Shown here: piece after piece, positions 1 to 64,000 of the stretch
Numbering within the stretch: the stretch's first letter is position 1
Layout of the letters: the number at the start of each line of letters is the position of its first letter
Source of the DNA: a virus
Taxonomy: Duplodnaviria; Heunggongvirae; Uroviricota; Caudoviricetes
Reading direction: 5' to 3' (one strand)
Virus record (IMG/VR): IMGVR_UViG_3300028534_000019
Coordinates: 31,091 to 95,090 of that record
Length of the DNA: 64,000 nt
Notes under the pieces: model-generated
Told to the model about the DNA's origin: nothing
The model's database searches: none
Seen by the model: only the letters and a program-made list of their open reading frames with translations
Made by a program: the position numbers and the translations under genes

Positions 1-178
1 ACCTGAAAATTCTTTTTTTATTTTTCAAATATCACCAACTCAATCAGAATTATTAGAAGTTGGAACATATTTTTTAAGTGTACAAATAACACATAAAAAT
101 GGTGCTGATGAACTAATATTCAGAAAAGAAGTTTTACAAGCAAAACTTAAAATAAAACAACAAGGTGTTCTTCTGTAA
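1..178 (+). CDS. 3' end of an upstream gene (partial, runs off window start)
   Basis: Frame 2 is open from base 2 to the TAA at 176-178 (59 sense codons). That is long for random AT-rich DNA. No recognisable domain. Confidence 0.3.
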   Translation, partial: PENSFFIFQISPTQSELLEVGTYFLSVQITHKNGADELIFRKEVLQAKLKIKQQGVLL

Positions 179-273
179 CACTTTGTTTCTACAAACAATA
201 AAAAATCTCAAAAATTAAGCAATACATAAGTATATTTTTACTATAATACACTATCAAAACAAAGGAGCAAAAT

Positions 274-618
274 GTGAATGGTTTATATGGAAGTATATTA
301 CAATCAGAAACATTGAAATATGCTGATAATATAGGTATAGAATATATACAAAAACTCAAAGAAATAGATATACAAACCCCGAAAGGTACAAAAGAAATTA
401 ATGAATACCTAACAAATGAATATTCCAAATTTAAAAAAATTGTTGATAATGATAAAATGATAGCTGAAATGTTGAAAAACACTGCTAAGTCAAGGTTTAT
501 ATTAGACCTTATAGCAAGATTTGCTGAATTTTATGATTTAAGTATTGAAGAATTTATGTATAGAGTTGGAGAACCAACACAAAAATTATTTGCTGAGGCG
601 GCAAACTTATTAGATTAA
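274..618 (+). CDS. hypothetical protein (GTG start)
   Basis: ORF with AAAGGAG 6 nt upstream of GTG at 274. A TACTATAAT -10-like box lies at about 238-246. Confidence 0.5.
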   Translation: MNGLYGSILQSETLKYADNIGIEYIQKLKEIDIQTPKGTKEINEYLTNEYSKFKKIVDNDKMIAEMLKNTAKSRFILDLIARFAEFYDLSIEEFMYRVGEPTQKLFAEAANLLD

Positions 619-640
619 AAAATAAAATATTAGGATTAAA

Positions 641-1129
641 ATGTTTGGGAATTATGTACTAGCACAAGAGTTATTTGAAAAAACAGGTTTTGCTTCAAGC
701 AATATTTCAATGGTAATTAAAGATGATAGAATTGAAGAAGGAAATGATTATCTTAAATTTAAAAGTGTTGTTTTACTCTATAAACATTCATTAAACTTAC
801 CAAAATTTATTACTGAGCCAATGAAAAAATATGAAGATGAATTTACAGATTTAAGTGATTTGATACCTTATATATATTTCACTGAATTAACTGATGAAAA
901 TATAAAATCAATAGAAGATAAATTTGAGATTGTTGAATTAGGTGGTGGTGAAGATATGCGACCTAAGAAATTTGTAAGAATTACAGATGAAACTTTACAT
1001 AATGTTATTTATGATGACAGCAAGATTAAAGTAACAGTTGAAAATTCTGAGATTAAAGAATTAGTTCAAGGAAAATATATTGATGGTTATATACAACTTT
1101 CAAATAGAAAATCTTTAGTTTGGTATTAA
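641..1129 (+). CDS. hypothetical protein
   Basis: 162-aa ORF, tightly spaced after the previous gene. No recognised motif. Confidence 0.5.
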   Translation: MFGNYVLAQELFEKTGFASSNISMVIKDDRIEEGNDYLKFKSVVLLYKHSLNLPKFITEPMKKYEDEFTDLSDLIPYIYFTELTDENIKSIEDKFEIVELGGGEDMRPKKFVRITDETLHNVIYDDSKIKVTVENSEIKELVQGKYIDGYIQLSNRKSLVWY

Positions 1130-1178
1130 AAATAAAAAATTAAGTAATTTTACTATATAATACATTTACAAAACAAAA

Positions 1179-1213
1179 AGAAGTAATAAAAAAATATAAA
1201 TATTATTACTTCT
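1179..1213 (+). terminator. stem-loop (11-bp perfect stem AGAAGTAATAA/TTATTACTTCT, 13-nt loop) 50 nt after the 641..1129 stop; weak U-tract
   Basis: Inverted repeat read directly from the sequence. Only TTT follows it, so it may be a terminator or an RNA-stability/regulatory hairpin in the gp32 leader. Confidence 0.3.
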
Positions 1214-1344
1214 TTAACATATAATAAAGAGTTATCATTTTATTGATGCTCTTTACAGTATGTTAAATAAGGTGCGATTAAATCGTTGGAAATGTTAGAA
1301 ATTGTTAGATTTCGTTAAATAATTGTTAGAAAAAGGAAAAATAT

Positions 1345-2358
1345 ATGTTAGATTTTAACAGCAACTCATTAGATTGGGATTCACTAGAAAAAAATTTAGG
1401 TGCGGATGTCAAAGACAAACCAAAGAAAAACTACAAAGATGATAGATTGTGGAGATTAGCTCAAGATGAAAATGGAGCAGGTGGAGCAATTATCAGATTA
1501 CTACCAGACCCTGAGGGTAAACCATTCATCAGACTTTACAAACACGCTTTTAGTTCATATGACCCTATTAAGAAAAGACAAAGATGGTATATTGGTACTT
1601 CACCACAAACTATTGAACAACCTTGTCCAGCTAGTGATTTATGGCAGTCTTTAATGGGAATTGGTACAGAAGAAGCAAAACAAGAGGCTAGAAGTTTTAA
1701 TAGAAGTATTAAATATATGTGTAACATCAAAGTTATTAAAGACCCAGCAAACCCACAAAATGAGGGTAAAATTTTCTTATGGGAATTTGGTACAAAACTT
1801 AAAGATAAATTTATGGCGGCTCTCAACCCATCAGAAACAGAAAGACAAATGGGAGAAGAACCAAAACAACTTTTCAATCCATTTACAGGGTGTAATGTAA
1901 AACTCAAAATTAAAAAAGTAGCTGGATTCCCTAACTATGATGAAACTGAAATTATGGGTGTAAGTGCTATTTATGAAAATGGAGATGTTGCCAAAGAAGA
2001 TATTCTTGCTAATGGGCATAAACTTTCAGAGTTCTTAAAACCTGATGCTTTTGATTCATATGAAGAACTTAAAGGTAAACTTAAATATGTTCTTGAAACA
2101 TATAAACCTAAACATCTTGATGAAGTTGTTTTTAGAAATGCTGTTGCACCTCTTATTAGTGGAACTAGTGGAACTAATGAGGAAGCACCAAAAACAGAAA
2201 GTGTTAAAGAAAATGTTGTTGATAGTGTAGATGTATCTCAAACTGAAACACCTGCTAATGATGTTCAAGAAACACCAAAAGTAGAAACAAAACAAGATAC
2301 AACCCAATCAGCACCATCAGCACAAAGTGATGATTTATCATTCTTAGAAGACCTTTAG
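1345..2358 (+). CDS. 32: single-stranded DNA-binding protein, T4 gp32 family
   Basis: Collinear similarity to T4 gp32: AIIRLLP, VIKDPANPQNEGKIF, NVKLKIKKVAGFPNYDE. Acidic C-terminal tail ending SDDLSFLEDL. Confidence 0.9.
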   Translation: MLDFNSNSLDWDSLEKNLGADVKDKPKKNYKDDRLWRLAQDENGAGGAIIRLLPDPEGKPFIRLYKHAFSSYDPIKKRQRWYIGTSPQTIEQPCPASDLWQSLMGIGTEEAKQEARSFNRSIKYMCNIKVIKDPANPQNEGKIFLWEFGTKLKDKFMAALNPSETERQMGEEPKQLFNPFTGCNVKLKIKKVAGFPNYDETEIMGVSAIYENGDVAKEDILANGHKLSEFLKPDAFDSYEELKGKLKYVLETYKPKHLDEVVFRNAVAPLISGTSGTNEEAPKTESVKENVVDSVDVSQTETPANDVQETPKVETKQDTTQSAPSAQSDDLSFLEDL

Positions 2359-2369
2359 TCTTCTAAGAT

Positions 2370-3512
2370 TTGGATTGTAAAATGAAACATAATTCTATAA
2401 TAGTAATAGATTTTTCTCATTTATCAAGTAGAATGTTATATGTTGCTGTATCACAAGCACATCCAAAAAAGAAAAATGGTAAATTTATTACTTCTGATTT
2501 TGTGAAATATTATAAACATTTGATATTTAATTCTTTACAATCAGTAAATACTAAGTTTAAAGGTGATATAATTATTGCTATGGATGGCAGAGATAATTGG
2601 AGAAAGAAATTTTATCCATTATATAAAGCACATAGGGCAAAAGATAGAGATAAATCTGAAATAAATTTTGCTGAATATTATGAAGAACTTGATAAGGTAG
2701 CAAATGCTTTAGAAAATTATTTCCCTTATAAAGTTATTAAAGTAGATGAAGCAGAAGCAGATGATATTGCTGGGGTTATAAGTAATACTTATGGTAATGA
2801 AATGAATATAACTTTAGTTACATCAGACCACGATTGGCAACAAGTACAAGCAGAAAATGATTTAATTACATTTTTTGACCCAATTAAAAGACTTGAAATA
2901 GAAATATCAGCAGATATGCAGGAAATTATTGATACACCTGAGGGTAAAATGTCAAGATTTACAGTAATTCATACCTTATTAGGTGATGATGGGGATAATG
3001 TACCGGGTGTTGTTAAATATACTGAATTTTCAGATAGTTTTATTTCTTTCTTAAAAGAAAATGGTATATATGATGTATCAGTTAAGAATTTTCATAAACT
3101 GAGTATGGCAGATGAACTACTTCAAAAATTTGATGTTTATAAAGTAGTTAAATCAGGGAAGAAAAAAGGGCAATTTTCAGATATTAAAGATATTTACAAA
3201 ACAAAAGCATTCGGAAAAGTTAAGGCTGAAAAAGTTTCACAAAATTCTGAAACACTTAATAAGTTTTTAGATTCTGATGAAATGTATAGAGATAATTTTA
3301 AAAGAAATGCTGTTTTAGTTGATTTCAATAAAATTCCAAAATTTGTAGAAGAAAAAATACTACAAGAATATAAAACAAAAAATAATCTTGCTAAAAATAA
3401 CAAGATATTAGAATATTTTATAAATGAAGGTTTGGGTGAGATGGTTCAAAAAGTTCATCTTTTTTATGGTGACTCAGATGAATCATCACTTGATGATTTT
3501 TTAGAATGGTAG
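2370..3512 (+). CDS. rnh: RNase H / FEN-family 5'-3' exonuclease (T4 rnh-like)
   Basis: N-terminal IIVIDFSHL (T4 rnh: ICLIDFSQI), DGRDNWRKKFYPLYKAHR, VDEAEADDIAGV and TSDHDWQQV match T4 RNase H acidic clusters. Position after gene 32 as in T4. Confidence 0.85.
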   Translation: MDCKMKHNSIIVIDFSHLSSRMLYVAVSQAHPKKKNGKFITSDFVKYYKHLIFNSLQSVNTKFKGDIIIAMDGRDNWRKKFYPLYKAHRAKDRDKSEINFAEYYEELDKVANALENYFPYKVIKVDEAEADDIAGVISNTYGNEMNITLVTSDHDWQQVQAENDLITFFDPIKRLEIEISADMQEIIDTPEGKMSRFTVIHTLLGDDGDNVPGVVKYTEFSDSFISFLKENGIYDVSVKNFHKLSMADELLQKFDVYKVVKSGKKKGQFSDIKDIYKTKAFGKVKAEKVSQNSETLNKFLDSDEMYRDNFKRNAVLVDFNKIPKFVEEKILQEYKTKNNLAKNNKILEYFINEGLGEMVQKVHLFYGDSDESSLDDFLEW

Positions 3513-3516
3513 TTTA

Positions 3517-3786
3517 TTATTCTGAAAAAACAAATTTTACAAAGGAATATTGTTTCCATATTTCACTTTTTTGAAGTGTTGTATTAATAAATGCTTCAAG
3601 TCTATCAGGATATTTATAAGAATTTATTCTTTTTATATTATGTTCTGATAGTTCTTTACTTGGTATTATTTTTTTATCCCCTAAAATTGCTAGACTATTT
3701 GATAAAATATAGTTTGCTTCTTCATTAGAATTTCTTTCAAGTAAAGTTTTATATATGTTATTGATGTTTTCATTAGAAAAAATCAT
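3517..3786 (-). CDS. hypothetical 89-aa protein on the minus strand
   Basis: Fills the rnh-primase gap exactly. Good AAGGAA RBS 6 nt upstream on the minus strand. No motif recognised. Confidence 0.45.
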   Translation of the reverse strand: MIFSNENINNIYKTLLERNSNEEANYILSNSLAILGDKKIIPSKELSEHNIKRINSYKYPDRLEAFINTTLQKSEIWKQYSFVKFVFSE

Positions 3787-3826
3787 ATTACATTCCTTAT
3801 TTTAAAAATATTTATAAAGGTTATTT

Positions 3827-4873
3827 ATGGCTATTATAGAACCATTAGAACAAAAATACTTCTTACTAGAAACCTCATCTAAAGACATAGGATACATTAA
3901 AAGTGATGATATATCTAAATCTTGTGATATATGTAATGAGGGTTCATCTTATGGTAGAAAACACCGACTTCATTTATACACTAAACCTACATATGATACA
4001 CCATCAATAGCGTGTTTTAATTGTGGTTATAAAGGTAATATGTATAGTTATCTTAGAGATTACCATCCTACTTTATTTGACCAATATAAAAAAGAAAAAA
4101 TGGGTAGTACCTTTAAAGAGTTAAAATTATCAAAAAATAAAAATAAAAACTCTAATAATGAAACAACAGAAGATATAAATTTAGATAATATTTTTAGTTC
4201 ACACAAAACAAAACACACACCAATATTAGGCGATTTACCAAAAAGTTTTAAGCCTTTATTAGAATTTGAAGAACCTATAAAATACTTAAAGAATAGAAAA
4301 ATAGAAAACTATGATAGATGGTATTTTTCACCAAAAGATAATAATATTGTATTTAATGGTGCTGAGGTAAGATTAAGTGAATATATTATTATACCATTCT
4401 ATAAAGAAGATAAAATATATGGTTTTCAAGCATTATCATACAAACAAAAAAGATTTTTTGTATTTTTATTAAAAGGTAATGATAGTTGGAAAGTTGAAAA
4501 TTGGTTTAATATAGATAGAGAGAAAAATATATATGTTTTTGAATCTGTTTATGATAGACTTTCATCAGGTTTAGATAATACTATTTCCCAAATGGGTGCT
4601 AGTTTATCAGTTGAAAGAATAGAAGAATTAAATAAAAATAAGCTAGTTTTTTGTTTGGATAATCAAAATATTGATGAAGCATCACAAAGAGAGTCTTTAA
4701 AATATGCTGAGAAAGGTTATAATGTTTTTATTTGGCCGACTAAGATACCAAAAAAATTTAAAGATACAAATGATTTACTAAAGGGTGGTGTACCAAAAGA
4801 AAAGATTAAAGAGATTATTGAAAATAATACCTTTAGTGGTACAGAAGCAATTTTGAGATTAAAAATGATATAA
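3827..4873 (+). CDS. 61: DNA primase, T4 gp61 family (zinc ribbon + TOPRIM)
   Basis: CDICNEG...CFNCGY zinc ribbon, collinear with T4 gp61 CPVCGDS...CYNCNY. YVFESVYDRL matches the gp61 TOPRIM motif YVLEGPIDSL. Confidence 0.8.
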   Translation: MAIIEPLEQKYFLLETSSKDIGYIKSDDISKSCDICNEGSSYGRKHRLHLYTKPTYDTPSIACFNCGYKGNMYSYLRDYHPTLFDQYKKEKMGSTFKELKLSKNKNKNSNNETTEDINLDNIFSSHKTKHTPILGDLPKSFKPLLEFEEPIKYLKNRKIENYDRWYFSPKDNNIVFNGAEVRLSEYIIIPFYKEDKIYGFQALSYKQKRFFVFLLKGNDSWKVENWFNIDREKNIYVFESVYDRLSSGLDNTISQMGASLSVERIEELNKNKLVFCLDNQNIDEASQRESLKYAEKGYNVFIWPTKIPKKFKDTNDLLKGGVPKEKIKEIIENNTFSGTEAILRLKMI

Positions 4874-4883
4874 AGGAATAATA

Positions 4884-5633
4884 ATGTATATACCAAGAAG
4901 AGAATTTGATGATGAACCAAAAATAATTATTTTTAGTGGTGCTGGATTGGATGCCCCATCAGGATTAAAAACTTTTAGGGGTTCTGATGGTTTATGGGAT
5001 AGCCACAAAATACAAGATATTTGTACTGAAAGTACTTGGAAACAAAATTTTGAAGAAGTTCATAATTTTTATAATGGTTTAAGAAATAAATTAGAAAAAG
5101 CACAACCAAATAAAGCACATTTAAAAATAAAAGAATTATATGAAAAGTACCCTGATAGTGTTCTAAATATTACAATGAATATATCAGACTTTTTTGAAAG
5201 GTTAGAAGTTCCAGTTCTTCATATTCACGGAGAACTTAAAAAAATGGAATGTTATGCTTGTGGTACTAAATGGGATATTGGGTATAAGCAGTGGGATATT
5301 GAAAAAGATAGGTGTCCTAAATGCAATAGTAGAAAAGGTGTGAAACCATCTATTGTATTTTTTGGTGGTCAAGCACCTATGTATAGCTACTTGTGGCGTG
5401 CTTTTGAGCATACTATGAATAAAGATACTATTGTGATTGTTATTGGTACTCAGGGTAATGTAGTGAATGTAGAAGAGAATTTAATAGGTACTCCTTGTAA
5501 GAAAATTCTTTGTAATATGGAAGCATCAGCAGATATTAATGTAAAAAAATGTGGTTTTGATAAGGTGTACTATGAAAGTATAGAAACAGCAATAGACAAA
5601 ATTATGGATGATATTGAAGAATGGAAAAAATAA
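4884..5633 (+). CDS. Sir2-family NAD-dependent deacylase / ADP-ribosyltransferase (short sirtuin)
   Basis: GAGLDAPSGLKTFRG (GAGIS..SGIP.FR), GLW, NISDFF, catalytic LHIHGEL, CxxC...CxxC Zn module, VVIGTQGNVV. Confidence 0.8.
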   Translation: MYIPRREFDDEPKIIIFSGAGLDAPSGLKTFRGSDGLWDSHKIQDICTESTWKQNFEEVHNFYNGLRNKLEKAQPNKAHLKIKELYEKYPDSVLNITMNISDFFERLEVPVLHIHGELKKMECYACGTKWDIGYKQWDIEKDRCPKCNSRKGVKPSIVFFGGQAPMYSYLWRAFEHTMNKDTIVIVIGTQGNVVNVEENLIGTPCKKILCNMEASADINVKKCGFDKVYYESIETAIDKIMDDIEEWKK

Positions 5634-6088
5634 AAATATTCACAAGTTACTATTCTAATATTAACAAAATCAGAGAGAATTATCCTGATTTTGTTTTAAT
5701 TTCAATTAGTGGTGGTTTGGAAAATAATATTATAACTTTAATAGATGATTGGGATAAAAGGTTAGCACCTAAAAAAGATTTCTTCTTAGAGTATAAAAAT
5801 TCAAAAGAAGGTTTACCACGAGAGATTAAATATGTAAAAGAATTTAATGATAAAGTTCTATATAAAGATAAAATAAAAATAATTATAAACTCTTGGTTAG
5901 AAAAATATCCAAACAAAACTATTGTAATGCTTTGTTATGAACATCCTAAAGATTTTTGTCATAGACAAATAGTAGCTAAAGAAATTGAAACTGTTTTTAA
6001 TGTTGATGTAAAAGAATTATTTTTTGAAAATTATGAAAGAATAGATTATAAAATGTTTCCTAAAGGCTTAGATGAAGATGAATGGTAA
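5621..6088 (+). CDS. DUF488-family protein, overlapping the Sir2 stop by 13 nt
   Basis: C-terminal MLCYEHPKDFCHRQIVAKEI resembles the DUF488 signature (LxCxExxPxxCHR). Family assignment is from memory of the Pfam consensus. Confidence 0.5.
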   Translation: MEKIKIFTSYYSNINKIRENYPDFVLISISGGLENNIITLIDDWDKRLAPKKDFFLEYKNSKEGLPREIKYVKEFNDKVLYKDKIKIIINSWLEKYPNKTIVMLCYEHPKDFCHRQIVAKEIETVFNVDVKELFFENYERIDYKMFPKGLDEDEW

Positions 6089-6165
6089 TTATTAATTTTT
6101 TATTTAATATTGTTTTAATCTAAATCATATTATAATTTCATCATATTTAAGGAAAAGGCTATAAT

Positions 6166-6639
6166 ATGAAAAAAGAATTAAAAATAGATATATTAGATAA
6201 TCTACAAAGAAATAGTGTTTGTGTTATTTTTAAACCAAGTGATAGTGTTTCACATATACTTATTTTGGAAGAATTAGTAAATAGAGTAGTATCAAGTGAA
6301 GTGATATTAAAAAGAGATACACTTGAGTATCTTAGAGATTCAGAAATAGAAATATATCCATTAGTTTATATGTCAAAAAATGATTTTGATGAATTACCTC
6401 AAAATGTCAAAGCAAGAGTTAGTTGTGTTGATGGTGAGATGTTATTTGAAAGTGTAGAAGATGATAGACAATTATCTAAAACAACCTTTTCTATACAAAT
6501 AGAAGATAAAGAATATACAAAAGATGAACTTTTAAAAGAAGTTGTTATGAGAATGAGTAATTTAGAAGATGGTACTTATGCTAGTACACCTGATGATTAT
6601 GATGACTTTTATAGTTCTTACAGTTTTAAAAAGATTTAA
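6166..6639 (+). CDS. hypothetical protein
   Basis: 157-aa ORF preceded by a TATTATAAT/GCTATAAT promoter-like region and a GGAAAAGG RBS. Confidence 0.5.
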   Translation: MKKELKIDILDNLQRNSVCVIFKPSDSVSHILILEELVNRVVSSEVILKRDTLEYLRDSEIEIYPLVYMSKNDFDELPQNVKARVSCVDGEMLFESVEDDRQLSKTTFSIQIEDKEYTKDELLKEVVMRMSNLEDGTYASTPDDYDDFYSSYSFKKI

Positions 6640-6640
6640 T

Positions 6641-6708
6641 TTTTAAGTTTCATTTAAGTTTAATATGTTATAATTTTACATATCAAAAGACAAAAAGGAT
6701 TTAAAATG
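6641..6708 (+). promoter_or_regulatory. promoter-leader cassette (extended -10 TGTTATAAT at 6666-6674, AAAAAGGA RBS); near-identical copy at 36837..36904
   Basis: A 66-nt stretch repeated with one mismatch upstream of two unrelated genes. Host sigma70-like extended -10. Confidence 0.6.
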
Positions 6709-6954
6709 TCACAAATTAATTTCAAAAAAGTTTCTTACTATGTAGTTTCAATTATGGTATTATTTTCTTTAATAGCAATATTATCAAAACCATCACAAAT
6801 TGAGATAGATGTAAAATCAGGTACTAAAACTCTAACTTGTGAATTTGCTGATGGATGGAGAGAAATAGAACCTGAAAAAGTTGTTGGGTTTAATGATGAA
6901 AATGGATATTGGACTTTTACAAATGGTTATGCTAAAAATTGTGAGGTTAGATAG
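6706..6954 (+). CDS. small membrane-anchored protein (N-terminal TM helix)
   Basis: 82-aa ORF with a hydrophobic N-terminus YYVVSIMVLFSLIAIL. Confidence 0.45.
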   Translation: MSQINFKKVSYYVVSIMVLFSLIAILSKPSQIEIDVKSGTKTLTCEFADGWREIEPEKVVGFNDENGYWTFTNGYAKNCEVR

Positions 6955-7157
6955 TGTTTGTTGATAAAATTTTAGAAAATGGTGTAGAGTGTGTTTTTAT
7001 TACACACTCCAACAAAATAAGAAAGGCATATAGATATAAAAATATTATTTGGAAAATATATGCTAGTGGTGGTTATTCTGAAGTTTTTGAAAGTGAAATT
7101 CAATTCTCAGGAACAAGAGAAGAAGCAAAACAGAAATATCCTGAATTATTTTTTTAA
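6954..7157 (+). CDS. small protein with C-terminal ...KYPELFF tail
   Basis: 67-aa ORF. Member of the recurrent YPE-x-x-F C-terminal set. Confidence 0.45.
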   Translation: MFVDKILENGVECVFITHSNKIRKAYRYKNIIWKIYASGGYSEVFESEIQFSGTREEAKQKYPELFF

Positions 7158-7166
7158 AGGTTAGAT

Positions 7167-7463
7167 ATGGATTTAGATAAAATAAGATTAATAGAAACAA
7201 ATAGTGCTTTAGGTTATATGGAAGTAGCATACCTAATACAAATAAATGAAAAAGAAATGCTTTGTGTGTATTCAAATGAAGAAGGATATGTAGGTGACCA
7301 TTCTTGGGTGGTTGGTGAAGTGTATGATATGTTTGAATATGAGAGTGATTATGATGAAGTAATTAATGATAAGAAAGAAATGGTATTAAAAGATTCTCCT
7401 CTATATGGTGATTTTTTATTTGACTTTTTCTTAAAACATCTAATTAAGAATAAACTATGTTAG
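7167..7463 (+). CDS. hypothetical acidic protein
   Basis: 98-aa ORF. Confidence 0.4.
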   Translation: MDLDKIRLIETNSALGYMEVAYLIQINEKEMLCVYSNEEGYVGDHSWVVGEVYDMFEYESDYDEVINDKKEMVLKDSPLYGDFLFDFFLKHLIKNKLC

Positions 7464-8191
7464 ACTATATATCTATATTAGCTGGTGGTTCTTGTAAATT
7501 TAATTGTGAATTTTGTGTTGGTAATTCTATAAGAGAAAATATCACACCTCATTATAGTTCAAAAATCAAAGGTTTTTTAGAATGTTATGCTGATAGAACA
7601 CAATTACTTTCAGTTTCAGGTGATACTTCAGACCCATCATTAATAAGTGAAACAATATTTATTCCTGTTGAAGCAAAAGAGTATAATAAAGATATAAAAG
7701 TTAGCATACATACAAGGGATATATATTTTACTGAAAAAGCAATGGATTATGGTTATGATAAAATTGTTTTAAGTATTGATGAAACACTTTCAGAAAATGA
7801 TTATCAAACCTTAGTAAATTATTATTACCACTATGGTTATAATATTAGATTAAGTTTTGTTTTAACATCATCTAATTTTTGGATTATTGATGAATGGAAA
7901 AAAGATTTTCCAGCATTATTTGATATGGAATTAACAATAAGACCTGATGTATTTGAAAAAGATGAGGTTTTTAGAAAACATATTTTTTTAGAAACATTTC
8001 TTGGTATAGATGGAGATTGGCAAAATATAGAGCAATATAAAAATGAATATGGTGCTATTGTTTTAGAAAAGTACCCTAATGTTTGGTATTGGGATTATAA
8101 TGTTACTAATAAAAATCTTGATGTTTTATATCTTTTTAGTAATGGTGACATAAAAAATAATTGTAAGTGGGAAAATTTATATGAAAATTAG
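7457..8191 (+). CDS. radical SAM domain protein
   Basis: N-terminal CKFNCEFC (CX3CX2C 4Fe-4S motif) preceded by a Gly-rich AGGS. Downstream SVSGDTSDP is a GGEP-like SAM-binding motif. Confidence 0.65.
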   Translation: MLDYISILAGGSCKFNCEFCVGNSIRENITPHYSSKIKGFLECYADRTQLLSVSGDTSDPSLISETIFIPVEAKEYNKDIKVSIHTRDIYFTEKAMDYGYDKIVLSIDETLSENDYQTLVNYYYHYGYNIRLSFVLTSSNFWIIDEWKKDFPALFDMELTIRPDVFEKDEVFRKHIFLETFLGIDGDWQNIEQYKNEYGAIVLEKYPNVWYWDYNVTNKNLDVLYLFSNGDIKNNCKWENLYEN

Positions 8192-8423
8192 ATTAATAGA
8201 TTATAAAGAAGAAAGTTTTGATTTTCCTTACCCACCAAATTATGGTATGGATTTAGCAAAAATAAAAATAATGGGTAGTACTTTAGATATAGATAAGAAA
8301 CTATCTAAACATCTTGCTGAGTATAATTATTTTATGTATAAGGGTATGAAGATATTTTTTGAAGATTTAAACAATGACTCAAAAAAGAAAATGTATTCAG
8401 AATACCCTGAATATTACTTTTAG
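8181..8423 (+). CDS. small protein with C-terminal ...EYPEYYF tail
   Basis: 80-aa ORF. Member of the YPE-tail set. Confidence 0.45.
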   Translation: MKIRLIDYKEESFDFPYPPNYGMDLAKIKIMGSTLDIDKKLSKHLAEYNYFMYKGMKIFFEDLNNDSKKKMYSEYPEYYF

Positions 8424-8438
8424 TGATTAGGGGATTAT

Positions 8439-8795
8439 ATGAGTTTAGAAAGTACAGTGGCTTCACAGTCAATACACCCAGGAACATATGAAGTACATTG
8501 GGAAAATACATTCGATACAAAAGAAATAGTTAGTACAATAGAAATAAAACAAACTATATATTCTAGTAATCAATTAAAAAAAGTTCTTAAAAAATTATTA
8601 AAAAATTTTGATAAATTAAATAGTGAAATAAAATTAATAGAACCATCATATAATAATACTGAAGAAAAAATTAATAGAACATTTGCTATAATTGATATGA
8701 ATAATGAATATGAGATTAATAAACTAATTTCAGAAGGGTATTCTTTAAAAGAGATACACCAAGGTAAATTTATATTATACAAAAGGATTATATAA
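8439..8795 (+). CDS. hypothetical protein
   Basis: 118-aa ORF. Confidence 0.4.
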   Translation: MSLESTVASQSIHPGTYEVHWENTFDTKEIVSTIEIKQTIYSSNQLKKVLKKLLKNFDKLNSEIKLIEPSYNNTEEKINRTFAIIDMNNEYEINKLISEGYSLKEIHQGKFILYKRII

Positions 8796-9316
8796 TGGTT
8801 TTAAATTTTTATGGCGGGCCGGGTATTGGTAAAAGTACAAAAGCATCAGAGTTATTTTTTAGATGTAAACAACAAAACTTACAGGTTGAATTAATACACG
8901 AGTTTGCTAAAGATATGGTTTATTCTCAATCTATGGAAATATTGAAAGACCAATATTATGTAGGTGCTAATCAACATCATAGGGTGTGGAGAGTTCATAA
9001 CTATTACTTACAACAAGGTTTTAAAGAGGATGAATTTCTTATAATAACTGATAGTCCTATTTTGTTGGGTGCGGCTTATACTGATGATGATAAATTAAGA
9101 GATTTTATTTTTGAAACTTCAGAAAGATATAATAATATTAATATTATGCTAACAAGAAAATTTAATTACCAAGAAGAGGGAAGAAACCAAGATTTAAAAG
9201 GTGCTATTGAGATTGATAAAAAAGTTTTAGATTTATTAAATAAAACTTCTTATATAGAAACAAATGATACAGATAAAATTTTATCTCTAATTAAGGAAAA
9301 AATGAGTACAATATAA
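8795..9316 (+). CDS. P-loop NTPase / small-molecule kinase (NadR-RNK or AAA_28-like)
   Basis: Walker A GGPGIGKST at the N-terminus and IITDSP Walker-B-like. The layout resembles ribosylnicotinamide/nucleotide kinases. Exact substrate is not inferable. Confidence 0.5.
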   Translation: MVLNFYGGPGIGKSTKASELFFRCKQQNLQVELIHEFAKDMVYSQSMEILKDQYYVGANQHHRVWRVHNYYLQQGFKEDEFLIITDSPILLGAAYTDDDKLRDFIFETSERYNNINIMLTRKFNYQEEGRNQDLKGAIEIDKKVLDLLNKTSYIETNDTDKILSLIKEKMSTI

Positions 9317-9335
9317 ATATTAAAAAGGAGATAAA

Positions 9336-9914
9336 ATGACACTTGAAACATTTGCTGTTGAGTATAATAACTTAAAAATAGAAAAAGTATATATAAATTC
9401 ACACACATTAGAATCAGTAAAAAAAAGATTTAATATAGATTTAAAAATATCAGACCTAAAATCTGATATTTCTTTATCTATTGCTTTTCAAAAATATAAA
9501 AAGAATTTTACAGTAAATGATTTTAAGTTTGTTATCTTTATAAATGATATTGTACTTGTATTAAATATATATGAAAAAAATAATAAGTTTTATGGTAAAG
9601 TACTAACAGCATTATCACAAAAACAATTTGAATTAAGCAAAAATTTTTATCTTGGTAGTATTTTTGGTAATTTTGAGTGTACTATAAAAGAATATGCTTA
9701 TGAAGAAGTTTATTTTAATAATAGTTTTGAAAATATAAAAAAATCACTAAATGATTACAAACAATTACCAATATCACTAGATATTGCAACAAGTGATAGT
9801 GATATTAAAAGATTGAGAAAAGCAAACAGAACTGTTGATGTACCTTATATAAAAGGTTATTTTATAAAAGTTGTTGATGGTATTGATTATCTTATTATAG
9901 GTAGTAAAAAATAA
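9336..9914 (+). CDS. hypothetical protein
   Basis: 192-aa ORF. Confidence 0.45.
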   Translation: MTLETFAVEYNNLKIEKVYINSHTLESVKKRFNIDLKISDLKSDISLSIAFQKYKKNFTVNDFKFVIFINDIVLVLNIYEKNNKFYGKVLTALSQKQFELSKNFYLGSIFGNFECTIKEYAYEEVYFNNSFENIKKSLNDYKQLPISLDIATSDSDIKRLRKANRTVDVPYIKGYFIKVVDGIDYLIIGSKK

Positions 9915-9931
9915 GTATATGGAGGGTTAAT

Positions 9932-10387
9932 ATGAATAAACAAAAGTTTTATTTTAATAGTGAACATTTTGAATATGCTATTAATGACATTAAAAATAGA
10001 GTCCTATTGAATGTTAAAAAAGATGGTTTACAGATTGTTTCAGTGTTTAAGGATGGTTTACCTTTGGGTGTAAGGTTATCAAATGAATTTAATACAGGGT
10101 TGAGTATTATAAATTATGAAAAGTTTAGCTCAAATTCTGATAGTGTAACATTGCTTAAAGATGATGGTTTAAGAGGTGCTACAAATATATTAATTGTAAG
10201 TGACTTAGTACAAGATAAAAAGGGTTTTGAAAAAATTGTAAAATATATTAAAGAAAAATATGATAAAGAACCTATTATATACACTTTATTTGGTGACCCT
10301 TTGGAAAATAATACTAGATGGAATTTTACATTTAAAGAAAATGGACAGAAAATTCAATTCATTCCTTGGGTTGGAATGGATGTATAA
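9932..10387 (+). CDS. hypothetical protein, weak phosphoribosyltransferase-like motif
   Basis: NILIVSDLVQDKKGF loosely resembles the type-I PRT motif (hhhVDDhhDTGgT). Weak call. Confidence 0.3.
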   Translation: MNKQKFYFNSEHFEYAINDIKNRVLLNVKKDGLQIVSVFKDGLPLGVRLSNEFNTGLSIINYEKFSSNSDSVTLLKDDGLRGATNILIVSDLVQDKKGFEKIVKYIKEKYDKEPIIYTLFGDPLENNTRWNFTFKENGQKIQFIPWVGMDV

Positions 10388-10411
10388 ATAATTCTAAAAT
10401 AGGAGAAAGAA

Positions 10412-10999
10412 ATGAAAAAATTTAGTGAATATATGAGTGAAAAAGCACTTGTAGAAGAAATGGAAGATAAGATAGGTTTAATGTTATATATGGCAGAAAA
10501 AAGTGATATTATAGCTGAATCTTATGATTTTGAAAATTTAACAGAAAGCCAAAGAATTGTACTTGAAGAAGGTGTAAATGATTGGTTAAACAAAGTTGGT
10601 CTTAAATTACATAAAACAAAAGGTATTATTGATTATTTAGCTGATTTTACTAAAGGTACAGGTAAAGTTCTTATGTCAGCAATTAAAGGTGATAAAGAGG
10701 CTGTTAAAGAACAACTTAAAAATGTTAAAAAAGAAGAAGTTTTAGATTTCTTACTTAAATTAGATATGGCTACATTACATATTGTTACCGGCCCGATACA
10801 CTTAATTGATGCTGTTACAGGTTGGGATTTAATGGCTAATGTTAAAGCAGTAGCTAAAACAGCAACTGATAAACTTAAAGAATTTTATCAAGCAATGAAA
10901 AAAGTAAAAGAAACAATTACAACTGTTTTACAAGGTACTAAACAAAAGAAAATGTTACAATTAGCAACAAACTTAGAAACAACAATTCCTGCACCTTAG
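10412..10999 (+). CDS. hypothetical protein
   Basis: 195-aa ORF. Confidence 0.45.
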   Translation: MKKFSEYMSEKALVEEMEDKIGLMLYMAEKSDIIAESYDFENLTESQRIVLEEGVNDWLNKVGLKLHKTKGIIDYLADFTKGTGKVLMSAIKGDKEAVKEQLKNVKKEEVLDFLLKLDMATLHIVTGPIHLIDAVTGWDLMANVKAVAKTATDKLKEFYQAMKKVKETITTVLQGTKQKKMLQLATNLETTIPAP

Positions 11000-11019
11000 A
11001 ACAAAAAAAAGGATTTTAA

Positions 11020-11538
11020 ATGCCAAAATTTGGTAAAAGAAGTAAAAGAAACTTAGAAACTTGTCATAGAGATTTAAGAATTATATGTAATGAAGCAATT
11101 AAATATTTTGATTTTTCTGTTATATATGGTATAAGAAGTGAAGAAGAACAATTTAAACTTTTTAATGAAGGCAAATCTCAACTTGATGGTATCCATAAAA
11201 AATCAAAACACCAAGGCAGAAAGTGTGAAAAACTTGATGCTGGTGTAGATGAAGAACACAAAATTTTAACAGATGAAGATGGTGATGCTATTGCTTCTTT
11301 TGCTGTTGATTTAATGCCTTACTATAAAGGTTTCAATCCTTTTACAAATGAGTCAGGAACTAAACTTTTTTATTACCAAGCAGGATTAATAATGGGGATA
11401 GCCGCTAGACTTTATGAAGAGGGAAAAATAAAACATACTTTAAGATGGGGTGGAAATTGGGATAATGATATGGACTTTTTCGGAGATTCTCATTTCTTTG
11501 ATTTACCACACTTTGAATTAGTAATACCTAAAAAATAG
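11020..11538 (+). CDS. peptidase M15-like (VanY / L-Ala-D-Glu peptidase fold) candidate cell-wall hydrolase
   Basis: TCHRDL...GIRSEEEQ...SKHQ...AVDL arrangement resembles the M15 Zn-binding H/D/H scaffold. Moderate call. Confidence 0.4.
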   Translation: MPKFGKRSKRNLETCHRDLRIICNEAIKYFDFSVIYGIRSEEEQFKLFNEGKSQLDGIHKKSKHQGRKCEKLDAGVDEEHKILTDEDGDAIASFAVDLMPYYKGFNPFTNESGTKLFYYQAGLIMGIAARLYEEGKIKHTLRWGGNWDNDMDFFGDSHFFDLPHFELVIPKK

Positions 11539-11741
11539 GGTATTACTATGAAGATATTTAAAAAAATTATTTTATCTATGATTATAAGTTTAAGCCTTTT
11601 TGTTTTTGACCCTTATAAACTTAACAGGTTAAGAGATTATCATAAAATTGAAAACACAAAATAACCTTAAAGACTTATAAAACTTACAATAACCTTACAA
11701 CACTACATAAAGTATTATAAATAATTATAAAAGGATTTATA

Positions 11742-12089
11742 ATGCTTTATACTTACAGAATTAAAAAAATACACAAAATATATGATGGTGATACAATTAC
11801 AGCAGAACTTGATTTAGGATTTAAGATTTCATTTATTGAAAAGATTAGATTGTCTTTTATTGATGCTCCTGAAATAAGAGGGGAAGAAAGAGAAGAAGGA
11901 TTAAAATCAAGATTATGGTTAGTAGAACATTTAAACTCAGCTATATCTAAAGGTGATGATGTTTTTGTTAGAACAAATAAAGATAGCCAAGGTAAATATG
12001 GAAGATATTTAGGGGATATTATAATTAATGGGGAGTCACTTAATCTAAAGATGGTTGAAGAGGGTTATGCTGAACTTTATAAAAAGTAA
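11742..12089 (+). CDS. staphylococcal-nuclease-like (SNase/thermonuclease) nuclease
   Basis: DGDT...IRLSFIDAPE...YGRYLGDI...VEEGYAELY matches SNase catalytic core motifs. Confidence 0.75.
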   Translation: MLYTYRIKKIHKIYDGDTITAELDLGFKISFIEKIRLSFIDAPEIRGEEREEGLKSRLWLVEHLNSAISKGDDVFVRTNKDSQGKYGRYLGDIIINGESLNLKMVEEGYAELYKK

Positions 12090-12099
12090 AGGTTTTATT

Positions 12100-13872
12100 A
12101 TGGAAGGAATATTTAATAAATTAAAAGAACATAATAAAGATGTTGTACTTAGTGATGAAGAGAAAAATAAAGTTTTAAGTGTTATAGATATAGAGAAAAA
12201 TAAAGAGGGTTTATATGTAGATGCCTTTGGTATGCCTATATCGCATAATGGGTTAAGAGATTTAAAAAAAGAGAAAACACAAATAAATCTTTCAGAAACA
12301 TTAATAAATGAAATTAAAACATCATATTTAGATTATTATTATTTTAGAGAAAATTATTGTAAAATTGTTACTAAAAAAGGTATTAAAAGACCTGAGCCAA
12401 GACCATACCAAAAAAGGTTAGAAGATGATTTAGTAACAGGTGAAGATGTTTTAGCATTTTGGCCGAGACAATCAGGAAAATCTGTAACTATTTCAACTTA
12501 TCTATTATGGAAAGCAATTACAACACCTAATATTAATATTGGTATAGCGGCAAATGTTCAAAAATTAGCTATGGAAGTATTAGACAAAATAAAAAATATA
12601 TTTTTGGAGTTACCTATTTGGATGAAGCCGGGTATAAAGGTTTGGAATAAAGGTTCTATTGAATTTGAAAATGGTACAAGAATTTTAACCTCAGCAACTA
12701 ATGGTGATGCTTTTAGGGGGTTTACTATTAATATATTATATGTTGATGAGGTTGCTTTTATTAGACATAGTGTGTGGGAAGAATTTGCTGATTCTGTTTT
12801 CCCTGCTCAAGAAGCACTTATGGAAAAACAAACTATTATGTCAAGTACGGCTGGTGGGCTTAATCATTGGTATCATTTAGTAGAGGGTGCTAGAAAGGGT
12901 AAAAATGGTTATAGAATAGCTGAAGCAAGTTGGAAAGAAGTTCCTAGATGGAAAAAAGATGGTACTCTTAAAACACCTGATGAATTTAAGGCTGAAATAA
13001 TAGCTAAAAATGGAGAGATGTTTTTCCAACAAAATTTTGGTAACTCTTTTTTAGGTAGTTCTAAAACTTTAATAGATTCACAAGCATTAAAAAATATTGA
13101 ACCTATGGATGATGATGAAATTTTGTTTGATAATGTTTTTAATGGACTAAGAATTTTTAAAGAGCCAAAACCTAATCATAATTATATAGTTACTTGTGAC
13201 CCCAAAAAAGAGGGTTTGGATAGTGCTGGATTACAAGTTGTTGATGTTACAAATTTACCTTTTGAACAAGTAGCATCAGCACAATTACACGAGAGTTATT
13301 TAACAATTCCTGGTAAATTAAATGATTTAGGGTTGTATTATAATAAGGCTATGATAGTATGTGAAAATAATGTAGCTGAGTCTATACCTAGTACTGTATA
13401 TTATAATTATGAATATGAGGGTGAAGTCTTTATAGAAAAAGATAGTAAGGGTCGCCCTAAAAAGGAAATGGGCATTAGGACAACTACCAAAACAAAAAGA
13501 TTAGGTTTAACTCTATTAAAGAAATTTGTAGAGAATGGAAACCTAATAATAAATGATACAAAAACATTAGATGAATTATTTAACTTCATTGAATATAAAG
13601 ATGGTATATATAAAGCAGAAGAGGGTTATCACGATGACCTTGTTATGTCATTAATGCTTGTTTTTGCTCCATTTTTAGATTTTAAAAACTTTGATGATTT
13701 TAGAGGTTTTGTTGATTATCTTGATAAAAAAGAAAAACAACAAGAAGAGAATGATAAAGAGATGGAAGAATTTATGGATTTAGGTTTTAGTTCTGATGAT
13801 GATTTGGAAGATGACGGGCCGTTTACTAAGGATATTTGGGGAAATAGAGATATGGTTGGTGGCTTCATATAA
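12100..13872 (+). CDS. 17: terminase large subunit (T4 gp17 family)
   Basis: Walker A PRQSGKSV (T4 SRQLGKT), Walker B ILYVDEVAF, and a C-terminal nuclease-like region. The longest ORF begins at 12055 inside the SNase gene, but the ATG at 12100 after the SNase stop is the likely start. Confidence 0.85.
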   Translation: MEGIFNKLKEHNKDVVLSDEEKNKVLSVIDIEKNKEGLYVDAFGMPISHNGLRDLKKEKTQINLSETLINEIKTSYLDYYYFRENYCKIVTKKGIKRPEPRPYQKRLEDDLVTGEDVLAFWPRQSGKSVTISTYLLWKAITTPNINIGIAANVQKLAMEVLDKIKNIFLELPIWMKPGIKVWNKGSIEFENGTRILTSATNGDAFRGFTINILYVDEVAFIRHSVWEEFADSVFPAQEALMEKQTIMSSTAGGLNHWYHLVEGARKGKNGYRIAEASWKEVPRWKKDGTLKTPDEFKAEIIAKNGEMFFQQNFGNSFLGSSKTLIDSQALKNIEPMDDDEILFDNVFNGLRIFKEPKPNHNYIVTCDPKKEGLDSAGLQVVDVTNLPFEQVASAQLHESYLTIPGKLNDLGLYYNKAMIVCENNVAESIPSTVYYNYEYEGEVFIEKDSKGRPKKEMGIRTTTKTKRLGLTLLKKFVENGNLIINDTKTLDELFNFIEYKDGIYKAEEGYHDDLVMSLMLVFAPFLDFKNFDDFRGFVDYLDKKEKQQEENDKEMEEFMDLGFSSDDDLEDDGPFTKDIWGNRDMVGGFI

Positions 13873-13925
13873 AAATTAAGTATTTTTACTGTATAATAAA
13901 ATCTATTAAAAATAAAAGGTTATAT

Positions 13926-14552
13926 ATGAGAAAGAAATTTAATGAAGATAAGAACAAAACTTATGAGAGTAAAGAACACTCTTTACATAAAAAGAAGATT
14001 GTAAAAAATCAAGACTATACAAAATTTAGGTTTTTTATAGGAACTTTTGATAATCAAACACCTAAGTTTCATTTAATATTAAATGATTTATATGATTCTA
14101 ATGAAAAAGATGAATTAGAATTAAGAATTATGTCACCAGTTGGATTGGTTATTGAATGTCAGCAAGTTGTGAATATAATGAATAACAAATTTAATGGTAG
14201 AACAACAGCATATATTGAAAGCCACGCTAGTTCAGCAGGTGCTATTGTTTTTGCTAATGCTGATAAAAGAGTTATATATGAAAATTCAAGAATAATGTTT
14301 CACAACTATTCAGGTGGTTATGGTGGTAAATTTCAAGATATTAAAGATAGATTAGATTTTGATGAAAAACATATTATTTCTTTTTTGAGTGTTGCTAAAC
14401 AATTCTTAAATAAAAAAGAATGGAAACAAATGGTAAATGGAAAAAACTTTTGGTTTGATGCTTCTGATATGTTAAAAAGAAATATAGCAACTCATATCAT
14501 AGTAGATGGTAAAGAGATGACTAAGAAAGAATATAAAAAATATAAAAAATAA
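13926..14552 (+). CDS. ClpP-like serine protease (candidate prohead protease)
   Basis: HASSAGAIVFANA (ClpP active-site Ser region), RIMFHNYSGG (catalytic His region). Adjacent to the terminase. Confidence 0.7.
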   Translation: MRKKFNEDKNKTYESKEHSLHKKKIVKNQDYTKFRFFIGTFDNQTPKFHLILNDLYDSNEKDELELRIMSPVGLVIECQQVVNIMNNKFNGRTTAYIESHASSAGAIVFANADKRVIYENSRIMFHNYSGGYGGKFQDIKDRLDFDEKHIISFLSVAKQFLNKKEWKQMVNGKNFWFDASDMLKRNIATHIIVDGKEMTKKEYKKYKK

Positions 14553-14606
14553 TAATCTCTATAATAGAAAATCATATAAATATTATTAAAATTAAAGAGG
14601 TATAAA

Positions 14607-15344
14607 ATGAACCTTAATTTATATGACTCATCACACGATAGAGAATATGAACTTTTTAGAGATACAACAGAAGAATTAATTAATATGTATGGTGTACCTG
14701 TAAAATATCTTATAACAGAAAAAATTAATCAAAATGAAATATTTGGTGAATGGAGTCATTTAAAGATAGACAATCAAAAGGTACACCAATTTTTTGGTTT
14801 ACCATCAGCTAGTGATAATTGGGAAGGTGATAACTCTTTATTTTCAAATTTTGGGCTTCAAAATGTAGAAAGTATTAATATATTCATTCCTAGAAAAGTT
14901 ATGGAAGTGATACACCCTGAAATTGTTAATAGAGATGGTAAAGCAACAATAGAAAATTTACCTATTGGGAATTTGGTAGTTTTTGAAAGTAATAAAATAA
15001 TGGAAGTTACTGGTTTTGAATTAAGTTCAGCAGATTTTGGTAATAATAATGTATTTACTTCTGATAGACTGAAAAATGTTTTTAAACTTAAATTAAAATC
15101 TTATATACCAAATAGAGATGATTATTCTTCAGCAGATGATATAACAGATAGTAACAATTTTGATTATGGTGATTTTGGTAACTTAGATTCAATATTCAGA
15201 GATGAAGAAGAAGAAGTAAAAAATGTTACACACAAAGCCGAAGATGTAGTATTAAAAAATGAAACTATTTATCCTGCTGAGGTTAGAGAAAAACCAATAA
15301 GAGAAAAAACAAAAGAAGATAATCCTTTTGGGTATCTTGGTTAA
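14607..15344 (+). CDS. hypothetical protein (acidic C-terminus)
   Basis: 245-aa ORF after the protease. Possibly a scaffold or head protein, unverified. Confidence 0.45.
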   Translation: MNLNLYDSSHDREYELFRDTTEELINMYGVPVKYLITEKINQNEIFGEWSHLKIDNQKVHQFFGLPSASDNWEGDNSLFSNFGLQNVESINIFIPRKVMEVIHPEIVNRDGKATIENLPIGNLVVFESNKIMEVTGFELSSADFGNNNVFTSDRLKNVFKLKLKSYIPNRDDYSSADDITDSNNFDYGDFGNLDSIFRDEEEEVKNVTHKAEDVVLKNETIYPAEVREKPIREKTKEDNPFGYLG

Positions 15345-15358
15345 TATAAAGGAAAAAT

Positions 15359-15754
15359 ATGAAAAATAACCTAAATGGTGTTGATAATACTAAAACAGTA
15401 GGTTCTTTTAATGAATTAGATAAGTTATTAAAAGATAAGAAAATGAAACCTGTTTTTGAAAGAGATGGTTTAACATTTTTTAAAAAATCAAGGTTTTATA
15501 TGAACAAAGGTGTATTAAGAGAACATATTGCTACATATAAGGGATATGCTATTCTACTAGACCACAACAATCTTAAAGAAACTTTAGATGAAAATAAAAC
15601 AAAAATGATGCCTATACTAATTAGTGCTAATGATATTAAATTACTTAAAAAAATAAATGGTAATATAATAAGAAAATTAAACCCACAAACTCTTACAAAA
15701 CTTGAAAAAGCAGTAATGCTTGATGAAGTAATGAAAAACATAGATTCAATGTAA
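15359..15754 (+). CDS. hypothetical protein
   Basis: 131-aa ORF. Confidence 0.4.
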   Translation: MKNNLNGVDNTKTVGSFNELDKLLKDKKMKPVFERDGLTFFKKSRFYMNKGVLREHIATYKGYAILLDHNNLKETLDENKTKMMPILISANDIKLLKKINGNIIRKLNPQTLTKLEKAVMLDEVMKNIDSM

Positions 15755-15830
15755 TCTATGTTCCCACAATAAAATTTTTAAAAAATCAATAATAAACATA
15801 CTATTTTTATTTTACTTTAAGCATATAGTA

Positions 15831-15867
15831 GCTATAATACTACATATAAAACATAAAAGGATTAGAA
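15831..15867 (+). promoter_or_regulatory. promoter-leader cassette GCTATAATACTACATATAAAACATAAAAGGATTA, identical 34-nt copy at 32565..32598
   Basis: Extended -10 plus RBS cassette directly before the ATG. Exact repeat in front of two different genes. Confidence 0.6.
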
Positions 15868-16212
15868 ATGGCAACAAGAAGTACAATTTGGATAGAAAAT
15901 GAAGATAAAAGTTTTGAAGGTATTTATGCTCATTGGGATGGATATTTATCACATAATGGTAGAATACTTTTAAATAACTATAATTCAGAAGAAAAAGCAA
16001 GAGAACTTATTGCTAAGGGTAATATTTCAGTTTTAGATGAAACTATTGACACTTGTAGATTTTATGATGAAGAGGGTTATAAATCAAGTTCTGATGATTT
16101 AACTGATTATCACGAAGAGTATCTATATCTTTTCAAAGATGGTAAATGGTTTGTATCAGAAGATGCTAAAAATTTTGTTGAATTAACAGAAAAACTTATA
16201 GGAGAAGAGTAA
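15868..16212 (+). CDS. hypothetical protein
   Basis: 114-aa ORF. Confidence 0.45.
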   Translation: MATRSTIWIENEDKSFEGIYAHWDGYLSHNGRILLNNYNSEEKARELIAKGNISVLDETIDTCRFYDEEGYKSSSDDLTDYHEEYLYLFKDGKWFVSEDAKNFVELTEKLIGEE

Positions 16213-16592
16213 TGTTTTCAGATAAGTATGTAAAAATTTTAAAAGAGGATTGGGAAGTAATCAAAAAAGATTATAACTCAATGCTGAAAGAAAATGAAAA
16301 GTTAAAAAAAGAAAATGCTGAGTTACAGAAATATAAAGCACAAGATGATTTACTTTATAGTTATGAAAACACATTAGTTGATAAAGATATTCAGATAAAC
16401 TCTTTAAAGGAAGAAATTCATAATTTAAAATATAATTTACTTATATTAGAAGATAAACTAGATAGAAGTGCTATTATGGAAAAATTATATCTTGAAACTT
16501 TACATAAGGAAAGATTGAAAAGAAGTTGTTTTAAAGAATGTGATGAATATGAAACTGTAAATACAGAGAGTATTTTAGATAAAACTGTTTAA
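16212..16592 (+). CDS. hypothetical coiled-coil protein
   Basis: 126-aa, K/E-rich heptad-like sequence. Confidence 0.4.
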   Translation: MFSDKYVKILKEDWEVIKKDYNSMLKENEKLKKENAELQKYKAQDDLLYSYENTLVDKDIQINSLKEEIHNLKYNLLILEDKLDRSAIMEKLYLETLHKERLKRSCFKECDEYETVNTESILDKTV

Positions 16593-16601
16593 AGGATTAA
16601 A

Positions 16602-17051
16602 ATGATATATTCAAATAATAAAAAAGTAAAACACGACTATGAAATAATTGAAACATTTGAGGCAGGTGTTGTTTTGAGCGGTCCGCAAGTAAAATCAATT
16701 AGAAAAGGTTCTTTAAGCCTTAAAGGTTCTTATGTTAGTCTTGATGATGGTGTTTTATCATTAAAACAATACTCACTTGCTAGACCTGATTATTTGGATG
16801 CTTTTAGTTCTTTTGATGATAAACCAATAAAATTTTTACTCAAAAAAAGAGAGATTAAAAAATTACAAAAAAAGATTCAAGAAAAAGGTTTAACATTATC
16901 TATAACAAAAGTTTATCAACCTGAAAATACTAGATTTATTAAGGCTGAGTTAGTTCTTGTGAGAGGTAAAAAACTATATGATAAAAGAGAAGATTTAAAA
17001 AAGAAAACACAAGAAATGGATATGAAAAAGGCTATAAAATATGATAGATAA
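16602..17051 (+). CDS. smpB: SsrA-binding protein SmpB
   Basis: Collinear with E. coli SmpB: KHDYEIIETFEAGVVLSGPQVKSIRKGSLSLKGSYV vs [36 protein letters not shown]. C-terminal GKKLYDKREDLKKK vs GKKQHDKRSDIKER. Confidence 0.9.
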   Translation: MIYSNNKKVKHDYEIIETFEAGVVLSGPQVKSIRKGSLSLKGSYVSLDDGVLSLKQYSLARPDYLDAFSSFDDKPIKFLLKKREIKKLQKKIQEKGLTLSITKVYQPENTRFIKAELVLVRGKKLYDKREDLKKKTQEMDMKKAIKYDR

Positions 17052-17250
17052 TCTAAAAAGTGCTGATGAAATATATTTAGTAGTACAGTTTGGAGCAAAA
17101 GATTTTAACAATAGAACACAAGAATTGATTGATGAAAATTATATTCCATTTAGTGATGTTGCTGTTCAAAGTTTTCACGATGAATTTTGCTTTTCACAAC
17201 AGTTTATAAAAAATCCAAAATACATAGAAGAAACAAAAAGGAAAATATAA
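17041..17250 (+). CDS. hypothetical small protein
   Basis: 69-aa ORF bridging smpB and the next gene. Confidence 0.35.
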   Translation: MIDNLKSADEIYLVVQFGAKDFNNRTQELIDENYIPFSDVAVQSFHDEFCFSQQFIKNPKYIEETKRKI

Positions 17251-18041
17251 TGTTAATAGTACCTGTTGGTTTGCCTGGTTCAGGAAAAACTGTTTTATCA
17301 AGAAAATTTAATACAGTTATAAATGCTGATGAATTGTTTAAGGATAATTATACATTAGATGATTTAATAAATTATATAAAAGAATATAATTATACAGTAA
17401 CAGATGTTTATTTGGATGGTTTATTTATTACAAGGAATTTAGTTAAGAAATTGATTGAAACTTTTGATTATTATATTAGATTAGTATATTTTAAACCTAA
17501 TATAGAAAATTGTATCTACAATGATTTATCAAGAAATAGAGAAAAAGATAGTGTTAATATAATTTATGGTTCTGATTTAAGTTTTATGAAAGAAAGTTAT
17601 TTTAGAAATAAAATAAGAGAAACAATGGAAGTATATAAGGCTGATTATGTAGAATATATAAAAGAAGAAAATAACTTTCAAAATTATATAGAAACACAAG
17701 AGTATGTCTTAGAAGGAAGTACATATGGTACTTGTTGGGATGAAGACGGCCCGTCTGAAACAACACCTGATGACCCATACCATTTTACTGATTTTACAGA
17801 ACTTGAAAAGATATTTAAAAAAATGAATATTCCTTATACAGAAGAAAATTATAATAAAATTGAAAGTGTTATAGAAGAAGAAGATAGAAGTGAGGGTGAT
17901 TATTATGGTGGTTATGCTTATAAAGAGGTTTATAGAGTTGAAGTTACATTATTAATAAAAGCAATACTAAAAGAGTTTTTTGGTATTGATAAAACAGATA
18001 TGGCATATATTAAAAAAGAATACCCTGAACTAATATTTTAA
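17250..18041 (+). CDS. P-loop kinase (polynucleotide-kinase-like kinase domain) ending ...KKEYPELIF
   Basis: MLIVPVGLPGSGKT Walker A at the N-terminus, as in the T4 Pnk kinase domain (ILTIGCPGSGKST). The ORF track extends to 17187, but the ATG at 17250 gives the P-loop at the N-terminus. Confidence 0.5.
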   Translation: MLIVPVGLPGSGKTVLSRKFNTVINADELFKDNYTLDDLINYIKEYNYTVTDVYLDGLFITRNLVKKLIETFDYYIRLVYFKPNIENCIYNDLSRNREKDSVNIIYGSDLSFMKESYFRNKIRETMEVYKADYVEYIKEENNFQNYIETQEYVLEGSTYGTCWDEDGPSETTPDDPYHFTDFTELEKIFKKMNIPYTEENYNKIESVIEEEDRSEGDYYGGYAYKEVYRVEVTLLIKAILKEFFGIDKTDMAYIKKEYPELIF

Positions 18042-18056
18042 AAAAAAGGCTAAAAA

Positions 18057-18569
18057 ATGGTAGAAGAAAATAATTTTAGAGAAACAAAAACACATATTTA
18101 TTTTTGGGGTAGTATCTATTCTCAATGGTACACTTCAAAAAACCAATTCAAAGAAGATGGATTTATTTTTCAAAATGCTGAACAGTATATGATGATGAAA
18201 AAAGCAGAACTTTTTAAAGATTATGATGTATTAGAAAAAATGAAACAAACAAGTAATCCAAAGGTATTAAAAAAATTGGGTAGAGAAATTAAAGGTTTTG
18301 ATGAAGATATTTGGAATTTTAATAAAATGGATATTGTTGAAAGAGGGAATTTTTTAAAGTTCTCTCAAAATCCTAAGTTATTAGAAAAACTTATAGCACA
18401 CAAAAATAAACATATAGTAGAAGCATCACCTTATGATAAGATTTGGGGTATTGGGCTTCATTGGTCAGATGATAAGGTATTAAATGAAAGTACTTGGAAT
18501 GGTGAAAATCTTTTAGGTAAATGTATTATGTCAGCAAGAGATAAAATTTTAAATCCAAAATCTATATAA
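18057..18569 (+). CDS. NADAR-domain protein (YbiA-like, ADP-ribose/NAD-related N-glycosidase family)
   Basis: Collinear with E. coli YbiA: FWGSIYSQWY, NAEQYMMMKKAELF, FSQNPKLLEKL, VEASPYDKIWGIG (YbiA: VEHTENDAYWGDG). Confidence 0.8.
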   Translation: MVEENNFRETKTHIYFWGSIYSQWYTSKNQFKEDGFIFQNAEQYMMMKKAELFKDYDVLEKMKQTSNPKVLKKLGREIKGFDEDIWNFNKMDIVERGNFLKFSQNPKLLEKLIAHKNKHIVEASPYDKIWGIGLHWSDDKVLNESTWNGENLLGKCIMSARDKILNPKSI

Positions 18570-18639
18570 TAAGAAAAAATTAAATAAAAATATTATATAA
18601 TTAAGAATTAAAACATTTAAAACACAAAGGAGATAATTT

Positions 18640-20490
18640 ATGGCAGTTATTGGTATAGATTTAGGAACGACAAATAGTGCTGTTTCAGTTTATGAAGTAG
18701 GGGAATTTAAAATTATTCCTAATGCTGAGGGTAAAAATACAACACCTAGTATTGTAGCATTTACAGATAAAGGGGATGTATTAGTAGGGGAATCAGCAAA
18801 AAGACAAGCAGTCACAAACCCTGAAAAAACTATTGAAGCAATTAAAAGAATTATGGGTATGCAATTTAATGAACCTAGATGTAAAGAGGCTCAAGAAAAA
18901 GTACAATATAAAATTGTAGATAAAAATGGTTTGGCCGCTGTTGATGTTGATGGTAAGATTTATACACCACAAGAAATTTCAGCTAAAATCCTTACAAAAC
19001 TAAAAGATGATGCAGAAGCATTTATTGGTAAAGAAGTTACAGATGCTGTAATTACAGTTCCAGCATACTTTAATGATGCTCAGAGAAAGGCGACACAAGA
19101 GGCAGGCGTTATTGCAGGGCTTAATGTACTAAGAATTATTAATGAACCTACTTCGGCCGCTCTTGCTTATGGTTTGGACAAAAAAGGTGAGGAAAATATT
19201 CTTGTTTATGATTTTGGTGGTGGTACTTTTGATGTATCTGTATTAGAAATTGGAGATGGTACTTTTGAAGTTCTTTCAACTGATGGTAATGCTTTCTTAG
19301 GTGGTAAAGACTTTGACCAAATTTTAGTTAATTATATTGCTGAATATTTTAAAGAGAAACAGGGTGTTGATTTAAGAAATGATAAAATGGCACTTCAAAG
19401 ATTATATGATGCTTCAGAAAATGCTAAAAAAGAGTTATCAAGTGTTGTAGAAACTGAAATTAACTTACCATTTATTACTATGACAGAAGCCGGCCCGCAG
19501 CATCTTGTTTTAAAAATTTCAAGAGGTAAATTTGAGGGGTTAGTACAAAATCTTGTAGATGAAACTATTGAACATATTACAACAGCATTACAAGACGCTG
19601 GTTTAAGTGTAGATGATATTAGTGAATTGATTATGGTTGGTGGCTCAACAAGAATACCTTTAGTACAAGAGGCAGTTTCAAAGTATTTTAAAGGTAAAAC
19701 TCTTAATAAATCTGTTAATCCTGATGAAGTTGTAGCCGCTGGTGCTTCAATTCAAGGTGGTGTATTAACAGGAGATGTAAAAGATGTTCTTCTTCTTGAT
19801 GTTACACCATTATCACTTGGTATTGAAACTATGGGTGGTATTGCTACTAAAATCATCCCAAAAGGTACAACTATTCCTGTTAAAAAATCAGAAATCTTTA
19901 GTACAGCAGTTGATAATCAACCAGCAGTTAGTATTGTAGTAGTACAAGGTGAAGCAAAATTAGCAGAAGATAATAAATCTTTAGGACAATTTAATCTTGA
20001 GGGTATAACACCAGCTAAAAAAGGTGTACCACAAATTGAAGTTAATTTTGATGTTGATTCTAATGGTGTTTTGAGTGTATCAGCTATTGATAAAGGAACA
20101 GGTAAAGAACAGAAAATAACAATTACAGGTTCGACAGGTTTAAGTGAAGAAGAAATTAGAAAGATGATTGATGATGCTGAAAAACAAAATCAAGAAAAGG
20201 CTGAAAAAATTAAAGCAATTGAAGCAAAAAATGAATTGGATGCTACTCTTTCAAGAATTAAAAACTTTAATGATGAAGAAAAAAATGAAGTGCTATCAGC
20301 TAAAATTTCTGATGTTGAAGAATATGTAAAAGAAGATAGAACAGCAGAAGAAATTAGAAAAATTAGAGATGAACTTGAAGAAGTTTATTTAAAAGCATTT
20401 GAAGAGAAATCAAAAAGAAATGAAGGTGCTGAGGTAAAAGAAAGCACTGAAAATAATGATGATGTTATTGATGCTGAAATTGAAGAATAA
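18640..20490 (+). CDS. dnaK: Hsp70 chaperone DnaK homolog (full NBD + SBD + lid)
   Basis: [26 protein letters not shown] and the substrate-binding domain are all canonical. Confidence 0.95.
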
Positions 20491-20501
20491 AAGAGGAAAA
20501 A

Positions 20502-21305
20502 TTGAAAAAATTATATAAAATTCTTGAAATTGAAGAAACTTCTACAACAGTAGAAATAAAAAAAGCATATAGAAAATTAGCTAAAAAATACCACCCTGAT
20601 GTTTGTAAAGAAGAGGGTGGTGAAGATAAGTTTAAAGAAATTAATAGAGCATATGAAGTTCTAAGCAATCCACAAGAAAAACAAAAGTATGATAGATTTG
20701 GTGATGAAATGTATGAAAAAATGGGGTCAGGTGGTGGAAGACCTAATCCAAATGCTGATGAGTTTGCAGAAGCAATGGCATCATTTTTCAACCAAAAGGG
20801 AAATCCCCGACAAGGTAATCCTTTTGGTATGGGTGGTAATCCTTTTATTCATACAACAATTCAAGCATATATTTCGATAGAAGATTTATTTAAAGGTACT
20901 TCTATACAATTACAAGATGGTACTAAAGTAAAAATACCACCTAGAACAATACCGGGTAGTAGGGTAAGAGTTAAAGGCAAAGGTATGTCAGATGGTAAAA
21001 ATACAGGAGATTTATTTATTATCATAACACCAAAAAATAATGATAAAGAATTTGTTGAGAATGATACTATTATAAAGATTATCAAAATTGATTTAGTTAG
21101 TATGATTTTTGGAAATGAAATAAAATATAATCATTATGGTAAAGATTTAATTGTTACTGTTCCAAAAAATACAAAGCCCGGTGACTTTGTACAAATTCCC
21201 AATCAGGGCTTAGGTACTCAGGGTTCATTAATTTTACATTTAGATTTAGAATTACCAAAAGCAGAAGATTTAGATGAAGAAAAAGTAAAAGAATTATTTA
21301 ATTAA
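20502..21305 (+). CDS. DnaJ-like J-domain co-chaperone (type II, no Zn finger), TTG start
   Basis: J-domain YKILEI...AYRKLAKKYHPDV...YEVLSNPQEKQKYD. Gly-rich linker and a DnaJ C-terminal domain. AAGAGGAAAAA RBS before the TTG. Confidence 0.85.
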   Translation: MKKLYKILEIEETSTTVEIKKAYRKLAKKYHPDVCKEEGGEDKFKEINRAYEVLSNPQEKQKYDRFGDEMYEKMGSGGGRPNPNADEFAEAMASFFNQKGNPRQGNPFGMGGNPFIHTTIQAYISIEDLFKGTSIQLQDGTKVKIPPRTIPGSRVRVKGKGMSDGKNTGDLFIIITPKNNDKEFVENDTIIKIIKIDLVSMIFGNEIKYNHYGKDLIVTVPKNTKPGDFVQIPNQGLGTQGSLILHLDLELPKAEDLDEEKVKELFN

Positions 21306-21364
21306 TATACAATTAAGGTTTCTTTTGCTATAATTTCATCATATATAAACTAAAAGGATTCAAA

Positions 21365-21769
21365 ATGGCAAAAGAAAAAAGTTATGGGGTTGCTCCTTAT
21401 TTAATTATAAATGGGCAATATTATATATTGTTAAATAAAACATCAGAACATAGTAGATACAATTTCTTCAAAGGTAAAATTGAAGAGGGTGAAACTATTG
21501 CTCAATGTGCCAAAAGAGAATTTTGGGAAGAAACAGGTGTAGAAGTTGATGAGAGAGATTTTGAAGAATATTTTTTCCAAAAGTCTTCTAAAAAAGATGT
21601 TGGTATTTTTTTAATTAATTGGTCTAAATATATTAATAAAAAATTTCAATTTCAAAAAAGAGAAATTTGGGCTTCTTATTGGGTAGAGGTTGATGATGTT
21701 CAAACATCCAAAAACCAAAAAGAAATTGTTGATTCTATTGAATCTTTTTTTAAAAATAAATCTGAGTAA
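21365..21769 (+). CDS. Nudix hydrolase
   Basis: Nudix box GKIEEGETIAQCAKREFWEETGV (GX5EX7REUXEEXGU). Confidence 0.8.
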   Translation: MAKEKSYGVAPYLIINGQYYILLNKTSEHSRYNFFKGKIEEGETIAQCAKREFWEETGVEVDERDFEEYFFQKSSKKDVGIFLINWSKYINKKFQFQKREIWASYWVEVDDVQTSKNQKEIVDSIESFFKNKSE

Positions 21770-21785
21770 AAAGTAAAGGTAAAAA

Positions 21786-22823
21786 ATGTCTAAAGAAATT
21801 GATGGATATGTAGTAAAACAAGAAACAGTTCAAGGTGTAATGAGTATTGAAGATATTGAAAAGAATTTCAATTCTTTTGTTAAAGAGATAGATTCAAATA
21901 TGGATAAAATGTCCACTGTAATACAAAATGATGAGTTAAATCAAATTAGTGATGAAATTCTTAAAGCAAAAGAATATATTGAAACATTTTCAAGAGGTGA
22001 AACAAAAAGTTTTAAAGAAAAAACACTAAGCCATTTAGGTAATGTACCGATGATTGGGGATTGGGCTAAGGGTAAGTATGAAGAAGTCAGAAGAACAAAT
22101 TTTGAAAATAGTTCTGTTAAAGAAATTATTGAGGGTATTTTTAATACTTTTGAAGAAAAGAAGAAAAGACTTATTGTTTTGAGTGAAAATATTGATTTAC
22201 TTAGAAGTAATTTACAAGTACAAGAGGCAAAACTTGAAGAGTATATTGTTCAACTTGATTATATTATTGATAATACAACTAGCTCAGGTGAAAAACTTAA
22301 AGCAATTGATATGAGTATTGTTGCTCAATCTCAAAGACAAGTGGTTAAAGAAATGTTATATAATCAAATTGATTTTATTCTTAACCTTATGGAAACTTTA
22401 ATGGTTAAAATTGTAAAAACTTTACCTGTTCTTAAAAATACATTAAATAGTTCTGTAAACATAGCGGCAACTATTAATAGTATGAAAGATACTGTTGAAA
22501 TGATGAACTCTTTAGAAGAATTGACAAATAAAGTTACACAAGAATCAACAAATAATATTCAAAGTCTTATTATTGATGTTATGGATAACTTCTCAGAAAA
22601 AATTGATGAAGAATTTTATGAAAAAGCCGCTGATAGAAATATACAGTTTACTAAAGATTTGATTGATTCAAGAAAAAAATATATTGAAAAATCTGTTAAA
22701 GGTTATAAAAATCTTAAAAGTATTGAGGTAAAAATGCAACAAGCACTTCTTGAAAGAGCAAATGCTGAAGAAGAAACATTACAAATTATGCAGTCAAGTA
22801 CAATTTCATCAGAGGCTGTGTAA
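21786..22823 (+). CDS. coiled-coil protein (possibly TelA-like; weak)
   Basis: 345 aa and long alpha-helical. The resemblance to toxic-anion-resistance TelA is an impression only. Confidence 0.35.
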   Translation: MSKEIDGYVVKQETVQGVMSIEDIEKNFNSFVKEIDSNMDKMSTVIQNDELNQISDEILKAKEYIETFSRGETKSFKEKTLSHLGNVPMIGDWAKGKYEEVRRTNFENSSVKEIIEGIFNTFEEKKKRLIVLSENIDLLRSNLQVQEAKLEEYIVQLDYIIDNTTSSGEKLKAIDMSIVAQSQRQVVKEMLYNQIDFILNLMETLMVKIVKTLPVLKNTLNSSVNIAATINSMKDTVEMMNSLEELTNKVTQESTNNIQSLIIDVMDNFSEKIDEEFYEKAADRNIQFTKDLIDSRKKYIEKSVKGYKNLKSIEVKMQQALLERANAEEETLQIMQSSTISSEAV

Positions 22824-23236
22824 TGGAAAATTCTGAATTTTATATTGAGATAAATAACACTATTTTATTTTGTCCTGATATTTTGACGGCTGAAAGAAAA
22901 TATGATGAGGTTTTATTGACTTGTAACAATGGTACTGAAATAATTTTATCAGATGCTAAATATCTTGATGAGATACTAGATAAAAAAGCAAACTTTCATA
23001 AATTACAAAATATTGTGAATGTAGATAAAACAATTTTAGATATTGAGGAAAAAGTTAAACAAAAAAGTTTAGCAAATATTCAGGAAATTGAAGATAAATT
23101 TAAAAGTTCTTTAGCTCAAACAGAATCAAAAATTGATAGTATTAGACAAACTATAAGCACTATTGACCCATCAAGAGCAGTGAGTTTGGTTGATGATATG
23201 GAAACACTTTTATCAAAATTTAAGGCTTTAATCTAA
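22823..23236 (+). CDS. hypothetical protein
   Basis: 137-aa ORF, start overlapping the previous stop. Confidence 0.45.
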   Translation: MENSEFYIEINNTILFCPDILTAERKYDEVLLTCNNGTEIILSDAKYLDEILDKKANFHKLQNIVNVDKTILDIEEKVKQKSLANIQEIEDKFKSSLAQTESKIDSIRQTISTIDPSRAVSLVDDMETLLSKFKALI

Positions 23237-23245
23237 AGGAATAAT

Positions 23246-24100
23246 ATGTTCAAAAAAGATAAAAATACCTCAACTATTTTAAAAGTTATTAAAGAGTATG
23301 ATAATATTCAGAAATTGTTTAATATAGAGTTGGATAAAGCAACATCAGAACAATTTGTGGATGAACTTAAAAAACAACTTAAATTAAATTTAGAAACTCT
23401 ATCTATCTTAACTGAAAAAACAGAGGTGTTTTCAGATACAAAAACATTTACAGGTTTTGGTTTTAGGTTGCCATATGAAGAACAAAAAATAGAGTATCTA
23501 AAATATGATAATATTTCAAGTGATGAAGAAAGTGCTTATAATATAATTGAGCATAATAAATTTATAACTTTATATAAACATAAAAAAGAATATAAAAAAA
23601 TCTTTACAAAAGAAAGTATATATTTTGAAAGTGTTTTATTAGAAATTAATAAAATATATGGTAGTATAAAAAGTGATTATTCACATAATACAGAATTAAG
23701 AGATGCTTTATTTATTATTAAAGAGTTTTCAAGAACAACACAAAAAGGTGTAGTTTATTATATTTCTTTAAGATATATAGAAAAATTTTTGATAGAAGTA
23801 TTTCCAACATTTTCAAATGTAATAAAAAAAGAATTTAAAGACTATAAAGAAAATACAAAAAATGATTTTGGGTATTGGAAAATAGAAAATTTATATAATA
23901 TTTTATTAGGATTTGAGTCTTTAATTTCATATTCAAAACAAAAAGATGAGTTTACCTTTAGACCAAGAATTAGTGTATCTATAATTTTAAAAAATGAAGA
24001 TGGTTATGTAACTAAGAAAATATTAAAAGAACTAATGAAAGAAACAAGGTATTTAGATTTTAAAATTTATCAGAAAAATAAAAAGGATAGTAATGAATAG
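23246..24100 (+). CDS. hypothetical protein
   Basis: 284-aa ORF. Confidence 0.45.
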   Translation: MFKKDKNTSTILKVIKEYDNIQKLFNIELDKATSEQFVDELKKQLKLNLETLSILTEKTEVFSDTKTFTGFGFRLPYEEQKIEYLKYDNISSDEESAYNIIEHNKFITLYKHKKEYKKIFTKESIYFESVLLEINKIYGSIKSDYSHNTELRDALFIIKEFSRTTQKGVVYYISLRYIEKFLIEVFPTFSNVIKKEFKDYKENTKNDFGYWKIENLYNILLGFESLISYSKQKDEFTFRPRISVSIILKNEDGYVTKKILKELMKETRYLDFKIYQKNKKDSNE

Positions 24101-24380
24101 ATATTCAAAAGATGAAACAATAAAAACATTCTTAACACAAAATAAAGCAACTATAATTTATGATGGTATGTATAAACTTGTTTTTGATGATGGTGGTGTT
24201 ATGATAACAACTAAAACTTCTGATGAGATGTTTTCATTCTTAATTGGTTATAAGTATGCTAGTATGAATTATGAAAAGATTTTAGAGAGAATTAATACTG
24301 AACACAATAATATGGTAAAACAGTATGATGAACAAATGAACATTATGTCATCTATGGTTGAAGATAAAGAAGAAAATTAA
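24093..24380 (+). CDS. hypothetical protein
   Basis: 95-aa ORF overlapping the previous stop. Confidence 0.4.
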   Translation: MNRYSKDETIKTFLTQNKATIIYDGMYKLVFDDGGVMITTKTSDEMFSFLIGYKYASMNYEKILERINTEHNNMVKQYDEQMNIMSSMVEDKEEN

Positions 24381-24447
24381 TTTTAATTTTTAATTTTCTT
24401 TTAATATTAAAATGCTATAATTACATAATTAAAAAAGAAGGATATTT

Positions 24448-25548
24448 ATGTTAGTTCAAAATAAAAAAGTTCCAAAAGAAACATTAGAGTTATTGGACTC
24501 TAAAATAGAAGAATTTGAAAAAAATACAAATTCAACTGTTTTATATATTACAATTACAGGTTCTGTTCTTTATGGTACTGATAATGAAAATAGTGATTTA
24601 GATTTTAAAGGTATTTTTATGCCTAATCTAAAAGAAGTGCTTATTGGTAATACACCTAGTGCTTTTGTTTTTAATTCAAATACAAAAGATAAAAACTCTT
24701 CTGATGATATTGATTTAACATTACACCCTGTAAATGACTTCTTTAATCATCTTAGAAAATCTGAAACAGGTGCTGTTGATTTACTTTTTAGTATGTTTAG
24801 AGAAGATACTATTGTTTTTGATGATGGTATTTTCACGAACTTTATGAAGAAAAATTATCAAAAGTTTAGAAATTCTAATATGAAAAGTTTTATCGGTTAT
24901 GCTGTTGGTCAAACTAAAAAATTTGGGATTAAAGGTGCTAGATATGAAGAGTTAGATGTTTTTTATAAAGATTGTGTTAATTATTTTAATCTTGCTCCAA
25001 AAGAAAATAAATTAGGTGAATATTGGGATTTTCTTGAACTAAAAGCCCAAGGTAAAAAATATATTAAGTTTACAAAAGCAGAAGGTGCTAGAAGAAATGA
25101 TGGTAGTAGTAATATCATTGATTATATTTCTGTTCTTGGTAAACTATATCATAAAGATGTAACAGTAGGTTATTTTTTAGAAAGAGTTTCTAAATTTTAT
25201 AATCAATTTGGTAATAGAACTAAAACAGTAGCTAAAACTGAATCAAAAACAGATTGGAAAGCAATGAGCCACGCCCTTAGAGTAGCTATGGAAGTTAAAG
25301 AGTTACTTCAATTTGGTTTTATTAAATTTCCATTGACTTATGCTGATGAGATTAAAGAAGTTAAATTTGGTAACAGAGAAGAACAAGAAACATTAGATAA
25401 AATTAGAGATGTATTGGGTGAAGTTGATACAATATTAGAAAATATTGATAAAGATAACTTTCCTTGTGAAATGAGTGAAGAATTACTTAAAAAATTAAAA
25501 TGGGAAGTAATTCTTCTATATAAAGAGTTTTTAGATTTAGGTTTTTAA
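24448..25548 (+). CDS. nucleotidyltransferase-fold protein (Pol-beta / CD-NTase-like GS...D.D motif)
   Basis: ITGSVLYGTDNENSDLDFKGIF is the [GS]x9-13 Dh[DE]h signature. A third acidic DIDLT lies downstream. 366 aa. Confidence 0.55.
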   Translation: MLVQNKKVPKETLELLDSKIEEFEKNTNSTVLYITITGSVLYGTDNENSDLDFKGIFMPNLKEVLIGNTPSAFVFNSNTKDKNSSDDIDLTLHPVNDFFNHLRKSETGAVDLLFSMFREDTIVFDDGIFTNFMKKNYQKFRNSNMKSFIGYAVGQTKKFGIKGARYEELDVFYKDCVNYFNLAPKENKLGEYWDFLELKAQGKKYIKFTKAEGARRNDGSSNIIDYISVLGKLYHKDVTVGYFLERVSKFYNQFGNRTKTVAKTESKTDWKAMSHALRVAMEVKELLQFGFIKFPLTYADEIKEVKFGNREEQETLDKIRDVLGEVDTILENIDKDNFPCEMSEELLKKLKWEVILLYKEFLDLGF

Positions 25549-25549
25549 A

Positions 25550-26602
25550 ATGGATTTTGATTTTGATGAAATTGTTGCTACAAGAACTTATGTTGATTGT
25601 TATTGTAATGATAATATAAGTTCAGATGATATTAAAGGTATATTAAATCCTAATTTTATTAATAAAACATTAAATGAAATAGATAATTTTTTATATGGTG
25701 GTTTTAATTATTTTAGTAAAAGAGTTCCATTCACTTTAGCTGGTGGTTCTCTTCTTAGTTATTGTTCTTATTATATAGCTACAAAAAATGATTATGGTAA
25801 TCCAAAAAGTTATTTAGATTGGTTGGAATATTCAGGTAATTCTGATATTGATTTATTTTTTGAATGTGAGGAAGATTATATAAAAATGCTTGAAGCAGTA
25901 CAAAAAAATGGTTTTAGTAATTTATCACCTAAACCAAATGCTAAAAGTTTTTATAAAAAAAGAGGAAAAAATAAAAATACAATTTCAATAGATTTAGTAC
26001 ATAAAGATTATTCAGCACCACAAAAACTTATAGATAGATTTGATTTGAATAAGAGTAAAATTGCTATAAGTTCTTATGGCAATCTTTATATAGGTAATGA
26101 TTTTGATAATTATCTTTGTTTAAATCCATTAAATATAAATTATAATACTATATCAAGATTTAAAAAATATTCTATAACAAAACATATACAACCTTCATAT
26201 AAAACTTTACAAGAACTTGTACATATTTTCATTGATAAACAAGATGAAGTATATGAAAGTTTTTATAATGATGAAAAAAGAGATATACCTATGTATGGTG
26301 GGCTTGAAAATCTGATTACAATTATTGTAGATTGTAAAAAGTTATATAACATAGATTTAAAACTTAGTCGTGATGAGGTATTTAACTTATATTTAATATT
26401 GGAGAAACATTTTTCTGAAAAAGATAGATTAATTTCTTTTTTTACAAAAATAATTAATGAAGATAGTATTGATTATATACCTAAAATATATGAATTATTA
26501 TTACAACGACAAGATAGATTTTATGGAAAACAATTTGAAGATAATATGGATGAATCTATTAGAGATAAAGTTTTAGAAACATACCCTGAAATAATGTTTT
26601 AA
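25550..26602 (+). CDS. second nucleotidyltransferase-fold protein, ending ...VLETYPEIMF
   Basis: LAGGSLLSYC...SGNSDIDLFFECEE NTase signature. 350 aa. Start 2 nt after the previous stop. Confidence 0.5.
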   Translation: MDFDFDEIVATRTYVDCYCNDNISSDDIKGILNPNFINKTLNEIDNFLYGGFNYFSKRVPFTLAGGSLLSYCSYYIATKNDYGNPKSYLDWLEYSGNSDIDLFFECEEDYIKMLEAVQKNGFSNLSPKPNAKSFYKKRGKNKNTISIDLVHKDYSAPQKLIDRFDLNKSKIAISSYGNLYIGNDFDNYLCLNPLNINYNTISRFKKYSITKHIQPSYKTLQELVHIFIDKQDEVYESFYNDEKRDIPMYGGLENLITIIVDCKKLYNIDLKLSRDEVFNLYLILEKHFSEKDRLISFFTKIINEDSIDYIPKIYELLLQRQDRFYGKQFEDNMDESIRDKVLETYPEIMF

Positions 26603-26664
26603 CACATAAAAATTAAGTAATATTACTATATAATATGACTTATTAAATATAATAAAGGAAAAAA

Positions 26665-27576
26665 ATGGAAGAACAAATAGCGATTGATTTAGGCTATTCA
26701 ACATCAAAAGTTGCTTATGCTGATAAAATAGCAAAATTCCCAACTGCTGTTTCTTTTGCTACTGATGTAGGTACATCATATGGTGAAGGGAATATTTATG
26801 ACTTTGAGGGAGATAAGTATTATGTGGGTAGTGAAGCCGCTGATGCTGAGGCTTTTACAACTATGGATTTTAAATTTTTATATAAATTTGCTCCTCTTCT
26901 TATCTATCATATTTTAAGTAAATTTGATAAAGCAGAACTTGAAAAACCTATTGTTGTAAAAACAGGATTGGCAATTGTTGATTGGCATAAAAAAGATGAT
27001 TTTATTGAAAGAATTTCAAAAATTGAAGTGAATGGGCAAACTGTTGAAACAACACCCATTCTTATTCCTCAAGGTGCTGGATGTGCTGTTGATTGGGTTT
27101 CATCAGATAATGATGGAGAATGGCCGGACAATCTTACAGTAGTTGATATTGGTTATAATACTATTAACCTTATATCATTTTTAGAGGGTAAACCAATTAG
27201 AAAAAATATGAAAAGTTACCCAGGACACGGTGTTTCTAGTATAATTAAACCTTTTACTAGTTATCTTGAAAATACTTTTGGTACAACATTTTCAGAACAA
27301 GAAGCAATTAAATTTTTTGTTAAAGGTACTTTTAAATATAATGGTGAAGACCAACCTAAAGTATCAGAAAAAATTACAGAATTAAAATCACAATTTGTTA
27401 AAAAAATGTTTCAATCTGTTTTAGTTTCTGATAAAAAACTTCTTGCTATGTCAGATGTAGTGCTTATTGCTGGTGGTGGTGCTTATTTACTTCAAGATAT
27501 TCCATTCCCGCCAAATGTTGAGTTTGTTGATTCTCCTTATGAGTTCAGTAATACTCGTGGTTATTTAATTTCATAA
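26665..27576 (+). CDS. actin-like ATPase of the ParM/StbA/Alp family
   Basis: Phosphate-1 IAIDLGYSTSKVA, phosphate-2 VVDIGYNTINL, adenosine motif LIAGGGA. 303 aa. Confidence 0.75.
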   Translation: MEEQIAIDLGYSTSKVAYADKIAKFPTAVSFATDVGTSYGEGNIYDFEGDKYYVGSEAADAEAFTTMDFKFLYKFAPLLIYHILSKFDKAELEKPIVVKTGLAIVDWHKKDDFIERISKIEVNGQTVETTPILIPQGAGCAVDWVSSDNDGEWPDNLTVVDIGYNTINLISFLEGKPIRKNMKSYPGHGVSSIIKPFTSYLENTFGTTFSEQEAIKFFVKGTFKYNGEDQPKVSEKITELKSQFVKKMFQSVLVSDKKLLAMSDVVLIAGGGAYLLQDIPFPPNVEFVDSPYEFSNTRGYLIS

Positions 27577-27589
27577 AAAAGGATAAAAA

Positions 27590-27931
27590 TTGTTAAAATT
27601 ATGGTATAGAATTAAGTGTTTTTTTGGACACTGTTTAGAACTTGATATTATTAAAAGTAAGGAAGAAATTAGAAAAAGAGATTATGATGTTTCTAAAGCA
27701 CCTTATAAAGTTGAAGGTGTGGCTGAGGAATTTCCACAAGAATTTAAAGATATTCTTGAAAAGAAAGAAGATAAAGAAAATGAGTCTGAAAAAACAGAAA
27801 AACTTAAAAGGGCTTGGTTCAATAATGGAGTTGAACAAAGATTAGTTCAAATTCAACCTATTGATGAAAGTTTAAGTTTACCTGATGGATGGGTAAAAGG
27901 TAAATTAAAAAAAGGTATGAATAATGAGTAA
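27590..27931 (+). CDS. hypothetical K/E-rich protein
   Basis: 113-aa ORF. Confidence 0.4.
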   Translation: MLKLWYRIKCFFGHCLELDIIKSKEEIRKRDYDVSKAPYKVEGVAEEFPQEFKDILEKKEDKENESEKTEKLKRAWFNNGVEQRLVQIQPIDESLSLPDGWVKGKLKKGMNNE

Positions 27932-28136
27932 AAATAGATATGGTGTCAGAGACGCTTATAAAAATTTAGCAAACATCACAAAAACAATTAATACTCTTAG
28001 TGGTGAAGCCCTTGAAGAGGCAGAAAGAAAAATTTATCTTTATAGAGATTTTATTGATTATTCAAGAGATTTATACAATAATGGTTTGATAAATCAGAAA
28101 GAATTAAAAGGTTTAGGTAAGGTAGATAATGGATAA
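27924..28136 (+). CDS. hypothetical small protein
   Basis: 70-aa ORF. Confidence 0.35.
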   Translation: MSKNRYGVRDAYKNLANITKTINTLSGEALEEAERKIYLYRDFIDYSRDLYNNGLINQKELKGLGKVDNG

Positions 28137-28428
28137 TGTAAAACCAACAAGTGTATCTATTAATTTAGATGAACACTCAGTAAAAACAATTAAAAAAGTA
28201 AATAGCATACATAGAGATTCTTTAATCAATATTGGTATTGCTATGGTGGCAAAAACACCTTATTATAAAACATTATTAGGTGTAGAACAAGAAGATTTAG
28301 ATGAAGTAGCATCATTAGATATGTTAGATGAAGAAAATGAAACTACAACATCAAAAAAATCTAAAAAGAAAGAAGAAACTAAAACAGAAGTAAAAGCAAA
28401 ACCTACATCTTCTTGGGATAGTTTCTAA
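28129..28428 (+). CDS. hypothetical protein
   Basis: 99-aa ORF. Confidence 0.4.
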   Translation: MDNVKPTSVSINLDEHSVKTIKKVNSIHRDSLINIGIAMVAKTPYYKTLLGVEQEDLDEVASLDMLDEENETTTSKKSKKKEETKTEVKAKPTSSWDSF

Positions 28429-28442
28429 TAAAAGGAACAATT

Positions 28443-28889
28443 ATGATTTTAGATAAAATCACAAAAGAACAATTATTAGCAAGAAAGAATAGAGATACCT
28501 TTAAAACAGGTATCTTAACTACATTAATGTCAGAAGTATCTATTATAGGTAAGAATAAAGGTAATAGAAAAACAACTGATGAAGAAGCAATTGCTGTTAT
28601 AAAGAAATTTATTTCAAATGCTGAAAATAACATTGAATCTCTTCAAGGTTCTCATAATTGGGAAAATTGTACTGAAAGTATTCAAGAATTTCAAGATGAA
28701 ATAGAATTACTTCAAGGTTTTTTACCAAAACAAATGACCGAAGATGAGTTAAAAGTATCTATTGAAGTTATGGTTTCAAAAGGTGCTAACAATATTGGTG
28801 CTATTATGGGTACTCTTAAAAAAGAATATGGTGGATTATATGATGGCAAGATGGCTAGTAAACTAGCTAAAGAAGTTTTATCAAAATAA
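28443..28889 (+). CDS. GatB/YqeY-domain protein
   Basis: 148 aa. The C-terminal KGANNIGAIMGTLKKEYGGLYDGKMASKLAKEVL matches the YqeY/GatB C-terminal helical domain pattern. Confidence 0.6.
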   Translation: MILDKITKEQLLARKNRDTFKTGILTTLMSEVSIIGKNKGNRKTTDEEAIAVIKKFISNAENNIESLQGSHNWENCTESIQEFQDEIELLQGFLPKQMTEDELKVSIEVMVSKGANNIGAIMGTLKKEYGGLYDGKMASKLAKEVLSK

Positions 28890-28940
28890 TTAACATATTT
28901 TATGTTATAATTCTAACATAAAAATAAAAAAAGGATATTA

Positions 28941-29846
28941 ATGACATTAGAAAAAGATGGTATATCTTACGAAAAACCGATAGTAACACTATTACAAGAT
29001 ACAGGTATAGGTGTAGCTGAATATGCCGCTAGAACTTGCTATGATAGTTTTAACAATAGTGAAAACACACTAATTAAAGAAGTTAATTACCAACTTGATT
29101 CTTATATAGGTCAAGACCATTATGATGAGTCATACAAAGATGATTTAAACAATATTGAAGATTCTGAATTGCTTAGTGATTTAGCTTGGGCATATCATCA
29201 CCATTCAATTTTAGAACATTCTAATCTATCTTTCTTAATTAAAGGTACTTCAAGAGGTGTACTTCAAGAACACGCTCGACATAGAATACAAGCAATTTCA
29301 GTAAGAAGTACAAGATATACAATGAGTGGTATTATTAATGCTTTTGTTGCTAGTAAATTTCATATTGGTTCAGAATTACAGTTTTTTACTGAAAAGTTAA
29401 TGAATATGGATATGTTTGTAACTACTGATGAAATGTATCAAAAAATTGAAATAGCAGGTATTTTTGATAAACTAAATTTTCAATATAATAACTGTAATGA
29501 ATTTTATGAGATGGCAGTTGCTAAATCTAGTATGAAATTTCTTGAAGCAAATGATAATCCTTATAATGCTTATGATATTTTTGAAAAACTTCAAAAAGGT
29601 AAGAAGAAAAGAAATGTTGGAGATGCTTTTAAACATATAGTTTCAGATAACTGGAAAGTAGATATGGTAGTGACTTTTAATATTAGAAGCCTTAAAAACT
29701 ACTTTACATTAAGAGATAGTGGTGCGGCATATTTTCAAATTAAGTGGTTAGCAGAAGAAATGAAAAAAGCAACACCTATTAAATACTTAAAACTTATTGA
29801 TAAAAAATATAGAGATGTTGATGTTAAAGGAATAGATAATGATTAG
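28941..29846 (+). CDS. thyX: flavin-dependent thymidylate synthase ThyX-like
   Basis: ThyX signature RHRIQAISVRSTRY (RHR...S.R). It could be a dNMP hydroxymethylase-type variant in a base-modifying phage. Confidence 0.75.
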   Translation: MTLEKDGISYEKPIVTLLQDTGIGVAEYAARTCYDSFNNSENTLIKEVNYQLDSYIGQDHYDESYKDDLNNIEDSELLSDLAWAYHHHSILEHSNLSFLIKGTSRGVLQEHARHRIQAISVRSTRYTMSGIINAFVASKFHIGSELQFFTEKLMNMDMFVTTDEMYQKIEIAGIFDKLNFQYNNCNEFYEMAVAKSSMKFLEANDNPYNAYDIFEKLQKGKKKRNVGDAFKHIVSDNWKVDMVVTFNIRSLKNYFTLRDSGAAYFQIKWLAEEMKKATPIKYLKLIDKKYRDVDVKGIDND

Positions 29847-30483
29847 TATTAAAAATTTCAAAGGAACACTTGTTTTAAATGGTGTTTCTTCTTTTGATGA
29901 ACCATATTTAGATGATGAATTATTAGAAAAGATAAATGAAAGAAAAGAAGAAATGGATGATATATTTGAAGCAAGAAAAACAAATGAAAATATATCATAT
30001 GATTGTTTATATTTAGAAAATAGAGTAAAATTATTAGAAAAACAATTAGAAATTGATAATAAAGAAATTGCTAAAATACTAGAAGATAATCTTGAAGTTG
30101 ATTTAGAATCTAATGATTTTGAAAAAGATTTAGAAAATACTTATAATAAAGTTCTATTACTTGTTAGAAATAAAGTTAGAATTACTGAAATAATGAACCA
30201 TTATTCAGTTTTATTATTAAGTCTTAAAGATGATTCTGATTTTATAGGTAAAAGTAAATTTGAATTTGAAATGTTTCTAAACTCTAAAAAGAACTTAGGT
30301 AGCATTAAAGAATATTCAGTAAAAGTTAATGATGATAAAACATTTATAAGTTTAAAAGTGTTTTTTAAGAATGAAGATGAACCTGTATATTTCTTGGTTA
30401 CTGAAGAATATATTAAATTTTCAAACTTATCCACTTTTGAAGTACTAAATCTACACTCATTAGAGGATTTAGATGATGAGTAA
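29839..30483 (+). CDS. hypothetical acidic coiled-coil protein
   Basis: 214-aa ORF. Confidence 0.45.
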   Translation: MISIKNFKGTLVLNGVSSFDEPYLDDELLEKINERKEEMDDIFEARKTNENISYDCLYLENRVKLLEKQLEIDNKEIAKILEDNLEVDLESNDFEKDLENTYNKVLLLVRNKVRITEIMNHYSVLLLSLKDDSDFIGKSKFEFEMFLNSKKNLGSIKEYSVKVNDDKTFISLKVFFKNEDEPVYFLVTEEYIKFSNLSTFEVLNLHSLEDLDDE

Positions 30484-30667
30484 TGAACTTTTTAAACATA
30501 AAGAAAAAGGTACTATTTATAAAGTAATTAAAACAGATAATATCAATGGTATTAACACTGTTACTTATAAAGAGGACTCTTTCCCTGATAGTGCTAAACC
30601 AAGAATATATGTAAGAGATTTATATATGTTTCTTAAAAATATGGAATTAATTGAAGATAAAGGTTAG
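30473..30667 (+). CDS. hypothetical small protein
   Basis: 64-aa ORF. Confidence 0.35.
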   Translation: MMSNELFKHKEKGTIYKVIKTDNINGINTVTYKEDSFPDSAKPRIYVRDLYMFLKNMELIEDKG

Positions 30668-30669
30668 AG

Positions 30670-30909
30670 ATGGAAATACAATCTTTATTATATAAATGTG
30701 ATAAATGTGATGCTATTATAGATAATCCAATTTCTAAAGAATATAATATTCATTTTTGTAACAAATGTGTTTTAGAGTTTATTCATAATAAGATGGTAAT
30801 TGAATTTAATGAACCTCAAAAAATTCATAACATAAATGAAAATCATAAAGATGAACATATAACGACAAAAAATATAGATTTTTGTGAAGTTAGTATTAAG
30901 GATTTATAA
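30670..30909 (+). CDS. small zinc-ribbon protein
   Basis: CDKCDA...FCNKC pairs of Cys. Confidence 0.4.
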   Translation: MEIQSLLYKCDKCDAIIDNPISKEYNIHFCNKCVLEFIHNKMVIEFNEPQKIHNINENHKDEHITTKNIDFCEVSIKDL

Positions 30910-31217
30910 TGTCAAAGCAATGGCTTAGTGAATTAATAGAACAGCCATATGAATGGTGTATTGAAACTGTTACAAAAGAGCCTGAATTACTAAAAAATAT
31001 AAAAGTACAAACACAAGAACTTTGTGAAATAGCATTTTATGAAGATTATAAAACAGCAAAATATATACATCAAGAATTTAGATTTAATGAGAGAATTTTA
31101 GCTATTGCTCGACAGCATAGTTTATTAAATAAAAGCATACCACAAGATATGCTTGAAAAAATAAATGAATATCCATATAATTACTTTGAAAAGAAATATC
31201 CTGAAATCTTTTTCTAA
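30909..31217 (+). CDS. hypothetical protein ending ...EKKYPEIFF
   Basis: 102-aa ORF. Member of the YPE-tail set. Confidence 0.45.
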   Translation: MSKQWLSELIEQPYEWCIETVTKEPELLKNIKVQTQELCEIAFYEDYKTAKYIHQEFRFNERILAIARQHSLLNKSIPQDMLEKINEYPYNYFEKKYPEIFF

Positions 31218-31345
31218 TTTAATAAAAGGTTAAGGTTGTATTAGCTATAATTCTACATACACAAAATAAAAGTAAAGGATTTGATATGACATAAATGTTT
31301 GTTATAGAAATTTAGATACATAATATAAAACAAAAGGAAAAAGAA

Positions 31346-31549
31346 ATGGATAGCAAAACAGCAGAAGGTTTAGGTATAGCAATTGGTGCTATTATTGTAT
31401 TAATTATAGGATTAGCAATTCAATTAGGTATTTTTTATCTAATCGCTTTAGGGTTGATTTGGGCTTTTGATATAGCAATAGTACCAATTAAATTAGCAAT
31501 TGGAATGTGGTTAGTTAAAATAGTGCTTAGTTTAGCAGTAAGAAAATAA
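31346..31549 (+). CDS. small two-helix membrane protein (candidate SPFH partner)
   Basis: 67 aa, almost entirely hydrophobic, with two predicted TM helices. Immediately upstream of the Band7 gene. Confidence 0.5.
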   Translation: MDSKTAEGLGIAIGAIIVLIIGLAIQLGIFYLIALGLIWAFDIAIVPIKLAIGMWLVKIVLSLAVRK

Positions 31550-31567
31550 AAAATAAAAAGGAAAGAA

Positions 31568-32455
31568 ATGGATAAAGGTTTATTTGGAATTATTGGAGCA
31601 GGTGTATTAGTAGTTATGCTATTAATTTTAGGTGCTACATCAGTTTATACAGTTGATGAGGGTAAAGTTGGTATTGTAAAGACTTGGGGTAAAGCAGTAA
31701 AGCAAGTTAATCCCGGACTTCACTTCAAAATGCCTATTGCTGATGAGGTTGTAGAGATTGAGGTAAGAACAAGAAAAAATGTTGAAACTATGAGTATTGC
31801 TACAAGTGAGCAAATGGCGGCAAAAGCAACTGTTTCTATGAACTGGACTGTTAATAAAGCAAGTGTTTTAGAACTCTATAAGAAATATGGCTCACTTGAC
31901 CAATTTGAAAGTAGAATTTTAGACCCAAAACTTAGAGATGCCACAAAAGAGGGTATTGCTAAATTTACAGCAGAACAAAATATTAAGAACAGAGGTGTAA
32001 GCACACTCAAAGTTAAGGAATTATTTATTAACCAAATTAAAGGTTATCCTATTACTGTTAATGGTTTTCAAATTGAAGATATTCAATTAAGTAAAAAATA
32101 TCTTGCTTCAATTGATGCTAAACAAACAGCTAAAAATGAAAGAGATGCTGAAAAATTTAAACTTGAAAAACAAGCCCTTGAAGCACAAAGAGCAGTAAAT
32201 ACAGCAAATGCTGAAAGAGATGCCGCTAAAGCAAGAGCAGATGGTGTGGCTTATAAAATTGAAGCAGAAGCAAAAGCAAATGCTAAGAAAATTGCCCTTA
32301 TTGCTGGAGCAGAAGCAAAAGCAATTAAACAAAAAGCACAAGCACTTAAAAATAACCCTGCTATTATAGACTATATGAGAGCAGAAAAATGGAGTGGGAA
32401 TTATCCTACTACTATGATGGGTAGCAACCCAAACATTCTTATGAAATTAAAATAA
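31568..32455 (+). CDS. SPFH / Band 7 (stomatin-prohibitin-HflK family) membrane protein
   Basis: N-terminal TM helix, then YTVDEGKVGIVKTWGK...PGLHF (SPFH core). C-terminal Ala/Lys-rich coiled coil. Confidence 0.8.
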   Translation: MDKGLFGIIGAGVLVVMLLILGATSVYTVDEGKVGIVKTWGKAVKQVNPGLHFKMPIADEVVEIEVRTRKNVETMSIATSEQMAAKATVSMNWTVNKASVLELYKKYGSLDQFESRILDPKLRDATKEGIAKFTAEQNIKNRGVSTLKVKELFINQIKGYPITVNGFQIEDIQLSKKYLASIDAKQTAKNERDAEKFKLEKQALEAQRAVNTANAERDAAKARADGVAYKIEAEAKANAKKIALIAGAEAKAIKQKAQALKNNPAIIDYMRAEKWSGNYPTTMMGSNPNILMKLK

Positions 32456-32465
32456 GAGTATCTTC

Positions 32466-32489
32466 TAATAGAGGTTTTTACCTCTATTA
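32466..32489 (+). terminator. hairpin TAATAGAGG-TTTTTA-CCTCTATTA 10 nt after the Band7 stop (no U-tract)
   Basis: 9-bp perfect inverted repeat seen in the sequence. No poly-T follows, so it may be a transcript 3' stabiliser or weak terminator. Confidence 0.3.
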
Positions 32490-32602
32490 CCCCTAACACA
32501 TCTACATACATATAATCACAACAACAAAACAACAAAAAATTTTAATATTACATTAAGAATATTCAGCTATAATACTACATATAAAACATAAAAGGATTAA
32601 AA

Positions 32603-32914
32603 ATGGAAGAGTTTTTAAATAAGTTTGAAAAAATAGTTGATAGTTTCCCTTTAAACCCATCATACTTTTTAGTATTGGATATAGCAAATGATGTTTCAAA
32701 TGCTATGTTAGAAGATGATAAAGAAGTTTGTAGAAATATGTTATTAAAATATATTAAAATTGAATGTAGCATAGAAACATATAATGAAAACAGAAAAGAA
32801 ATTGATAAATTAATTTCAAAAATTAAAGAAACATTGATTACACTTTGTTTAACATTTTCAAGAGATGATAGTTTTATAATGGTTGATGATAATTTAATAG
32901 ATTTAGAATTATGA
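32603..32914 (+). CDS. hypothetical protein
   Basis: 103-aa ORF driven by the repeated GCTATAAT cassette. Confidence 0.45.
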   Translation: MEEFLNKFEKIVDSFPLNPSYFLVLDIANDVSNAMLEDDKEVCRNMLLKYIKIECSIETYNENRKEIDKLISKIKETLITLCLTFSRDDSFIMVDDNLIDLEL

Positions 32915-33183
32915 TTGAAAATTATTTTGATTGGTTTTTAAATAATTCTGAAGAATTAAGTGATTTTAGGAATGATTTTTTATATACGATAATAACTATT
33001 GAAACAGCACCAAAAATGGAACTTAGTTTATTCTATGTTTTTAAAGATTTAGGTATTAATCTTGATATATCTGATATTAGTGTTAAGGTTAATAGTACAA
33101 GTTCTAGTTTAAGTGTTTCAGATAATTTAAAAGAAAAACTAAAACTCTATATAAAAGAAAAATATCCTGAAATTATATTCTAA
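32911..33183 (+). CDS. hypothetical protein ending ...KEKYPEIIF
   Basis: 90-aa ORF. Member of the YPE-tail set. Confidence 0.45.
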   Translation: MIENYFDWFLNNSEELSDFRNDFLYTIITIETAPKMELSLFYVFKDLGINLDISDISVKVNSTSSSLSVSDNLKEKLKLYIKEKYPEIIF

Positions 33184-33245
33184 TTAATTTTAATTTAAGC
33201 ATTTAATAGATATAATATCACATATAAAAGGAAAAAGGAACAAAA

Positions 33246-33461
33246 ATGAGTTTAACATATAAACAGATTACAGAACATATTTCTAAGATTAAAGAAAATA
33301 TTTCTATTCTTGAAGATAGACTTGATACTGAATGTAAAAGTGCTGAGTCTAATAGTTGTATTGCTAAAACATTACTAGAAGAACTTGATAAGCAAGAGAT
33401 GGCTTTAATGGTAGCTGAAGATTATTTTGATAGAGTAATAGATAGAGGAAGAGGAGATTAA
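33246..33461 (+). CDS. hypothetical small coiled-coil protein
   Basis: 71-aa ORF. Confidence 0.4.
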   Translation: MSLTYKQITEHISKIKENISILEDRLDTECKSAESNSCIAKTLLEELDKQEMALMVAEDYFDRVIDRGRGD

Positions 33462-33464
33462 AGA

Positions 33465-34577
33465 ATGAAAATTACAGAGATTAAACCTATTTTACAGTTT
33501 TCTAAAGATGCTGATGATGCTGTAATCATTGAGGGTAAACACGGTATTGGTAAATCAGAAATAGTTAAACAATATTGTTCGGAAAATGGTTATTTTTATA
33601 CTGTTTTATTTTTAAGTCATCAAGAAGTTGGTGATTTGATTGGTATGCCTTTTGAAAAAAATGGTATTCAATATTGGTCTAAACCATCTTGGTTAGTAAG
33701 AATGGAAGAAGCATCAGCAAGAGGGGAACATAATGTTTTACTCTTAGATGAGTTAAACCGAGCCCAAACTGATGTATTACAAAGTGCTTTACAACTTGTT
33801 TTAGAAAGACAAATTCACGAGCATTTCTTACCTACTACTGATGGTGTAAGAAGTCAAGTAATTGCTTGTATTAACCCTGATGATGATTTATATCAAGTAA
33901 TTACACTTGACCCAGCACTAAAAGATAGATTTTTACATTTAAAAACAAGTGAAGATTTACAAGGATGGGTTAAATGGGGTGGTGAAAAAGGAGTACCTGA
34001 TGTTGTTATTCATTACTTGCTTGAAAATGAAAATGATTTTCATAGTACAAATGAAGATGGTGAGGGTGCTACACCAAGAAGTTGGTATAAATTAAGTCAA
34101 TTCTTGAAAATATTTGAAGATAAAGAAGTTGAAGAATTTCAACTTTGGGAGATTATTAAAGGTAAAGTAGGTTCAAGTATCGGTAGCAAATTCCTTAACT
34201 TTTATAATACTCATAGTACATTTATTGATGTTACAAAAATTAAAAAGTTTTTAAATAAATATAAAAGAGATATTTCTGATTTACCTGAAATTGGTGCTGA
34301 ATTAGCTAGTTATATTAAAGGTCTTGAACAAGTAACTAAAGTAGAACAAGTTAATAAACTATATCACGACAGTATTGAAAAAATTAAAGATACTAAAGTT
34401 ACTATGGATGATGAAGATATTTTCACTATTTTTGCTATGCTTCACGCTTTTGAAATAGAAGTAACAACATCAGTTATGAAGCAATGGAAAAATGAAAGTG
34501 TGAGTGATTTTATGGATTTTGTTAAAAAAGATAATAAAGAACTCATTACATTAATAACAAGAAGATTAAAAACATAA
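33465..34577 (+). CDS. MoxR/CobS-like AAA+ ATPase (AAA_5)
   Basis: Walker A GKHGIGKSE, Walker B/sensor LLLDELNRA. 370 aa. Confidence 0.75.
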   Translation: MKITEIKPILQFSKDADDAVIIEGKHGIGKSEIVKQYCSENGYFYTVLFLSHQEVGDLIGMPFEKNGIQYWSKPSWLVRMEEASARGEHNVLLLDELNRAQTDVLQSALQLVLERQIHEHFLPTTDGVRSQVIACINPDDDLYQVITLDPALKDRFLHLKTSEDLQGWVKWGGEKGVPDVVIHYLLENENDFHSTNEDGEGATPRSWYKLSQFLKIFEDKEVEEFQLWEIIKGKVGSSIGSKFLNFYNTHSTFIDVTKIKKFLNKYKRDISDLPEIGAELASYIKGLEQVTKVEQVNKLYHDSIEKIKDTKVTMDDEDIFTIFAMLHAFEIEVTTSVMKQWKNESVSDFMDFVKKDNKELITLITRRLKT

Positions 34578-34592
34578 AAGAGGTATTAAAAA

Positions 34593-34802
34593 ATGTATGC
34601 TTTAATAGGTTATAATGATGAGTATTATTACATTCAAATTTTTTCAGAAACTGATGTTGTGTATGGTTATATAATATATAACTTTAGTGGGGATAAAAGT
34701 TTAGTAGTTGATAATTTCCCAATTAGTTCAGTATTAAAAAGGTTTGAAACATTATATACTATTGAAGAAATACAAAATTTATACCCTGAATTAAAGTTCT
34801 AA
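34593..34802 (+). CDS. small protein ending ...NLYPELKF
   Basis: 69-aa ORF between the AAA+ and VWA genes. Member of the YPE-tail set. Confidence 0.45.
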   Translation: MYALIGYNDEYYYIQIFSETDVVYGYIIYNFSGDKSLVVDNFPISSVLKRFETLYTIEEIQNLYPELKF

Positions 34803-34814
34803 GAAAGGTTTTAT

Positions 34815-35183
34815 ATGGTAAAATTTCATAAAGATTATGATTTTAAAGGTGCTGATTTAGAAATCTTAAAAAAATTTCATAAAGATAATAATATTTCAAG
34901 AGTTGTATTAGATATAGAACTTAAAAAAGATAAAATTATGTTTTATTGGATTGAATATTCTAATTTTAGATATTTGTATGTTGATGATTTAAAAAGAAGT
35001 AGAGATATTAATATTAGCATATTCAAAATTAATGATATTATTTCTATAACAAATAGAGATTTTAACACACAAATATATTTTAAAGATGATATGTTTTATA
35101 TACCAAATAATAAAAATACTGATGTATTAATTGATGAATTTATCGAAGGTGATACATCAGTGAAAATTTTAAGAAAGATTTAA
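34815..35183 (+). CDS. hypothetical protein
   Basis: 122-aa ORF. Confidence 0.4.
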   Translation: MVKFHKDYDFKGADLEILKKFHKDNNISRVVLDIELKKDKIMFYWIEYSNFRYLYVDDLKRSRDINISIFKINDIISITNRDFNTQIYFKDDMFYIPNNKNTDVLIDEFIEGDTSVKILRKI

Positions 35184-35219
35184 TATTTTTTAGTGTATAA
35201 TGTCATATAAAGGATTAAA

Positions 35220-36473
35220 ATGGCTAAGAGTAATTTAAGAAGTGAAATTATTGAGGAAACTGTTATAAATGCCTTTTCAAATAAGAGAGATGGTTTTGTA
35301 AATGAGTATGCTTTTTATTTTCATATGTTTGCTATGTGTAATATAATTGAAACAGAAGATGTAGAGTTAGCAGGTGTTAATTTTATTAAAAAATGGAATT
35401 TATATATAAATCCTAAAGAGTTTCAAAAATATTCACTTAATCAAAGACTTGGTATAATTAAGCACGAAATGCTTCACATAATTTTTAACCATTTAGTAAG
35501 AATGGAAAACAAAGAAAAAGAAGAATGGAATTTAGCTACTGATTGTGCTATTAATCAAATGATTAGAAGTGCTGATTTACCTAAAGAAAGAGTAGATACA
35601 AAAAGTCTAAGTGAATATTTGGGTGTTGATGTACCTACTAATCAAAGTGCTGATTATTATTATGATTTAATTATGAAAAATAAAAAACAACAAAATAAAT
35701 GTGGTGGCAGTTCATCAGGTGGTTGTCCACAACAAGGTGATGGTAGTGGTTCTGATGAAAGTGATGGTTTAGGTACATTAGATGACCATAATAAATGGGA
35801 AGAGTCGGAAAGTATGGATGGTATAGAAGAACTTATTGAATCTTCTGTTAAAGATATGGTTTCAAAAGCCCAAGACAAAAACAGAGGTCTAACACCACAA
35901 GAACTTAATGAAATTATTGAGATTATTTTTGGTAAATCTGTTGTTAATTGGAAAAGTGTTTTAAGAAATATTGTTTCTAATAGAAGAGTTAATAAAAGAT
36001 ATACAATTCAAAAAAGGAATAGAAGATTCCCAAAAAGAATAGAAATTAGAGGTACAACAAAAGAGAAAAAATTTGATATTGTTGTTATACTTGATATTTC
36101 AGGTAGTATGAATGATAGTGAAATTCAAGATGGTTTAAATGAAATTAAAGCAATTGCTAAATTAACAAAATCTAGTATTAAGATAATTCAAGTCGATACA
36201 ACTGTTAAAGAAGTTCAAGAGTTTACAGCAAAGACAAAAACATTTAATAGACTTGGTTGTGGTGGTACAATGATGTATCCAGCACTTCAATATATAAAAG
36301 ATAACAAAATAGATATGGATTGTGGCATTTTGATTTCAGATATGATGATTGAAAGTTTAGATACTTGGGAACAAAAAGGTTTAGCACCAAAATGTAAATT
36401 TATCTTTTTGAATACTAGTAACCACTCACTAAAAACAACAACAAGAAAAAACTATATGTTTTTTGATTTATAA
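35220..36473 (+). CDS. VWA-domain protein with N-terminal HExxH metallopeptidase-like domain (CobT/DUF2201-like partner of MoxR ATPase)
   Basis: KHEMLHIIFNH (HExxH). Gly/Ser-rich linker. VWA MIDAS VVILDISGSMND...GGT. Confidence 0.7.
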   Translation: MAKSNLRSEIIEETVINAFSNKRDGFVNEYAFYFHMFAMCNIIETEDVELAGVNFIKKWNLYINPKEFQKYSLNQRLGIIKHEMLHIIFNHLVRMENKEKEEWNLATDCAINQMIRSADLPKERVDTKSLSEYLGVDVPTNQSADYYYDLIMKNKKQQNKCGGSSSGGCPQQGDGSGSDESDGLGTLDDHNKWEESESMDGIEELIESSVKDMVSKAQDKNRGLTPQELNEIIEIIFGKSVVNWKSVLRNIVSNRRVNKRYTIQKRNRRFPKRIEIRGTTKEKKFDIVVILDISGSMNDSEIQDGLNEIKAIAKLTKSSIKIIQVDTTVKEVQEFTAKTKTFNRLGCGGTMMYPALQYIKDNKIDMDCGILISDMMIESLDTWEQKGLAPKCKFIFLNTSNHSLKTTTRKNYMFFDL

Positions 36474-36485
36474 AAAGGAAATAAA

Positions 36486-36833
36486 ATGGAATATTTATAT
36501 ATAATTTTAATTGGTTATGCTTTTAATTTTGCTGTTGAAATTATTTGGACAATACTTACAATTATTGTAACCACTGGTTCTATAATACAAGACCCAAAGA
36601 GTATGTTAGAACTTAAAAAATTAGAATCTTTAACAGCTAGATATAAATTGTTAAATAAAGATATACCCTTTAGTAAAAAAAGCACTGAGAAAATAGCTTC
36701 GGCTTTTCCTTTTGCTTCAATAGTTGGTATGATTCTATTAACATATAAAATTAAACAAAATAATGGTTTAGTTGGTTATATTGAGAGTGAAAATAAAAGA
36801 TTTGAAGAAATAATAAAAGAGCAAAAAGGTTAA
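36486..36833 (+). CDS. small membrane protein
   Basis: 115 aa with two hydrophobic segments. Confidence 0.45.
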   Translation: MEYLYIILIGYAFNFAVEIIWTILTIIVTTGSIIQDPKSMLELKKLESLTARYKLLNKDIPFSKKSTEKIASAFPFASIVGMILLTYKIKQNNGLVGYIESENKRFEEIIKEQKG

Positions 36834-36901
36834 ATTTTTTAAGTTTCATTTAAGTCTAATATGTTATAATTTTACATATCAAAAGACAAAAAGGATTTAA
36901 A

Positions 36902-37321
36902 ATGATTTTAATCATAGATACATTATTTACAGAAAGTGTTGCTTTAACAGTTATTCAAGAAAAAGAGAATGAAAAAAGAGTTAAAGAAGTTAATTATAAA
37001 GATGTTAAAAAAGAAATTGAAAATAACACTTTTAATATTTGTAATTTAAAAGATGATGTTATAAGATTTATTAAAATAAATGATGTTCCTGCTGATGTTT
37101 TTGAAAGTTTTAAAGAGTATTTAAGAGGTTGTTTATTTGAATTAACAGTTAAAAACCTTAAAAAAGGTTTTGAAGATACTTTGAAAATACAAGAAGTTAC
37201 TAAATCAATTAATGATTTAGATATTAAAATTTCTATTGCTGATAATGTTTTTGAATTAGGACAATTATCAATAGCATTAGATTATTATAAAAATGAATTA
37301 GATAAAATAAAAGGGTTATAA
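36902..37321 (+). CDS. hypothetical protein
   Basis: 139-aa ORF behind the second copy of the 66-nt promoter cassette. Confidence 0.45.
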   Translation: MILIIDTLFTESVALTVIQEKENEKRVKEVNYKDVKKEIENNTFNICNLKDDVIRFIKINDVPADVFESFKEYLRGCLFELTVKNLKKGFEDTLKIQEVTKSINDLDIKISIADNVFELGQLSIALDYYKNELDKIKGL

Positions 37322-38004
37322 TGGATAATATATTATTAAGAGATTTAGTTAATGAGATTGATGAAAATACTAAGGTTATTTCAGATACTCATTTTTCTCA
37401 TAAAAATATCCTAAATTTTGAGCCTTGTAGATTAACACAAATGAGAATTGATGGTTATGATGCAGATGAACACGACAAATGGCTCATAGATAAATGGAAT
37501 GAGAATGTAGGTAAAGATGAACTTGTTATACATTTAGGTGATTTTGCTTTTAAAAGAGTAGCTGAATGTTTAGAAGAATTAAATGGTAGAATTATTTTAA
37601 TTCTTGGAAACCACGATGGAAATTCAAAAAATACAAAATATAATAAGGCTACTGTTGTAGATGGTTCTTATATGTTTCTAAAGTCTTATACAGATGATAC
37701 AATATTATGTAAAATTGTTGATGAAGATGAGAAAAATAGTTCTTTGATAATTGAAATTGGTGGTAAGACTGTTATGTTTTGTCATTATGCTTTATTTAAT
37801 AAAAATGGTGAATGGGATTATAAAAATCCAAAGATAGCACCAAGAATTAAATATCTTGAGAGTATTTATTCTATGTTAGATTGTGATGTAAATGTACACG
37901 GTCATCTACATAGTTCTATTAGTACTTTTGATAAAAGTATAAACTGTTCTCTTGAACATATTGAGTTTAAACCAACAAAAATAAAAGATTTAAAAGGGTG
38001 GTAA
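37321..38004 (+). CDS. calcineurin-like metallophosphoesterase
   Basis: MPP motifs ISDTHFSH, HLGDF, ILGNHDG, GHLH. Confidence 0.75.
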   Translation: MDNILLRDLVNEIDENTKVISDTHFSHKNILNFEPCRLTQMRIDGYDADEHDKWLIDKWNENVGKDELVIHLGDFAFKRVAECLEELNGRIILILGNHDGNSKNTKYNKATVVDGSYMFLKSYTDDTILCKIVDEDEKNSSLIIEIGGKTVMFCHYALFNKNGEWDYKNPKIAPRIKYLESIYSMLDCDVNVHGHLHSSISTFDKSINCSLEHIEFKPTKIKDLKGW

Positions 38005-38172
38005 ATGGTAGTAAATGATTTAAGAGTTATGCTAAGTACAGCATTAGAAATTATTGGTGATAGAAATGCTTTACCATCAGATAAAGATAAAATTATTCTA
38101 TTGATGAAGAGTGAAGCAACAACACATAATCTTGAAGAAATAGAAAAGATTTGTGAAAAATATAAAGGATAG
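38005..38172 (+). CDS. possible small ORF (~55 aa) not in the ORF track
   Basis: ATG at 38005 overlapping the previous stop. Open to a TAG at about 38170. Fills the gap before the CCA-enzyme gene. Confidence 0.3.
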   Translation: MVVNDLRVMLSTALEIIGDRNALPSDKDKIILLMKSEATTHNLEEIEKICEKYKG

Positions 38173-38174
38173 TA

Positions 38175-39122
38175 ATGTTTGTTGTTAGAAAATTGCTTGA
38201 AGAAGCAAATGATAATTATTTTAAAAGACTTAATGATAATGAAATATCTAAAAATGATATAGAAATTTATGAAACTATTTTCCCTATTAGAAAATTAGAT
38301 GCTAGAAAATTAGATGATTTTGTTTCTAAAACTAACATTGATAATCTATTAATTAAAATTTCAAAACTAGATAATTCTTATATTAAAACTTTACTTAATG
38401 ATGTAATACTGATATTATCTAATGAAAAACCAAACTCAAGTCTAGCAGAAAATCTAAATCTTGTAAAAATGAGAATTGAAATAGATTTAGATGATGATGT
38501 TAAAAATTTTATATATGCTGAGGATATTATAGAAGTTTTAAAAACATTACCTAAAAGAACATTTATTGTAGGTGGTTTTGTTAGAGATTCAATAGCTAAT
38601 AGAAGTGCTAATGATATGGATTTTTGTACTGAAAATAGCTATGAAGATGTAAAAAAAGTTTTTGAAAAAAATAAAAACTTCTCTATTAAAGAAACAGGTA
38701 AACATTTTTCTGTTTTGATTGTTACAGATAAAAATAATCTTGAATCTTTTGAAATTGCTCAATTAAGAAAAGACAAAGATAATGGTGGTGCTGAAATAGG
38801 AACTATTATAGATGATGCTGAAAGAAGAGATTTTATGAATAGTGCTATTTACTTTGATATTAATTCTAAAGTATTAATTGACCCTCACGGTCAATCAATA
38901 GATGATAGTGTCAGAAATGTAATTAGATTTATTGGCAAACCTGAGGATAGAATAAAAGAAGACCCTCTAAGGGTTCTAAGATTTTATAGATTTATGGGTA
39001 GAGGTTGGGTAGCTGATTCAAAATCATTAAAAGCAGTGAGAACTAATTTTAGTTTAATGATGAATGAAACATCTCATAATAGAGTTATGAGTGAAATTGA
39101 AAAAATGGTAATGGGAGCATAA
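38175..39122 (+). CDS. cca: tRNA nucleotidyltransferase (CCA-adding enzyme, class II head domain)
   Basis: FIVGGFVRDSI (GGxVRD), NDMDFC (DxD), DAERRDFMNSAIYFD (RRD motif), EDPLRVLRFYRF (EDxxR). Confidence 0.8.
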   Translation: MFVVRKLLEEANDNYFKRLNDNEISKNDIEIYETIFPIRKLDARKLDDFVSKTNIDNLLIKISKLDNSYIKTLLNDVILILSNEKPNSSLAENLNLVKMRIEIDLDDDVKNFIYAEDIIEVLKTLPKRTFIVGGFVRDSIANRSANDMDFCTENSYEDVKKVFEKNKNFSIKETGKHFSVLIVTDKNNLESFEIAQLRKDKDNGGAEIGTIIDDAERRDFMNSAIYFDINSKVLIDPHGQSIDDSVRNVIRFIGKPEDRIKEDPLRVLRFYRFMGRGWVADSKSLKAVRTNFSLMMNETSHNRVMSEIEKMVMGA

Positions 39123-39353
39123 ATGAATTGTACAGTTTTATATAAAGACAAAGATTATGATATAACAGTGAAAGGTTTTAAAAACATTACAGAAGCAGAG
39201 GATTTTATTCAAGATAAAACTGAAGATGATGAATGTTATGAACCGAGAATAATGGTTGATTATCCAATCATTCAACAACAAGAAGAAACAATAAAACTAT
39301 TAAGAAGTTTACTTGAATCTTTTGCTAATGATTTTAAAGTAAAAAGATTATAA
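39123..39353 (+). CDS. hypothetical small protein
   Basis: 76-aa ORF. Confidence 0.4.
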   Translation: MNCTVLYKDKDYDITVKGFKNITEAEDFIQDKTEDDECYEPRIMVDYPIIQQQEETIKLLRSLLESFANDFKVKRL

Positions 39354-39451
39354 ATATCTTTGATATTTTATAAAAAATTAAGTAAAGTTAGAGTATAATT
39401 ACACATACAAAAAGGATATGTTGTTTTAATTATAAAAACTTTACTTACTAT

Positions 39452-39772
39452 GGGGATGATATGGTTTCGACTGGAAGTCATAGCACTAATGATACCTTTT
39501 AAAATTAAACGCAAACAACACAGATTACACTGGTAACACAGTGCTTTCAGCATAGTCTAAGGACTTGACTGAGGGGTTTTTAAGTTTTACCTTGCAACAG
39601 AAAAACTTATCCTTTTCGTTTTATATGGTTGTATGTCCTTAACATACATTAAAGTTTGTAATCTTTTCAAAATTACACATAAAAGTTAATAGTTCTTGGT
39701 TCTTTTAAAAACTAGAACATATCATTAGTGTGGATTTTTAGGACTCGGGTTCAATTCCCGACATCTCCACCA
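39452..39772 (+). ncRNA. ssrA: tmRNA (ssrA), about 321 nt
   Basis: 5' GGGGAUG pairs with 3' CAUCUCC-ACCA, giving an acceptor stem with a G3:U wobble (Ala identity). 3' tRNA-like GGACUCGGGUUCAAUUCCCGA T-arm. Encoded CCA. Internal tag ORF GCA AAC AAC ACA GAT TAC ACT GGT AAC ACA GTG CTT TCA GCA TAG gives ANNTDYTGNTVLSA-stop. Coordinates are +/-1 to 2. Confidence 0.85.
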
Positions 39773-39843
39773 ATCAAAAAATATTTTTAAAGTTTATAAT
39801 AAATAGATTTTTAAAATATTTTTAAAAATATAAAAGGATTATA

Positions 39844-41706
39844 ATGAGTCAAGATATTGTTTTAGGTATTGATTTAGGTACAACAATGAGTGTAATATCA
39901 TATTACGACCCCCACGAAAAAGCAGTCAAACTTATTAAAGATAAAGAACAAAAAGTTTTATTTCCATCAGTTGTTGCTTTGGTTGATGGTAAATGGGAAG
40001 TTGGTGAAAGGGCTTTAGAACAATATGAAGTAACTCCTGAATTAACAATAAGAAATATTAAAAGACTTATGGGAACACCATTTTATTCTGATGGATGTAA
40101 ACAAGCAAAAAATATAATCAGTTCAAAAGTTGTTAATATGGATGGTATGGCAGGTGTTGAGTTGATGGGTAAACAATATTCACCTGAAGAAATTTCCTCA
40201 ATCATTCTTAGTTTTTTAAAAGATACAGCAGAAAAACATTTTGAAAGATTGAAATTAGATTATAATATTAGTGGTGTTGTTATAACAGTTCCAGCATACT
40301 TCAATCATAACCAAAGAACAGCCACAAGGCGTGCTGGAGAGGTAGCTGGACTAAATGTATTAAGGATAGTTAATGAGCCGACAGCGGCTTCTCTTGCTTA
40401 TGGTTTACAAAATAAAGAAGATGGTAAAATAGTAGCAGTTGATTTAGGTGGTGGTACATTTGATGTATCAGTAATTGATATTTCTGATAGTACATATAAA
40501 GTTCTAAGTACAAATGGTAACTCTTATTTTGGTGGAGAAGACCTAAATAATAAAATTTTTAAAAATTTAGTAGATTTTATAAAGGCTAATATTGGAATAG
40601 ATATTACACTAAGTGATAGGTCACAAGCAATATTAAATGAAGAAATAGAGAGAGTAAAACAAGAACTTTCTTTTAATAAATCTTCTTACCTAAATGCTAA
40701 TGATATTTTTGAAAAAGACCCTTATAATTTTTCAGCTAAGATTACAAGAGAAGAATTAGAAGAAATTCTTGATTTTGGAGAAGTTAAAAAACACATAATT
40801 AAGGCTATTGAAGATGCTGATGTAAAATATGAAGAAATACAAGATGTTGTTTTAGTTGGTGGTTCAACAAGAATACCTATGTTGAAAAAAATAGTTTCTA
40901 AATTATTTGATGGTAGAGAACTTTATGATAAATTAAACCCTGATGAGGTAGTTTCAATAGGTGCTTCTATTCAGGGTGCTATTATTTCAGGTTATATTGA
41001 TGATATTTTGTTAATTGATGTTGCTTCTTTATCTTTGGGTATAAAATTAGATGACGAAACATTTTTACCAATTATTAAAAAAGGAACAGTATTACCAGCA
41101 GAATTTAATGATAATGTTACAACTTCTGAGAATGACCAAAAATTCTTAGTTTTTAATATAGCCCAAGGTGAAGCAGAAAAATTTAGTGATAATATTTTCT
41201 TAGGTAACTTTATTTTTGAGGGTTTTGATACCGGACCGGCAGGTTATCCAAACATAACTGTAACAATAAAACAAAATTTAGATGGTATTATAGAAGTATT
41301 AGTTAAAGATGAAAATTCTAAAGCAAAAGAAACTTATCTCATTGAGGGTGAATATAATATTTCACAAAGTAGAATACAAGAATTAACAGCTAAAAATGAA
41401 GAAAGTAATGAAGAAAACAAAGAAGAAAATGAAAGAAAAAGATGTTTATCGAGAATAAAATATAAATTGTTTGAAATTGAAAGATATGCTGAAAAATTTG
41501 ATTCTGAGAGAATGAGAGAATTATATAAAAATGGTTTGGATGCCATAAAAGAAGATAAACTAAAAGCAAGTGATTTATCAGTTATAGAAAATTATCTATC
41601 AAGTAGATATTTTAGTGTTATGGCTTCACACCAAAAAGAAATAGAAAACAAATTAGAAGAAAATGCTAGAAATTATGCTAAAAAACTTAGAAAAAAGGAA
41701 AAATAA
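39844..41706 (+). CDS. second, divergent Hsp70-family chaperone
   Basis: [25 protein letters not shown] motifs. 620 aa. SBD-like C-terminal half. Confidence 0.9.
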   Translation: MSQDIVLGIDLGTTMSVISYYDPHEKAVKLIKDKEQKVLFPSVVALVDGKWEVGERALEQYEVTPELTIRNIKRLMGTPFYSDGCKQAKNIISSKVVNMDGMAGVELMGKQYSPEEISSIILSFLKDTAEKHFERLKLDYNISGVVITVPAYFNHNQRTATRRAGEVAGLNVLRIVNEPTAASLAYGLQNKEDGKIVAVDLGGGTFDVSVIDISDSTYKVLSTNGNSYFGGEDLNNKIFKNLVDFIKANIGIDITLSDRSQAILNEEIERVKQELSFNKSSYLNANDIFEKDPYNFSAKITREELEEILDFGEVKKHIIKAIEDADVKYEEIQDVVLVGGSTRIPMLKKIVSKLFDGRELYDKLNPDEVVSIGASIQGAIISGYIDDILLIDVASLSLGIKLDDETFLPIIKKGTVLPAEFNDNVTTSENDQKFLVFNIAQGEAEKFSDNIFLGNFIFEGFDTGPAGYPNITVTIKQNLDGIIEVLVKDENSKAKETYLIEGEYNISQSRIQELTAKNEESNEENKEENERKRCLSRIKYKLFEIERYAEKFDSERMRELYKNGLDAIKEDKLKASDLSVIENYLSSRYFSVMASHQKEIENKLEENARNYAKKLRKKEK

Positions 41707-42164
41707 TGTTTTATGATAGAGATACAATGGATATGTTATTAGAAAGTTCTTATAGAACTTTCAGATATTTATTTAGACAAGGTAAAAAATTTAGTATAGT
41801 TATTTGGAATAATAATGATTGGAATCATCCATTACCACAAGAAACTATGAAAGCCCACCCTGAGCATATTTTGCTTGATATTAATAGCCAAGAAATAGAA
41901 AGAAGTGAAATCTTAGAAGATGGTTCTGTATTACTTAGATTAATTTTTGGTGAAACACATTATGAAAAAGTTATATTACCAAAAGATATTATAGCAATTT
42001 TAGATGGAAGTGGTAGAGCAATACATTCAAATAACTTTAAGGATGTAGCAAAAGAAGAATTACTTGATAGTGTATTTAGTTTAAATGATTTATATGAAAC
42101 TTTATTAGCATCAGGTGTAGAAGATGAAAATATTATAAAATCAATGGAAGCATTCGGATTATGA
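41706..42164 (+). CDS. hypothetical protein
   Basis: 152-aa ORF overlapping the Hsp70-2 stop. Confidence 0.4.
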   Translation: MFYDRDTMDMLLESSYRTFRYLFRQGKKFSIVIWNNNDWNHPLPQETMKAHPEHILLDINSQEIERSEILEDGSVLLRLIFGETHYEKVILPKDIIAILDGSGRAIHSNNFKDVAKEELLDSVFSLNDLYETLLASGVEDENIIKSMEAFGL

Positions 42165-42364
42165 CAGATTATAGAAAGATTACAACAAAAACAACAAAAA
42201 GAAAATTAATTGAAACATATATGTCAAATAACAATATATTTGTAAATTCAGTTTTAACACAAATTTTTGAGAAAATTGATATTGGTTTATCAACAGGTTC
42301 TTGGAAAGTTAGAATTATTGATGAAGAATTAGAAATAATCCATATTATAGAAATAATTAAATAA
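42161..42364 (+). CDS. hypothetical small protein
   Basis: 67-aa ORF. Confidence 0.35.
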   Translation: MTDYRKITTKTTKRKLIETYMSNNNIFVNSVLTQIFEKIDIGLSTGSWKVRIIDEELEIIHIIEIIK

Positions 42365-42405
42365 AAATATACTATAATATTACATATAAAATAAAAAGGA
42401 AATAG

Positions 42406-42903
42406 ATGAAAACTGAAAATCAAAGAATTAAAGAATGGAATGAAGAAAGAGGTTTAATAAAAACACCAAAAGATATTAATTTAGTTAATGAATTTTCTTT
42501 CATTGTTGAAGAAATATTAGAAGGTTTAACAAATCTTAAAAGTGAAGAAGCAAGAGAATATGCCAAAACACTAACAAAAACAATAGCAAGTGGGAATATC
42601 AAATACTTATGTGATTTAATAGAAGAACATAATTTAGATATTGAACAAGATGGTGGAGATGAAATTATACCTTTAAGCAATGATGAAGTAGTAGATGCTT
42701 TATGTGATATTAAGGTATTTGCTAGTGGTTCAATAAGAAAATTAGGCTATGATGCTGATATTGCTATGGATGAAACACTTAAAGAAATTGAATCAAGAGT
42801 TGGAAAACAAATTGATGGTAAATTTGTTAAAGATAAATCTGATGAAGCAAAAGCAAAATGGTACAAAGCAGATTATTCACTAGCAATTGTTGAAACATTG
42901 TAA
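42406..42903 (+). CDS. hypothetical protein (possibly MazG-like NTP pyrophosphohydrolase; weak)
   Basis: The N-terminal IKEWNEERGL...EFSFIVEEILE resembles the MazG/HisE helical EExxE region. Impression only. Confidence 0.3.
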   Translation: MKTENQRIKEWNEERGLIKTPKDINLVNEFSFIVEEILEGLTNLKSEEAREYAKTLTKTIASGNIKYLCDLIEEHNLDIEQDGGDEIIPLSNDEVVDALCDIKVFASGSIRKLGYDADIAMDETLKEIESRVGKQIDGKFVKDKSDEAKAKWYKADYSLAIVETL

Positions 42904-42972
42904 AATATTAAGAAATATATAAGTATAAATAGTGTAAAATTTTATTATAAATATTCATAAAGAGGAATAAAA

Positions 42973-43482
42973 ATGAAAAGTTTTACAGATATACTTATAG
43001 AAAGTACAGAACAAGATGAAGTGGTAATAGGAATTAATAATTTTATAAAACAAGTAGAAAAAGATTTTCATAGCCATTTTCCAAATGGATATATCAATAT
43101 TAATTATGGTACAGGTGGTTTAACTGAGCATATTTCAGGTACTTTTGGTATGATTGGAAATTTAAAAGATAATACCCACGGTATAGCTGGAAATGATAAA
43201 ATGAAACACGGCTTCATTATGTTCCCTGTAAACAAAGAAAGAACTTTATGGAGTTTTAAAGTTTCAGGTAGTAGTTGTATATATATTAAACCAGCACCTG
43301 ATTCTTATAATGCTATGGATAGAATTAAAACGAAATTAGGTAATAATTCTAAAATCACTTTAGATAAGGCAGAAGTAAAATTCAGAAAATTCTTCAAAAA
43401 ACTTTCAGATTTAATGAAAGAAAACAAACAAAATATTTTTGGTGTTGAAGATATTGATAAAAAATATTTGGTTTTTAAATAG
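42973..43482 (+). CDS. hypothetical protein
   Basis: 169-aa ORF. Confidence 0.4.
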   Translation: MKSFTDILIESTEQDEVVIGINNFIKQVEKDFHSHFPNGYININYGTGGLTEHISGTFGMIGNLKDNTHGIAGNDKMKHGFIMFPVNKERTLWSFKVSGSSCIYIKPAPDSYNAMDRIKTKLGNNSKITLDKAEVKFRKFFKKLSDLMKENKQNIFGVEDIDKKYLVFK

Positions 43483-43497
43483 AAATAAAGGTATTTA

Positions 43498-43989
43498 GTG
43501 AAAAAATATGATAATGTGTTAATGATTAATGCTAAATCTTGGGCAAAACAGAGTTACTGTAATAGAAAAAAAGTAGGTGCTGTTTTAGCCAAAGATGGTA
43601 GGATTTTAGCAACAGGTTATAATGGTACTATCTCAGGTACTGAAAATTGTTGTGAAGAAAAATGTGATGTTTGTAATGGTACAGGTAGGTCATATTTAGA
43701 TGATGAAGAATATTGTCCTAGATGTAATGGTGGTGGTAAAATTACAAATGATTTTACATTACACGCTGAACAAAATATAATTACATTTTGTGCTAAAGAA
43801 GGAATACCAACAAAAGATACTACGATTTACATTACTCTAAGCCCTTGTAAAACTTGTGCTAAATTAATTGCTCAAAGTGGTATTAAAAGAGTTGTGTATA
43901 ATGAACAATATAGAGATACATCAGGTGTTGATTTTCTTAAAAATCTTGGAATACAATGTGAACAACATAATACAAAAGGAAAAGAATGA
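43498..43989 (+). CDS. cd: dCMP/cytidine deaminase (zinc-dependent), GTG start
   Basis: HAE...PC..C zinc ligands (LHAEQNII, SPCKTCAKLI). An extra Cys-rich insertion. Confidence 0.75.
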   Translation: MKKYDNVLMINAKSWAKQSYCNRKKVGAVLAKDGRILATGYNGTISGTENCCEEKCDVCNGTGRSYLDDEEYCPRCNGGGKITNDFTLHAEQNIITFCAKEGIPTKDTTIYITLSPCKTCAKLIAQSGIKRVVYNEQYRDTSGVDFLKNLGIQCEQHNTKGKE

Positions 43990-44579
43990 AAAAAACATTA
44001 ACAGGTACTAGTTTAGCTGGTGGAAGTGTAAATTATGATAGAGTAGAAAATGATTTTTATGCTACTGATAAGAATAGTACTAGAGGTTTATTGGATATAC
44101 ATAATATAGAATCTGATAGTTTTTATGAACCTTGTGTTGGTCAAGGGCATATAGTTGAAGTTCTTAAAGAATATTTTCCAAATGCTGAATATACTTATAG
44201 TGATTTAGTTGATAGAGGTTATGAAAATACACAAATTTTTGATTATCTAAATACTGAAACAGATATTAAAGCAGATTGGATAATCACTAATCCACCTTAT
44301 AAATTAGCAAAAGAATTTATTTCAAAAAGTTTAACACAAGCTAATAAAGGTGTGGCAATGTTTCTTAAAATCCAATTTTTAGAAGGACAAGCTAGAAAAG
44401 AATGGTTTAAAAACACACCATTAAAATATGTATATGTTTTTAGTAAAAGACAAGACCCTTTAAGAGATGGAATGGAATTAAATCCAAAAACAGGTAAAAA
44501 ATGGGGTAGCACTATGTGTTTTGCTTGGTTTGTATGGGAGATTGGATATGAGGGTGAACCAATTATTAGGTGGATATAA
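43986..44579 (+). CDS. NPPY-motif methyltransferase (amino-MTase; N6-adenine DNA or protein/RNA)
   Basis: Motif I-like EPCVGQGHIV and motif IV ITNPPY. Only 197 aa. Confidence 0.5.
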   Translation: MKKTLTGTSLAGGSVNYDRVENDFYATDKNSTRGLLDIHNIESDSFYEPCVGQGHIVEVLKEYFPNAEYTYSDLVDRGYENTQIFDYLNTETDIKADWIITNPPYKLAKEFISKSLTQANKGVAMFLKIQFLEGQARKEWFKNTPLKYVYVFSKRQDPLRDGMELNPKTGKKWGSTMCFAWFVWEIGYEGEPIIRWI

Positions 44580-44794
44580 TGACAAATATTCAAAAAATTA
44601 AATTTGATGCTAAATTTAGTGTTTCATATATGAATGGAAAATATGTTATTTCAGGTTTTAATCATACTTATTCTTTACATATAAAAGATAGATGTGATGA
44701 ATTAAATTATTTCATTGAAGATTATGAATTATGGAATTTAAGAGAAAAAGAATGGGAAGACCTTGTAAATACAATTAAGAAAGAGGGATTTTAA
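44570..44794 (+). CDS. hypothetical small protein
   Basis: 74-aa ORF, last gene of the + block before the inverted tail block. Confidence 0.4.
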   Translation: MDIMTNIQKIKFDAKFSVSYMNGKYVISGFNHTYSLHIKDRCDELNYFIEDYELWNLREKEWEDLVNTIKKEGF

Positions 44795-45411
44795 ATCTCT
44801 CCTGATTGTATTTTACTTAATAAACTAGCTGTATCGCCAATAAAATTATTCTGAATATTAACAGTTTTTTCATCATTTTGTTTTTCTAATTCATAAGCAT
44901 TTAAAAATTTCTTAACTTTAAGTTGTGTTTCAGCAACAGTAGAATAACTATCCATCAATAACTTCATACTTGTAACATTACCTTTTTTAAGTTCAGCATA
45001 TGCCATTAAAACACTACCTGAAACCTCTTCAGAGTGTGATACAGCTAAATCCTTACCTAACTTAGATAAAATCTCTTTCGTCGTCTGTATATCTTCTCTT
45101 AGTGCTTGTTTAACTATATCAAAATCAGTTAATAATTCATCACTCTTTACAATACTTGCTAATGTATCACTATCATTTAAAACAGGAACTTGTTTTATTT
45201 TCTCATCTATTTCTTGTTTTCTTTTTTTAAGATTATCTTCAAGACCATCAGCCTCTAATTCAAAAGCGTCTAACAAACCTAAAAATTTATTTGCTTCTTC
45301 TAATTCTTTAGAAACCTTTTCATTTACATCTTCTATAATTTCTATTTCATCAGTATTATCAGTTGATTTATTTTCTGTAAAATCTATATTATTTTCTTCT
45401 ATATTAGACAT
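44791..45411 (-). CDS. acidic helical protein downstream of gp15 (position of T4 gp16, small terminase; weak)
   Basis: 206 aa, highly acidic N-terminus. Sits where gene 16 follows 15 in T4. No motif confirmation. Confidence 0.4.
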   Translation of the reverse strand: MSNIEENNIDFTENKSTDNTDEIEIIEDVNEKVSKELEEANKFLGLLDAFELEADGLEDNLKKRKQEIDEKIKQVPVLNDSDTLASIVKSDELLTDFDIVKQALREDIQTTKEILSKLGKDLAVSHSEEVSGSVLMAYAELKKGNVTSMKLLMDSYSTVAETQLKVKKFLNAYELEKQNDEKTVNIQNNFIGDTASLLSKIQSGEI

Positions 45412-45434
45412 TTAAAACCTTTTTTATTATTTTT

Positions 45435-46223
45435 TTATTCATTTGGATGTGTTATAGTTGTTTTAGCATTATCTATGTTATAATCATCTTCATCTACTTG
45501 TTTTGAATTAATAAAACCTGATAATTCCTCTATCTCATATACTTCACTTTTGTAATTTATTTCAGTTGTAACAGCAGTAGTATAAATTTCAACCTCTTTA
45601 ATAATGTGTGCTTCTTTTATAGGTAAGTATAAATTACCCTTAACAGTTATCGGTACTGAAATTTCAACAAGATATATTTCATCATCATTTGGTTCAGGTA
45701 ATTCAATATCAAAATCACCTAATTGTACTTGTATAGATGTAGGTTCTTCTTGTATATCTAATTCATTAATTTTTAATGTGTAATCAGGTCTAAATAATGG
45801 TGCTATCTGTTCAATGATTATAGTAGCATCAGAAAATGTTTTTGTAGCAATATGTAAAGTAAATTCAAAATCATAAGCAACAGAATTTTTATGAAATAAT
45901 CTTGTAATATCTTCTTTACTTAAATTATCTTTTGATGTTCTGTTTACAATAGAATTTTTATTTGTATTTCTATTTAATGCTTTATTTAAGCCATTAAATT
46001 CTAAAGCCATTCTTGGTAATACATTAACATTACCATTATTAATATTTTCTATATCATAATCACTCAACATAAAAGCAATATTTCTATTCCCAAATTTTAT
46101 AGGTACTTTTGTATCTGAAATTCTTTTACCTGTATTATCAAATCTTGGTACACTAATATCATTAAATAAATCTATCAAAGCAATAGTATAATTTTTAGTT
46201 GAGTTGTGGTAAAAGTAGTTCAT
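45435..46223 (-). CDS. 15: tail sheath stabiliser / tail completion protein, T4 gp15 family
   Basis: N-terminus MNYFYHNSTKNYTIALIDLFNDISV vs T4 gp15 MFGYFYNSSFRRYATLMGDLFSNIQI. Length 262 vs 272. Confidence 0.7.
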   Translation of the reverse strand: MNYFYHNSTKNYTIALIDLFNDISVPRFDNTGKRISDTKVPIKFGNRNIAFMLSDYDIENINNGNVNVLPRMALEFNGLNKALNRNTNKNSIVNRTSKDNLSKEDITRLFHKNSVAYDFEFTLHIATKTFSDATIIIEQIAPLFRPDYTLKINELDIQEEPTSIQVQLGDFDIELPEPNDDEIYLVEISVPITVKGNLYLPIKEAHIIKEVEIYTTAVTTEINYKSEVYEIEELSGFINSKQVDEDDYNIDNAKTTITHPNE

Positions 46224-46260
46224 AATTTTCCTTGTTAAAATATGTTATTTTATATTAATA

Positions 46261-46280
46261 TTCTTAGGAAAAATCCTAAG
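46261..46280. terminator. hairpin TCTTAGGA-AAAA-TCCTAAGA between the tail-tube gene and gp15, followed by T6 on the + strand
   Basis: Perfect 8-bp stem and 4-nt loop seen in the sequence. Lies immediately 3' of the 46290..46814 gene on the - strand. Likely an attenuating or 3'-protective structure, possibly bidirectional. Confidence 0.4.
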
Positions 46281-46289
46281 AATAATTTT

Positions 46290-46814
46290 TTACATTTTAA
46301 TCCAGTGAGTAAATGCAAAATCAACAGTAAACTCAGTTACCATATCATTACTTTCATCAGCCATATCAATAGAACTGATATTAGTCGGCCAAAGGTTTCT
46401 AAATTGATAAGTAAGTTTTACACTATTATCTCTTGTATCTAATTGTTGAATTTGTGCTGTTTCAGTCATATAAGAAGCATTAGTAGTAACTTTTCTTTTA
46501 TGATTTTCCATATCATCAATAAATACCAACCAATCATCAAATAATTTTCTTAATTCGTGGTCTTGTGTGTTGTAAAATGTTAAAGACCAAGTATTTTCAT
46601 AAGCCGCATCACCTGCAATTATAAGTTTTCTACCTTGTGTCCAAACCTCAATTTGCCCAATAGATTTAGCTGGTATCGGCCCGCCCTTACAAAGAGTATC
46701 TATCTTTTTATCATCTTTTGGTCCGACAGGAGCCGCCAACATAACTCTATATTTATTTGCTCTTGCACCTAAACCAAGAGTACTTTTTAATTCTTGTACT
46801 TTACTAGAAGCCAT
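46290..46814 (-). CDS. 19: tail tube protein, T4 gp19 family (paralog A)
   Basis: C-terminus RNLWPTNISSIDMADESNDMVTEFTVDFAFTHW vs T4 gp19 GLWPTNVGELQLDWDSNNEIQTFEVTLALDYWE. Confidence 0.8.
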   Translation of the reverse strand: MASSKVQELKSTLGLGARANKYRVMLAAPVGPKDDKKIDTLCKGGPIPAKSIGQIEVWTQGRKLIIAGDAAYENTWSLTFYNTQDHELRKLFDDWLVFIDDMENHKRKVTTNASYMTETAQIQQLDTRDNSVKLTYQFRNLWPTNISSIDMADESNDMVTEFTVDFAFTHWIKM

Positions 46815-46864
46815 AACTTCCTCCTTTTTTTAATCTTAATACAAAATTTGTACTAATTCTTATT

Positions 46865-46872
46865 TATTTATA
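46865..46872 (-). promoter_or_regulatory. late promoter TATAAATA (minus strand) about 50 nt upstream of gp19 paralog A, with a GGAGG RBS
   Basis: TATTTATA on the + strand, which reads TATAAATA on the - strand. Downstream leader AAAAAAAGGAGGAAGTT-ATG. Confidence 0.5.
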
Positions 46873-46886
46873 TATGGTATTTTTTA

Positions 46887-47399
46887 TCAATCCCAATGTG
46901 AATAATTAAATGTAACAGTAAACTCTAACAACCCTTCTGTATCATCACTATAAGTAGATTCAGATAATGCTTTAGGATATAAATCATATATTGTATATGT
47001 AGCCATTGGTGAGTTATCTTTTGTGCTTAATTGTTGTAAAACAGCATCAGTCATATAACTTGGTGCTGATGAAGCACTTCTATTATTTGTATTAAAATCA
47101 TCTATAAAATTCATCCAAGCTAAAAATGCTTTTCTTAATGTATGCTGTTCTGTATCAACAAATGTTAAATCCCAAGTTCCTGTAAAAAGTGTTTCACCAG
47201 CGATAGTTAATTTTTTACCTTGTACATATACTTCTACATCAGCAAATTCTTTACCAGGAATATTAGCACCTTTAACTAATGTATTAACTATATTATTACC
47301 CGGCCCGCCACCTTTTGAATTAAGAATTAGTTTATATCTATTTGACCTAGCACCTATACCAAGTGTATTTTTTAGATTTTGAATTGTACTATTTGCCAT
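46887..47399 (-). CDS. 19: tail tube protein, gp19 family (paralog B)
   Basis: Clear paralog of the previous gene (MANSTIQNLKNTLGIGARSNRYKL vs MASSKVQELKSTLGLGARANKYRV). Same C-terminal WPxxxS...EFTV..F..HW pattern. Confidence 0.8.
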   Translation of the reverse strand: MANSTIQNLKNTLGIGARSNRYKLILNSKGGGPGNNIVNTLVKGANIPGKEFADVEVYVQGKKLTIAGETLFTGTWDLTFVDTEQHTLRKAFLAWMNFIDDFNTNNRSASSAPSYMTDAVLQQLSTKDNSPMATYTIYDLYPKALSESTYSDDTEGLLEFTVTFNYSHWD

Positions 47400-47410
47400 T
47401 ATATATCCTT

Positions 47411-47935
47411 TTAAAATGTTTCAATATATGATGCTTTGGCTGTTATACTAAATTCAGCTATTGAAGCACCAGCACTATTATCTAAAGTCGGCCCGCCTAC
47501 TGTAACTAAAATACAATCTTTGAATTTAATAATATCTTGAAAGGTATTAATATCAAAGTCAGTGGCAGTTTGAACTAATATATCAAACCTTTGGTTTTTA
47601 GGGTATTCTCTTGAAAATTTTTGTGAAGCACTTGACCACATTCTATATAGTGTAAAATTTTCTAAATCTTTCATAGTAACAGTAACTTGAAAATTTTCTA
47701 ATCTACCCACTGCAAATCTCCATTCCTCAGCTACCCATTCCTCAATAGGTGATGAATTAACCTCAGCTAACTGTATATTAGTTATAGCGGCCGTCAGTGT
47801 ATCAGGGTCAACTGTAATAGCACCAGCGGCTGTTCCACCTGTTGGTAATATCATAACCTTAAATTTAGAGGGGTCTTGCCATCTAATAGACTTAGCAAGT
47901 TGTATAGGTGCTGATAAAGCCATAAGCATCTCCAT
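47411..47935 (-). CDS. tail-tube-fold protein (third, divergent gp19/gp48/gp54-like paralog)
   Basis: Same size class and the first gene of the minus tail operon. Similarity to the other two is weak. The real start may be the third Met (GGAG 6 nt upstream). Confidence 0.5.
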   Translation of the reverse strand: MEMLMALSAPIQLAKSIRWQDPSKFKVMILPTGGTAAGAITVDPDTLTAAITNIQLAEVNSSPIEEWVAEEWRFAVGRLENFQVTVTMKDLENFTLYRMWSSASQKFSREYPKNQRFDILVQTATDFDINTFQDIIKFKDCILVTVGGPTLDNSAGASIAEFSITAKASYIETF

Positions 47936-47936
47936 A

Positions 47937-47956
47937 TTTTATAAATATTTATAAAA
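47937..47956. promoter_or_regulatory. perfect 20-nt palindrome TTTTATAAATATTTATAAAA carrying T4-type late promoter TATAAATA on both strands (bidirectional late promoter)
   Basis: TATAAATA at 47940-47947 (+) and as the complement of 47946-47953 (-). Sits between divergently oriented structural genes, about 17 nt before the + ATG. Confidence 0.65.
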
Positions 47957-47964
47957 GGAAAACA

Positions 47965-48654
47965 ATGGCTTTAGTATATAAAGAAGAATATAAAAATATA
48001 GCTAAAATAGGTGGTAAAGAAATTCATTTTAAACCGTGGAATACAAAAAATGAAAAAGAATTTTTAATTGCTGTTGAATCTGATGAAGATATTACAGATT
48101 CAATGCTATATGAATTATTAGTTAAACCTTGTATAAAAGAACAAGATATTGTACTTGATGAATACGAACAAAAATTACTTATGATTGAAATGAGGAAAAA
48201 ATCTATTGGTAGTACTTTCCCATTGAGTTACAAATGTTCTAATTGTAAAAATCTTAATGAGATTGAAGTAGAATTAGATGATATTATTAAATATAATGAA
48301 CCAAAATATGATGAGGTTACCGTAGAAGATATAACTATATCTTTTGGAGTTCCAAGAACTGAAAAATTAATCAAAAGACTTGATGAAGTTGATACAAAAG
48401 TAGAAAAAACTTTTTATAATTTTTTAATACATATAAACTATATTATTATTGATGGTGTTAAAGAAGATACATTTAGTTTTGAGGAGTTAAAAGATTATAT
48501 TGAAAGTTTACCAACATCTATTTTTGATGAATTTTATGAAAAATATAGTGCTATGAGTCCTAATTTAAGGTTTGAGTTAGACCAATATTGTATGTTTTGT
48601 AATGAGAAAAATCAGATTAATCTTGAAGGAATCCCAAATTTTTTATGGGCATAA
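47965..48654 (+). CDS. zinc-ribbon protein, paralog 1 (candidate tail assembly chaperone / hub protein)
   Basis: 229 aa. CSNCKN...CMFCNEKNQ. Paralog of the next gene (MALVYKEEYKNIAKIGGKEIHFKPW vs MALQYKQSYNNISKIGDKEIHFRPW). Immediately upstream of the tape measure. Confidence 0.5.
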   Translation: MALVYKEEYKNIAKIGGKEIHFKPWNTKNEKEFLIAVESDEDITDSMLYELLVKPCIKEQDIVLDEYEQKLLMIEMRKKSIGSTFPLSYKCSNCKNLNEIEVELDDIIKYNEPKYDEVTVEDITISFGVPRTEKLIKRLDEVDTKVEKTFYNFLIHINYIIIDGVKEDTFSFEELKDYIESLPTSIFDEFYEKYSAMSPNLRFELDQYCMFCNEKNQINLEGIPNFLWA

Positions 48655-48889
48655 TGGTAGAGTCATCTTTACTAAGTATATACCAATTTTACTCTAATAT
48701 GAAATTTTTTGGAAATTATTCTATTCCTGAGGTTGATGAAATGTTGCCTTTTGAAAGAGATATTTTTTACTCTTTATTAGTTAAACTTAAAGAAGAACAA
48801 AATAAAGTTGGTATGTAAAAATTAAGTATTTTTTAGATATAATATATTTAATTTAAAGAATAAAGAACCATTATGTCATTAAAGACTCA

Positions 48890-49618
48890 ATGATAAATAT
48901 AAACAAAAGGAAAATTATGGCTTTACAATATAAGCAATCGTATAATAATATCTCTAAAATAGGAGATAAAGAAATTCATTTTAGACCTTGGAGTGCTAAA
49001 GATGAAAGACTTTATTTGAAGTTAATTGAAAAAACTGAAAATATAACAGAAGAAGATTTTTATAACACTTTAATAAAACCTTGTATAGAAGAAAAAGATT
49101 TAGTTTTAAGTCAAGCAGAACAAAAGAAACTATTACTAGATATTAGAATTAAATCAATTTCTGAATTTATTGAAGATGATATTGTATGTGAAGAATGTGA
49201 AGAAATCACTAAAATCAAAGTTAAAATAGAAGACTGTTTAACTTATATACCAAATACATTTAAACCAATTAAAATAGATGATATAGAGATTGAATTTGAT
49301 AAACCAAAAACAATGAAAGATTATTTTAATGTAACTGAGGGTGAAAGTGTCGTAGATTATATCTATGATATGTTTTTGCTACATATAAGTAAAATAAAAA
49401 TGGTTAGTGAAGATGGTGAAAAAGTTTATGATGATATTTCTATTCAAGATAAAGAAGATTTTATAAATTCATTACCTAGTAAGATGTTTGATGAATTTTT
49501 TGAAAAATTTCAAGAAATGCTAGATGAAACAAAAATAACCTATAAGTTTACTTGTCCTAAATGTAAACACAAACAAGAAACAGACTACAATTTTATACCT
49601 AACCTTCTTTGGGTATAA
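48890..49618 (+). CDS. zinc-ribbon protein, paralog 2
   Basis: 242 aa. CEECEE...CPKCKHKQ. See the previous feature. Confidence 0.5.
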   Translation: MININKRKIMALQYKQSYNNISKIGDKEIHFRPWSAKDERLYLKLIEKTENITEEDFYNTLIKPCIEEKDLVLSQAEQKKLLLDIRIKSISEFIEDDIVCEECEEITKIKVKIEDCLTYIPNTFKPIKIDDIEIEFDKPKTMKDYFNVTEGESVVDYIYDMFLLHISKIKMVSEDGEKVYDDISIQDKEDFINSLPSKMFDEFFEKFQEMLDETKITYKFTCPKCKHKQETDYNFIPNLLWV

Positions 49619-49654
49619 AATAAACTATAAAATCTCTTACTATATTAAGTTATC

Positions 49655-49662
49655 TATAAATA
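49655..49662 (+). promoter_or_regulatory. late promoter TATAAATA 30 nt upstream of the tape-measure ATG
   Basis: Exact T4 late -10 consensus. Confidence 0.5.
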
Positions 49663-49692
49663 CTTTTAAGATAAAAATAGTCAGGAGATTTT

Positions 49693-52600
49693 ATGAGTGC
49701 TAACAAAAGAACTAATAAAAGAAAAACTTTTAAAAAACCTACATTAATAACTTTACCAAAAATAAAAGGTAGTGATTATAGAAATAAAGATAATTATGAA
49801 GAACCTAATGGTTTTAAAGAAAAAAAATCTAAACCATCATCTTTATTTGCTAAAATGGCTCAAGATTTAGCTAAGGTTAAAAAAGAGAATGAAGAATTAA
49901 ATAATAAACTTGAAAAAATTTATGAAGTTCAAAAAAACTCTAATGCTCAGATAATCAAAAACCAACAACAAAGTATAGATATACAGCACGACCAAATGGA
50001 ACAACAAAGAGAGGCTGAATATAAAAAAGAACATTCTTATGCTAAAAAAGTAAAAGAAAAAATAGTTTATATTAAAGAAAAAACTAAAGATTCTTTATCA
50101 AATGCTGGTGGAAAAATCAAGAATGGTTTTAATAAAGTAAAACAGAAAACATCAGGTTTTTTTGATTTTATAAAGAAAGCAGCGGGAATAGCATTATTTT
50201 TAAAACTTTTTTGGCCGGTGATTAAAAAGAAAGTGATACCTTATGTTAAAGATACACTAATACCTCAAATTAAAGATTTTTTAAATAATAAAGTAATACC
50301 ATTTTTTAAAGATACTGTAATACCCGGCTTAGAGAAATTTTTCAAAGATACACTTTGGCCGATGATAAAAAACAATTTTGGTGATATTTTAAAAGGGTTA
50401 GGTATAACAGCATTTTTGTTAAATCCTGTTAAATTTATAACAACAGCAATAAAATTGGCTTTTAAAACTACTTTTTTTGGAATTAAACAAATAGTAAAAT
50501 TATTACCTAAACTAGCAGGTTTTTTAAAATCACCAGCAAAATATTTAGCAACAAAAGGGTTAGATTTAGCTAAACAAGGTGCTACTAAGGTTTCTGATTT
50601 AGCTAAACAAGGTGCTACTAAGGTTTCTGATTTAGCTAAACAAGGTGCTACTAAGGTTTCTGATTTAGCTAGAGATGGAGTTGATGCTGTTTCTGATTTT
50701 ACAAAAAATGATAGTATAAGTGATATGGCTGAAAATGGTTATGATAAATTAAAAGACTCTAAAGGAAGTGGTGGTTTATTAGAAAAAATTAATAAAAAAA
50801 TTGATTCTATGAAAGAAAAAATAACAAAAATTTCAGGGTCTTTGATAGATAAAGGAATTGGTTTAGCTAAAAAATTACCATCAAGTTTTGGTGCCGCACT
50901 GAAAATGTTAAAACCACTAGCAAAACTTATTCCATTTTTAGGAACAGCATTAATGGTGTGGGATGTTATAGATTTATTTTTCCCTAATTTAACAAGTAAA
51001 CTCACAGAATTTTTTAGTTGGAAGAATATTAAAGAAATGGCTTCAAGTATATGGGAAAAAGTTAAAGAAGTATTTGGTAGTGTTTCTAAATGGATAAGTG
51101 ATAAATTTAGTGGTATAATTTCAAGTGTAAGAAAAATGGTAGGTAAATTATTTTTAATGAGTCCTATGACTGCATTGTTACCTGATTCTATTAAGAAAAA
51201 AGTATATAATTTTATTGTAGGAGATGATAAAGAAGCTAAAAAAGAAGAAAAATCTTCAGCTATGTTTAAAAAAGGTTATGCTAATGATGATTGGGGTGAT
51301 AATAGTATAAATGAACAAAAGATTAAAAAAGATTTAAAAACAGGTAAAATTAATATTAAAGATTTAGAAGCATTGTTACAATATGGGAATTTAGATGAAG
51401 ATGAACAAGATAAATTAAAGAAAATAATTTCTTCTAATACTAAAACTAAAAAAACTAAAAAAACTTTAGGTAATGTTTCATCTATTAGTAATACTACTGA
51501 TGTTAAAAAACCTCTAACAAAAGAACAAAAACAAGATAATTATATTAAATCTATGGATGCCCAAATTGGAGCATTTACAAAAACAAGAGATAAAATTAAA
51601 ACAGCACTTGATAATAAAGATTTAAGTCCTAAGAAAAGAAAAGGTTTAGAGAAAGCATTATCTTATTATGATACACTTATCAAGAAGAAACAAGAAAAGA
51701 AACAAAGTTTAGTAAAACATAAAAAACATAAAAAACCTACAAGAACATCAGAATCATCATATATGATGGCTGATGGGAAAGGTGGGAAAGTTCCAATAAC
51801 TAAAGAGCAACACGACAGAATGGATGCCATTCAAAATAAAATTTCTGTTGCTTTTGATGGTGGAAACAGTGAAGAAATAGATAAATTACTTAAAGAACAA
51901 GAAGATTTAAGAGCAACAATAATTAAAGAAGGATTTAAACCTTCACAAAGTATAAGTATTTCTAATACTTCTAGTAGTTCTAGTACAACAAATAATTCTT
52001 TTGGTAATGTTAGTAATGTTAGTAATGTAGGTAATACTTTTTTATCAGCAAAACCTAATACTGCTCAAAGTGTAGCAAATCCAAGTGAGTCTGAAACACC
52101 AAAAACAGATGGTTTTTTTACTTCTCAAATGAAACCTAGTTTTGATACAAAACCAAAAGATGTAAGTACAAGTGGTTTTAATCAATCACAAAGTAATGAT
52201 TTAGATGATAAAGAAAGAAAACAATTAAAAATGGAAAAAATACCTGCTAAAAAAATATTCAAATTAACAGGTAGTGCTTCAAGTGGTGGTTTTGAAAAAA
52301 TGAATAAATCATTACAACATAATGTTAAATTATTTGGTATGGAATATGCTGAAAAAACAGGAGAAAAACTAACTATTAATTCAGCATATAGAAGTGTTAA
52401 ATTACAAAAAAAATTATTTGAAAATAAGAAAAAAGAAGTAAGAAAAAAACACCCTGAATGGTCAGATAGTCAAGTTCTTAGGGAAACAAGAAGATGGGTA
52501 GCACCTCCAGGGAGAAGCGCACACAATTCAGGTTTAGCAATTGATATAGGTTATCAAAATAGAAAATCTCCATCAATGGATAAAGCAGATAGATTAGGTT

Positions 52601-53952
52601 TATTATCAAAATATGGTTTAACAAGGATGTTACCAAACGAGCCTTGGCATATTACACCATCAAGTTTAACAAAAACTGATTTAAAATCAGTTGCTAATGA
52701 AATAGAACAAGATGTAAAAGATGGTAATTTTACAGAAGATAATATTACAAAAGGAGTATATTTAGCTAAAGCAACAGGTTCTACAATATCAGATATGGAT
52801 GAGCCTGAATTACCAAGTACTTTAGCAAATTCTTTAACACAACCTAAAGAACAAAGTATAACTATACCTAATACAAGTAATGTAGCTAATACAAGTAATG
52901 TAGCTAATACAAGTAATGTAGCTAATACAAGTAATGTAGCTAATACAAGTAATGTAGCTAATACAAGTAATGTTAAAAATAAAAAAAATAAGTTTAAAGA
53001 ACTTGTTAAAAAAATTGATGGGTCAATAGTTTATGCTCAAAGAGGATTAAAAGATTTTGGTATAACTTCTCTTAATCCATCAGATATGGGAGAAGCAAAA
53101 AATAGTGGTGGTTTTGTTGGTAATGAGTCATTATATGATAAACAGGATTCTTTATATACTGATATGTTAAAAAGTCAAAAGGCTCAAAATAATATTGTAA
53201 AAGATTCTTATAATGCTTATAGTACAGTGGATGGTGCTATTAAAACTGAAAATGTACCTGATGGGTATGAAATATATACAACAGATGGTGGTGTATCTAC
53301 ATTAATTAAGAAACCTTTAGAAGATAGCAAGAATAATAAACCTATGGCTAAAGAAGTTGTAAAACAAGAACAACAAATACAACATAAACCTATGGCTAAA
53401 GAAGTTGTAAAACAAGAACAAAATCAAAGTGTATATAAAAAAGGGTTGAGTAAATTTGGTAAAATACTATCTAATCCATTTGAAAGTTTAGGTAATGGAA
53501 TAGAAAAAGTTGTTAGTAAAACACAAGATTTTGGTAACAAAGTTAAAGATGTATTAACTGATAATCCTATTGTTAATAAAGAGAAAGAAATAATAGATAA
53601 TGTTAGTGGTAGTATAAGTGGAATTTTTGGTGGAGTTGAGAATCATTTTGATGATATGAGTTCAAAAATTAAAGGTAAAGATAATATTAATTTATTAAAT
53701 GATAATAAATCATATTCTAAAGCACCTTTACAAAAAGCAAAAGTTAAAAAAACTTCAGCACCAAAAATAGATATTGATAATGTAGCCAAAAAACTATTAG
53801 CATCAAATAAAACAGAAACTAAACAAGTAAAAGATGAAAATAAAGCACCTATAATAATTAATCAGTCATCAGGTGGTGTTAGAAATGATGATGTTTCATT
53901 ACACGAAATAAAACCAAAACAAGATATGTTTGGTATTATGGAGATGTTATAA
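49693..53952 (+). CDS. tail tape-measure protein (gp29-like) with an internal M15-family peptidoglycan peptidase domain
   Basis: 1419 aa. Long helical/coiled regions and hydrophobic segments. Internal SAYRSVKLQ...APPGRSAHNSGLAIDIG matches the M15 (VanY-like) SxHxxGxAxD zinc motif. Several tandem amino-acid repeats. Located between chaperone-like paralogs and baseplate genes. Confidence 0.7.
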   Translation: MSANKRTNKRKTFKKPTLITLPKIKGSDYRNKDNYEEPNGFKEKKSKPSSLFAKMAQDLAKVKKENEELNNKLEKIYEVQKNSNAQIIKNQQQSIDIQHDQMEQQREAEYKKEHSYAKKVKEKIVYIKEKTKDSLSNAGGKIKNGFNKVKQKTSGFFDFIKKAAGIALFLKLFWPVIKKKVIPYVKDTLIPQIKDFLNNKVIPFFKDTVIPGLEKFFKDTLWPMIKNNFGDILKGLGITAFLLNPVKFITTAIKLAFKTTFFGIKQIVKLLPKLAGFLKSPAKYLATKGLDLAKQGATKVSDLAKQGATKVSDLAKQGATKVSDLARDGVDAVSDFTKNDSISDMAENGYDKLKDSKGSGGLLEKINKKIDSMKEKITKISGSLIDKGIGLAKKLPSSFGAALKMLKPLAKLIPFLGTALMVWDVIDLFFPNLTSKLTEFFSWKNIKEMASSIWEKVKEVFGSVSKWISDKFSGIISSVRKMVGKLFLMSPMTALLPDSIKKKVYNFIVGDDKEAKKEEKSSAMFKKGYANDDWGDNSINEQKIKKDLKTGKINIKDLEALLQYGNLDEDEQDKLKKIISSNTKTKKTKKTLGNVSSISNTTDVKKPLTKEQKQDNYIKSMDAQIGAFTKTRDKIKTALDNKDLSPKKRKGLEKALSYYDTLIKKKQEKKQSLVKHKKHKKPTRTSESSYMMADGKGGKVPITKEQHDRMDAIQNKISVAFDGGNSEEIDKLLKEQEDLRATIIKEGFKPSQSISISNTSSSSSTTNNSFGNVSNVSNVGNTFLSAKPNTAQSVANPSESETPKTDGFFTSQMKPSFDTKPKDVSTSGFNQSQSNDLDDKERKQLKMEKIPAKKIFKLTGSASSGGFEKMNKSLQHNVKLFGMEYAEKTGEKLTINSAYRSVKLQKKLFENKKKEVRKKHPEWSDSQVLRETRRWVAPPGRSAHNSGLAIDIGYQNRKSPSMDKADRLGLLSKYGLTRMLPNEPWHITPSSLTKTDLKSVANEIEQDVKDGNFTEDNITKGVYLAKATGSTISDMDEPELPSTLANSLTQPKEQSITIPNTSNVANTSNVANTSNVANTSNVANTSNVANTSNVKNKKNKFKELVKKIDGSIVYAQRGLKDFGITSLNPSDMGEAKNSGGFVGNESLYDKQDSLYTDMLKSQKAQNNIVKDSYNAYSTVDGAIKTENVPDGYEIYTTDGGVSTLIKKPLEDSKNNKPMAKEVVKQEQQIQHKPMAKEVVKQEQNQSVYKKGLSKFGKILSNPFESLGNGIEKVVSKTQDFGNKVKDVLTDNPIVNKEKEIIDNVSGSISGIFGGVENHFDDMSSKIKGKDNINLLNDNKSYSKAPLQKAKVKKTSAPKIDIDNVAKKLLASNKTETKQVKDENKAPIIINQSSGGVRNDDVSLHEIKPKQDMFGIMEML
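50563..50661 (+). repeat. perfect 33-nt tandem repeat x3 inside the tape-measure gene (DLAKQGATKVS x3)
   Basis: GATTTAGCTAAACAAGGTGCTACTAAGGTTTCT repeated three times head-to-tail. Confidence 0.8.
52870..52974 (+). repeat. 18-nt tandem repeat x5.8 inside the tape-measure gene (NTSNVA repeats)
   Basis: AATACAAGTAATGTAGCT repeated. A related 9-nt AGTAATGTT repeat lies at about 52003-52030, and a 33-nt duplication (PMAKEVVKQEQ) at 53341 and 53389. Confidence 0.8.
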
Positions 53953-53955
53953 ATA
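53948..53955 (+). promoter_or_regulatory. late promoter TATAAATA overlapping the tape-measure stop, 21 nt before the next ATG
   Basis: Exact motif. Confidence 0.45.
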
Positions 53956-53975
53956 ATTTAAAAAGGTATTAATTT

Positions 53976-54686
53976 ATGATTTATCCATTAAATTTATTTA
54001 CACCAGACCCTATAACAAATAGCCTTAGACCATTTATGATGTTCTCAGCAAAAGAAGTCAATTTTAATGCTATGAGGGCTAAATCGTGGTCTGATGCTAA
54101 GGAAACATTATCAACAAAAATGATATTTGCTTTACCTATACCAAATACAGGTATTATGGATTCATTCCAAAATGAATATGGCAGTGAACCATCAGTTGGT
54201 GGTTTACTTGCTCAGAAAGCCCAAGATACTTTTAATGCACTTCCGGGTGCCGCTGGAATTTCATCAGCATCAGCAAGATTAGGCTTTGTTGCCGACCCTA
54301 AATATACTCAACTATACAAAGGTTCTTCACCTAGAAGTTGGAGTGGTACTTGGCAAATTGTTCCTGAATCATTAGGAGAATCACTTGTTGCTCATATGAT
54401 GTTAAGAGCAATTAAATATTGTGCCGCACCTGATAAAAAATCTGATGCTAGTAATAAAATAGGTGTATTAATACAGCCTTATGTTTTTTCAATAACAATT
54501 TCTAATCCTTTAATAGATAGAGCAGTAAAATTTGATAAAATGGTGATGAAATCTTATGATATTACTTATTATGCTCAAGGTTATGCTAGTTCTTATAAAG
54601 ATATGTTTCCAAAACAAATATCTTTATCATTAAAATTTGAAGAATTTGGAATTAAAACTAGAAAAGATTGGGGAAAACCTTTCTAA
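53976..54686 (+). CDS. tail/baseplate structural protein (possible gp48/gp54-like tube-baseplate junction)
   Basis: 236 aa, directly after the tape measure as gp48/54 are in T4. No strong motif. Confidence 0.4.
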   Translation: MIYPLNLFTPDPITNSLRPFMMFSAKEVNFNAMRAKSWSDAKETLSTKMIFALPIPNTGIMDSFQNEYGSEPSVGGLLAQKAQDTFNALPGAAGISSASARLGFVADPKYTQLYKGSSPRSWSGTWQIVPESLGESLVAHMMLRAIKYCAAPDKKSDASNKIGVLIQPYVFSITISNPLIDRAVKFDKMVMKSYDITYYAQGYASSYKDMFPKQISLSLKFEEFGIKTRKDWGKPF

Positions 54687-54706
54687 TAAGAGAGTAAGGA
54701 AAAATA

Positions 54707-55216
54707 ATGAAAAATAAATATTTAGAATTTGATAATATGGATTTTATTGATAACAAACAAGTTAAGAATTTCACAAGGTTATCTTATTTACCTGATTTAC
54801 CTAAAGATTTTTGGGATAATTTTACATTTGATACATATTTAGTTGATGATGATGAATATATAGAAGGTATATCTTGGAGATTATATGAAACTACTGATTA
54901 TTGGGATGTATTAATGTTTCTAAATGGTATAACAAATTTTTATGATTTACCTAAAAATTTCAATGTTGTTGTAGAAAGAACTATGTCAAAAGTTGATAAA
55001 TGGAATCAGTTCTCAAATAAAAAGTTATCAGAAGAAGAAAAAGAGAAAAAATATAAAGAGTTATTAGATAAAGAAAATGAAAAAAATGAAAGATTTAGAC
55101 ATATTAAATATCTTACACCAAGTGGGTTATCTGATTTAGAACATTATTTAGATACATTTAAAGGTAAACCAAAAATATTACCTAACTTAATAATAAATCC
55201 ACCACAAGAAAACTAA
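54707..55216 (+). CDS. hypothetical structural-module protein
   Basis: 169-aa ORF in the baseplate cluster. Confidence 0.4.
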   Translation: MKNKYLEFDNMDFIDNKQVKNFTRLSYLPDLPKDFWDNFTFDTYLVDDDEYIEGISWRLYETTDYWDVLMFLNGITNFYDLPKNFNVVVERTMSKVDKWNQFSNKKLSEEEKEKKYKELLDKENEKNERFRHIKYLTPSGLSDLEHYLDTFKGKPKILPNLIINPPQEN

Positions 55217-55243
55217 ATATCTAAATATACTAAAGGAGTATAA

Positions 55244-56353
55244 ATGGGTTATAATATAGGGGTACAATCAAACCATTTTAAAGAATTTTCTTTAACAATA
55301 GATGGTATTAAGATAGTAGAAGAACAAATAATATCACTTATGATAAATTGGGATATTAATCACTTTAAAATAACAGGTTCTCTTAGTTGGAAAGATGGAA
55401 GTTGTATGGTAGAAGAAACACCGATTAGAGGTGGTAATACAGTAGTAATTAATATGACTGATTTTGATGGGGCTTCATATTCAGGGAACTTTAAAGTCTT
55501 AAATACAAATTATGAAAGAAGCACAGATTTTTATATAAGTACAATATCTTTTATTGATACAGAAAGTTTTAACATTTTAAAACTTTATCCAACAAAGTCT
55601 TGGCTTCAAGCAACTATGGTACAAATAATTGATGATGCCAAGACAGCAAAACCTTTCTTAACTTCAAAAGGTAAAGAATTTAATGACCCTGGTTTAATGC
55701 ACGAGAATTTTGTTGTGCCTCAAAATAAAAACTTTTATTGGACAATAGAGTGGTTAAAACAAAGAAATAATAGGTTAATGTTTCAAAATAGAGAGAAATA
55801 TATTATTGATGATTTTAATACATTAATAAACAAAGGTGTTAAAGGTAAGCCATATTATTTTAAAGCAAATAATGCTTCATATAAAAGAAATGTTTATGAA
55901 TATAGTGTAAAAAATTCAGATTTTATTAAGAATATAGCAACTATGCCAAATGTAGAATTTCCTTATTTTAATGTTGATTACAAACATAAACAACAAACAA
56001 AAGGCTCATATGCAGATGCTTCAGGTGCTATTGGTGGGCAAGGTACATTAAATGATTTTAGTTCAAATGGGGATAAATTTAGTTTTATATCAAATACAAA
56101 TTTTGAAGAAACTAAAGATTTTTATTTTCAGAAAAATGCTTTATCTAACTTAGTTGTAGAAATATTAGTTCCTGGGCAATGTAAAACAAATTTAGGTGAT
56201 GTAGTATGTTTAGAATTTGATAATTTATTTGAGGGAAAAGGTCCGGAAAAGAATATTAAAGGTAAATTTCTAATTGTAGGATTAACAGATATTTTTCAAA
56301 ATCCTGAATATTTACAAAAATTAACATTAGCAAGACCAAAATGGTTTAAATAA
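55244..56353 (+). CDS. baseplate protein (possible hub gp27-like)
   Basis: 369 aa, immediately upstream of the gp5-like gene. Confidence 0.4.
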   Translation: MGYNIGVQSNHFKEFSLTIDGIKIVEEQIISLMINWDINHFKITGSLSWKDGSCMVEETPIRGGNTVVINMTDFDGASYSGNFKVLNTNYERSTDFYISTISFIDTESFNILKLYPTKSWLQATMVQIIDDAKTAKPFLTSKGKEFNDPGLMHENFVVPQNKNFYWTIEWLKQRNNRLMFQNREKYIIDDFNTLINKGVKGKPYYFKANNASYKRNVYEYSVKNSDFIKNIATMPNVEFPYFNVDYKHKQQTKGSYADASGAIGGQGTLNDFSSNGDKFSFISNTNFEETKDFYFQKNALSNLVVEILVPGQCKTNLGDVVCLEFDNLFEGKGPEKNIKGKFLIVGLTDIFQNPEYLQKLTLARPKWFK

Positions 56354-56364
56354 AGGGATATTAA

Positions 56365-57435
56365 ATGAATGATATAATGTATAATAAGAGTAATTTAAAC
56401 TCAACTAAAATTTTTTATAGAGCAGTAATAGAAAATAGAGTTGACCCTAAAAAACTTGGTAGATGTCAAGTTAGAATATTAGGAATACACTCCGAAGAAG
56501 CCACAGGAGATAAAGTTCCAAAGGAGAACCTACCTTGGGCTGAGTTGATAGGAAGCAACGGTTATAACGGAGGTATGAGTGGTATAGGTATTAGTGCTGT
56601 ACCTGAGCAAGGTTCTTGGGTATGGGTATTCTTAGAAGATGGTGATTGGAATAAACCTATTATAGTAGGTACAATATATGGTATATCATCAATGTTAAGC
56701 CCCGGCACTAACCCCGGTTTTCACGACCCTGATGTACAATTTCCTTATGCTGATAGACTTAATGAGCCTGATTTTAATAGATTAGCAAGAAATGAAAAAG
56801 TAAATGAAACAATAATTATTACAATCAAGGATGCTAATAGAGATAAATCAATACCAACATCAACTGGTAAATTATGGGATGAATTGAAAGAAACTACTAC
56901 TTTAGCAGAATACCCAAATAATAGAGTGATAGAAACAAGACACCATTCTTATATAGAACTTGATGATACTGATGGTAATGAAAGATACCATTATATTCAT
57001 AAAACAGGAACTTATAGAGAAATAGTAGAAACAGGTGATGAAACAAACAAAGTAATAAGAGATAAGTACCTAATAGTTGATAGAAATCTTAAAGAATTAA
57101 TAAAGGGTAATATGTGGACTACTGTTTATGGTGATAATGAAGATTATGTACAAGGTTATAGAGAGATACTTGTTTCAGATTATCAACACGAAATAGTTGA
57201 AAAACATCTTAAAGAAGAATATATGGACTATAAAGAAGAAGATGTGCATAAATATCTAAAAGAGCATTATCATAGCACCAAAGATGAAACAGTTGATGGT
57301 ATGCTAACAGAGAAATATAATAGTACAAAAACAGAAACAGTGTCAGGTTTAGTAAGTGAGAGTTATAATTCAGGACAAACAACAGATGGCGGGCCGTTTA
57401 TACAAATAACAGCAGGTGTTATAACTCTTAACTAA
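56365..57435 (+). CDS. 5: baseplate hub / spike protein gp5-like (N-terminal OB domain, no obvious lysozyme domain)
   Basis: FYRAVIENRVDPKKLGRCQVRILGIH resembles the T4 gp5 N-terminal OB fold (VVEDxMDPxxLGRVRVRxxGxH). Confidence 0.6.
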   Translation: MNDIMYNKSNLNSTKIFYRAVIENRVDPKKLGRCQVRILGIHSEEATGDKVPKENLPWAELIGSNGYNGGMSGIGISAVPEQGSWVWVFLEDGDWNKPIIVGTIYGISSMLSPGTNPGFHDPDVQFPYADRLNEPDFNRLARNEKVNETIIITIKDANRDKSIPTSTGKLWDELKETTTLAEYPNNRVIETRHHSYIELDDTDGNERYHYIHKTGTYREIVETGDETNKVIRDKYLIVDRNLKELIKGNMWTTVYGDNEDYVQGYREILVSDYQHEIVEKHLKEEYMDYKEEDVHKYLKEHYHSTKDETVDGMLTEKYNSTKTETVSGLVSESYNSGQTTDGGPFIQITAGVITLN

Positions 57436-57446
57436 AAGGATAAAAA

Positions 57447-58292
57447 ATGGAATTAAAAGTAAAAGATTTTATTATAGATAAAAATATACCATTAGCACTA
57501 ATAGAAAATCCTGTTAAGGCAACGGCTTGTGCTGTAAAAGGTATGAAATTATATGAAGAAAGTAAAATTTTAAAAAGTTTGTTTAATATAGGAAGAATAA
57601 AATTAAGAGTTTTAAAACCAATATTAGAAGGACTTTTATTAATTGAAACTGTTAAAAATTTATCAGTAGTATTACCAAGTCCAACTAAGATTACAGAAGT
57701 AAATGCTAATGCTAGTATAAATTTACCTGAATGTTTGGTTGGTAAAAAAGTAACAGCAGTTGCTAATAAAATAAATAATTCTACATCAAAAGCAAGTGTT
57801 AGTGTAGAAATTAAGAATAATATTGATATAATGTCAGTAACAGCAGAAGATTATATAAACAAAACTGTTTCAGGGATTGTTAATAGTGTATATTTACCAT
57901 TCTTTTATTTACTTGATGAGTATAGATGGTTTATTCAAAAAACTGAGTTTGCTAAACTTTATAAAGAATGGAAAGAAGATTATAGTTGTTTTGTTAATAA
58001 TTGCGAACCACTAAAAGATATTGTAACAGATGATTCTTATATGTGGGAAGATAATAGAAGTCAATTTATTTTACCAATTGATATTAATTCAGGAAAATTA
58101 AGACTTTGGAAGATATTAGGAAATCCTAGTGAAACAACAAAAGATAAATGTTATGAAATAGAAAAAGAATATTATGATTTTACACAAAAAAGAAAAGAAT
58201 TAGCTCAACAAGGTAAGAAAATATTATATGAAAAAGGAATACCTGATGAAATAAACCCTTTTATAGAACTAATAAATAAATATAAAATATAA
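57447..58292 (+). CDS. baseplate-module protein
   Basis: 281-aa ORF between gp5-like and gp25-like. Confidence 0.4.
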   Translation: MELKVKDFIIDKNIPLALIENPVKATACAVKGMKLYEESKILKSLFNIGRIKLRVLKPILEGLLLIETVKNLSVVLPSPTKITEVNANASINLPECLVGKKVTAVANKINNSTSKASVSVEIKNNIDIMSVTAEDYINKTVSGIVNSVYLPFFYLLDEYRWFIQKTEFAKLYKEWKEDYSCFVNNCEPLKDIVTDDSYMWEDNRSQFILPIDINSGKLRLWKILGNPSETTKDKCYEIEKEYYDFTQKRKELAQQGKKILYEKGIPDEINPFIELINKYKI

Positions 58293-58303
58293 TAGGGTAT
58301 AAT

Positions 58304-58654
58304 ATGAGATATGTTGATATTAATAATAATTTAAAGTTAGATAAAGATTATAAAGCAGTAGAAAATTCTGTACATAATATATTATCAACAAGAAAAGGTT
58401 CAGTGCCAGGAGTTCCAAATTTTGGAAGTAATTTATATTCTATTGTTTTCAATCAACTAGACCCAATTATAGAAACAACAATAAAAAATGAAATAGTAGA
58501 AGCATTAGAATATTGGGAACCGAGAATTGATATTAAACATATAAATATCATTGAAGATGAAGATTATAACAGACTAAAAGTGTTCATAGGTTATGAGATA
58601 TTATATGATGTAATACAAAAAGAATATGAATATCTGTTTGTAATTAACAAATAA
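58304..58654 (+). CDS. 25: baseplate wedge protein gp25 / GPW family
   Basis: VHNILSTRKGSVPGVPNFGSNLYSIVFNQLD matches the GPW_gp25 core. 116 aa. Confidence 0.75.
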   Translation: MRYVDINNNLKLDKDYKAVENSVHNILSTRKGSVPGVPNFGSNLYSIVFNQLDPIIETTIKNEIVEALEYWEPRIDIKHINIIEDEDYNRLKVFIGYEILYDVIQKEYEYLFVINK

Positions 58655-58670
58655 GGATATGGAGAAATAA

Positions 58671-61600
58671 ATGAGTACAACTAGTGAAGAACTTTTAGAG
58701 ATAGTACCTTATGATTTAGAAGAAATTAAAAAAGAACTTAAAGATAGAGCAATATCTGATTTAGGAATGACTGATGCTCAATATGAGGGTTCAAATATTT
58801 CACAAATAATAGATATTATTGCTTATAATACATTAATTAATAATTATAATTTTACTTATGGTTTTAATGAAATGTTTATTACAAAAGCAAGAGATAAATC
58901 TAATGTAATTTCACACGCAAGGGCTTTGGGTTATATTAATAAAAGAAAAACATCTTATCAATATAAAATTAGATTAAAATCTAAAGTAGCTGGACAAGTA
59001 ACATTAGATAAATACACACCTTTTGAATCAGGTGGTAATCAATATGTTTATATGGGTGACCCTTTTACTGATTCTTTTGGTACTGAGATAATTATCTATT
59101 CTCTATATAATGAATATGAAAATGGTTTAACTCAAGATTTTTATAAAAATATTGTAAAAGATGATTATATTATTACTGAAGAGGGTGTTGTATTTAGACT
59201 TCTTGATAATACAGAAGAAGCAGAATATCCAAAAATGCTACTTGAACAAATTACAAAAGGTGAAGTAAAAGAGTTATCAGGTTTACCACAACAAATTTTT
59301 TATAAAGATAAAAGAACATCAAAATTAGTTCAATTCGGAACAGTTGATAGTTATCTAATTTCAGGTGATAAATTTCTAGTACAATATAATTCAGATTCTT
59401 ATAATAGATTAAATCCTTGGACTGTAAGTCCTTTAATAACAAATAGTTTTAAATTAATAGATGGTAAATTAACAGTTGATAATGACTTAAATTTTAATAA
59501 TCAGTCAGATTTTAAAATACAAAGTATAGTTGAAGTATTAGTTGATATTGAAGCAGATGGTAATTATGTTGTATATGATGTTAATTCTGTTACAATATCA
59601 GATGATAAAACAACAGTTTATTTCCCTACTGATAAGATGGCTGTAAGAGAAAATGTAAACTCAGCAAATATTCATTCATTGGGTGGTGATGCTTATTCTA
59701 TTGATACTCAATATATCATATATGATGAAGATTCAGTAACAGAATTAGAAATTATTATTGCTGGTTTAGAACCTCTAAGATTATATAAAAAAGGTTATGT
59801 AGTTGTTAATGATGATGATGATAAACTTAAAAGAGTTGCTTTAGACCCTATTAAAAATAGATTAACTGATGATTATATAGCACCTGAAATAAATACAACT
59901 TTGTATGTATTTGATAAACCAATTGTTGAAAGAGTTATAAGTGTAGATTTAGTAAAAATAACCAAAGCATCAGATGGTAGTGTAATATTTGTTCCTGATG
60001 ATAAAATAACATTATCTGATAATCAAATGATTATAGATGATTCAGTAGGTTTAGAAAAAGATGATGAAGTAGAAGTTAGTTATACTTTTTATACTAATGT
60101 TACTGAAGCAGATGTTTATGTTCATTACTTATATTCTTATAGTGATTTAGATGGTAAACATCTTAAAATAAGTATAGGTTATGATGAAAATAATGATGGA
60201 AGACCTGATGCTTTAATTTCTTTTTCAGATTTAAAACCTGAGCCCGGGATTAATTGGGAAGGTTTTCCTTTGTTTGATTGGCAAGAAGAAACAGAAATTC
60301 TTATATTTGATATTAGAACTTTGAATATAGATGACACATTAGTTAAACAATCTTTATATAAAGAAACTGGTTTACAAATACACGAATGTTTTACTACACC
60401 TTTTAGATTAACAAGATTTTCAAAGACACAACCTGAAGTAGATGCTTTAGGTAAAGTTACTTATCAAGATTTTGATAGTAGCACTTGTTTTGCTAGTACA
60501 AAAACTATACAAGAAAAATATGAATTTGAAGTTGTTGTTACTGAGGGTTCTATGGAAAGATATAGTGAATTAGATGATGAAGGTAACATTAAATATCCTG
60601 AATTAAGTGTTGTTATTACACCTGATATGGAACAATCAGGTTATTTTGTTATTTATGGTAAAGATATAGAACAAAATGGTATAGAAATGTTTATTGATGG
60701 TGTTAAGAAAAATGGTACACTTCATAACTCTAAACCTTGGTATCAAAGAAGTTCATTATTAGCTGAAAAGATAATTGAAGATAATACTTTTATTTCATTA
60801 CCTGATGCTGAATATCCTGATTATATCAAAATTTATACTAGATATGCTTCTTCAGGTATAGAAATTATGAGTGGAAACTTATGTAAATTGAATATACTTA
60901 AAACATCAGGTTCTAAGGGTTATACTAACCTTTTAATTTCTCCTAAAGATACTAGTATTTTTGATGCTGTTTATATTAATGAAGAAGCAAAAGTTCCTAA
61001 TATATTATTTGTAGAAGGAAGTGATGAAGAGAGTATTGATGAAATTAGAGAAAATGCTCCATTATTTAGTAATACAGCTAATAGAGCAGTAACTAAAAAA
61101 GATTATAAAACTATTTGTGAGGCTCAACCTTATGTTTATAATGCTCAGATTTGGGGTGGTGAAGAGATAAGACCTTGTCCTCATTTAGGAGAAGTTTATA
61201 TATCTATTATACCTTATTCAAGAACATTAGACTTGGTTAAAGATAATGATACTTATAAAATTGATACATCATTACCTGAAATGTTTTTTCCAACATATTA
61301 CCAAATAACAGGTAAGATTGAGGAAACATCAACTGAGAAAAATATAACTGATAAGAGTATTTTATTTAATATTTTAGATAATTATAAAGTAATTACAATA
61401 AAATTAAATTATGCTAAACCTGTATATATAGAAAGTAAAGTAACAATAGATTTACTTAAAAATAAACCGGGTAAATCAGTTAATGAAATTAGACAAGATT
61501 TGGTTAATGCTATTAGAAATTATTTTACTGAAAATGTAGAATTTTTTGAATCAACAATTTATAAATCAACTTTAGTTAAAAAACTTGATGAAGTTATAGG

Positions 61601-62429
61601 TGATTATTATGGTTTAAATGCTAATATTTCTTATTGGGTTAATATTTGGGCTGATGTAGTTAATACAACAAATGGTTCTTTTAGTTTCAGTCACACAAGA
61701 ACAGTGGATTATGATGAAACACACCAAGTAGCAACAGGTATTATACAAAGAATTAATAAATTTAATTTATATCTTGCTTATCCTATTGAACCTATGTTTA
61801 AACCAAATAAAGTTATAGATGGTAATTTGGTATATGGTGATTTGGATGTTGATGCTTTAACTAAGATAGGTGCTAGAGATGTTTTTTTAACTAATGATGA
61901 AATATATTTAGATTTAAACTATGCTCATATTAGAGCATTTGATAAAAATGATGTAGAAACAAGAGCATACCCAACTGAGGAAGACCAATTGATACAAATT
62001 CCTATTATGTGGAAAGTTCCTAATTATAATATAGGAAAAATGCTAACTATTTTACCTACTGAGGTAAAAGATAAATTAGGTTTAGAAAACCAAACAGGTT
62101 CAACATTAACAATAGATTTAGAATATAGAATAGGATGGTATAATATTTATAGAGATATTAAAATTATTGATGTTGTTATAGAACAATTAGATGAAAATAC
62201 AACAAGTTTTTTAGAAACTTCTTTTATAAATTATATTGTTATGAATCAAGTTGATGAATATATTTTAAAAACTTTCCCAGGAGAAAGTAGATGGGATTAT
62301 AAATCAACTATATTACCTAGAATGGCTTTTTTAGAAAGAATAAAATTAGATATTTTACCTCAATATGAAGATTTACAATTTGTTAGAAACACCTTTCCAA
62401 TAATTGAACAAGTAGAATTTATAGCATAA
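58671..62429 (+). CDS. 6: baseplate wedge protein gp6-like (baseplate J family, enlarged)
   Basis: 1252 aa. Directly after gp25, as in T4 (25-6-7). Confidence 0.55.
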   Translation: MSTTSEELLEIVPYDLEEIKKELKDRAISDLGMTDAQYEGSNISQIIDIIAYNTLINNYNFTYGFNEMFITKARDKSNVISHARALGYINKRKTSYQYKIRLKSKVAGQVTLDKYTPFESGGNQYVYMGDPFTDSFGTEIIIYSLYNEYENGLTQDFYKNIVKDDYIITEEGVVFRLLDNTEEAEYPKMLLEQITKGEVKELSGLPQQIFYKDKRTSKLVQFGTVDSYLISGDKFLVQYNSDSYNRLNPWTVSPLITNSFKLIDGKLTVDNDLNFNNQSDFKIQSIVEVLVDIEADGNYVVYDVNSVTISDDKTTVYFPTDKMAVRENVNSANIHSLGGDAYSIDTQYIIYDEDSVTELEIIIAGLEPLRLYKKGYVVVNDDDDKLKRVALDPIKNRLTDDYIAPEINTTLYVFDKPIVERVISVDLVKITKASDGSVIFVPDDKITLSDNQMIIDDSVGLEKDDEVEVSYTFYTNVTEADVYVHYLYSYSDLDGKHLKISIGYDENNDGRPDALISFSDLKPEPGINWEGFPLFDWQEETEILIFDIRTLNIDDTLVKQSLYKETGLQIHECFTTPFRLTRFSKTQPEVDALGKVTYQDFDSSTCFASTKTIQEKYEFEVVVTEGSMERYSELDDEGNIKYPELSVVITPDMEQSGYFVIYGKDIEQNGIEMFIDGVKKNGTLHNSKPWYQRSSLLAEKIIEDNTFISLPDAEYPDYIKIYTRYASSGIEIMSGNLCKLNILKTSGSKGYTNLLISPKDTSIFDAVYINEEAKVPNILFVEGSDEESIDEIRENAPLFSNTANRAVTKKDYKTICEAQPYVYNAQIWGGEEIRPCPHLGEVYISIIPYSRTLDLVKDNDTYKIDTSLPEMFFPTYYQITGKIEETSTEKNITDKSILFNILDNYKVITIKLNYAKPVYIESKVTIDLLKNKPGKSVNEIRQDLVNAIRNYFTENVEFFESTIYKSTLVKKLDEVIGDYYGLNANISYWVNIWADVVNTTNGSFSFSHTRTVDYDETHQVATGIIQRINKFNLYLAYPIEPMFKPNKVIDGNLVYGDLDVDALTKIGARDVFLTNDEIYLDLNYAHIRAFDKNDVETRAYPTEEDQLIQIPIMWKVPNYNIGKMLTILPTEVKDKLGLENQTGSTLTIDLEYRIGWYNIYRDIKIIDVVIEQLDENTTSFLETSFINYIVMNQVDEYILKTFPGESRWDYKSTILPRMAFLERIKLDILPQYEDLQFVRNTFPIIEQVEFIA

Positions 62430-62462
62430 TTTATGCTATAAATACTTTTAAAAAGAGGTTAA

Positions 62463-64000
62463 TATGACTAATGATATATATCCACTTTTGGATGAAAGTC
62501 TAATAAATGAAAATATAGTAAATTATAATTTATTTAAAGATATATTAATGTCTTTTTTTAGAAATAATGCTAATATTGAAAATGTTATTAATAATCCTGT
62601 TTTACTTTATGACTTTGATTATCTAATTGAACAATATTATGATACTTTAGCTGGTGAAGATACAAATAAAATTAGAAAAGAACTATTTAAAATTAATATG
62701 GAAGAAATAAATGATGTTCTTGATAGTACATCACTTAATGATGATGTATTAGAACATTTTTATGATTTTTATAGAAGTATGGGTAAAGGTATTGATGATG
62801 TTAAATTAATTAATAACTTATCAAATGATATTAATTCTCAATATTTTAATACAGCTAGAATTTATAAAATGAAAAAAGGTACATATTTAGGATATGATTT
62901 TATATTTAGTCTTTTAGGAAAAACAGGTCTTGAACCATTATTTAAAGGTGCTGAATTAGAAATTAAAGAACTTGATGAACCTTTTAAATACCAAATTAAA
63001 TCACAAGTACCAAGAGAAATATTAAAAGATACATTGTTAAAAATAACACATCCTTGTGGTTTTGAATACAGTTTTGTTTCATATGATTATATTGGTTTTG
63101 ATGAATTTTATTCTTTTTATTATGAAACTTTTTATAACTCAATAATTTTTAAACAAAATGATGGTACAATAATATTCTCATTAGAGAAAGAGTCTGATTA
63201 TTCGACAAATTTAATTTCTAGTTATTATGATGGAATTAGAAATTTTAATGTTACTGATGATGAAGTTTATGGTACTTTGGTTGAAGTTTTATTCATAAAT
63301 AATTTTTATTTTAAAGAATTAATGGATAGAACAACTGAATTATTTTTAAAATTACAATATAATGAAATTTATACAGTACAAGAAGATTCTCCTATTGAAG
63401 TTAAAGATATATATGATGTTGGAACTAATTTAGAAATATTAATAACAAATATTGAGTTAATTAATATTGAAATTGGTGAATTATATTATGAAGTAGGAAA
63501 TAAAGAAAATTCTATTAATAATGGAAAATATCTTTTTAACTTTAAACTAAAAGAAGCAAAAACATTATATATAGTTGGACAAAATTCATTTAAAGTTAGA
63601 TATACAATAGCTGGTGATAGCCCTAATCAAGGGTGGTATTATGCTGATATACCTATTATAGACCCTGTTGTATCACAAGATAATAAAAAAGTTTATGAAG
63701 ATATTAATTTTACGAAAGAAGATATTCTAAAAGATTTTAATTATAATGGTGTTTATCTTAAAAAATTTGATACTACTAATTATTTTTTAATCAATAAAAC
63801 AGAAAACAATAAACTTGATTTGATTAGAGATGAATTATATTGGGATATGTTTATACATATTGGACTTTATACATCACAAACATTTTTATTAGAAGATATA
63901 TTTGAGCCAAAACCTAATGAAATTTGTAGAAAAGTACAAATAGGTATGGAAACTACTTATTATAAAGAAAAACTTAAAATAGGTGGTTTTAAAATTGGTT
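62463..64000 (+). CDS. 5' part of a large baseplate wedge gene (gp7-like by position), runs off the window end
   Basis: Open frame from the ATG at 62463 (RBS AAAGAGG) with no stop to base 64000. Absent from the ORF track only because it is unterminated. Confidence 0.5.

What the first reader, a model, noticed from the sequence alone, without database searches (positions are those of the whole stretch)
4884..6088. Sir2-family enzyme translationally coupled to a DUF488 protein
A short sirtuin has all catalytic and Zn motifs. It overlaps by 13 nt with a gene whose C-terminus carries the CHR signature I associate with DUF488. Bacterial Sir2 domains are frequent NAD-depleting effectors of anti-phage systems (Thoeris, DSR, Sir2-HerA). 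A phage-borne Sir2 could be any of three things: a counter-defence decoy or NAD-consuming host-shutoff enzyme, a deacylase regulating host proteins, or part of a superinfection-exclusion pair with the DUF488 partner. The pairing itself is not a combination I recognise.
Basis: partly seen in the sequence, partly recalled or inferred. Interest (0 to 1): 0.6.

Follow-up and report, generated by a model that had tools for sequence, protein, structure and literature searches.

The report
Phage sirtuin beside DUF488 phosphatase-like gene
A T4-like phage, probably infecting vent Campylobacterota, carries a CobB-like sirtuin gene that overlaps a DUF488 gene, but the two are ordinary phage accessory genes that became direct neighbours through a local deletion, not a conserved two-gene system.

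Summary
ORF 4884-5633 is a Sir2-family protein (Pfam 98.8 bits; model matches E. coli CobB at TM 0.82-0.88). ORF 5621-6088 is a DUF488-N3a protein (39.4 bits, cutoff 27) with the invariant CYE..DFCHR loop. They overlap by 13 nt.

The pairing does not hold as a system. A quarter of same-strand neighbours in this window overlap. The start ATG sits inside Sir2's conserved Trp codon, and in relatives the same ATG starts other genes. In nine related vent-metagenome contig types Sir2 lies upstream of DUF488. All except this window have 1-5 ORFs between them, nearly always including an ORFan ("F3") abutting DUF488. Two relatives keep DUF488 but only a Sir2 stump, and three have no Sir2 nearby.

Outside this lineage, Sir2 lies within 8 kb of about 4 of 227 DUF488 loci. 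DUF488 lies near 1 of 31 phage-type Sir2 loci.

Sir2 matches no PADLOC defence model. Phage Sir2/CobB has been known since KVP40 (PHROG 2162).

A loose NAD/RNA-end theme recurs nearby: RlaP, CoaE-like kinase, NAD-kinase-like, NMNAT-like and CCA-adding enzyme genes. A functional link therefore stays possible but is unproven.

Verdict: new members of known families, modest interest.

The parts
4884..5633 (+). Sir2-family (CobB-like, phage-type) sirtuin gene, 249 aa
   Evidence: Pfam SIR2 98.8 bits and PHROG 2162 177 bits. E. coli CobB 1s5p/6rxj at E about 1e-30 by sequence. AF2 model pLDDT 93.7, TM 0.82-0.88 to CobB. About 42% identical to the KVP40 Sir2/CobB. Single copy in the window.
4938..4952 (+). 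NAD-binding GAGLD motif (G19-D23), with Asp replacing the canonical Ser of GAGIS
   Evidence: Alignment to CobB. Column counts in 40 and in 120 homologues.
5172..5189 (+). TMNISD motif (T97-D102), a variant of the canonical TQNID; Asn99 is kept, Gln becomes Met and Asp becomes Ser
   Evidence: Among 120 homologues, 83 are GAGxS+TQNxD and 33 are GAGxD+TxNx[S/T]. There are essentially no mixed types.
5226..5228 (+). Catalytic His115 codon (HG motif)
   Evidence: Invariant H115-G116 in 40 homologues. Aligned to the CobB catalytic 'HMHGEL'.
5250..5324 (+). Zn-ribbon Cys4 (C123, C126, C144, C147)
   Evidence: All four are invariant in 40 homologues. Read directly from the sequence.
5621..5633 (+). 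13-nt overlap junction. The DUF488 start ATG is formed by the last base of Glu246 plus the first two bases of Sir2's conserved Trp247 codon (GAA TGG).
   Evidence: The same embedded ATG starts F3 in L135 and F10 in L004. The DUF488 product carries three extra N-terminal residues (MEK) compared with relatives that begin MKFFTSYY.
5621..6088 (+). DUF488-N3a gene, 155 aa (Rhodanese-phosphatase-type fold, predicted Cys-dependent phosphotransfer enzyme)
5933..5965 (+). Signature loop C105-Y-E-H-P-K-D-F-C113-H-R115, between strand 101-105 and helix 114-126
   Evidence: Invariant columns C105, E107, F112, C113, H114, R115 in 62 sequences. Secondary structure of the model.
24448..25548 (+). RlaP-family nucleotidyltransferase. 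It may share a theme with the pair but is not linked to it here (19 kb away).
   Evidence: Pfam RlaP 52 bits and phrog_388 194 bits. Its homologue lies between Sir2 and DUF488 in relative L127 and near both genes in the unrelated phage contig L091.
38175..39122 (+). CCA-adding / poly(A) polymerase-family nucleotidyltransferase. It may share a theme with the pair but is not linked to it here.
   Evidence: Pfam PolyA_pol 65.5 bits. NCBIfam CCA tRNA nucleotidyltransferase models match but below their cutoffs.

Best explanation
These are two separate accessory enzymes in the variable early/replication region of a T4-like phage of Campylobacterota. They are not an obligate pair.

Shown:
- Gene 1 is a complete, well-conserved class-III-like (CobB-like) sirtuin of the type already known in KVP40-, T5- and rV5-like phages.
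- Gene 2 is a complete DUF488-N3a protein with a Rhodanese-phosphatase-type fold and an intact Cys/His/Arg loop.
- Their direct contact and 13-nt overlap are peculiar to this genome. Relatives have Sir2-(F10/F12)-F3-DUF488, and this window lacks F3.

Inferred:
- A deletion of F3 left DUF488 using the start ATG that lies inside Sir2's C-terminal Trp codon. That ATG serves whichever gene follows Sir2.
- The sirtuin transfers ADP-ribose from NAD+ to a nucleophile. The most likely target is an acyl-lysine (deacylation), as in CobB, its closest solved relative. An RNA 2'-phosphate (KptA-like) is the published alternative.
- Its nicotinamide pocket is remodelled, with the Asp moved from TQNID to GAGxD.
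- DUF488 uses Cys105/Cys113 with Arg115 to remove or transfer a phosphate on a ribose. The substrate would be a nucleic-acid end or an NAD/ADP-ribose-type nucleotide.
- Both probably serve the phage's upkeep of NAD-derived nucleotides and RNA/DNA ends during infection, without needing each other.
For: Identity of the two proteins.

Overlap is generic:
- 20 of 80 same-strand neighbour pairs overlap, including functionally unrelated ones such as ThyX, dCMP deaminase and HSP70 with their downstream ORFs.
- The same embedded ATG starts F3 in L135 and F10 in L004.

Adjacency is not conserved. The gaps between the Sir2 stop and the DUF488 start, computed from those coordinates, are:
- L135: 295 nt
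- L141: 358 nt
- L004: 521 nt
- L129: 599 nt
- L008: 858 nt
- L006: 1.0 kb
- L137: about 1.35 kb
- L127: 2.4 kb

DUF488 survives without Sir2:
- L010 keeps only about 45 N-terminal Sir2 residues, fused to the upstream gene. L108 keeps 93 residues. Both have an intact DUF488.
- L139, L140 and L146 have no Sir2 within the 2-8 kb available.

No association beyond the lineage:
- A Sir2 lies within 8 kb in 3 of 80 IMG/VR DUF488 loci, 0 of about 67 distant metagenome loci, and 1 of 80 GTDB genome loci.
- DUF488 lies near 1 of 31 phage-type Sir2 loci.
- KVP40, an Erwinia jumbo phage and Vibrio phage 1.121.O do not pair the two genes.

Other linkages in the same region are conserved about as well, which points to inherited synteny. 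Examples are UpS-Sir2, NDT-like-Sir2, DUF488-F7 and DUF488-CoaE.
Against: - Sir2 stays upstream of DUF488, on the same strand and within 2.4 kb, in nine distinct contig types. This holds although Sir2 has diverged to 57-78% and DUF488 to 43-57% identity, and although the surrounding genes have been rearranged. Some selection for linkage cannot be excluded.
- In L135 and L141 the block Sir2-F3-DUF488 is contiguous.
- Relatives place NAD- or RNA-end-related genes in or beside the block. These are RlaP, a CoaE homologue (91.7 bits), an NAD-kinase-like gene, an NMNAT-like gene and a nucleoside-deoxyribosyltransferase-like gene.
- Two unrelated large-phage lineages (L061; L081/L091) again put a Sir2 of a different clade within 0.8-4.5 kb of DUF488, alongside RlaP, a CCA-adding enzyme, a nicotinamidase and an NMNAT.
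- No biochemical activity has been tested for either protein.
Confidence: 0.55

Rival explanations
1. Sir2-(F3)-DUF488 is a real lineage-specific functional module for NAD+-dependent healing of damaged RNA ends. It would be a fourth layout of the 'viral sirtuin RNA-repair' neighbourhoods predicted by Iyer et al. 2022. In this reading the sirtuin transfers ADP-ribose onto an RNA 2'-phosphate, as KptA/Tpt1 does, releasing ADP-ribose 1''-2'' cyclic phosphate. DUF488, a Cys phosphatase of the RapZ-C/DUF488/DUF4326 group, then removes the leftover ribose-linked phosphate, either from ADP-ribose-1''-P or from the RNA end. RlaP, the CCA-adding enzyme and kinases would finish the repair. The benefit would be survival of tRNA-cleaving host defences.
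For: - Sir2 lies upstream of DUF488 in nine related contig types.
- RlaP sits inside the block, and a CoaE-like kinase sits directly after DUF488, in L127.
- The window itself encodes RlaP, a CCA-adding enzyme and a calcineurin-like phosphoesterase.
- L091 has DUF488, RlaP, a CCA-adding enzyme, Sir2 and a nicotinamidase within 6.8 kb. L061 has Sir2, YqeY, DUF488 and an NMNAT.
- PMC9503650 predicts that most phage sirtuins act like KptA next to phosphatases and kinases. It also predicts that a related Rhodanese-phosphatase domain (DUF4326) processes terminal phosphates on ADP-ribose.
Against: - Sir2 decayed in L010 and L108 while DUF488 stayed intact. There is no Sir2 near DUF488 in L139, L140 or L146.
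- There is no association in about 227 distant DUF488 loci or 30 other phage-Sir2 loci.
- No RNA ligase, 2H, cREC or Nudix gene was found among the window ORFs scanned.
- In this window RlaP and the CCA-adding enzyme lie 19-33 kb away.
- F3, the most constant DUF488 neighbour, is missing here.
- The KptA-like activity of phage sirtuins is itself only a prediction.
Confidence: 0.25
2. The Sir2 is a conflict protein taken from host defence islands. It would serve either for superinfection exclusion, as an NAD+-consuming or ADP-ribosylating toxin with DUF488 as its modulator or antidote, or as a counter-defence decoy against host NAD-based immunity.
For: - The closest cellular homologues (54-67% identity) sit in defence or mobile islands.
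- In Hydrogenimonas thermophila the homologue lies among GmrSD, a PemK toxin, a WYL-WCX regulator, McrB and three more SIR2 ORFs.
- In a Sulfurimonas single-cell genome it lies among cREC, a second SIR2, WYL, an ADP-ribosylglycohydrolase, Fic, HigB and integrases.
- DUF488 weakly matches two PADLOC candidate-system models, PDC-M19A and PDC-M45C.
Against: - Sir2 has no hit to any PADLOC model.
- It is a bare 249-aa catalytic domain with no sensor or partner domain.
- Its nearest solved relatives are the CobB and SIRT5 deacylases, not defence NADases.
- The phage is T4-like and apparently lytic, with no lysogeny genes seen.
- The two genes are not a conserved pair, and DUF488 persists without Sir2.
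- Phage Sir2/CobB genes are widespread in lytic T5-, rV5- and KVP40-like phages.
Confidence: 0.1
3. The sirtuin is a host-takeover protein deacylase, for example activating acetyl-CoA synthetase or resetting host or phage protein acylation, as proposed for KVP40-like phages. DUF488 is a DNA-end or nucleotide phosphatase of the replication/repair module with no connection to NAD at all.
For: - CobB is the best sequence and structure match.
- PMC5107563 proposes ACS deacetylation for the phage Sir2/CobB.
- Distant DUF488 genes lie among replication genes such as DNA polymerase III alpha, ligase, dUTPase and ribonucleotide reductase.
- One cellular DUF488 is followed by an AP_endonuc_2-family gene.
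- The pair sits directly after gp32, RNase H and primase.
Against: - The succinyl-lysine-binding YxxR of CobB/SIRT5 reads YNGL here and varies within the lineage.
- All NCBIfam CobB-type models score far below their cutoffs.
- The remodelled nicotinamide pocket hints at altered chemistry.
- The recurrence of NAD-related neighbours is left unexplained.
Confidence: 0.1

Closest known systems
Phage Sir2/CobB proteins (PHROG 2162; KVP40.0043 of Vibrio phage KVP40; T5-like, rV5-like and jumbo-phage 'Sir2-like' genes)
   Same: Same family: PHROG 2162 at 177 bits, and about 42% identity to KVP40-group proteins. It shares the phage-type GAGLD...T(M/A)N(I/V)SD motif pair with KVP40. It is a small single-domain protein encoded among early/replication genes of large lytic phages. 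Its function has never been tested experimentally.
   Different: It keeps the Cys4 Zn ribbon, which the KVP40 protein lacks. It belongs to a new T4-like lineage whose terminase is only about 40% identical to any cultured phage. In KVP40 the neighbours are unrelated ORFs and topoisomerase, with no DUF488.
E. coli CobB (PDB 1S5P, 6RXJ) and class III sirtuins (SIRT5)
   Same: Best solved match by sequence (E about 1e-30) and by fold (TM 0.82-0.88, 28-29% identity). It has the catalytic His, GAG motif, Asn99, Zn ribbon and overall architecture.
   Different: - The active-site Asp has moved: GAGIS/TQNID in CobB reads GAGLD/TMNISD here.
- The YxxR acyl-carboxylate motif reads YNGL.
- It scores far below every NCBIfam CobB equivalog cutoff, for example 120 against 320 bits.
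Predicted viral sirtuin RNA-repair neighbourhoods (Iyer, Burroughs, Anantharaman, Aravind 2022, PMC9503650)
   Same: A phage sirtuin that is not coupled to a Macro domain, in genomes that also carry end-processing enzymes. The window has RlaP, a CCA-adding enzyme and a calcineurin-like phosphoesterase. Relatives place RlaP and a kinase inside the Sir2...DUF488 block.
   Different: - The three published layouts use 2H/Nudix/cREC/PIN, tRNA ligase/cREC/kinase/MazG, or a HAD phosphatase.
- Here none of those was found next to the sirtuin.
- The nearby phosphatase-like gene is a DUF488.
- The linkage is loose and dispensable.
[quoted passage not shown] That placement is from my memory of the abstract; the paper was not available.
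Defence-associated Sir2 NADases (Thoeris ThsA, DSR1/2, Sir2-HerA, short pAgo-Sir2)
   Same: Only the Sir2 superfamily fold and NAD+ as substrate.
   Different: - No PADLOC model matches it.
- It has no SLOG, HerA, Ago or sensor partner.
- It has a canonical deacylase-type Zn ribbon and catalytic His.
- It is carried by a lytic-type phage.
SirTM-macrodomain operons (sirtuin ADP-ribosyltransferase plus a reversing hydrolase)
   Same: The general idea of a sirtuin gene coupled to a gene for an enzyme that processes its ADP-ribose product.
   Different: The partner here is not a Macro, ARG or NADAR domain, and the pairing is not conserved. The sirtuin keeps class-III-like features rather than SirTM features.

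Membership tests
Sir2/sirtuin family (Pfam PF02146) | Profile match above the curated gathering score | tested here: met
   98.8 bits against a cutoff of 24, covering profile positions 1-178 of 180.
Sir2/sirtuin family (Pfam PF02146) | Catalytic His in the HG motif, plus the Rossmann GAG NAD-binding motif | tested here: met
   H115-G116 and G19, G21 are invariant in 40 homologues. They align to the CobB motifs.
Sir2/sirtuin family (Pfam PF02146) | Canonical GAGIS and TQNID motifs (Ser and Asp lining the nicotinamide/ribose pocket) | tested here: not met
   The motifs read GAGLD and TMNISD. Across 120 homologues the Asp is in either one motif or the other (83 against 33), never both or neither. 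This indicates a compensated relocation rather than loss.
Sir2/sirtuin family (Pfam PF02146) | Cys4 zinc-ribbon module | tested here: met
   C123, C126, C144 and C147 are invariant.
Sir2/sirtuin family (Pfam PF02146) | Sirtuin fold | tested here: met
   AF2 model pLDDT 93.7. Foldseek to CobB 6rxm/1s5p gives E about 1e-21 and TM 0.82-0.88.
Sir2/sirtuin family (Pfam PF02146) | NAD+-dependent deacylase or ADP-ribosyltransferase activity | not testable with these tools
   Needs an enzyme assay.
CobB protein deacylase equivalogs (NCBIfam NF040867, NF001755 and others) | Score above the curated equivalog cutoff | tested here: not met
   Best scores are 130 against 243, 122 against 318 and 120 against 320 bits.
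Phage Sir2 (PHROG 2162) | Profile match over the full length | tested here: met
   E = 7.5e-52, 177 bits, residues 9-243. tblastn matches in 1009 phage records.
Defence-associated Sir2 effectors (Thoeris, DSR, Sir2-HerA, pAgo-Sir2) | Match to a defence-system Sir2 model | tested here: not met
   PADLOC-DB gives 0 families at E <= 0.01.
Defence-associated Sir2 effectors (Thoeris, DSR, Sir2-HerA, pAgo-Sir2) | Fused or adjacent sensor or partner (SLOG, HerA, Ago, TIR, large C-terminal domain) | tested here: not met
   The protein is a single 249-aa domain. Its neighbours are primase and DUF488.
DUF488-N3a (Pfam PF22751) | Profile match above the gathering score | tested here: met
   39.4 bits against a cutoff of 27. 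The database's own precomputed annotation also gives PF22751.
DUF488 (general model PF04343) | Profile match above the gathering score | tested here: not met
   19.9 bits against a cutoff of 22.2. The subclade model is the better fit.
DUF488-N3a (Pfam PF22751) | 'Active' signature: conserved Cys...Cys-His-Arg loop | tested here: met
   C105, E107, F112, C113, H114 and R115 are invariant in 62 sequences. The loop sits between strand 101-105 and helix 114-126.
Rhodanese-phosphatase superfamily | Fold similarity to PTP, rhodanese or RapZ-C domains | tested here: inconclusive
Conserved two-gene Sir2-DUF488 system | Adjacency or overlap conserved in relatives | tested here: not met
   Only this window has direct contact. 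Eight other contig types have 1-5 ORFs (0.3-2.4 kb) in between.
Conserved two-gene Sir2-DUF488 system | Co-occurrence beyond one lineage, and co-loss | tested here: not met
   A Sir2 is nearby in 3/80, 0 of about 67 and 1/80 distant DUF488 loci, and DUF488 is near 1/31 Sir2 loci. DUF488 is kept where Sir2 is truncated (L010, L108).
Viral sirtuin RNA-repair neighbourhoods (PMC9503650) | Sirtuin flanked by RNA-end-healing genes (2H, cREC, Nudix, tRNA ligase, HAD or calcineurin phosphatase, kinase) | tested here: inconclusive
   None of these is adjacent in the window. RlaP, a calcineurin-like phosphoesterase and a CCA-adding enzyme lie 19-33 kb away. In relative L127, RlaP and a CoaE-like kinase lie within or next to the block. 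Not every window ORF was profiled.

The most novel reading that the evidence does not exclude
In a lineage of T4-like phages of vent Campylobacterota, Sir2-F3-DUF488 may be a working module of NAD+-dependent nucleic-acid end repair or ADP-ribose-phosphate recycling. It would sit with RlaP, a CoaE-like kinase, and NAD-kinase-like and NMNAT-like genes. The sirtuin, with its relocated active-site Asp, would transfer ADP-ribose to a phosphate. DUF488 would be the first Rhodanese-phosphatase-type enzyme shown to clear the resulting ribose-linked phosphate. This window would then be a minimal variant that has dropped F3.
Probability: 0.2. Interest if true: 0.6.

Novelty: new member of a known kind. 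Interest (0 to 1): 0.3.

Why it matters
The function of phage sirtuins has been open since KVP40 was sequenced, and DUF488 has no reported activity. A real, conserved Sir2-DUF488 operon would have given both a testable biochemical link. The data show the link is at most loose and confined to one lineage, so the finding does not open that door by itself.

What remains useful:
- A compact, Zn-containing phage sirtuin and an 'active' DUF488 that could be expressed and assayed together.
- A clean sequence signature, the Asp swap between the GAGxS/D and TQNxD/S motifs, that separates phage-type from canonical sirtuins within this family.
- A set of vent-phage contigs in which NAD-related genes cluster.

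Tried and rejected
- Megablast of the region against 50,697 phage records gave no match. There is no close cultured relative.
- Single-sequence scans of IMG/VR with either protein found nothing. Alignments were needed.
- Sequence search of the PDB with the DUF488 profile gave only a chance sulfatase hit at E = 0.03. Foldseek against the PDB found nothing below 1e-3.
- The promoter/terminator scan of 3400-7000 was uninformative. It found fewer promoter-like sites than in shuffled sequence and no terminators.
- Burroughs & Aravind 2023 (lqad029), the paper that defined DUF488-N3a, could not be read by DOI, by a guessed PMC id or by a guessed PMID. What I say about it comes from memory of the abstract.
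- I looked in the window for the NAD-related genes seen in relatives (NAD-kinase-like, NMNAT-like, NDT-like, CoaE-like, nicotinamidase) and for F3. None is present in these 64 kb.
- Genome-level co-occurrence in Erwinia jumbo phages (15 Sir2 records, 16 DUF488 records) was not resolved. The spread listing showed no Erwinia record, and I did not fetch whole genomes.
- I considered and rejected the idea that the Sir2 is a simple capture of a host housekeeping cobB. The closest cellular copies lie in defence or mobile islands with several Sir2 paralogues.
- Spatial proximity of residues 23 and 101 could not be measured because model coordinates are not returned.
Full report
**1. What is there**

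ORF 4884..5633 (+, 249 aa) and ORF 5621..6088 (+, 155 aa) exist as described and overlap by 13 nt.

The first ORF is a sirtuin:
- It matches Pfam SIR2 at 98.8 bits (cutoff 24) and PHROG 2162 'Sir2 (NAD-dependent deacetylase)' at 177 bits.
- Its best solved relatives are E. coli-type CobB structures (1s5p, 6rxj; E about 1e-30), followed by archaeal Sir2-Af1/Af2 and SIRT5.
- An AlphaFold2 model built on 40 homologues has pLDDT 93.7. It superposes on CobB at TM 0.82-0.88, with 28-29% identity.

The second ORF is a DUF488:
- It matches Pfam DUF488-N3a ('active DUF488-N3 subclade') at 39.4 bits (cutoff 27). The general DUF488 model scores just below threshold.
- In 62 homologues the residues C105, E107, F112, C113, H114 and R115 are invariant.

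**2. The genome**

The window is 26% G+C. It encodes gp32, RNase H, primase, terminase, a prohead protease, T4 neck protein, gp15, gp19 and baseplate hub proteins. Its terminase is only about 40% identical to those of Vibrio phiKT1024-like and Campylobacter CP220-like phages, and there is no near DNA match in 50,697 phage records. The same sequence occurs on 56.8-kb and 100.9-kb metagenome contigs.

The closest relatives of both genes come from the same family of metagenome assemblies, one of which is explicitly labelled a hydrothermal-vent metagenome. The nearest named cellular Sir2 homologues are from Sulfurimonas, Hydrogenimonas, Sulfurospirillum and Thiovulaceae. The host is therefore probably a member of the Campylobacterota.

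**3. Is the overlap meaningful?**

In this window 20 of 80 same-strand adjacent ORF pairs overlap. These include pairs with no conceivable functional tie, such as ThyX, dCMP deaminase or HSP70 with their downstream ORFs.

The DUF488 start ATG is formed within Sir2's conserved C-terminal codons ...GAA TGG AAA.... In relative L135 the same embedded ATG starts a different gene (F3). In L004 it starts yet another (F10). The junction is thus a property of the 3' end of the Sir2 gene. It serves whichever gene comes next.

**4. Is the pairing conserved?**

I collected relatives in four ways: exact-protein look-ups, IMG/VR scans, a metagenome scan and a GTDB genome scan. ORFs were labelled by phmmer/hmmsearch.

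Within the close lineage (DUF488 43-57% identical, Sir2 57-78%), Sir2 lies upstream on the same strand in nine distinct contig types. Only the window has direct contact. The distance from the Sir2 stop to the DUF488 start in the others is:

| Contig | Distance |
|---|---|
| L135 | 295 nt |
| L141 | 358 nt |
| L004 | 521 nt |
| L129 | 599 nt |
| L008 | 858 nt |
| L006 | 1.0 kb |
| L137 | about 1.35 kb |
| L127 | 2.4 kb |

The gene that most constantly abuts DUF488, often overlapping its start by 4 nt, is a 100-120-aa ORFan I call F3. It is present in ten contigs, has no Pfam or PHROG match, and is absent from this 64-kb window. The simplest history is Sir2-(F10/F12)-F3-DUF488 with F3 deleted here.

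Other relatives lack Sir2:
- L010 keeps only about 45 N-terminal Sir2 residues, fused to the upstream gene.
- L108 keeps 93 Sir2 residues. Both L010 and L108 have a full DUF488.
- L139, L140 and L146 show no Sir2 in the 2-8 kb available.

Other linkages in the region persist about as well (UpS-Sir2, NDT-like-Sir2, DUF488-F7, DUF488-CoaE), which looks like ordinary inherited synteny.

**5. Beyond the lineage**

- A Sir2 lies within 8 kb of DUF488 in 3 of 80 IMG/VR loci, 0 of about 67 distant metagenome loci and 1 of 80 genome loci.
- DUF488 lies within 8 kb of 1 of 31 phage-type Sir2 loci, and that one is L108, from the same lineage.
- In cultured phages Sir2 matches 1009 records and DUF488 matches 25. 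The three loci inspected (KVP40, Erwinia pEa_SNUABM_43, Vibrio 1.121.O) do not pair them.

The other criterion (DUF488 failing a profile search) is not.

**6. What the sirtuin looks like in detail**

The catalytic His115-Gly, the GAG motif, Asn99 and all four Zn cysteines are invariant. The canonical GAGIS and TQNID motifs read GAGLD and TMNISD.

Across 120 homologues, 83 carry GAGxS+TQNxD and 33 carry GAGxD+T(M/Q)Nx(S/T). There are essentially no mixed forms. KVP40 Sir2 has the second pattern. The Asp has thus swapped position with the Ser.

These two positions are the ones mutated in the Sir2-Af1 structures 1m2h (S24A) and 1m2n (D102G), so both line the NAD site. I infer a remodelled but functional nicotinamide pocket. 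I could not measure distances because model coordinates are not returned.

Further observations:
- The succinyl-lysine YxxR motif of CobB/SIRT5 reads YNGL here and varies within the lineage.
- All NCBIfam CobB equivalog models score far below cutoff.
- No PADLOC defence model matches the protein.

**7. What DUF488 looks like**

The model (pLDDT 94.4) is a small alpha/beta domain. The invariant C-Y-E-x3-D-F-C-H-R loop lies between strand 101-105 and helix 114-126. That is where PTP and rhodanese enzymes carry their Cys-x5-Arg loop; this placement is an inference.

- archaeal and dual-specificity Cys phosphatases;
- baculovirus RNA 5'-phosphatase;
- PTEN;
- a rhodanese-like domain (3g5j);
- RapZ-C;
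- the N-domains of tetrapyrrole/diphthine-type methylases.

This is the membership of the Rhodanese-phosphatase superfamily as I recall it from Burroughs & Aravind 2023, which I could not read. The searchable literature reports no activity for DUF488. DUF488 weakly matches two PADLOC candidate-system models.

**8. Hints of a shared theme**

Relatives place NAD- or RNA-end-related genes in or beside the block:
- L127 reads NAD-kinase-like, NDT-like, Sir2, two ORFs, RlaP, F3, DUF488, CoaE homologue (91.7 bits), with an NMNAT-like gene upstream.
- L129 and L108 are similar.
- The window itself has RlaP (24448-25548), a calcineurin-like phosphoesterase (37321-38004), a CCA-adding enzyme (38175-39122) and YqeY, but these lie 19-33 kb away.

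Two unrelated large-phage lineages repeat the pattern with a canonical Sir2 of another clade:
- L091 has DUF488, RlaP, a CCA-adding enzyme, Sir2 and a nicotinamidase within 6.8 kb.
- L061 has an HD protein, Sir2, YqeY, DUF488 and an NMNAT.

Iyer et al. 2022 (PMC9503650) predicted that most phage sirtuins act like KptA on RNA 2'-phosphates next to phosphatases and kinases. They also predicted that a related Rhodanese-phosphatase domain (DUF4326) clears terminal phosphates on ADP-ribose. A Sir2 / DUF488 / RlaP / kinase set would fit as another layout of that predicted system.

Against this, such genes appear in only a minority of DUF488 neighbourhoods and I have no proper control. Sir2 is also dispensable for retention of DUF488.

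**9. Cellular relatives**

The 54-67%-identical cellular Sir2 genes are not housekeeping cobB.
- In Hydrogenimonas thermophila the gene sits among GmrSD, PemK, a WYL-WCX regulator, McrB and three further SIR2 ORFs.
- In a Sulfurimonas single-cell genome it sits among cREC, another SIR2, WYL, an ADP-ribosylglycohydrolase, Fic, HigB and integrases.

This keeps a conflict-related role on the table. It also shows exchange between phages and host islands. No DUF488 is present at either locus.

**10. Conclusion**

The most probable reading (about 0.55) is two independent accessory enzymes of known families whose contact in this genome is a deletion scar.

A lineage-specific NAD-dependent end-repair or ADP-ribose-phosphate module is a real but minority possibility (about 0.25 as a rival; 0.2 in its strongest form). 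Defence/counter-defence and pure host-takeover deacylase readings are each about 0.1.

Nothing here is a new kind of system. Both proteins are new, divergent members of known families. Interest is modest.

Noticed in passing
window 39452-39772 (+): A phage-encoded tmRNA gene lies between the CCA-adding enzyme gene and an HSP70/DnaK gene. ARAGORN gives the tag peptide ANNTDYTGNTVLSA. Rfam RF00023 scores 90.8 bits against a gathering score of 47.
   Followed up: partly
window 39844-41706 (+): A full-length Hsp70/DnaK homologue is carried by the phage (Pfam HSP70 471.6 bits). The next ORF overlaps its stop by 1 nt.
   Followed up: no
window 4938-4952 and 5172-5189; alignment A4 and proteins P0122-P0241: Within this Sir2 family the active-site Asp is either in TQNxD (with GAGxS) or in GAGxD (with TxNxS/T). 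The counts are 83 against 33 of 120, with almost no mixed forms. The second pattern marks the phage-type proteins, including KVP40 and one Sulfurimonas island copy. It may indicate an altered nicotinamide pocket.
   Followed up: partly
L004:1679-1987, L135:1762-2076, L141:1001-1360, L127:9642-10004 and others: An ORFan family ('F3', 100-120 aa, no Pfam or PHROG hit) sits immediately upstream of DUF488 in ten related contigs, usually overlapping its start by 4 nt. It is a more constant DUF488 neighbour than Sir2 and is missing from this window.
   Followed up: partly
L131 (Hydrogenimonas thermophila CP136593.1) and L133 (Sulfurimonas SAG JAEMVD010000004.1): The closest cellular homologues of the phage Sir2 lie in defence or mobile islands. 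These contain several Sir2 paralogues, WYL regulators, GmrSD, McrB, PemK/HigB toxins, cREC, an ADP-ribosylglycohydrolase and integrases.
   Followed up: partly
L091:7998-14796 and L061:6035-10438: Unrelated large-phage contigs cluster DUF488 with NAD- or tRNA-related genes. L091 has RlaP, a CCA-adding enzyme, a canonical Sir2 and a nicotinamidase. L061 has an HD protein, Sir2, YqeY and an NMNAT.
   Followed up: partly
window 8795-9316 (+): A P-loop kinase-like protein (Pfam AAA_28 31.4 bits; phrog_2107 'thymidylate kinase') lies about 3 kb downstream of DUF488. Homologues lie near DUF488 (median about 2.8 kb downstream in the IMG/VR set) in 9 of 80 IMG/VR and 7 of 80 metagenome DUF488 loci. 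That is more often than Sir2 does.
   Followed up: partly
window 33465-34577 and 35220-36473 (+): A MoxR-type AAA+ ATPase (AAA_5) and a DUF2201 metallopeptidase/VWA protein lie close together in the phage.
   Followed up: no
window 26665-27576 and 31568-32455 (+): An actin-like ALP/ParM-type protein and an SPFH/Band-7 protein are encoded by the phage.
   Followed up: no
window 47965-48654 and 48890-49618 (+): Two tandem paralogous baseplate-hub genes, both matching phrog_150.
   Followed up: no
L013:374-6193 (cellular contig with a DUF488-N3a gene at 8001-8486): A cellular DUF488-N3a gene lies a few kb from a PnuC-type NMN transporter, CinA, a NUDIX-kinase fusion and an HD protein. It is followed by an AP_endonuc_2-family gene.
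   Followed up: no

Follow-up and report, generated by a model that had tools for sequence, protein, structure and literature searches.

PeSL elements, which combine a promoter with a stem-loop terminator (PMC2839356), have been described in the T4-like phages RB49/phi1, T4/PST, and KVP40/nt-1 (Arbiol et al. 2010, PMC2839356; Comeau et al. 2014, PMC4122927); the homology needed for T4-type recombination is <50 bp, and the morons of lambdoid phages have been discussed beside these elements (PMC2839356). T4 middle promoters carry a Mot box, (a/t)(a/t)(a/t)TGCTT(t/c)A, centred at -30 (PMC4122927). The sigma70 consensus of Campylobacter jejuni, as quoted in PMC3824568, consists of a -35 element TTTAAGTnTT, a -16 element TTTTTTG, and a -10 element TATAAT (Woesten et al. 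1998). For the Campylobacter phage CP220 (Firehammervirus, NC_027997), no published description of an intergenic promoter motif was found in the literature searched.

The DNA analysed here, referred to as the window, is a stretch of 64,000 nt from the IMG/VR record IMGVR_UViG_3300028534_000019 (positions 31,091 to 95,090) and derives from a distant T4-like myovirus. It contains about 20 intergenic modules on the plus strand, among them the two pairs of repeats, A and B, on which a preliminary description had been based (table). What is repeated is a compact promoter and ribosome-binding-site module, which this uncultured T4-like phage carries before many unrelated genes. The reading that we hold with considerable confidence is that the modules are early/middle promoter-leader units for the host RNA polymerase, used about 20 times, and that their near-identical sub-families were recently copied by recombination or gene conversion.

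Both pairs exist and exceed chance expectation, but their reported extents had to be amended. Pair A (6640-6708 and 36836-36904) is 69 nt long with a single mismatch (T at 6660, C at 36856) and runs from immediately 3' of the preceding stop codon to the ATG inclusive; it had been given as 66 nt, although the limits then reported, 6641-6708 and 36837-36904, enclose 68 nt, and the match extends by one further base to 6640/36836. The exact block of pair B spans 35 nt (15830-15864 and 32565-32599) and grows to 42 nt, reaching ATGG, when one mismatch is tolerated; its earlier start at 15831 was off by one, a register in which 25 of 34 bases mismatch. The longest exact blocks were 48 nt in pair A and 35 nt in pair B, and the longest exact direct repeats in 10 Markov-1 simulated windows were only 17 to 19 nt; both pairs are therefore far above chance. 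The repeats were also recovered in independent assemblies (ENA ERZ27262685 and Logan SRR8439170), with cassette junctions identical across three independent assemblies. A likeness arising by chance from AT-rich composition, or an error of assembly, might be suggested by the GC content of the window (26%), which makes TATAAT (121 and 119 occurrences on the two strands) and A/T-rich matches frequent, and by a generic sigma70 scan that showed no enrichment. This explanation is refuted by the simulations, by the independent assemblies, and by the confinement of the motif to a single strand and to intergenic DNA, and its probability is negligible.

Table. Positions of the repeat cassettes and related promoters in the window.
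Feature	Position	Strand	Elements	Downstream
Cassette A1	6640..6708	+	distal TTAAG 6643, proximal TTAAG 6654, TGT-TATAAT 6669-6674, ACATAT, AAGGA 6695, ATG 6706	82-aa ORFan, then small ORFs
Cassette A2	36836..36904	+	as A1 except for C at 36856	139-aa ORFan, Metallophos, 55-aa ORF, PolyA_pol
Cassette B1	15817..15870	+	TTAAG 15817, AGC-TATAAT 15833-15838, AAGGA 15857, ATG 15868	114-aa "MATR..YAHWDGY" family protein, 126-aa ORF, SmpB, others
Cassette B2	32542..32605	+	boxes 32542 and 32553, AGC-TATAAT 32568, AAGGA 32592, ATG 32603; upstream half unlike B1	103-aa ORFan
Class-I promoter	1140..1161	+	AAAAATTAAGTA-N-TATAAT, single box behind A-tract	183-nt structured leader, gene 32 (1345-2358)
Double-box promoter and leader	6104..6168	+	TTAAT/TTAAT	157-aa ORF
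Class-I promoter and leader	13876..13928	+		ClpP-like gene (13926-14552)
Promoter and leader	18580..18642	+	TTAAA box	DnaK-like and DnaJ-like genes
Double-box promoter and leader	21302..21367	+		NUDIX gene (21365-21769)
Double-box promoter	24390..24450	+	62-66% like cassette A	RlaP-like gene (24448-25548)
Class-I promoter and leader	26613..26667	+		actin-like (ALP_N) gene
Promoter and leader	28890..28943	+	TTAAC box, TGT-TATAAT	ThyX
Double-box promoter, leader, and Shine-Dalgarno	31219..31294	+		vestigial 2-codon ORF ATG ACA TAA (31286-31294)
Double-box promoter and leader	33184..33248	+		71-aa ORF and MoxR-like AAA gene
Double-box promoter and short leader	35169..35222	+		DUF2201 metallopeptidase/VWA gene
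Class-I promoter	39378..39451	+		tmRNA gene (39452-39772)
Promoter and leader	42357..42408	+	TTAAA box, ACATATAAA leader	165-aa ORF
Class-I promoter	48822..48892	+		second T4_baseplate paralogue

Each module begins with the stop codon that ends the preceding gene and comprises, from 5' to 3', a TTAA(G/T) box, often with a second box upstream, a spacer of 10 to 11 nt, TATAAT (in some cases extended, TGn), ACATA as the putative initiation region, an A-rich leader, AAAGGA, and ATG. The distances are uniform, with the start codon 26 to 31 nt 3' of the -10 element and AAAGGA 5 to 8 nt 5' of the ATG. The combination TTAAG-N10/11-TATAAT occurred 14 times in the window (1.1 expected), with 13 of the 14 sites on the plus strand and 12 in noncoding DNA, which makes up 7.5% of the window, and TATAAT-N3-ACATA was found eight times (0.5 expected). 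Half of the promoters had a further box exactly 11 nt 5' of the proximal one; this double box, TTAA-N7-TTAA-N11/12-TATAAT, was present nine times (0.18 expected), always on the plus strand and always in intergenic DNA. Two sub-classes were distinguished: promoters with an A-tract and a single box (class I) and promoters with the double box.

The proposal that promoter-leader modules, with an extended or plain -10 element, a short leader, and an AAAGGA ribosome-binding site, are reused before unrelated accessory or early-type genes was thus supported. The looser versions noted before further genes all have TATAAT, TTAA[GACT] 10 to 11 nt upstream of it, and an AAGGA-type Shine-Dalgarno sequence 5 to 8 nt before the start, but two sites required revision. 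The gene at 39452 encodes tmRNA and not a protein, and its promoter, the leader of which retains AAGGA and a 3-codon ORF (39418-39429), is a protein-type cassette serving an RNA gene. The gene at 31346 has its promoter 94 nt to the 5' side; the 2-codon mini-ORF comes next, and a degenerate second leader lies between the mini-ORF and the gene. Late promoters of the type TATAAATA, which precede structural and other genes, are distinct from the cassettes; T4-type late promoters have TATAAATA at -10 and lack any upstream element, whereas the cassettes have TATAAT and do not belong to this class. In being of presumed host-polymerase type, in their unusually long conserved sequence, and in standing apart from a TATAAATA late class, the modules resemble the early and middle promoters of T4.

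The absence of a -35 element, also put forward previously, proved wrong in detail, because the TTAA(G/T) box upstream is conserved at a fixed distance from the -10 element and is accompanied by a second box in half of the promoters; TTGACA was sought in the module promoters and was not found. The suggested Campylobacter style, by comparison, agreed with the enrichment of the architecture in CP220, with the correspondence of the box to the C. jejuni -35 consensus, and with the phage tmRNA tag, which starts ANNTDY. The promoters share TATAAT and the TTTAAGT box sequence with C. jejuni sigma70 promoters, and the T-rich -16 element of C. jejuni is not conserved in them. A TTAAT or TTAAG box occupies the distal position in nine promoters. 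In cassette A, the distal box, TTTAAGTTTC, has a TTAAG-to-TATAAT spacer of 21 nt, compared with about 19 nt from the -35 to the -10 element in C. jejuni, and is displaced by no more than 2 nt from the -35 element of the PMC3824568 construct. The best-conserved phage box, at 10 to 11 nt from the -10 element, is one helical turn nearer to it than in the C. jejuni consensus.

In CP220, TTAAG-N10/11-TATAAT was found 13 times (0.9 expected) and the double box nine times (0.13 expected), and the promoter sites lay 30 to 50 nt 5' of annotated starts. CP220 has its own repeat pairs, 96 to 100% identical and placed before unrelated genes, and displays the same tripartite layout, TTAA-N7-TTAA-N11/12-TATAAT, with a short leader and AAAGGAG; as in CP220, the double boxes of the window occur on the coding strand, just 5' of gene starts. 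The two phages differ in that the leaders of CP220 are shorter by about 10 nt and have no ACATATAAA segment; they have no nucleotide similarity, and their TerL proteins are about 39% identical. The architecture was also present in relatives with 59 to 73% identity in TerL and 47% in DUF2201. The motif was sought in the nearest Vibrio relative, phage phiKT1024, and was not found, and homologues of the B1 gene on other viral contigs were situated directly 3' of promoters of the canonical form TTGACA-17-TATAAT, each with a short leader.

The proximal TTAA(G/T) box might instead be the site of a phage-encoded activator that appropriates sigma in the manner of T4 MotA/AsiA, rather than a host sigma70 element, a reading that we regard as unlikely. 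The distance between the Mot box and the -10 element is 11 to 13 bp in T4, which the 10- to 11-bp spacing of the proximal box resembles; the box itself, TTAA(G/T), is not a Mot box and in this respect differs from T4 middle promoters. The existence of two sub-classes, A-tract with single box and double box, is also consistent with an activator. In the C. jejuni plasmid pTet, a weak test since its 45 kb contain few promoters, TTAAG-N10/11-TATAAT had no match, as against 13 to 14 matches per 50 to 64 kb in the phages; the proximal box may therefore not be in general use at host promoters. Against an activator stand the lack of a MotA/AsiA Pfam match among the genes called in the window, which represents about one third of the presumed genome, and the fact that phage early promoters are typically "super-consensus" forms of host promoters. 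The PMC3824568 construct, with a -35 element one helical turn farther from the -10 element than the phage box, favours an activator, and the identity of the box sequence with the host consensus TTTAAGTnTT, as quoted in that source, favours the host polymerase. Such an activator would make the modules middle-type promoters confined to the T4-like lineage related to Campylobacter phages.

Ungapped comparison of 20 promoter regions in the window gave a mean identity of 47% (sd 8%), against 93% for A1 and A2, and the identity of B1 and B2 was confined to the stretch from 3 nt 5' of the -10 element to the ATG. At least four extra copies of cassette A, 95 to 99% identical, were found on metagenome contigs, each before an unrelated ORF, and these contigs probably belong to the same genome of about 190 kb. 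The contigs with extra A and B copies carry complementary T4 core genes, come from the same sources, and together measure about 191 kb. The boundary of a Logan contig at position 32577 is in addition consistent with the presence of a B3-type copy in the same sequencing run. From this gene complementarity, co-occurrence, summed size, and boundary, we infer that the copies share a genome with the window. The sub-families comprise at least six copies of A, two of A', and three of B. A and A' have the 3' half of the leader in common, and the identity of B1 and B3 runs on through ATGGCAACA into unrelated proteins, so that three B1 codons are present in the ORF of B3. The cassettes A/A' and B1/B2/B3 are mosaic, with identity blocks that end differently in different pairs, and remnants of the form SD-ATG-stop remain at 31286 and 39418.

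Nonconsensus positions vary freely, both from one promoter to the next and when orthologous promoters of relatives are compared, and the near-identity within A, A', and B thus points to recent common ancestry and not to selection. Some variants appear to be recent copies that homologous recombination or gene conversion carried from one intergenic site to another; the ragged, copy-specific block ends, the B1 codons in the B3 ORF, and the vestigial SD-ATG mini-ORFs fit such an origin. Selection might alternatively have preserved the leaders (ACAUAUCAAAAGACAAAAAGGAUUUAAAAUG in A and ACAUAUAAAACAUAAAAGGAUUA in B) as operators for a common RegA-like translational repressor or sRNA, in which case genes with the same cassette would form a co-regulated regulon. 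Conservation of the B family only from the -10 element to the ATG, approximately the transcribed leader, with differing upstream halves, and the 3' leader half common to A and A' agree with this view. It is nevertheless improbable, given that the leaders were computed to be unstructured, that the identity of cassette A extends over the nontranscribed spacer and upstream boxes, that the same positions diverge freely elsewhere, and that no repressor was identified. A very strong promoter and translation-initiation region could, however, be under selection intense enough to slow the divergence of copies.

The cassettes had also been likened to PeSLs and proposed to mediate the shuffling of accessory genes. 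Like PeSLs, they are multicopy conserved intergenic modules of a T4-like genome in which stop codon, sigma70-type promoter, Shine-Dalgarno sequence, and ATG fill the intergenic space; they adjoin ORFans in variable, hyperplastic regions in many conserved copies (about 20 promoters, at least six A copies), with a lineage-specific promoter consensus. Unlike PeSLs, they have no stem-loop or terminator part, and in place of the PeSL -35 element, TTGACA/TTTACW, they carry TTAA(G/T) at about -28 and -39. No stable stem-loop was detected in A1, A2, or B1 (MFE z-scores of about 0), complementarity across the -10 element did not exceed that of swapped controls (p = 0.45), and the sole hairpin at B2 lay 70 nt upstream, outside the repeat. 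The cassettes are therefore not PeSLs in the strict sense. They resemble lambdoid morons in that accessory genes carry their own promoter, whereas morons have no shared conserved flanking cassette and usually have a terminator.

Gene content at the cassette boundaries, compared between the conserved anchors TerL, neck, DUF2201, Metallophos, PolyA_pol, and Hsp70, differed behind the promoters in distant relatives, but strains with 99.75 to 100% identity were collinear, with no indel at any cassette. The genes behind the cassettes are ORFans by Pfam, and the ORFs that this phage has directly behind its promoters differed from those of relatives L009, L014, and L019-L021; in L019, for example, the class-I promoter and ClpP module are missing between TerL and the neck gene, as is the 114-aa B1 gene before the homologue of the gene at 16212. 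Cassette-mediated shuffling is accordingly plausible, because ORFans behind the promoters differ among relatives, and unproven, because the close strains are collinear. A stronger form, in which the cassettes are PeSL-type preferred crossover sites and promoter-ORFan modules leave as mini-circles through recombination of neighbouring elements, insert elsewhere, and drive the differences between hyperplastic regions, seems to us possible but doubtful. It is favoured by the multicopy, stop-to-ATG organization, by the variation of ORFs between anchors, by the mosaic sub-families, and by the short homology (<50 bp) with which T4-type recombination is satisfied (PMC2839356). It is disfavoured by the missing stem-loop that defines PeSLs, by the collinearity of the only close genomes, and by the contigs, among which no circular or recombinant junction was seen. 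The next relatives (73% identity in TerL, 47% in DUF2201) are too distant for junction mapping, and at 47 to 73% amino acid identity, any mechanism could explain the gene turnover.

Under the preferred reading, that of host-polymerase modules copied between intergenic sites, a sigma70 RNA polymerase of the Campylobacterota type is predicted to initiate about 7 nt past the -10 element and would transcribe early/middle operons that each contain between one and about eight genes, with T4-type late genes served by the separate TATAAATA promoters. Homologous recombination or gene conversion acting between promoter regions would have spread the copies or made them uniform, a process that recombination-driven replication of the T4 type would ease. 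The modules are an ordinary phage feature, here in Campylobacter-phage style, and through such exchange between promoter regions, the cassettes are also potential crossover points for the swapping of promoter-led ORFan modules.

Direct comparison recovered both intergenic repeat pairs named in the preliminary description. In pair A, 6641-6708 matched 36837-36904 over 68 nt with a single difference (6660 T, 36856 C), and the match reached 6640/36836, so that it filled the intergenic space, beginning immediately behind the upstream TAA and ending with the ATG of the following gene. Pair B was exact over 35 nt (15830-15864 and 32565-32599) and extended to 42 nt including ATGG with one mismatch; its start, given earlier as 15831, had to be shifted by one base. 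The longest exact repeats in 10 Markov-1 simulations of the window were 17 to 19 nt. Because both repeat junctions recurred in the ENA assembly ERZ27262685 (99.75 to 99.94% identity over 12 to 17 kb) and in Logan contigs of SRR8439170 (100% identity), the repeats are not an assembly artefact. One Logan contig, equivalent to window positions 32577-36865, started inside B2 and ended inside A2, the downstream members of the two pairs, and these ends would be the points where 31-mers stop matching a third B copy (B3) and begin matching the A family. The cassettes (promoter, leader, and Shine-Dalgarno [SD] modules) thus break short-k assemblies of this phage, k=31 being ambiguous within B2 and A2. 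Segmental duplication or paralogy was rejected as the source of the repeats, since just three paralogue pairs were present in the window, none adjoining a cassette. The 9 to 10 genes behind the copies of A, of its variant subfamily A', and of B had no mutual similarity, and Pfam gave no match for the four window genes behind the A and B cassettes.

Alignment of every promoter-like intergenic gap of the window gave a common layout: a TTAA(G/T) box 10 to 11 nt upstream of TATAAT, a second such box exactly 11 nt upstream of this proximal box in about half of the sites, ACATA 3 to 4 nt past the -10 element, an A-rich leader, and AAGGA 5 to 8 nt before the start codon, with 26 to 31 nt between the -10 element and the start codon at most sites. 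TTAAG-N10/11-TATAAT was found 14 times in the window (1.1 expected), TATAAT-N3-ACATA 8 times (0.5 expected), and TTAA-N7-TTAA-N11/12-TATAAT, the double-box pattern, 9 times (0.18 expected). Thirteen of the 14 matches to the first pattern were on the plus strand and 12 lay inside the 4,812 non-coding bases, a placement with a binomial P of ~1e-11 by hand calculation; the double-box matches were plus stranded and intergenic in 9 of 9 cases. A generic sigma70 scan, tried as a promoter test, returned fewer matches than in shuffles and was uninformative because of the 26% GC DNA. All of the looser sites listed in the preliminary description fitted the layout, and the gene at 39452 proved to be that of a transfer-messenger RNA (tmRNA).

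The 114-aa protein encoded behind B1 had family members in twelve unrelated viral contigs (33 to 59% identity), and at 10 of the 12 loci the gene was preceded by a TTGAC-type -35 element, a -10 element (TATAAT or a near variant), a short leader, and an SD sequence of the AAAGGA/AGGAG type. Judged from these sequences, the family gene would thus head a strong early-type unit whose promoter, in each of those phages, suits the respective host. Because the homologues follow promoters, the promoter function of the cassettes is supported from outside the clade. The claim that promoter-leader modules stand before unrelated genes is borne out, and the promoter reading of the cassettes is well supported.

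Positions of features in the window
Feature	Position (strand)	Remark
Cassette A1	6640-6708	
Cassette A2	36836-36904	
Cassette B1	15817-15870	
Cassette B2	32542-32605	
Class-I promoters	1137, 13873, 26610, 39375, 48819	A-tract and single box AAAAATTAAGTA
Late motif TATAAATA	42924, 42946, 47940/47953, 49655, 53948, 62437, 46872(-), 3816(-), 11716, 14575	18-58 nt before gene starts
Gene 32 leader	1162-1344	183 nt
tmRNA	39452-39772 (+)	Rfam 90.8 bits; tag ANNTDYTGNTVLSA
SmpB homologue	16602-17051 (+)	precomputed Pfam PF01668
ClpP-like protease	13926-14552	
DnaK-like Hsp70	18640-20490	767 bits
DnaJ	20502-21305	
Second Hsp70 paralogue	39844-41706	40% identical to first Hsp70
Cluster of strain differences	41451-41701	last 250 nt of second Hsp70 gene
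ORF with tandem repeats	49693-53952	1,419 aa; repeats at 50535-50699 and 52847-52990
Mini-ORF M-T-stop	31286-31294	
Mini-ORF M-L-F-stop	39418-39429	before the tmRNA
ORF ends with KYPE(I/L)FF-stop	7127-7157, 31187-31217, 33153-33183	

Class-I promoters carry a single TTAA(G/T) box. Four of them (1137, 13873, 26610, and 39375) were spaced by 12,736, 12,737, and 12,765 nt, the only equally spaced quadruple among the 5,985 quadruples of 21 promoter sites; simulation gave a P of ~1.5e-5 when five positions were placed at random and ~9e-4 when five of the 21 sites were drawn, in a post hoc test, and no paralogous segments accounting for the spacing were found in the window. Behind the promoter at 31246, a two-codon ORF comes before the real gene at 31346. 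The two mini-ORFs, both directly behind a cassette SD, look like vestigial starts from a cassette placed where no ORF follows. Three small ORFs ending just before promoters shared the C terminus ...KYPE(I/L)FF, with 77 to 81% DNA identity over 31 nt, and a fourth KYPE-like ORF, ending in ...LYPELKF, lay at ~7530 of another fetched locus (L001).

Almost all genes in the window, which has 26% GC, were on the plus strand. The window encoded gp32, RNase H, and a T4-type large terminase (TerL), 39 to 41% identical to counterparts of Vibrio phage phiKT1024 and the Campylobacter phage CP220 group, and the structural genes included those for the T4 neck protein, gp15, gp19-like tube proteins, baseplate proteins, gp5, gp25, and gp6. 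Megablast of the window against INPHARED gave no nucleotide match; in exact look-ups, neither the DnaK-like protein nor TerL read from a TTG start was on record, which was ascribed to start-codon choice or strain differences. T4-style late promoters preceded numerous genes, among them structural genes and the tail block on the minus strand, and 14 of 20 occurrences of their motif in the window were intergenic or fell in the 80 nt leading up to a gene start. Since these late promoters are separate, the TATAAT-type sites form a distinct class, presumably early/middle.

Several further features were observed. The gene 32 leader was significantly structured (MFE -39.9, z = -2.5), with an 11-bp hairpin, and may serve as an operator for autoregulation, as in T4 gene 32. 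The tmRNA, whose promoter is a class-I cassette, and the SmpB homologue make up a phage-borne trans-translation pair, and a proteostasis set (ClpP-like protease, DnaK-like Hsp70, DnaJ, and the second Hsp70) was also present. In a related phage contig (L014, 4563-7702), Hsp70 matched in two pieces (residues ~1-221 at 88%, 223-615 at 66%) with ~1.3 kb between them, possibly an intein, intron, or homing-endonuclease insertion. The in-frame tandem repeats of the 1,419-aa ORF have units of 33 nt and 18 nt; the ENA strain version of this protein has 1,395 aa, and the repeat number probably varies between strains.

The cassettes had been described as lacking a -35 element. Canonical TTGAC-N17-19-TATAAT occurred zero times in the window, with no TTGACA-type element; the description is nevertheless not supported in this detail, because the upstream TTAA(G/T) box is conserved. 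In PMC3824568, which quotes Woesten 1998, the C. jejuni -35 consensus is TTTAAGTnTT, and the upstream box has this sequence. Compared with the construct in PMC3824568, the distal box of cassette A was at most 2 nt from the -35 position, and the better-conserved proximal box was one helical turn nearer the -10 element.

The first 50 kb of CP220 contained 13 copies of TTAAG-N10/11-TATAAT (0.9 expected) and 9 of the double-box pattern (0.13 expected), with motif sites 30 to 50 nt before annotated starts and near-identical pairs before unrelated genes (3575-3620/3845-3890, 96%; 12610-12649/12919-12958, 100%). The uncultured clade and CP220 have in common a TTAA(G/T) box 10 to 11 bp upstream of the -10 element, in many cases with a second box in 11-bp phase. 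The motif was absent from 50 kb of the closest TerL relative, a Vibrio phage, and had zero matches in incidentally fetched bacterial loci and in the C. jejuni plasmid pTet, the latter a small test, although by it the proximal box may not be an element of host promoters in general. The searchable literature yielded no published account of TTAAG-N11-TATAAT for Campylobacter phages, and a literature search on the sample accessions was likewise negative. The start of the phage tmRNA tag, ANNTDY, is one that we take to resemble Helicobacter/Campylobacter tags. Together, the enrichment in CP220, the absence from the Vibrio phage, and the tag start point to a Campylobacterota host. A GTDB genome scan with the phage DnaK, meant to identify the host, returned unrelated MAGs and one mis-binned related phage contig (L014, in a “Cloacimonadota” MAG). 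We think it unlikely that the TTAA(G/T) box is targeted by an unrecognised phage transcription factor, as a functional analogue, in Campylobacterota phages, of T4 MotA/AsiA sigma appropriation with single-box (A-tract) and double-box promoters as temporal classes, or, relatedly, that A and B are actively mobilised and not passively converted.

With cassette A as the query, IMG/VR and JGI metagenomes yielded four more distinct copies, 95 to 99% identical over ~66 nt, and two A' copies, all on three contigs of sample Ga0256843, where B3 was also found; cassette B had no match in IMG/VR. Loci fetched from these three contigs had no protein homologues in common with the window and carried T4 core genes missing from it (MCP gp23, portal, prohead protease, Dda-like helicase, and ligase). 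Their proteins and the window proteins came from the same sources, the longest contigs measuring 58.8 and 31.7 kb for the former and 100.9 kb for the window proteins, or ~191 kb in sum; from this and from the ends of the Logan contig we infer that the cassette-bearing contigs and the window are probably parts of one genome.

Near-identity of the copies could reflect selection on a promoter or recent copying. Outside the anchor, 20 promoter regions of the window had a mean identity of 47% (SD, 8%) compared with 93% for A1/A2, and promoters of relatives (TerL 59 to 73%, DUF2201 47%, and Hsp70 66 to 88% identical) retained consensus positions only. Because non-consensus positions (the spacer and the TCAAAAGACAAAA leader) are shared, the A copies appear to have a recent common ancestry, and recent copying is favoured over selection. 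The extent of similarity differed from copy to copy: A5, one of the further A copies, was without the distal box and had a different SD-to-ATG spacer; A' was common to A in the 3' half of the leader only; the B1/B2 identity block ran from -3 of the -10 element through ATGG; and the B1/B3 block ran from TATAAT through ATGGCAACA, three codons into unrelated proteins. Mosaic blocks with copy-specific ends are the expected trace of homologous recombination or gene conversion among promoters of partial similarity, and we infer such a mechanism here. The 6- to 15-kb pieces of relatives contained no near-identical cassette pairs above ~75% identity. In one related-phage locus (L020, 8199-13561), a family of small ORFs sharing their first codons (ATGAAAACATTTAAAGAA, “MKTFKE...”) and SD regions is another reused gene 5' end.

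The cassettes had been likened to the promoter-early stem-loops (PeSLs) of T4-like phages, which consist of a sigma70-like early promoter and a stem-loop terminator, run from stop to ATG with ~100 bp conserved, and sit in hyperplastic regions, where indels of close relatives end in PeSLs and mini-circles are detected by inverse PCR (PMC2839356; PMC4122927). Like PeSLs, the window cassettes have a promoter, an SD, multiple copies, and an ORFan neighbourhood; unlike PeSLs, they have no stem-loop. ViennaRNA folding of all promoter gaps revealed no cassette stem-loops, folding z-scores were ~0 for A1, A2, and B1, and in the inverted-repeat test complementarity across the -10 element was no better than in swapped controls, so that membership among the PeSLs fails on this feature. 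In how they work, the cassettes therefore correspond to the promoter part of a PeSL, and they may serve as crossover sites.

Gene content at the cassettes showed turnover relative to distant relatives. A class-I promoter and the ClpP module lay between TerL and the neck gene in the window and were absent there in a related phage locus (L019); the 114-aa B1 gene preceded the gene at 16212 in the window, and in L019 a promoter was directly before the homologue of that gene; and the DUF2201-Metallophos interval of another locus (L009) held ORFans entirely different from those of the window. The sole close strains, however, were collinear with the window, with 0 of 44 differences in a cassette. 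IMG/VR single-protein scans with TerL and the A2 gene gave no close relatives with indels, and homologue identity dropped from 100% straight to 73% (TerL) or 47 to 48% (DUF2201). Of the cassette shuffling proposed earlier, recombinational reuse as history is well supported, but an ongoing shuffling mechanism is not. Over 16.6 kb the ENA strain differed from the window at 37 positions, of which 30 fell within the end of the second Hsp70 gene, at the end of the ENA contig; this stretch resembles a patch left by recombination or a segment that varies among strains.

Found here in a new lineage, these cassettes represent an ordinary kind of phage feature and leave knowledge of phage genome evolution unchanged. 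The match to CP220, with the absence from the nearest Vibrio relative, provides a host-prediction signal for Campylobacterota. The promoter model TTAA-N7-TTAA-N11-TATAAT, ACATA, AAAGGA is usable for this uncultured branch of T4-like phages and aids the annotation of operons and start codons, and the cassettes mark sites at which recombination is likely within the accessory-gene regions.

Follow-up and report, generated by a model that had tools for sequence, protein, structure and literature searches.

In phage T4, the capsid targeting sequence (CTS) of the internal proteins IPI–IPIII is MKTYQEFIAE (PMC8442874). It resembles the C-terminal tail described here in that a terminal peptide of about 10–15 residues is the sole common feature of diverse, fast-evolving small accessory proteins of T4-type phages, and the two are loosely similar in sequence (Y-x-E-Φ-Φ). 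Whereas the CTS is N-terminal, is removed by the prohead protease and occurs on a few basic, head-packaged proteins, the tail is C-terminal and occurs on as many as 75 proteins per genome, most of them acidic, whose genes have no late promoter directly upstream. C-terminal degrons (the ssrA tag, MuA-type and non-polar tails) share with it the extreme C-terminal position, three hydrophobic last residues, a free carboxylate and portability, and the phage studied here encodes a ClpP-family protease; however, the tail consensus is unrelated (it lacks LAA or RRKKAI), the tail is written into the genes of a quarter of the proteome, and no unfoldase or adaptor was identified. Replisome hub tails (SSB-Ct DDDIPF, the terminal Phe of T7 gp2.5 and gp4, and the T4 gp45 clamp-binding peptides) are likewise short peptides at the C terminus; they end in a hydrophobic or aromatic residue and connect many proteins to one hub. 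The large replication proteins of this clade, in contrast, lack the Pro-Glu tail, and several carry a separate acidic–aromatic motif (...LDDW, ...LDDFLEW), which makes the clamp or processivity hub suggested in the initial annotation an unlikely partner. The protease/lipase-type type I secretion signal and PDZ class II/III ligands also place an acidic residue and some three hydrophobic ones after an amphipathic helix, at the very C terminus, but RTX repeats, an exporter and a PDZ gene were not seen here, and the invariant Pro and preceding aromatic residue of the tail are absent from those signals. T4-type PeSL cassettes and integron attC sites form co-oriented arrays in which each small ORFan is delimited by a recurring element, and promoter cassettes are repeated in the window (6631–6708 and 36838–36905). 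Those elements are DNA outside the ORFs, whereas the tail is in frame, with variable synonymous sites and conserved amino acids.

The window is a 64,000-nucleotide stretch of a T4-like myophage genome with 26% GC. YPE..F occurs seven times in its six-frame translation, always on the + strand and directly before a stop codon (Table 1); YPE as such is found eight times across about 89 window proteins, and seven of the eight are these tails. Within-protein residue shuffling predicts 0.0006 proteins ending in YPE..F per proteome, and 0.11 for a looser form (P-[ED] with at least two hydrophobic residues among the last three; maximum of 3 in 5,000 shuffles), whereas the DNA pattern TAYCCTGAAN6TTYTAA has 7 matches in the window against 0.24 expected. 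The recurrence reported in the initial annotation is thus non-random and far above what composition predicts, here as in the related phages below; the PEN-x-F string near the window start that it counted as an eighth instance is internal to a 206-amino-acid ORF and is not a tail.

Table 1. Tail-bearing ORFs of the window and the genes considered as candidate readers of the tail
Feature	Coordinates	Strand	Description
Tail ORF 1	6954..7157	+	67 aa, GTG start; ends ...EEAKQKYPELFF, stop; YPELFF at 7137-7154
Tail ORF 2	8181..8423	+	80 aa; ends ...KKMYSEYPEYYF at 8403-8420; TAG stop
Tail ORF 3	17250..18041	+	263 aa from ATG 17250; ends ...AYIKKEYPELIF, stop; tail at 18021-18038
Tail ORF 4	25550..26602	+	350 aa; Pol-beta/CCA-adding-enzyme-like nucleotidyltransferase; ends ...KVLETYPEIMF, stop; tail at 26582-26599
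Tail ORF 5	30909..31217	+	102 aa; ends ...FEKKYPEIFF, stop; tail at 31197-31214
Tail ORF 6	32911..33183	+	90 aa; ends ...LYIKEKYPEIIF, stop; tail at 33163-33180
Tail ORF 7	34593..34802	+	69 aa; ends ...EEIQNLYPELKF, stop; tail at 34782-34799
Candidate reader	33465..34577	+	MoxR-type AAA+ ATPase (AAA_5; Pfam)
Candidate reader	35220..36473	+	DUF2201 protein; HExxH metallopeptidase motif (HEMLH) and VWA domain with intact MIDAS (DISGS)
Candidate reader	13926..14552	+	ClpP-family serine protease (Pfam CLP_protease, 1.9e-8)

The carriers range from 67 to 350 amino acids, and once the tails are removed the best all-versus-all blastp E value among the seven is 0.07, which bears out the earlier view that they are unrelated. 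ORF 1, which follows the σ70-like promoter element at 6631–6708, has no match in Pfam or PHROG. ORF 3 (mechanical start at TTG 17187, giving 284 instead of 263 amino acids) contains a kinase-like P-loop (GLPGSGKT) with a weak P-loop kinase match, and is followed by a NADAR gene. A degenerate second copy, EYPYNYF, precedes the tail of ORF 5 (31167–31187), the orthologue of which in the uncultured relative L135 (7069–7455) ends in ...EEDNPEFFI. ORF 6 is followed by a promoter-like site, and ORF 7 is flanked by the MoxR and HExxH-VWA genes.

Across genomes, the tail consensus is Φ-x-x-Φ-[KRE]-x-x-[YFH]-P-E-Φ-Φ-[I/L/F]-COOH, and only the last 14–15 residues (−15 to −1) are conserved. The shared C-terminal motif of the initial annotation therefore stands, but not its restriction to K/E-x-Y-P-E and the residues after it, because conservation reaches upstream to about −14, with a hydrophobic residue at −10. 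The last residue differs by lineage, being F in the window phage and I or L elsewhere. As the initial annotation supposed, no description of such a tail was found in Pfam, PHROGs or the literature searched, and it looks like an apparently undescribed address or docking tag.

A search of related phages for the C-terminal motif found it clade-wide, cultured Vibrio phages included, so that the seven tails first noted are real but are not confined to seven genes. Sister contigs, with a promoter element 94–98% identical to that of the window, have 6 further tails, and the uncultured relatives L135, L136, L137 and L143 have 17, 7, 6 and 9, respectively, per 13–21 kb. At least 13 occur in 41 kb of Vibrio phage phiKT1024, and in the complete Vibrio phage phiTY18 the tail is on 75 of about 325 genes (23%) versus 0.5 expected. 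As background, about 0.2% of the ORFs end in this way across 1 Mb of other viral contigs; CP220 (1–50 kb) and L127–L129 have none. Forty-three tailed proteins fall into 38 clusters, and the 75 of phiTY18 into 70 BLAST clusters. The tail is retained in five orthologue pairs and is still carried by orthologues at 20–35% identity, and PHROG/DUF7205 profiles on two carriers match residues 1–57 only.

The nucleotidyltransferase (ORF 4) offers a structural view. Its AF2 model, from a 49-sequence alignment (pLDDT 82.6), has class II CCA-adding enzymes as best Foldseek matches and is predicted to fold like a class II CCA-adding/Pol-beta nucleotidyltransferase, with a helix at residues 335–344 and then the tail. 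The tail is kept in 47 of 49 distant family homologues (19–27% identity), and by the phiTY18 homologue, which adjoins MoxR. In the model the tail has helix–turn geometry at moderate confidence (pLDDT about 76–81) and may pack on its own protein instead of hanging free. This is consistent with a tail that acts in cis, either as a self-packing cap that stabilizes small proteins or hides C termini from host proteases, or as a nascent-chain element that modulates termination or re-initiation in the ribosome tunnel; the conserved span of about 15 residues agrees with the length seen by the exit tunnel, and tails tend to occur in arrays of tightly coupled genes. We nevertheless regard action in cis as unlikely. 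At least 70 unrelated folds, among them enzymes of 230–380 amino acids, would bear one identical cap, which is difficult to account for unless they share an external reader. Stop codons of all three kinds occur, long gaps or promoters follow many tails, and single-sequence AF2 (ORF 5) gives the tail at low confidence.

Tail genes follow σ70-like promoters, and none comes immediately after a TATAAATA late promoter: a T4-type late promoter is directly upstream of no tail gene in the window, and there is no tail gene among the 20 late-promoter genes of phiTY18. The carriers are found in arrays without late promoters, outside the structural blocks, and the tail is absent from structural and replication proteins. 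On the basis of the promoter-like sequences, we infer that the carriers are early or middle accessory proteins. The absence of T4-type late promoters and the acidic rather than basic nature of most carriers weaken the earlier suggestion of virion targeting, and make it quite unlikely that the tail is a C-terminal analogue of the CTS that packages a diverse arsenal of proteins in the head for later injection and may be cleaved after Glu by the prohead protease. The T4 protease cleaves after Φ-x-Glu, and the best PHROG match of the ClpP-like gene is 'head maturation protease'. The CTS (PMC8442874) resembles K-Y-P-E-F-I-F in its Y-x-E-Φ-Φ pattern. That resemblance, however, spans only about four positions at opposite protein termini, and 75 different cargo species would be implausibly many.

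The reader might just as well be a host protein that is universally conserved. The tail would then dock on a universal host hub (ClpX or another unfoldase, the β clamp, or a PDZ-type or secretion receptor) as a host-directed degron, hijack or export motif. The combination of an acidic residue, three hydrophobic ones and a free carboxylate at the extreme C terminus is also known from C-terminal degrons, PDZ class II/III ligands and the protease-type type I secretion signal, and the tail is present in phages of different hosts. Yet the consensus is unlike QL[SD]LF, LAA or Y-x-F, we saw neither an exporter nor a PDZ gene, and the tail is missing from the polymerase and from other components of the replisome. 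In addition, whether the tail ends in F or in I/L depends on the phage lineage, a pattern to be expected of a reader that coevolves with the phage; a host hub is accordingly an improbable reading.

Codon usage indicates that selection is on the peptide and not on a DNA site, as the initial annotation held. The tails of phiTY18 use all four Pro codons, CCA being the commonest, and both Glu codons, and the window tails have no conserved flanking DNA. The invariant CCT and GAA of the window tails, singled out earlier, are not special to them: 34 of the 35 Pro-Glu dipeptides in the window use CCT (CCG in the other), CCA-GAA is avoided throughout, and CCT-GAA in the tails follows from a genome-wide avoidance of the pentamer CCAGA (2 found versus 53 expected in the window). 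TAC and TTC enrichment in tails is in line with local codon context. A contrary case, that the motif is mainly a nucleic-acid gene-junction cassette (Shine–Dalgarno sequence, spacer and ATGA overlap for the downstream gene) with the peptide as by-product, comes from phiTY18, in which ATGA start/stop overlaps occur in 34% of tail genes versus 2% of other small genes. Only where the downstream gene overlaps do tail codons shift to CCG-GAG...ATA-TGA (CCG in 50% and GAG in 88% of the 34 overlapping tails), which places GGAG 6–8 nt upstream of the ATG embedded in ATA-TGA. At these overlaps the Pro-Glu codons double as the GGAG Shine–Dalgarno sequence of the next gene, so that any role in translation is intertwined with that of the peptide. 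The cassette as primary function is nonetheless highly improbable: 26 phiTY18 tails distant from the next gene (more than 12 nt) keep an equally conserved peptide with genome-typical CCA/GAA/TAA codons, and none of the seven window tails overlaps the next gene, which has its own Shine–Dalgarno sequence after the stop or is separated by a promoter region of 60–130 nt. In addition, Pro never varies, even though its codon could contribute to a Shine–Dalgarno sequence through the third base only, and the hydrophobic positions −10 and −13, 30–40 nt upstream, are conserved.

Recruitment to a phage Hsp70/DnaJ system, a candidate of the initial annotation to which the hydrophobic and aromatic tail and the DnaK–DnaJ (18640–21305) and second Hsp70 (39844–41706) genes of the window had pointed, merits almost no credence and is excluded as a general explanation, because phiTY18, for all its 75 tails, lacks a homologue of either Hsp70 and of DnaJ (tblastn, E ≤ 1e-5), and matches to the phage DnaK include no Vibrio phage.

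Most likely, we propose, the tail is a portable docking or turnover tag. More specifically, it is fairly probable that a single portable C-terminal tag, about 15 residues long, recurs in all seven tails and marks accessory proteins, as a docking or address signal, for one shared partner that is probably encoded by the phage. The tag would consist of a short amphipathic helix (hydrophobic at −14/−13 and −10, charged from −9 to −7) followed by an aromatic residue, Pro, Glu, three hydrophobic residues and the free carboxylate. A phage-encoded partner is suggested by the occurrence of the tag across Vibrio and apparently other hosts, and by the change of its last residues by lineage. Common to the window phage and phiTY18 are MoxR, HExxH-VWA (motifs intact) and the ClpP-like protease, a co-occurrence with tails that covers few genomes; DnaK, DnaJ and Band7 are not shared. 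MoxR is kept in every tail-bearing genome in which the region was seen (43–52% identity in L135–L137, 41% in Vibrio phages), and the phiTY18 HExxH-VWA homologue is 35% identical. The ClpP-like gene has its own σ70-type promoter between terminase and neck genes and a PHROG assignment of head maturation protease/ATP-dependent protease; it stays among the candidates named at the outset, being conserved in phiTY18 with canonical Ser/His/Asp motifs. ARAGORN found no tmRNA in phiTY18.

The best candidates for the reader would thus be the MoxR AAA+ ATPase with its HExxH-peptidase/VWA partner, for which the invariant Glu may serve as ligand of the MIDAS metal site, or the ClpP-type protease with a host unfoldase. 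With either, the tag would direct the remodelling or timed removal of accessory proteins in one T4-like phage clade, in which it is found clade-wide and, in related phages, on up to a quarter of genes.

In six-frame translation, YPE..F appears in the window exactly seven times; every instance is on the plus strand and directly precedes a stop codon, and together they close all seven ORFs named in the initial annotation. The DNA pattern for the tail was expected 0.24 times and shuffling of residues within proteins gave 0.0006 such endings per proteome, so the frequency is well beyond chance. The YPE tripeptide itself occurs only eight times in the approximately 89 window proteins, and its sole internal occurrence is in a gp6-like baseplate protein. 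A supposed eighth instance, the PEN-x-F string at the window start, lies inside a 206-amino-acid ORF, is not a tail and is irrelevant. The seven carriers are indeed unrelated apart from the tail (best pairwise E value of 0.07), and most have no match in Pfam or PHROG. One of them has a degenerate second copy, EYPYNYF (residues 87–93), directly upstream of its terminal KKYPEIFF, which suggests a tandem duplication of the tag.

Coordinates of features in the window and in contigs that share the promoter cassette (window numbering unless a contig is named)
Feature	Position	Strand	Remark
Tailed ORFs (ends)	7157, 8423, 18041, 26602, 31217, 33183, 34802	+	
P-loop carrier	17250-18041	+	tailed
NTase	25550-26602	+	tailed, 350 amino acids
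ORF with two tail copies	30909-31217	+	EYPYNYF at 31167-31187
MoxR AAA+ ATPase	33465-34577		candidate reader
HExxH-VWA protein (DUF2201)	35220-36473		candidate reader
ClpP-family protease	13926-14552		candidate reader
gp32	1345-2358		ends ...DDLSFLEDL
RNase H	2370-3512		ends ...SSLDDFLEW
Acidic-aromatic end	5621-6088		ends ...LDEDEW
SIR2, DUF488, NADAR, RlaP	4884-6088, 18057-18569, 24448-25548		
PolyA_pol, CCA-adding type	38175-39122		
DnaK-DnaJ pair	18640-21305		
Second Hsp70	39844-41706		
tmRNA	39452-39772	+	Rfam RF00023, 90.8 bits
Adjoining late-region proteins	47965-48654, 48890-49618		end IPNFLWA and IPNLLWV
CCAGA/TCTGG sites	1504-1508, 54003-54007		
70-nt promoter cassette (approximate length)	6631-6708, 36838-36905; L026 9081-9152; L131 7891-7947, 14643-14722; L132 7809-7876		
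Second promoter type	1130-1165, 13873-13925, 26603-26664		ahead of gp32, ClpP-like and actin-like genes, respectively

The window derives from a T4-like myophage with 26% GC. Its replication, packaging and structural genes include gp32, RNase H, the large terminase (TerL), a T4 neck protein, gp25 and a gp6-like protein; it also encodes a ClpP-family protease, NADAR, SIR2, RlaP, ThyX, an actin-like protein, a Band7 protein, a MoxR AAA+ ATPase and a DUF2201 protein. The SIR2, DUF488, NADAR and RlaP nucleotidyltransferase genes, together with the PolyA_pol gene, form a cluster typical of defence or counter-defence and RNA repair. This T4-like phage also encodes a DnaK–DnaJ pair and a second Hsp70, which it does not share with its Vibrio relatives. 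By TerL, the nearest cultured relatives are Vibrio phages of the phiKT1024 group (41%) and Campylobacter T4-like phages (39%); a TerL search of IMG/VR returned no close relative. Two adjoining late-region proteins may be paralogues with a shared C terminus of their own.

Searching related phages for the C-terminal motif, as the initial annotation had proposed, recovered tails in sister contigs, uncultured relatives and the Vibrio phages phiKT1024 and phiTY18. These results confirm the tail and greatly extend its known range. Three contigs of the JGI metagenome Ga0256843, which share a promoter/5′-UTR element with the window at 94–98% identity, have six additional tails (FPEYVF, FPEFLF, YPDIIF, YPEFIF, YPERFF and YPELKF), none of them on a protein related to the window proteins. 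Uncultured relatives found via the MoxR gene (43–50% identity) have 17, 7 and 6 tailed ORFs of the form [YFHN]-P-E-[YIFL]-[FWIL]-[ILV], one IMG/VR contig has 9, and phiKT1024 has at least 13 in the 41 kb surrounding its MoxR gene. In the complete 191.5-kb genome of phiTY18, 75 of approximately 325 ORFs are tailed (23% of genes), compared with 0.5 expected from the internal frequency of the pattern; among genes of up to 140 amino acids, the proportion is 70 of 198 (35%). Unrelated viral contigs, examined as a control, were tailed at approximately 0.2% after the searched-for pattern was set aside, and no tails were found in the first 50 kb of Campylobacter phage CP220. Three TerL-centred segments (L127–L129) also have none, because they are structural or replication blocks. 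A scan of IMG/VR with TACCCTGAAN6TTYTAA returned mostly chance matches in short off-frame ORFs, and only contig L026 was informative. A protein ending in GIELYPEIIF occurs in four otherwise unrelated IMG/VR viral contigs, all chance matches among the fetched contigs L001–L118, and may represent an unrelated conserved family.

Conservation is limited to the last 14–15 residues, with nothing conserved upstream of −15. Positions −14/−13 and −10 are hydrophobic (the latter in 86–89%), −9 to −7 are charged, −6 is Tyr, Phe or His, −5 is Pro and −4 is Glu, followed by three terminal hydrophobic residues; examples of consensus 15-mers are DELIKAVKEKYPELFI (Vibrio phages) and KLYIKEKYPEIIF (window phage). 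Tails of the window phage and of the sister contigs end in Phe, those elsewhere in Ile or Leu. The last three positions are hydrophobic at 93–100% in a set of 43 tails, and in phiTY18 the values are 97–99% for −2 and −1 and 61% for −3, figures partly built in by a search criterion that demands at least two hydrophobic residues among the last three. Glu(−4) is found in 41 of the 43 tails, in 75 of 75 phiTY18 tails (by selection) and in 46 of 49 members of an unselected nucleotidyltransferase (NTase) family.

With the tail removed, BLAST sorts the 43 carriers into 38 clusters and the 75 from phiTY18 into 70. Across 27 carriers scanned, no match to a Pfam or PHROG family covers the tail. Two carriers match phrog_2251 (DUF7205 in the precomputed Pfam table) over residues 1–57 only, as would fit the addition of a tail to a family that already existed. 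Five cross-phage orthologue pairs (25–43% identity) retain the tail, and it is kept in both the window NTase and its phiTY18 homologue (24% identity), which adjoins MoxR. A word-index search found no homologues of this NTase; an exhaustive HMMER search found 48 further family representatives at 19–27% identity. The tail is at the end of 47 of these 49 proteins, and Glu(−4) is among the few nearly invariant columns. The AlphaFold2 (AF2) model from the family alignment is confident (pLDDT 82.6), with a helix at residues 335–344 followed by the tail at pLDDT 76–81, and the nearest folds are class II CCA-adding enzymes. A single-sequence AF2 model of a 102-amino-acid carrier was uninformative.

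A peptide tag is well supported as the nature of the tail, and we think it probable that it acts as a docking or address tag with one common reader. Because the tag occurs in phages that infect Vibrio and, apparently, other hosts, and because its terminal residues vary by lineage, a phage-encoded, co-evolving reader would be the most economical explanation. Genes common to the window phage and phiTY18 are those for gp32, RNase H, a primase-like protein, TerL, the ClpP-like protease, NADAR, the tailed NTase, the actin-like protein, MoxR, DUF2201, Metallophos, PolyA_pol, a MazG-like protein and structural proteins, whereas no homologue of the window DnaK, DnaJ, Band7 or ThyX was matched in phiTY18. 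Given 75 tails in a phage with neither DnaK nor DnaJ homologues, Hsp70, one of the docking partners first suggested, is removed as a general mechanism.

Two candidates come from the shared set. In the DUF2201 protein, the HExxH (HEMLH) and MIDAS (DISGS, DxSxS) motifs are both intact. VWA MIDAS sites recognize an acidic residue exposed on the ligand, as in integrin I-domains and Midasin, and by analogy the invariant Glu(−4) would fit as the MIDAS ligand of the VWA candidate. The ClpP-like protease, also an early suggestion, is conserved in phiTY18 with canonical catalytic motifs and stays a candidate only. Like an ssrA-type degron, the tail has non-polar last residues and a free carboxylate and is portable between proteins, and a ClpP-family gene is present in both phages. 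One type of promoter precedes gp32, the actin-like gene and the ClpP-like gene of the window; some PHROG matches of the ClpP-like gene are to ‘head maturation protease’ and others to ‘ATP-dependent protease’. Searches of PDB sequences with the ClpP-like and VWA proteins gave no match. We regard the MoxR/VWA-peptidase pair as a conceivable but rather unlikely reader, and a ClpP-linked route is doubtful to a similar degree. C-terminal degrons, clamp-binding and SSB-type tails, PDZ ligands and the protease-type type I secretion signal are possible parallels at most, and some of them break down on a defining feature. Literature searches on the motif and on the Vibrio phages, which took in the phiTY18 and Pv27 genome papers, gave no mention of the tail.

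The window tmRNA encodes the tag peptide ANNTDYTGNTVLSA, which ends in LSA rather than the usual LAA or KAA. Its NNTDY start, which we take to be like that of epsilonproteobacterial tags, hints at the host of the window phage. This peptide was rejected as the source of the tail: it bears no resemblance to it, and ARAGORN found no tmRNA in phiTY18.

The nearest concept is the T4 capsid targeting sequence, MKTYQEFIAE (PMC8442874); the diverse internal proteins of T-even phages are conserved in this part alone (PMC3012670). It has a loose likeness to K-Y-P-E-F-I-F in the tail, and both are short conserved terminal peptides on otherwise unrelated small phage proteins (here 38 clusters from 43 carriers and 70 from 75). 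However, the T4 sequence is N-terminal and is cut off by the prohead protease, whereas the tail is always at the extreme C terminus; the two also differ in charge and number of carriers. The T4 proteins are late and head-packaged, whereas no tail gene has a late promoter upstream, as far as promoter inference indicates. In the window, T4-type late promoters (TATAAATA) precede structural genes and are upstream of no tail gene, and none of 20 late-promoter genes in phiTY18 is tailed; we infer that tail genes lie in arrays behind sigma70-like promoters. The carriers are mostly acidic, as is the rest of the proteome, and the basic character of internal proteins was not seen. Position, promoters and charge thus speak against the suggested virion targeting, and a capsid-targeting role is improbable. 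We consider it equally improbable that the tail acts in cis, as a cap or through the nascent chain.

A near-identical cassette of approximately 70 nt (promoter, 5′-UTR and ribosome-binding site; TTTAAGT...TGTTATAAT...AAAAGGATTTAAAATG) recurs both elsewhere in this genome and in contigs from a different metagenome, ahead of unrelated genes, and is similar to mobile regulatory cassettes known from T4-type phages. A second promoter type, AAATTAAGTA-N10-CT-R-TATAAT, may be of the middle class, with a conserved upstream box.

That the tail is primarily an RNA-level element is very improbable, although ATGA overlaps in phiTY18 (34% of tail genes versus 2% of other small genes) are notable and keep a translational side-role alive. 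In the 34 phiTY18 tails with an overlapping downstream gene, CCG (50%), GAG (88%), ATA and TGA build a GGAG 6–8 nt upstream of the ATG within ATA-TGA, whereas the 26 tails with the next gene more than 12 nt away use the genome-typical CCA, GAA and TAA, with the peptide equally conserved. By their codon choice, 34 of 75 phiTY18 tails are compatible with an embedded ribosome-binding site, defined as a Shine–Dalgarno-like sequence 5–9 nt upstream of a start that overlaps or abuts the stop; the remaining 41 are not, and neither are the seven window tails, none of which overlaps a downstream gene and three of which are followed by promoter regions. This codon usage argues that the peptide is the selected object and that its codons were tuned secondarily as a ribosome-binding site in phiTY18, which would be a clean natural case of overlapping protein and translation signals. 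Selection on the peptide rather than a DNA site, as originally proposed, is upheld by the varied codons, the unconserved flanks and the retention of the peptide with genome-typical codons.

The invariance of CCT and GAA in the window tails, which had been singled out, is not tail-specific. CCT is used in 34 of 35 window Pro-Glu pairs and CCA-GAA in none, because CCAGA/TCTGG is nearly absent from the window (2 found versus 53 ± 6.5 expected). CCAG is also depleted (62 versus 152), and the scarcity of CCAGA looks like restriction-site avoidance. The rare codons TAC and TTC are enriched in window tails; TAC reaches 27% ahead of codons that begin with C, and TTC-TAA is frequent outside the tail genes as well. 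Codon context therefore accounts for both the invariance and the enrichment, and a DNA-level signal was dropped after codon context and CCAGA avoidance were measured. A DNA repeat or recombination cassette (attC, PeSL) was rejected on the use of all four Pro codons and both Glu codons in phiTY18 tails and on unconserved flanks, and a paralogous small-protein family on the almost uniformly singleton clusters, the absence of similarity upstream of −15 and carriers as diverse as an NTase fold and a P-loop protein. A clamp or processivity hub, another early suggestion, is unlikely, because the large replication proteins of phiTY18 all lack the tail and the tail consensus differs from the QL[SD]LF or SLDFL-like clamp-binding motifs (T4 gp45 type/bacterial).

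Instead of the tail, gp32 and RNase H have a separate acidic-aromatic C-terminal motif. This second motif (acidic residues with Trp or Leu) recurs on replication-type proteins, with phiTY18 proteins ending ...LDDW, ...DDFGW and ...NDDW, and is probably a replisome or SSB-type docking tail.

We tentatively hypothesize, as a possibility that falls short of likely, that this T4-like clade operates an address-tag system of its own at the scale of the proteome. A genetically encoded C-terminal tag of 15 residues, borne by as many as a quarter of the phage genes, would be read by a phage-encoded machine, either a MoxR AAA+ with a VWA-MIDAS/HExxH peptidase or a ClpP-type protease, that would remodel, sort or destroy the early accessory proteome on schedule. 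If true, this would be a virus-encoded tag-and-reader pathway without a described counterpart in phages, and tag and reader would make a compact transferable tool. Direct tests are feasible, since cultures exist of phiKT1024, phiTY18, Pv27, Va1 and the TDDLMA/SRILMA phages. Early genes of phages are mostly small ORFans without assigned function. With one portable tag on 35% of the small genes of a cultured Vibrio phage, these proteins would converge on one machinery, and the identity of the reader would give dozens of orphan proteins a common step at once and would reveal how a T4-like phage organizes or clears its host-takeover proteins.
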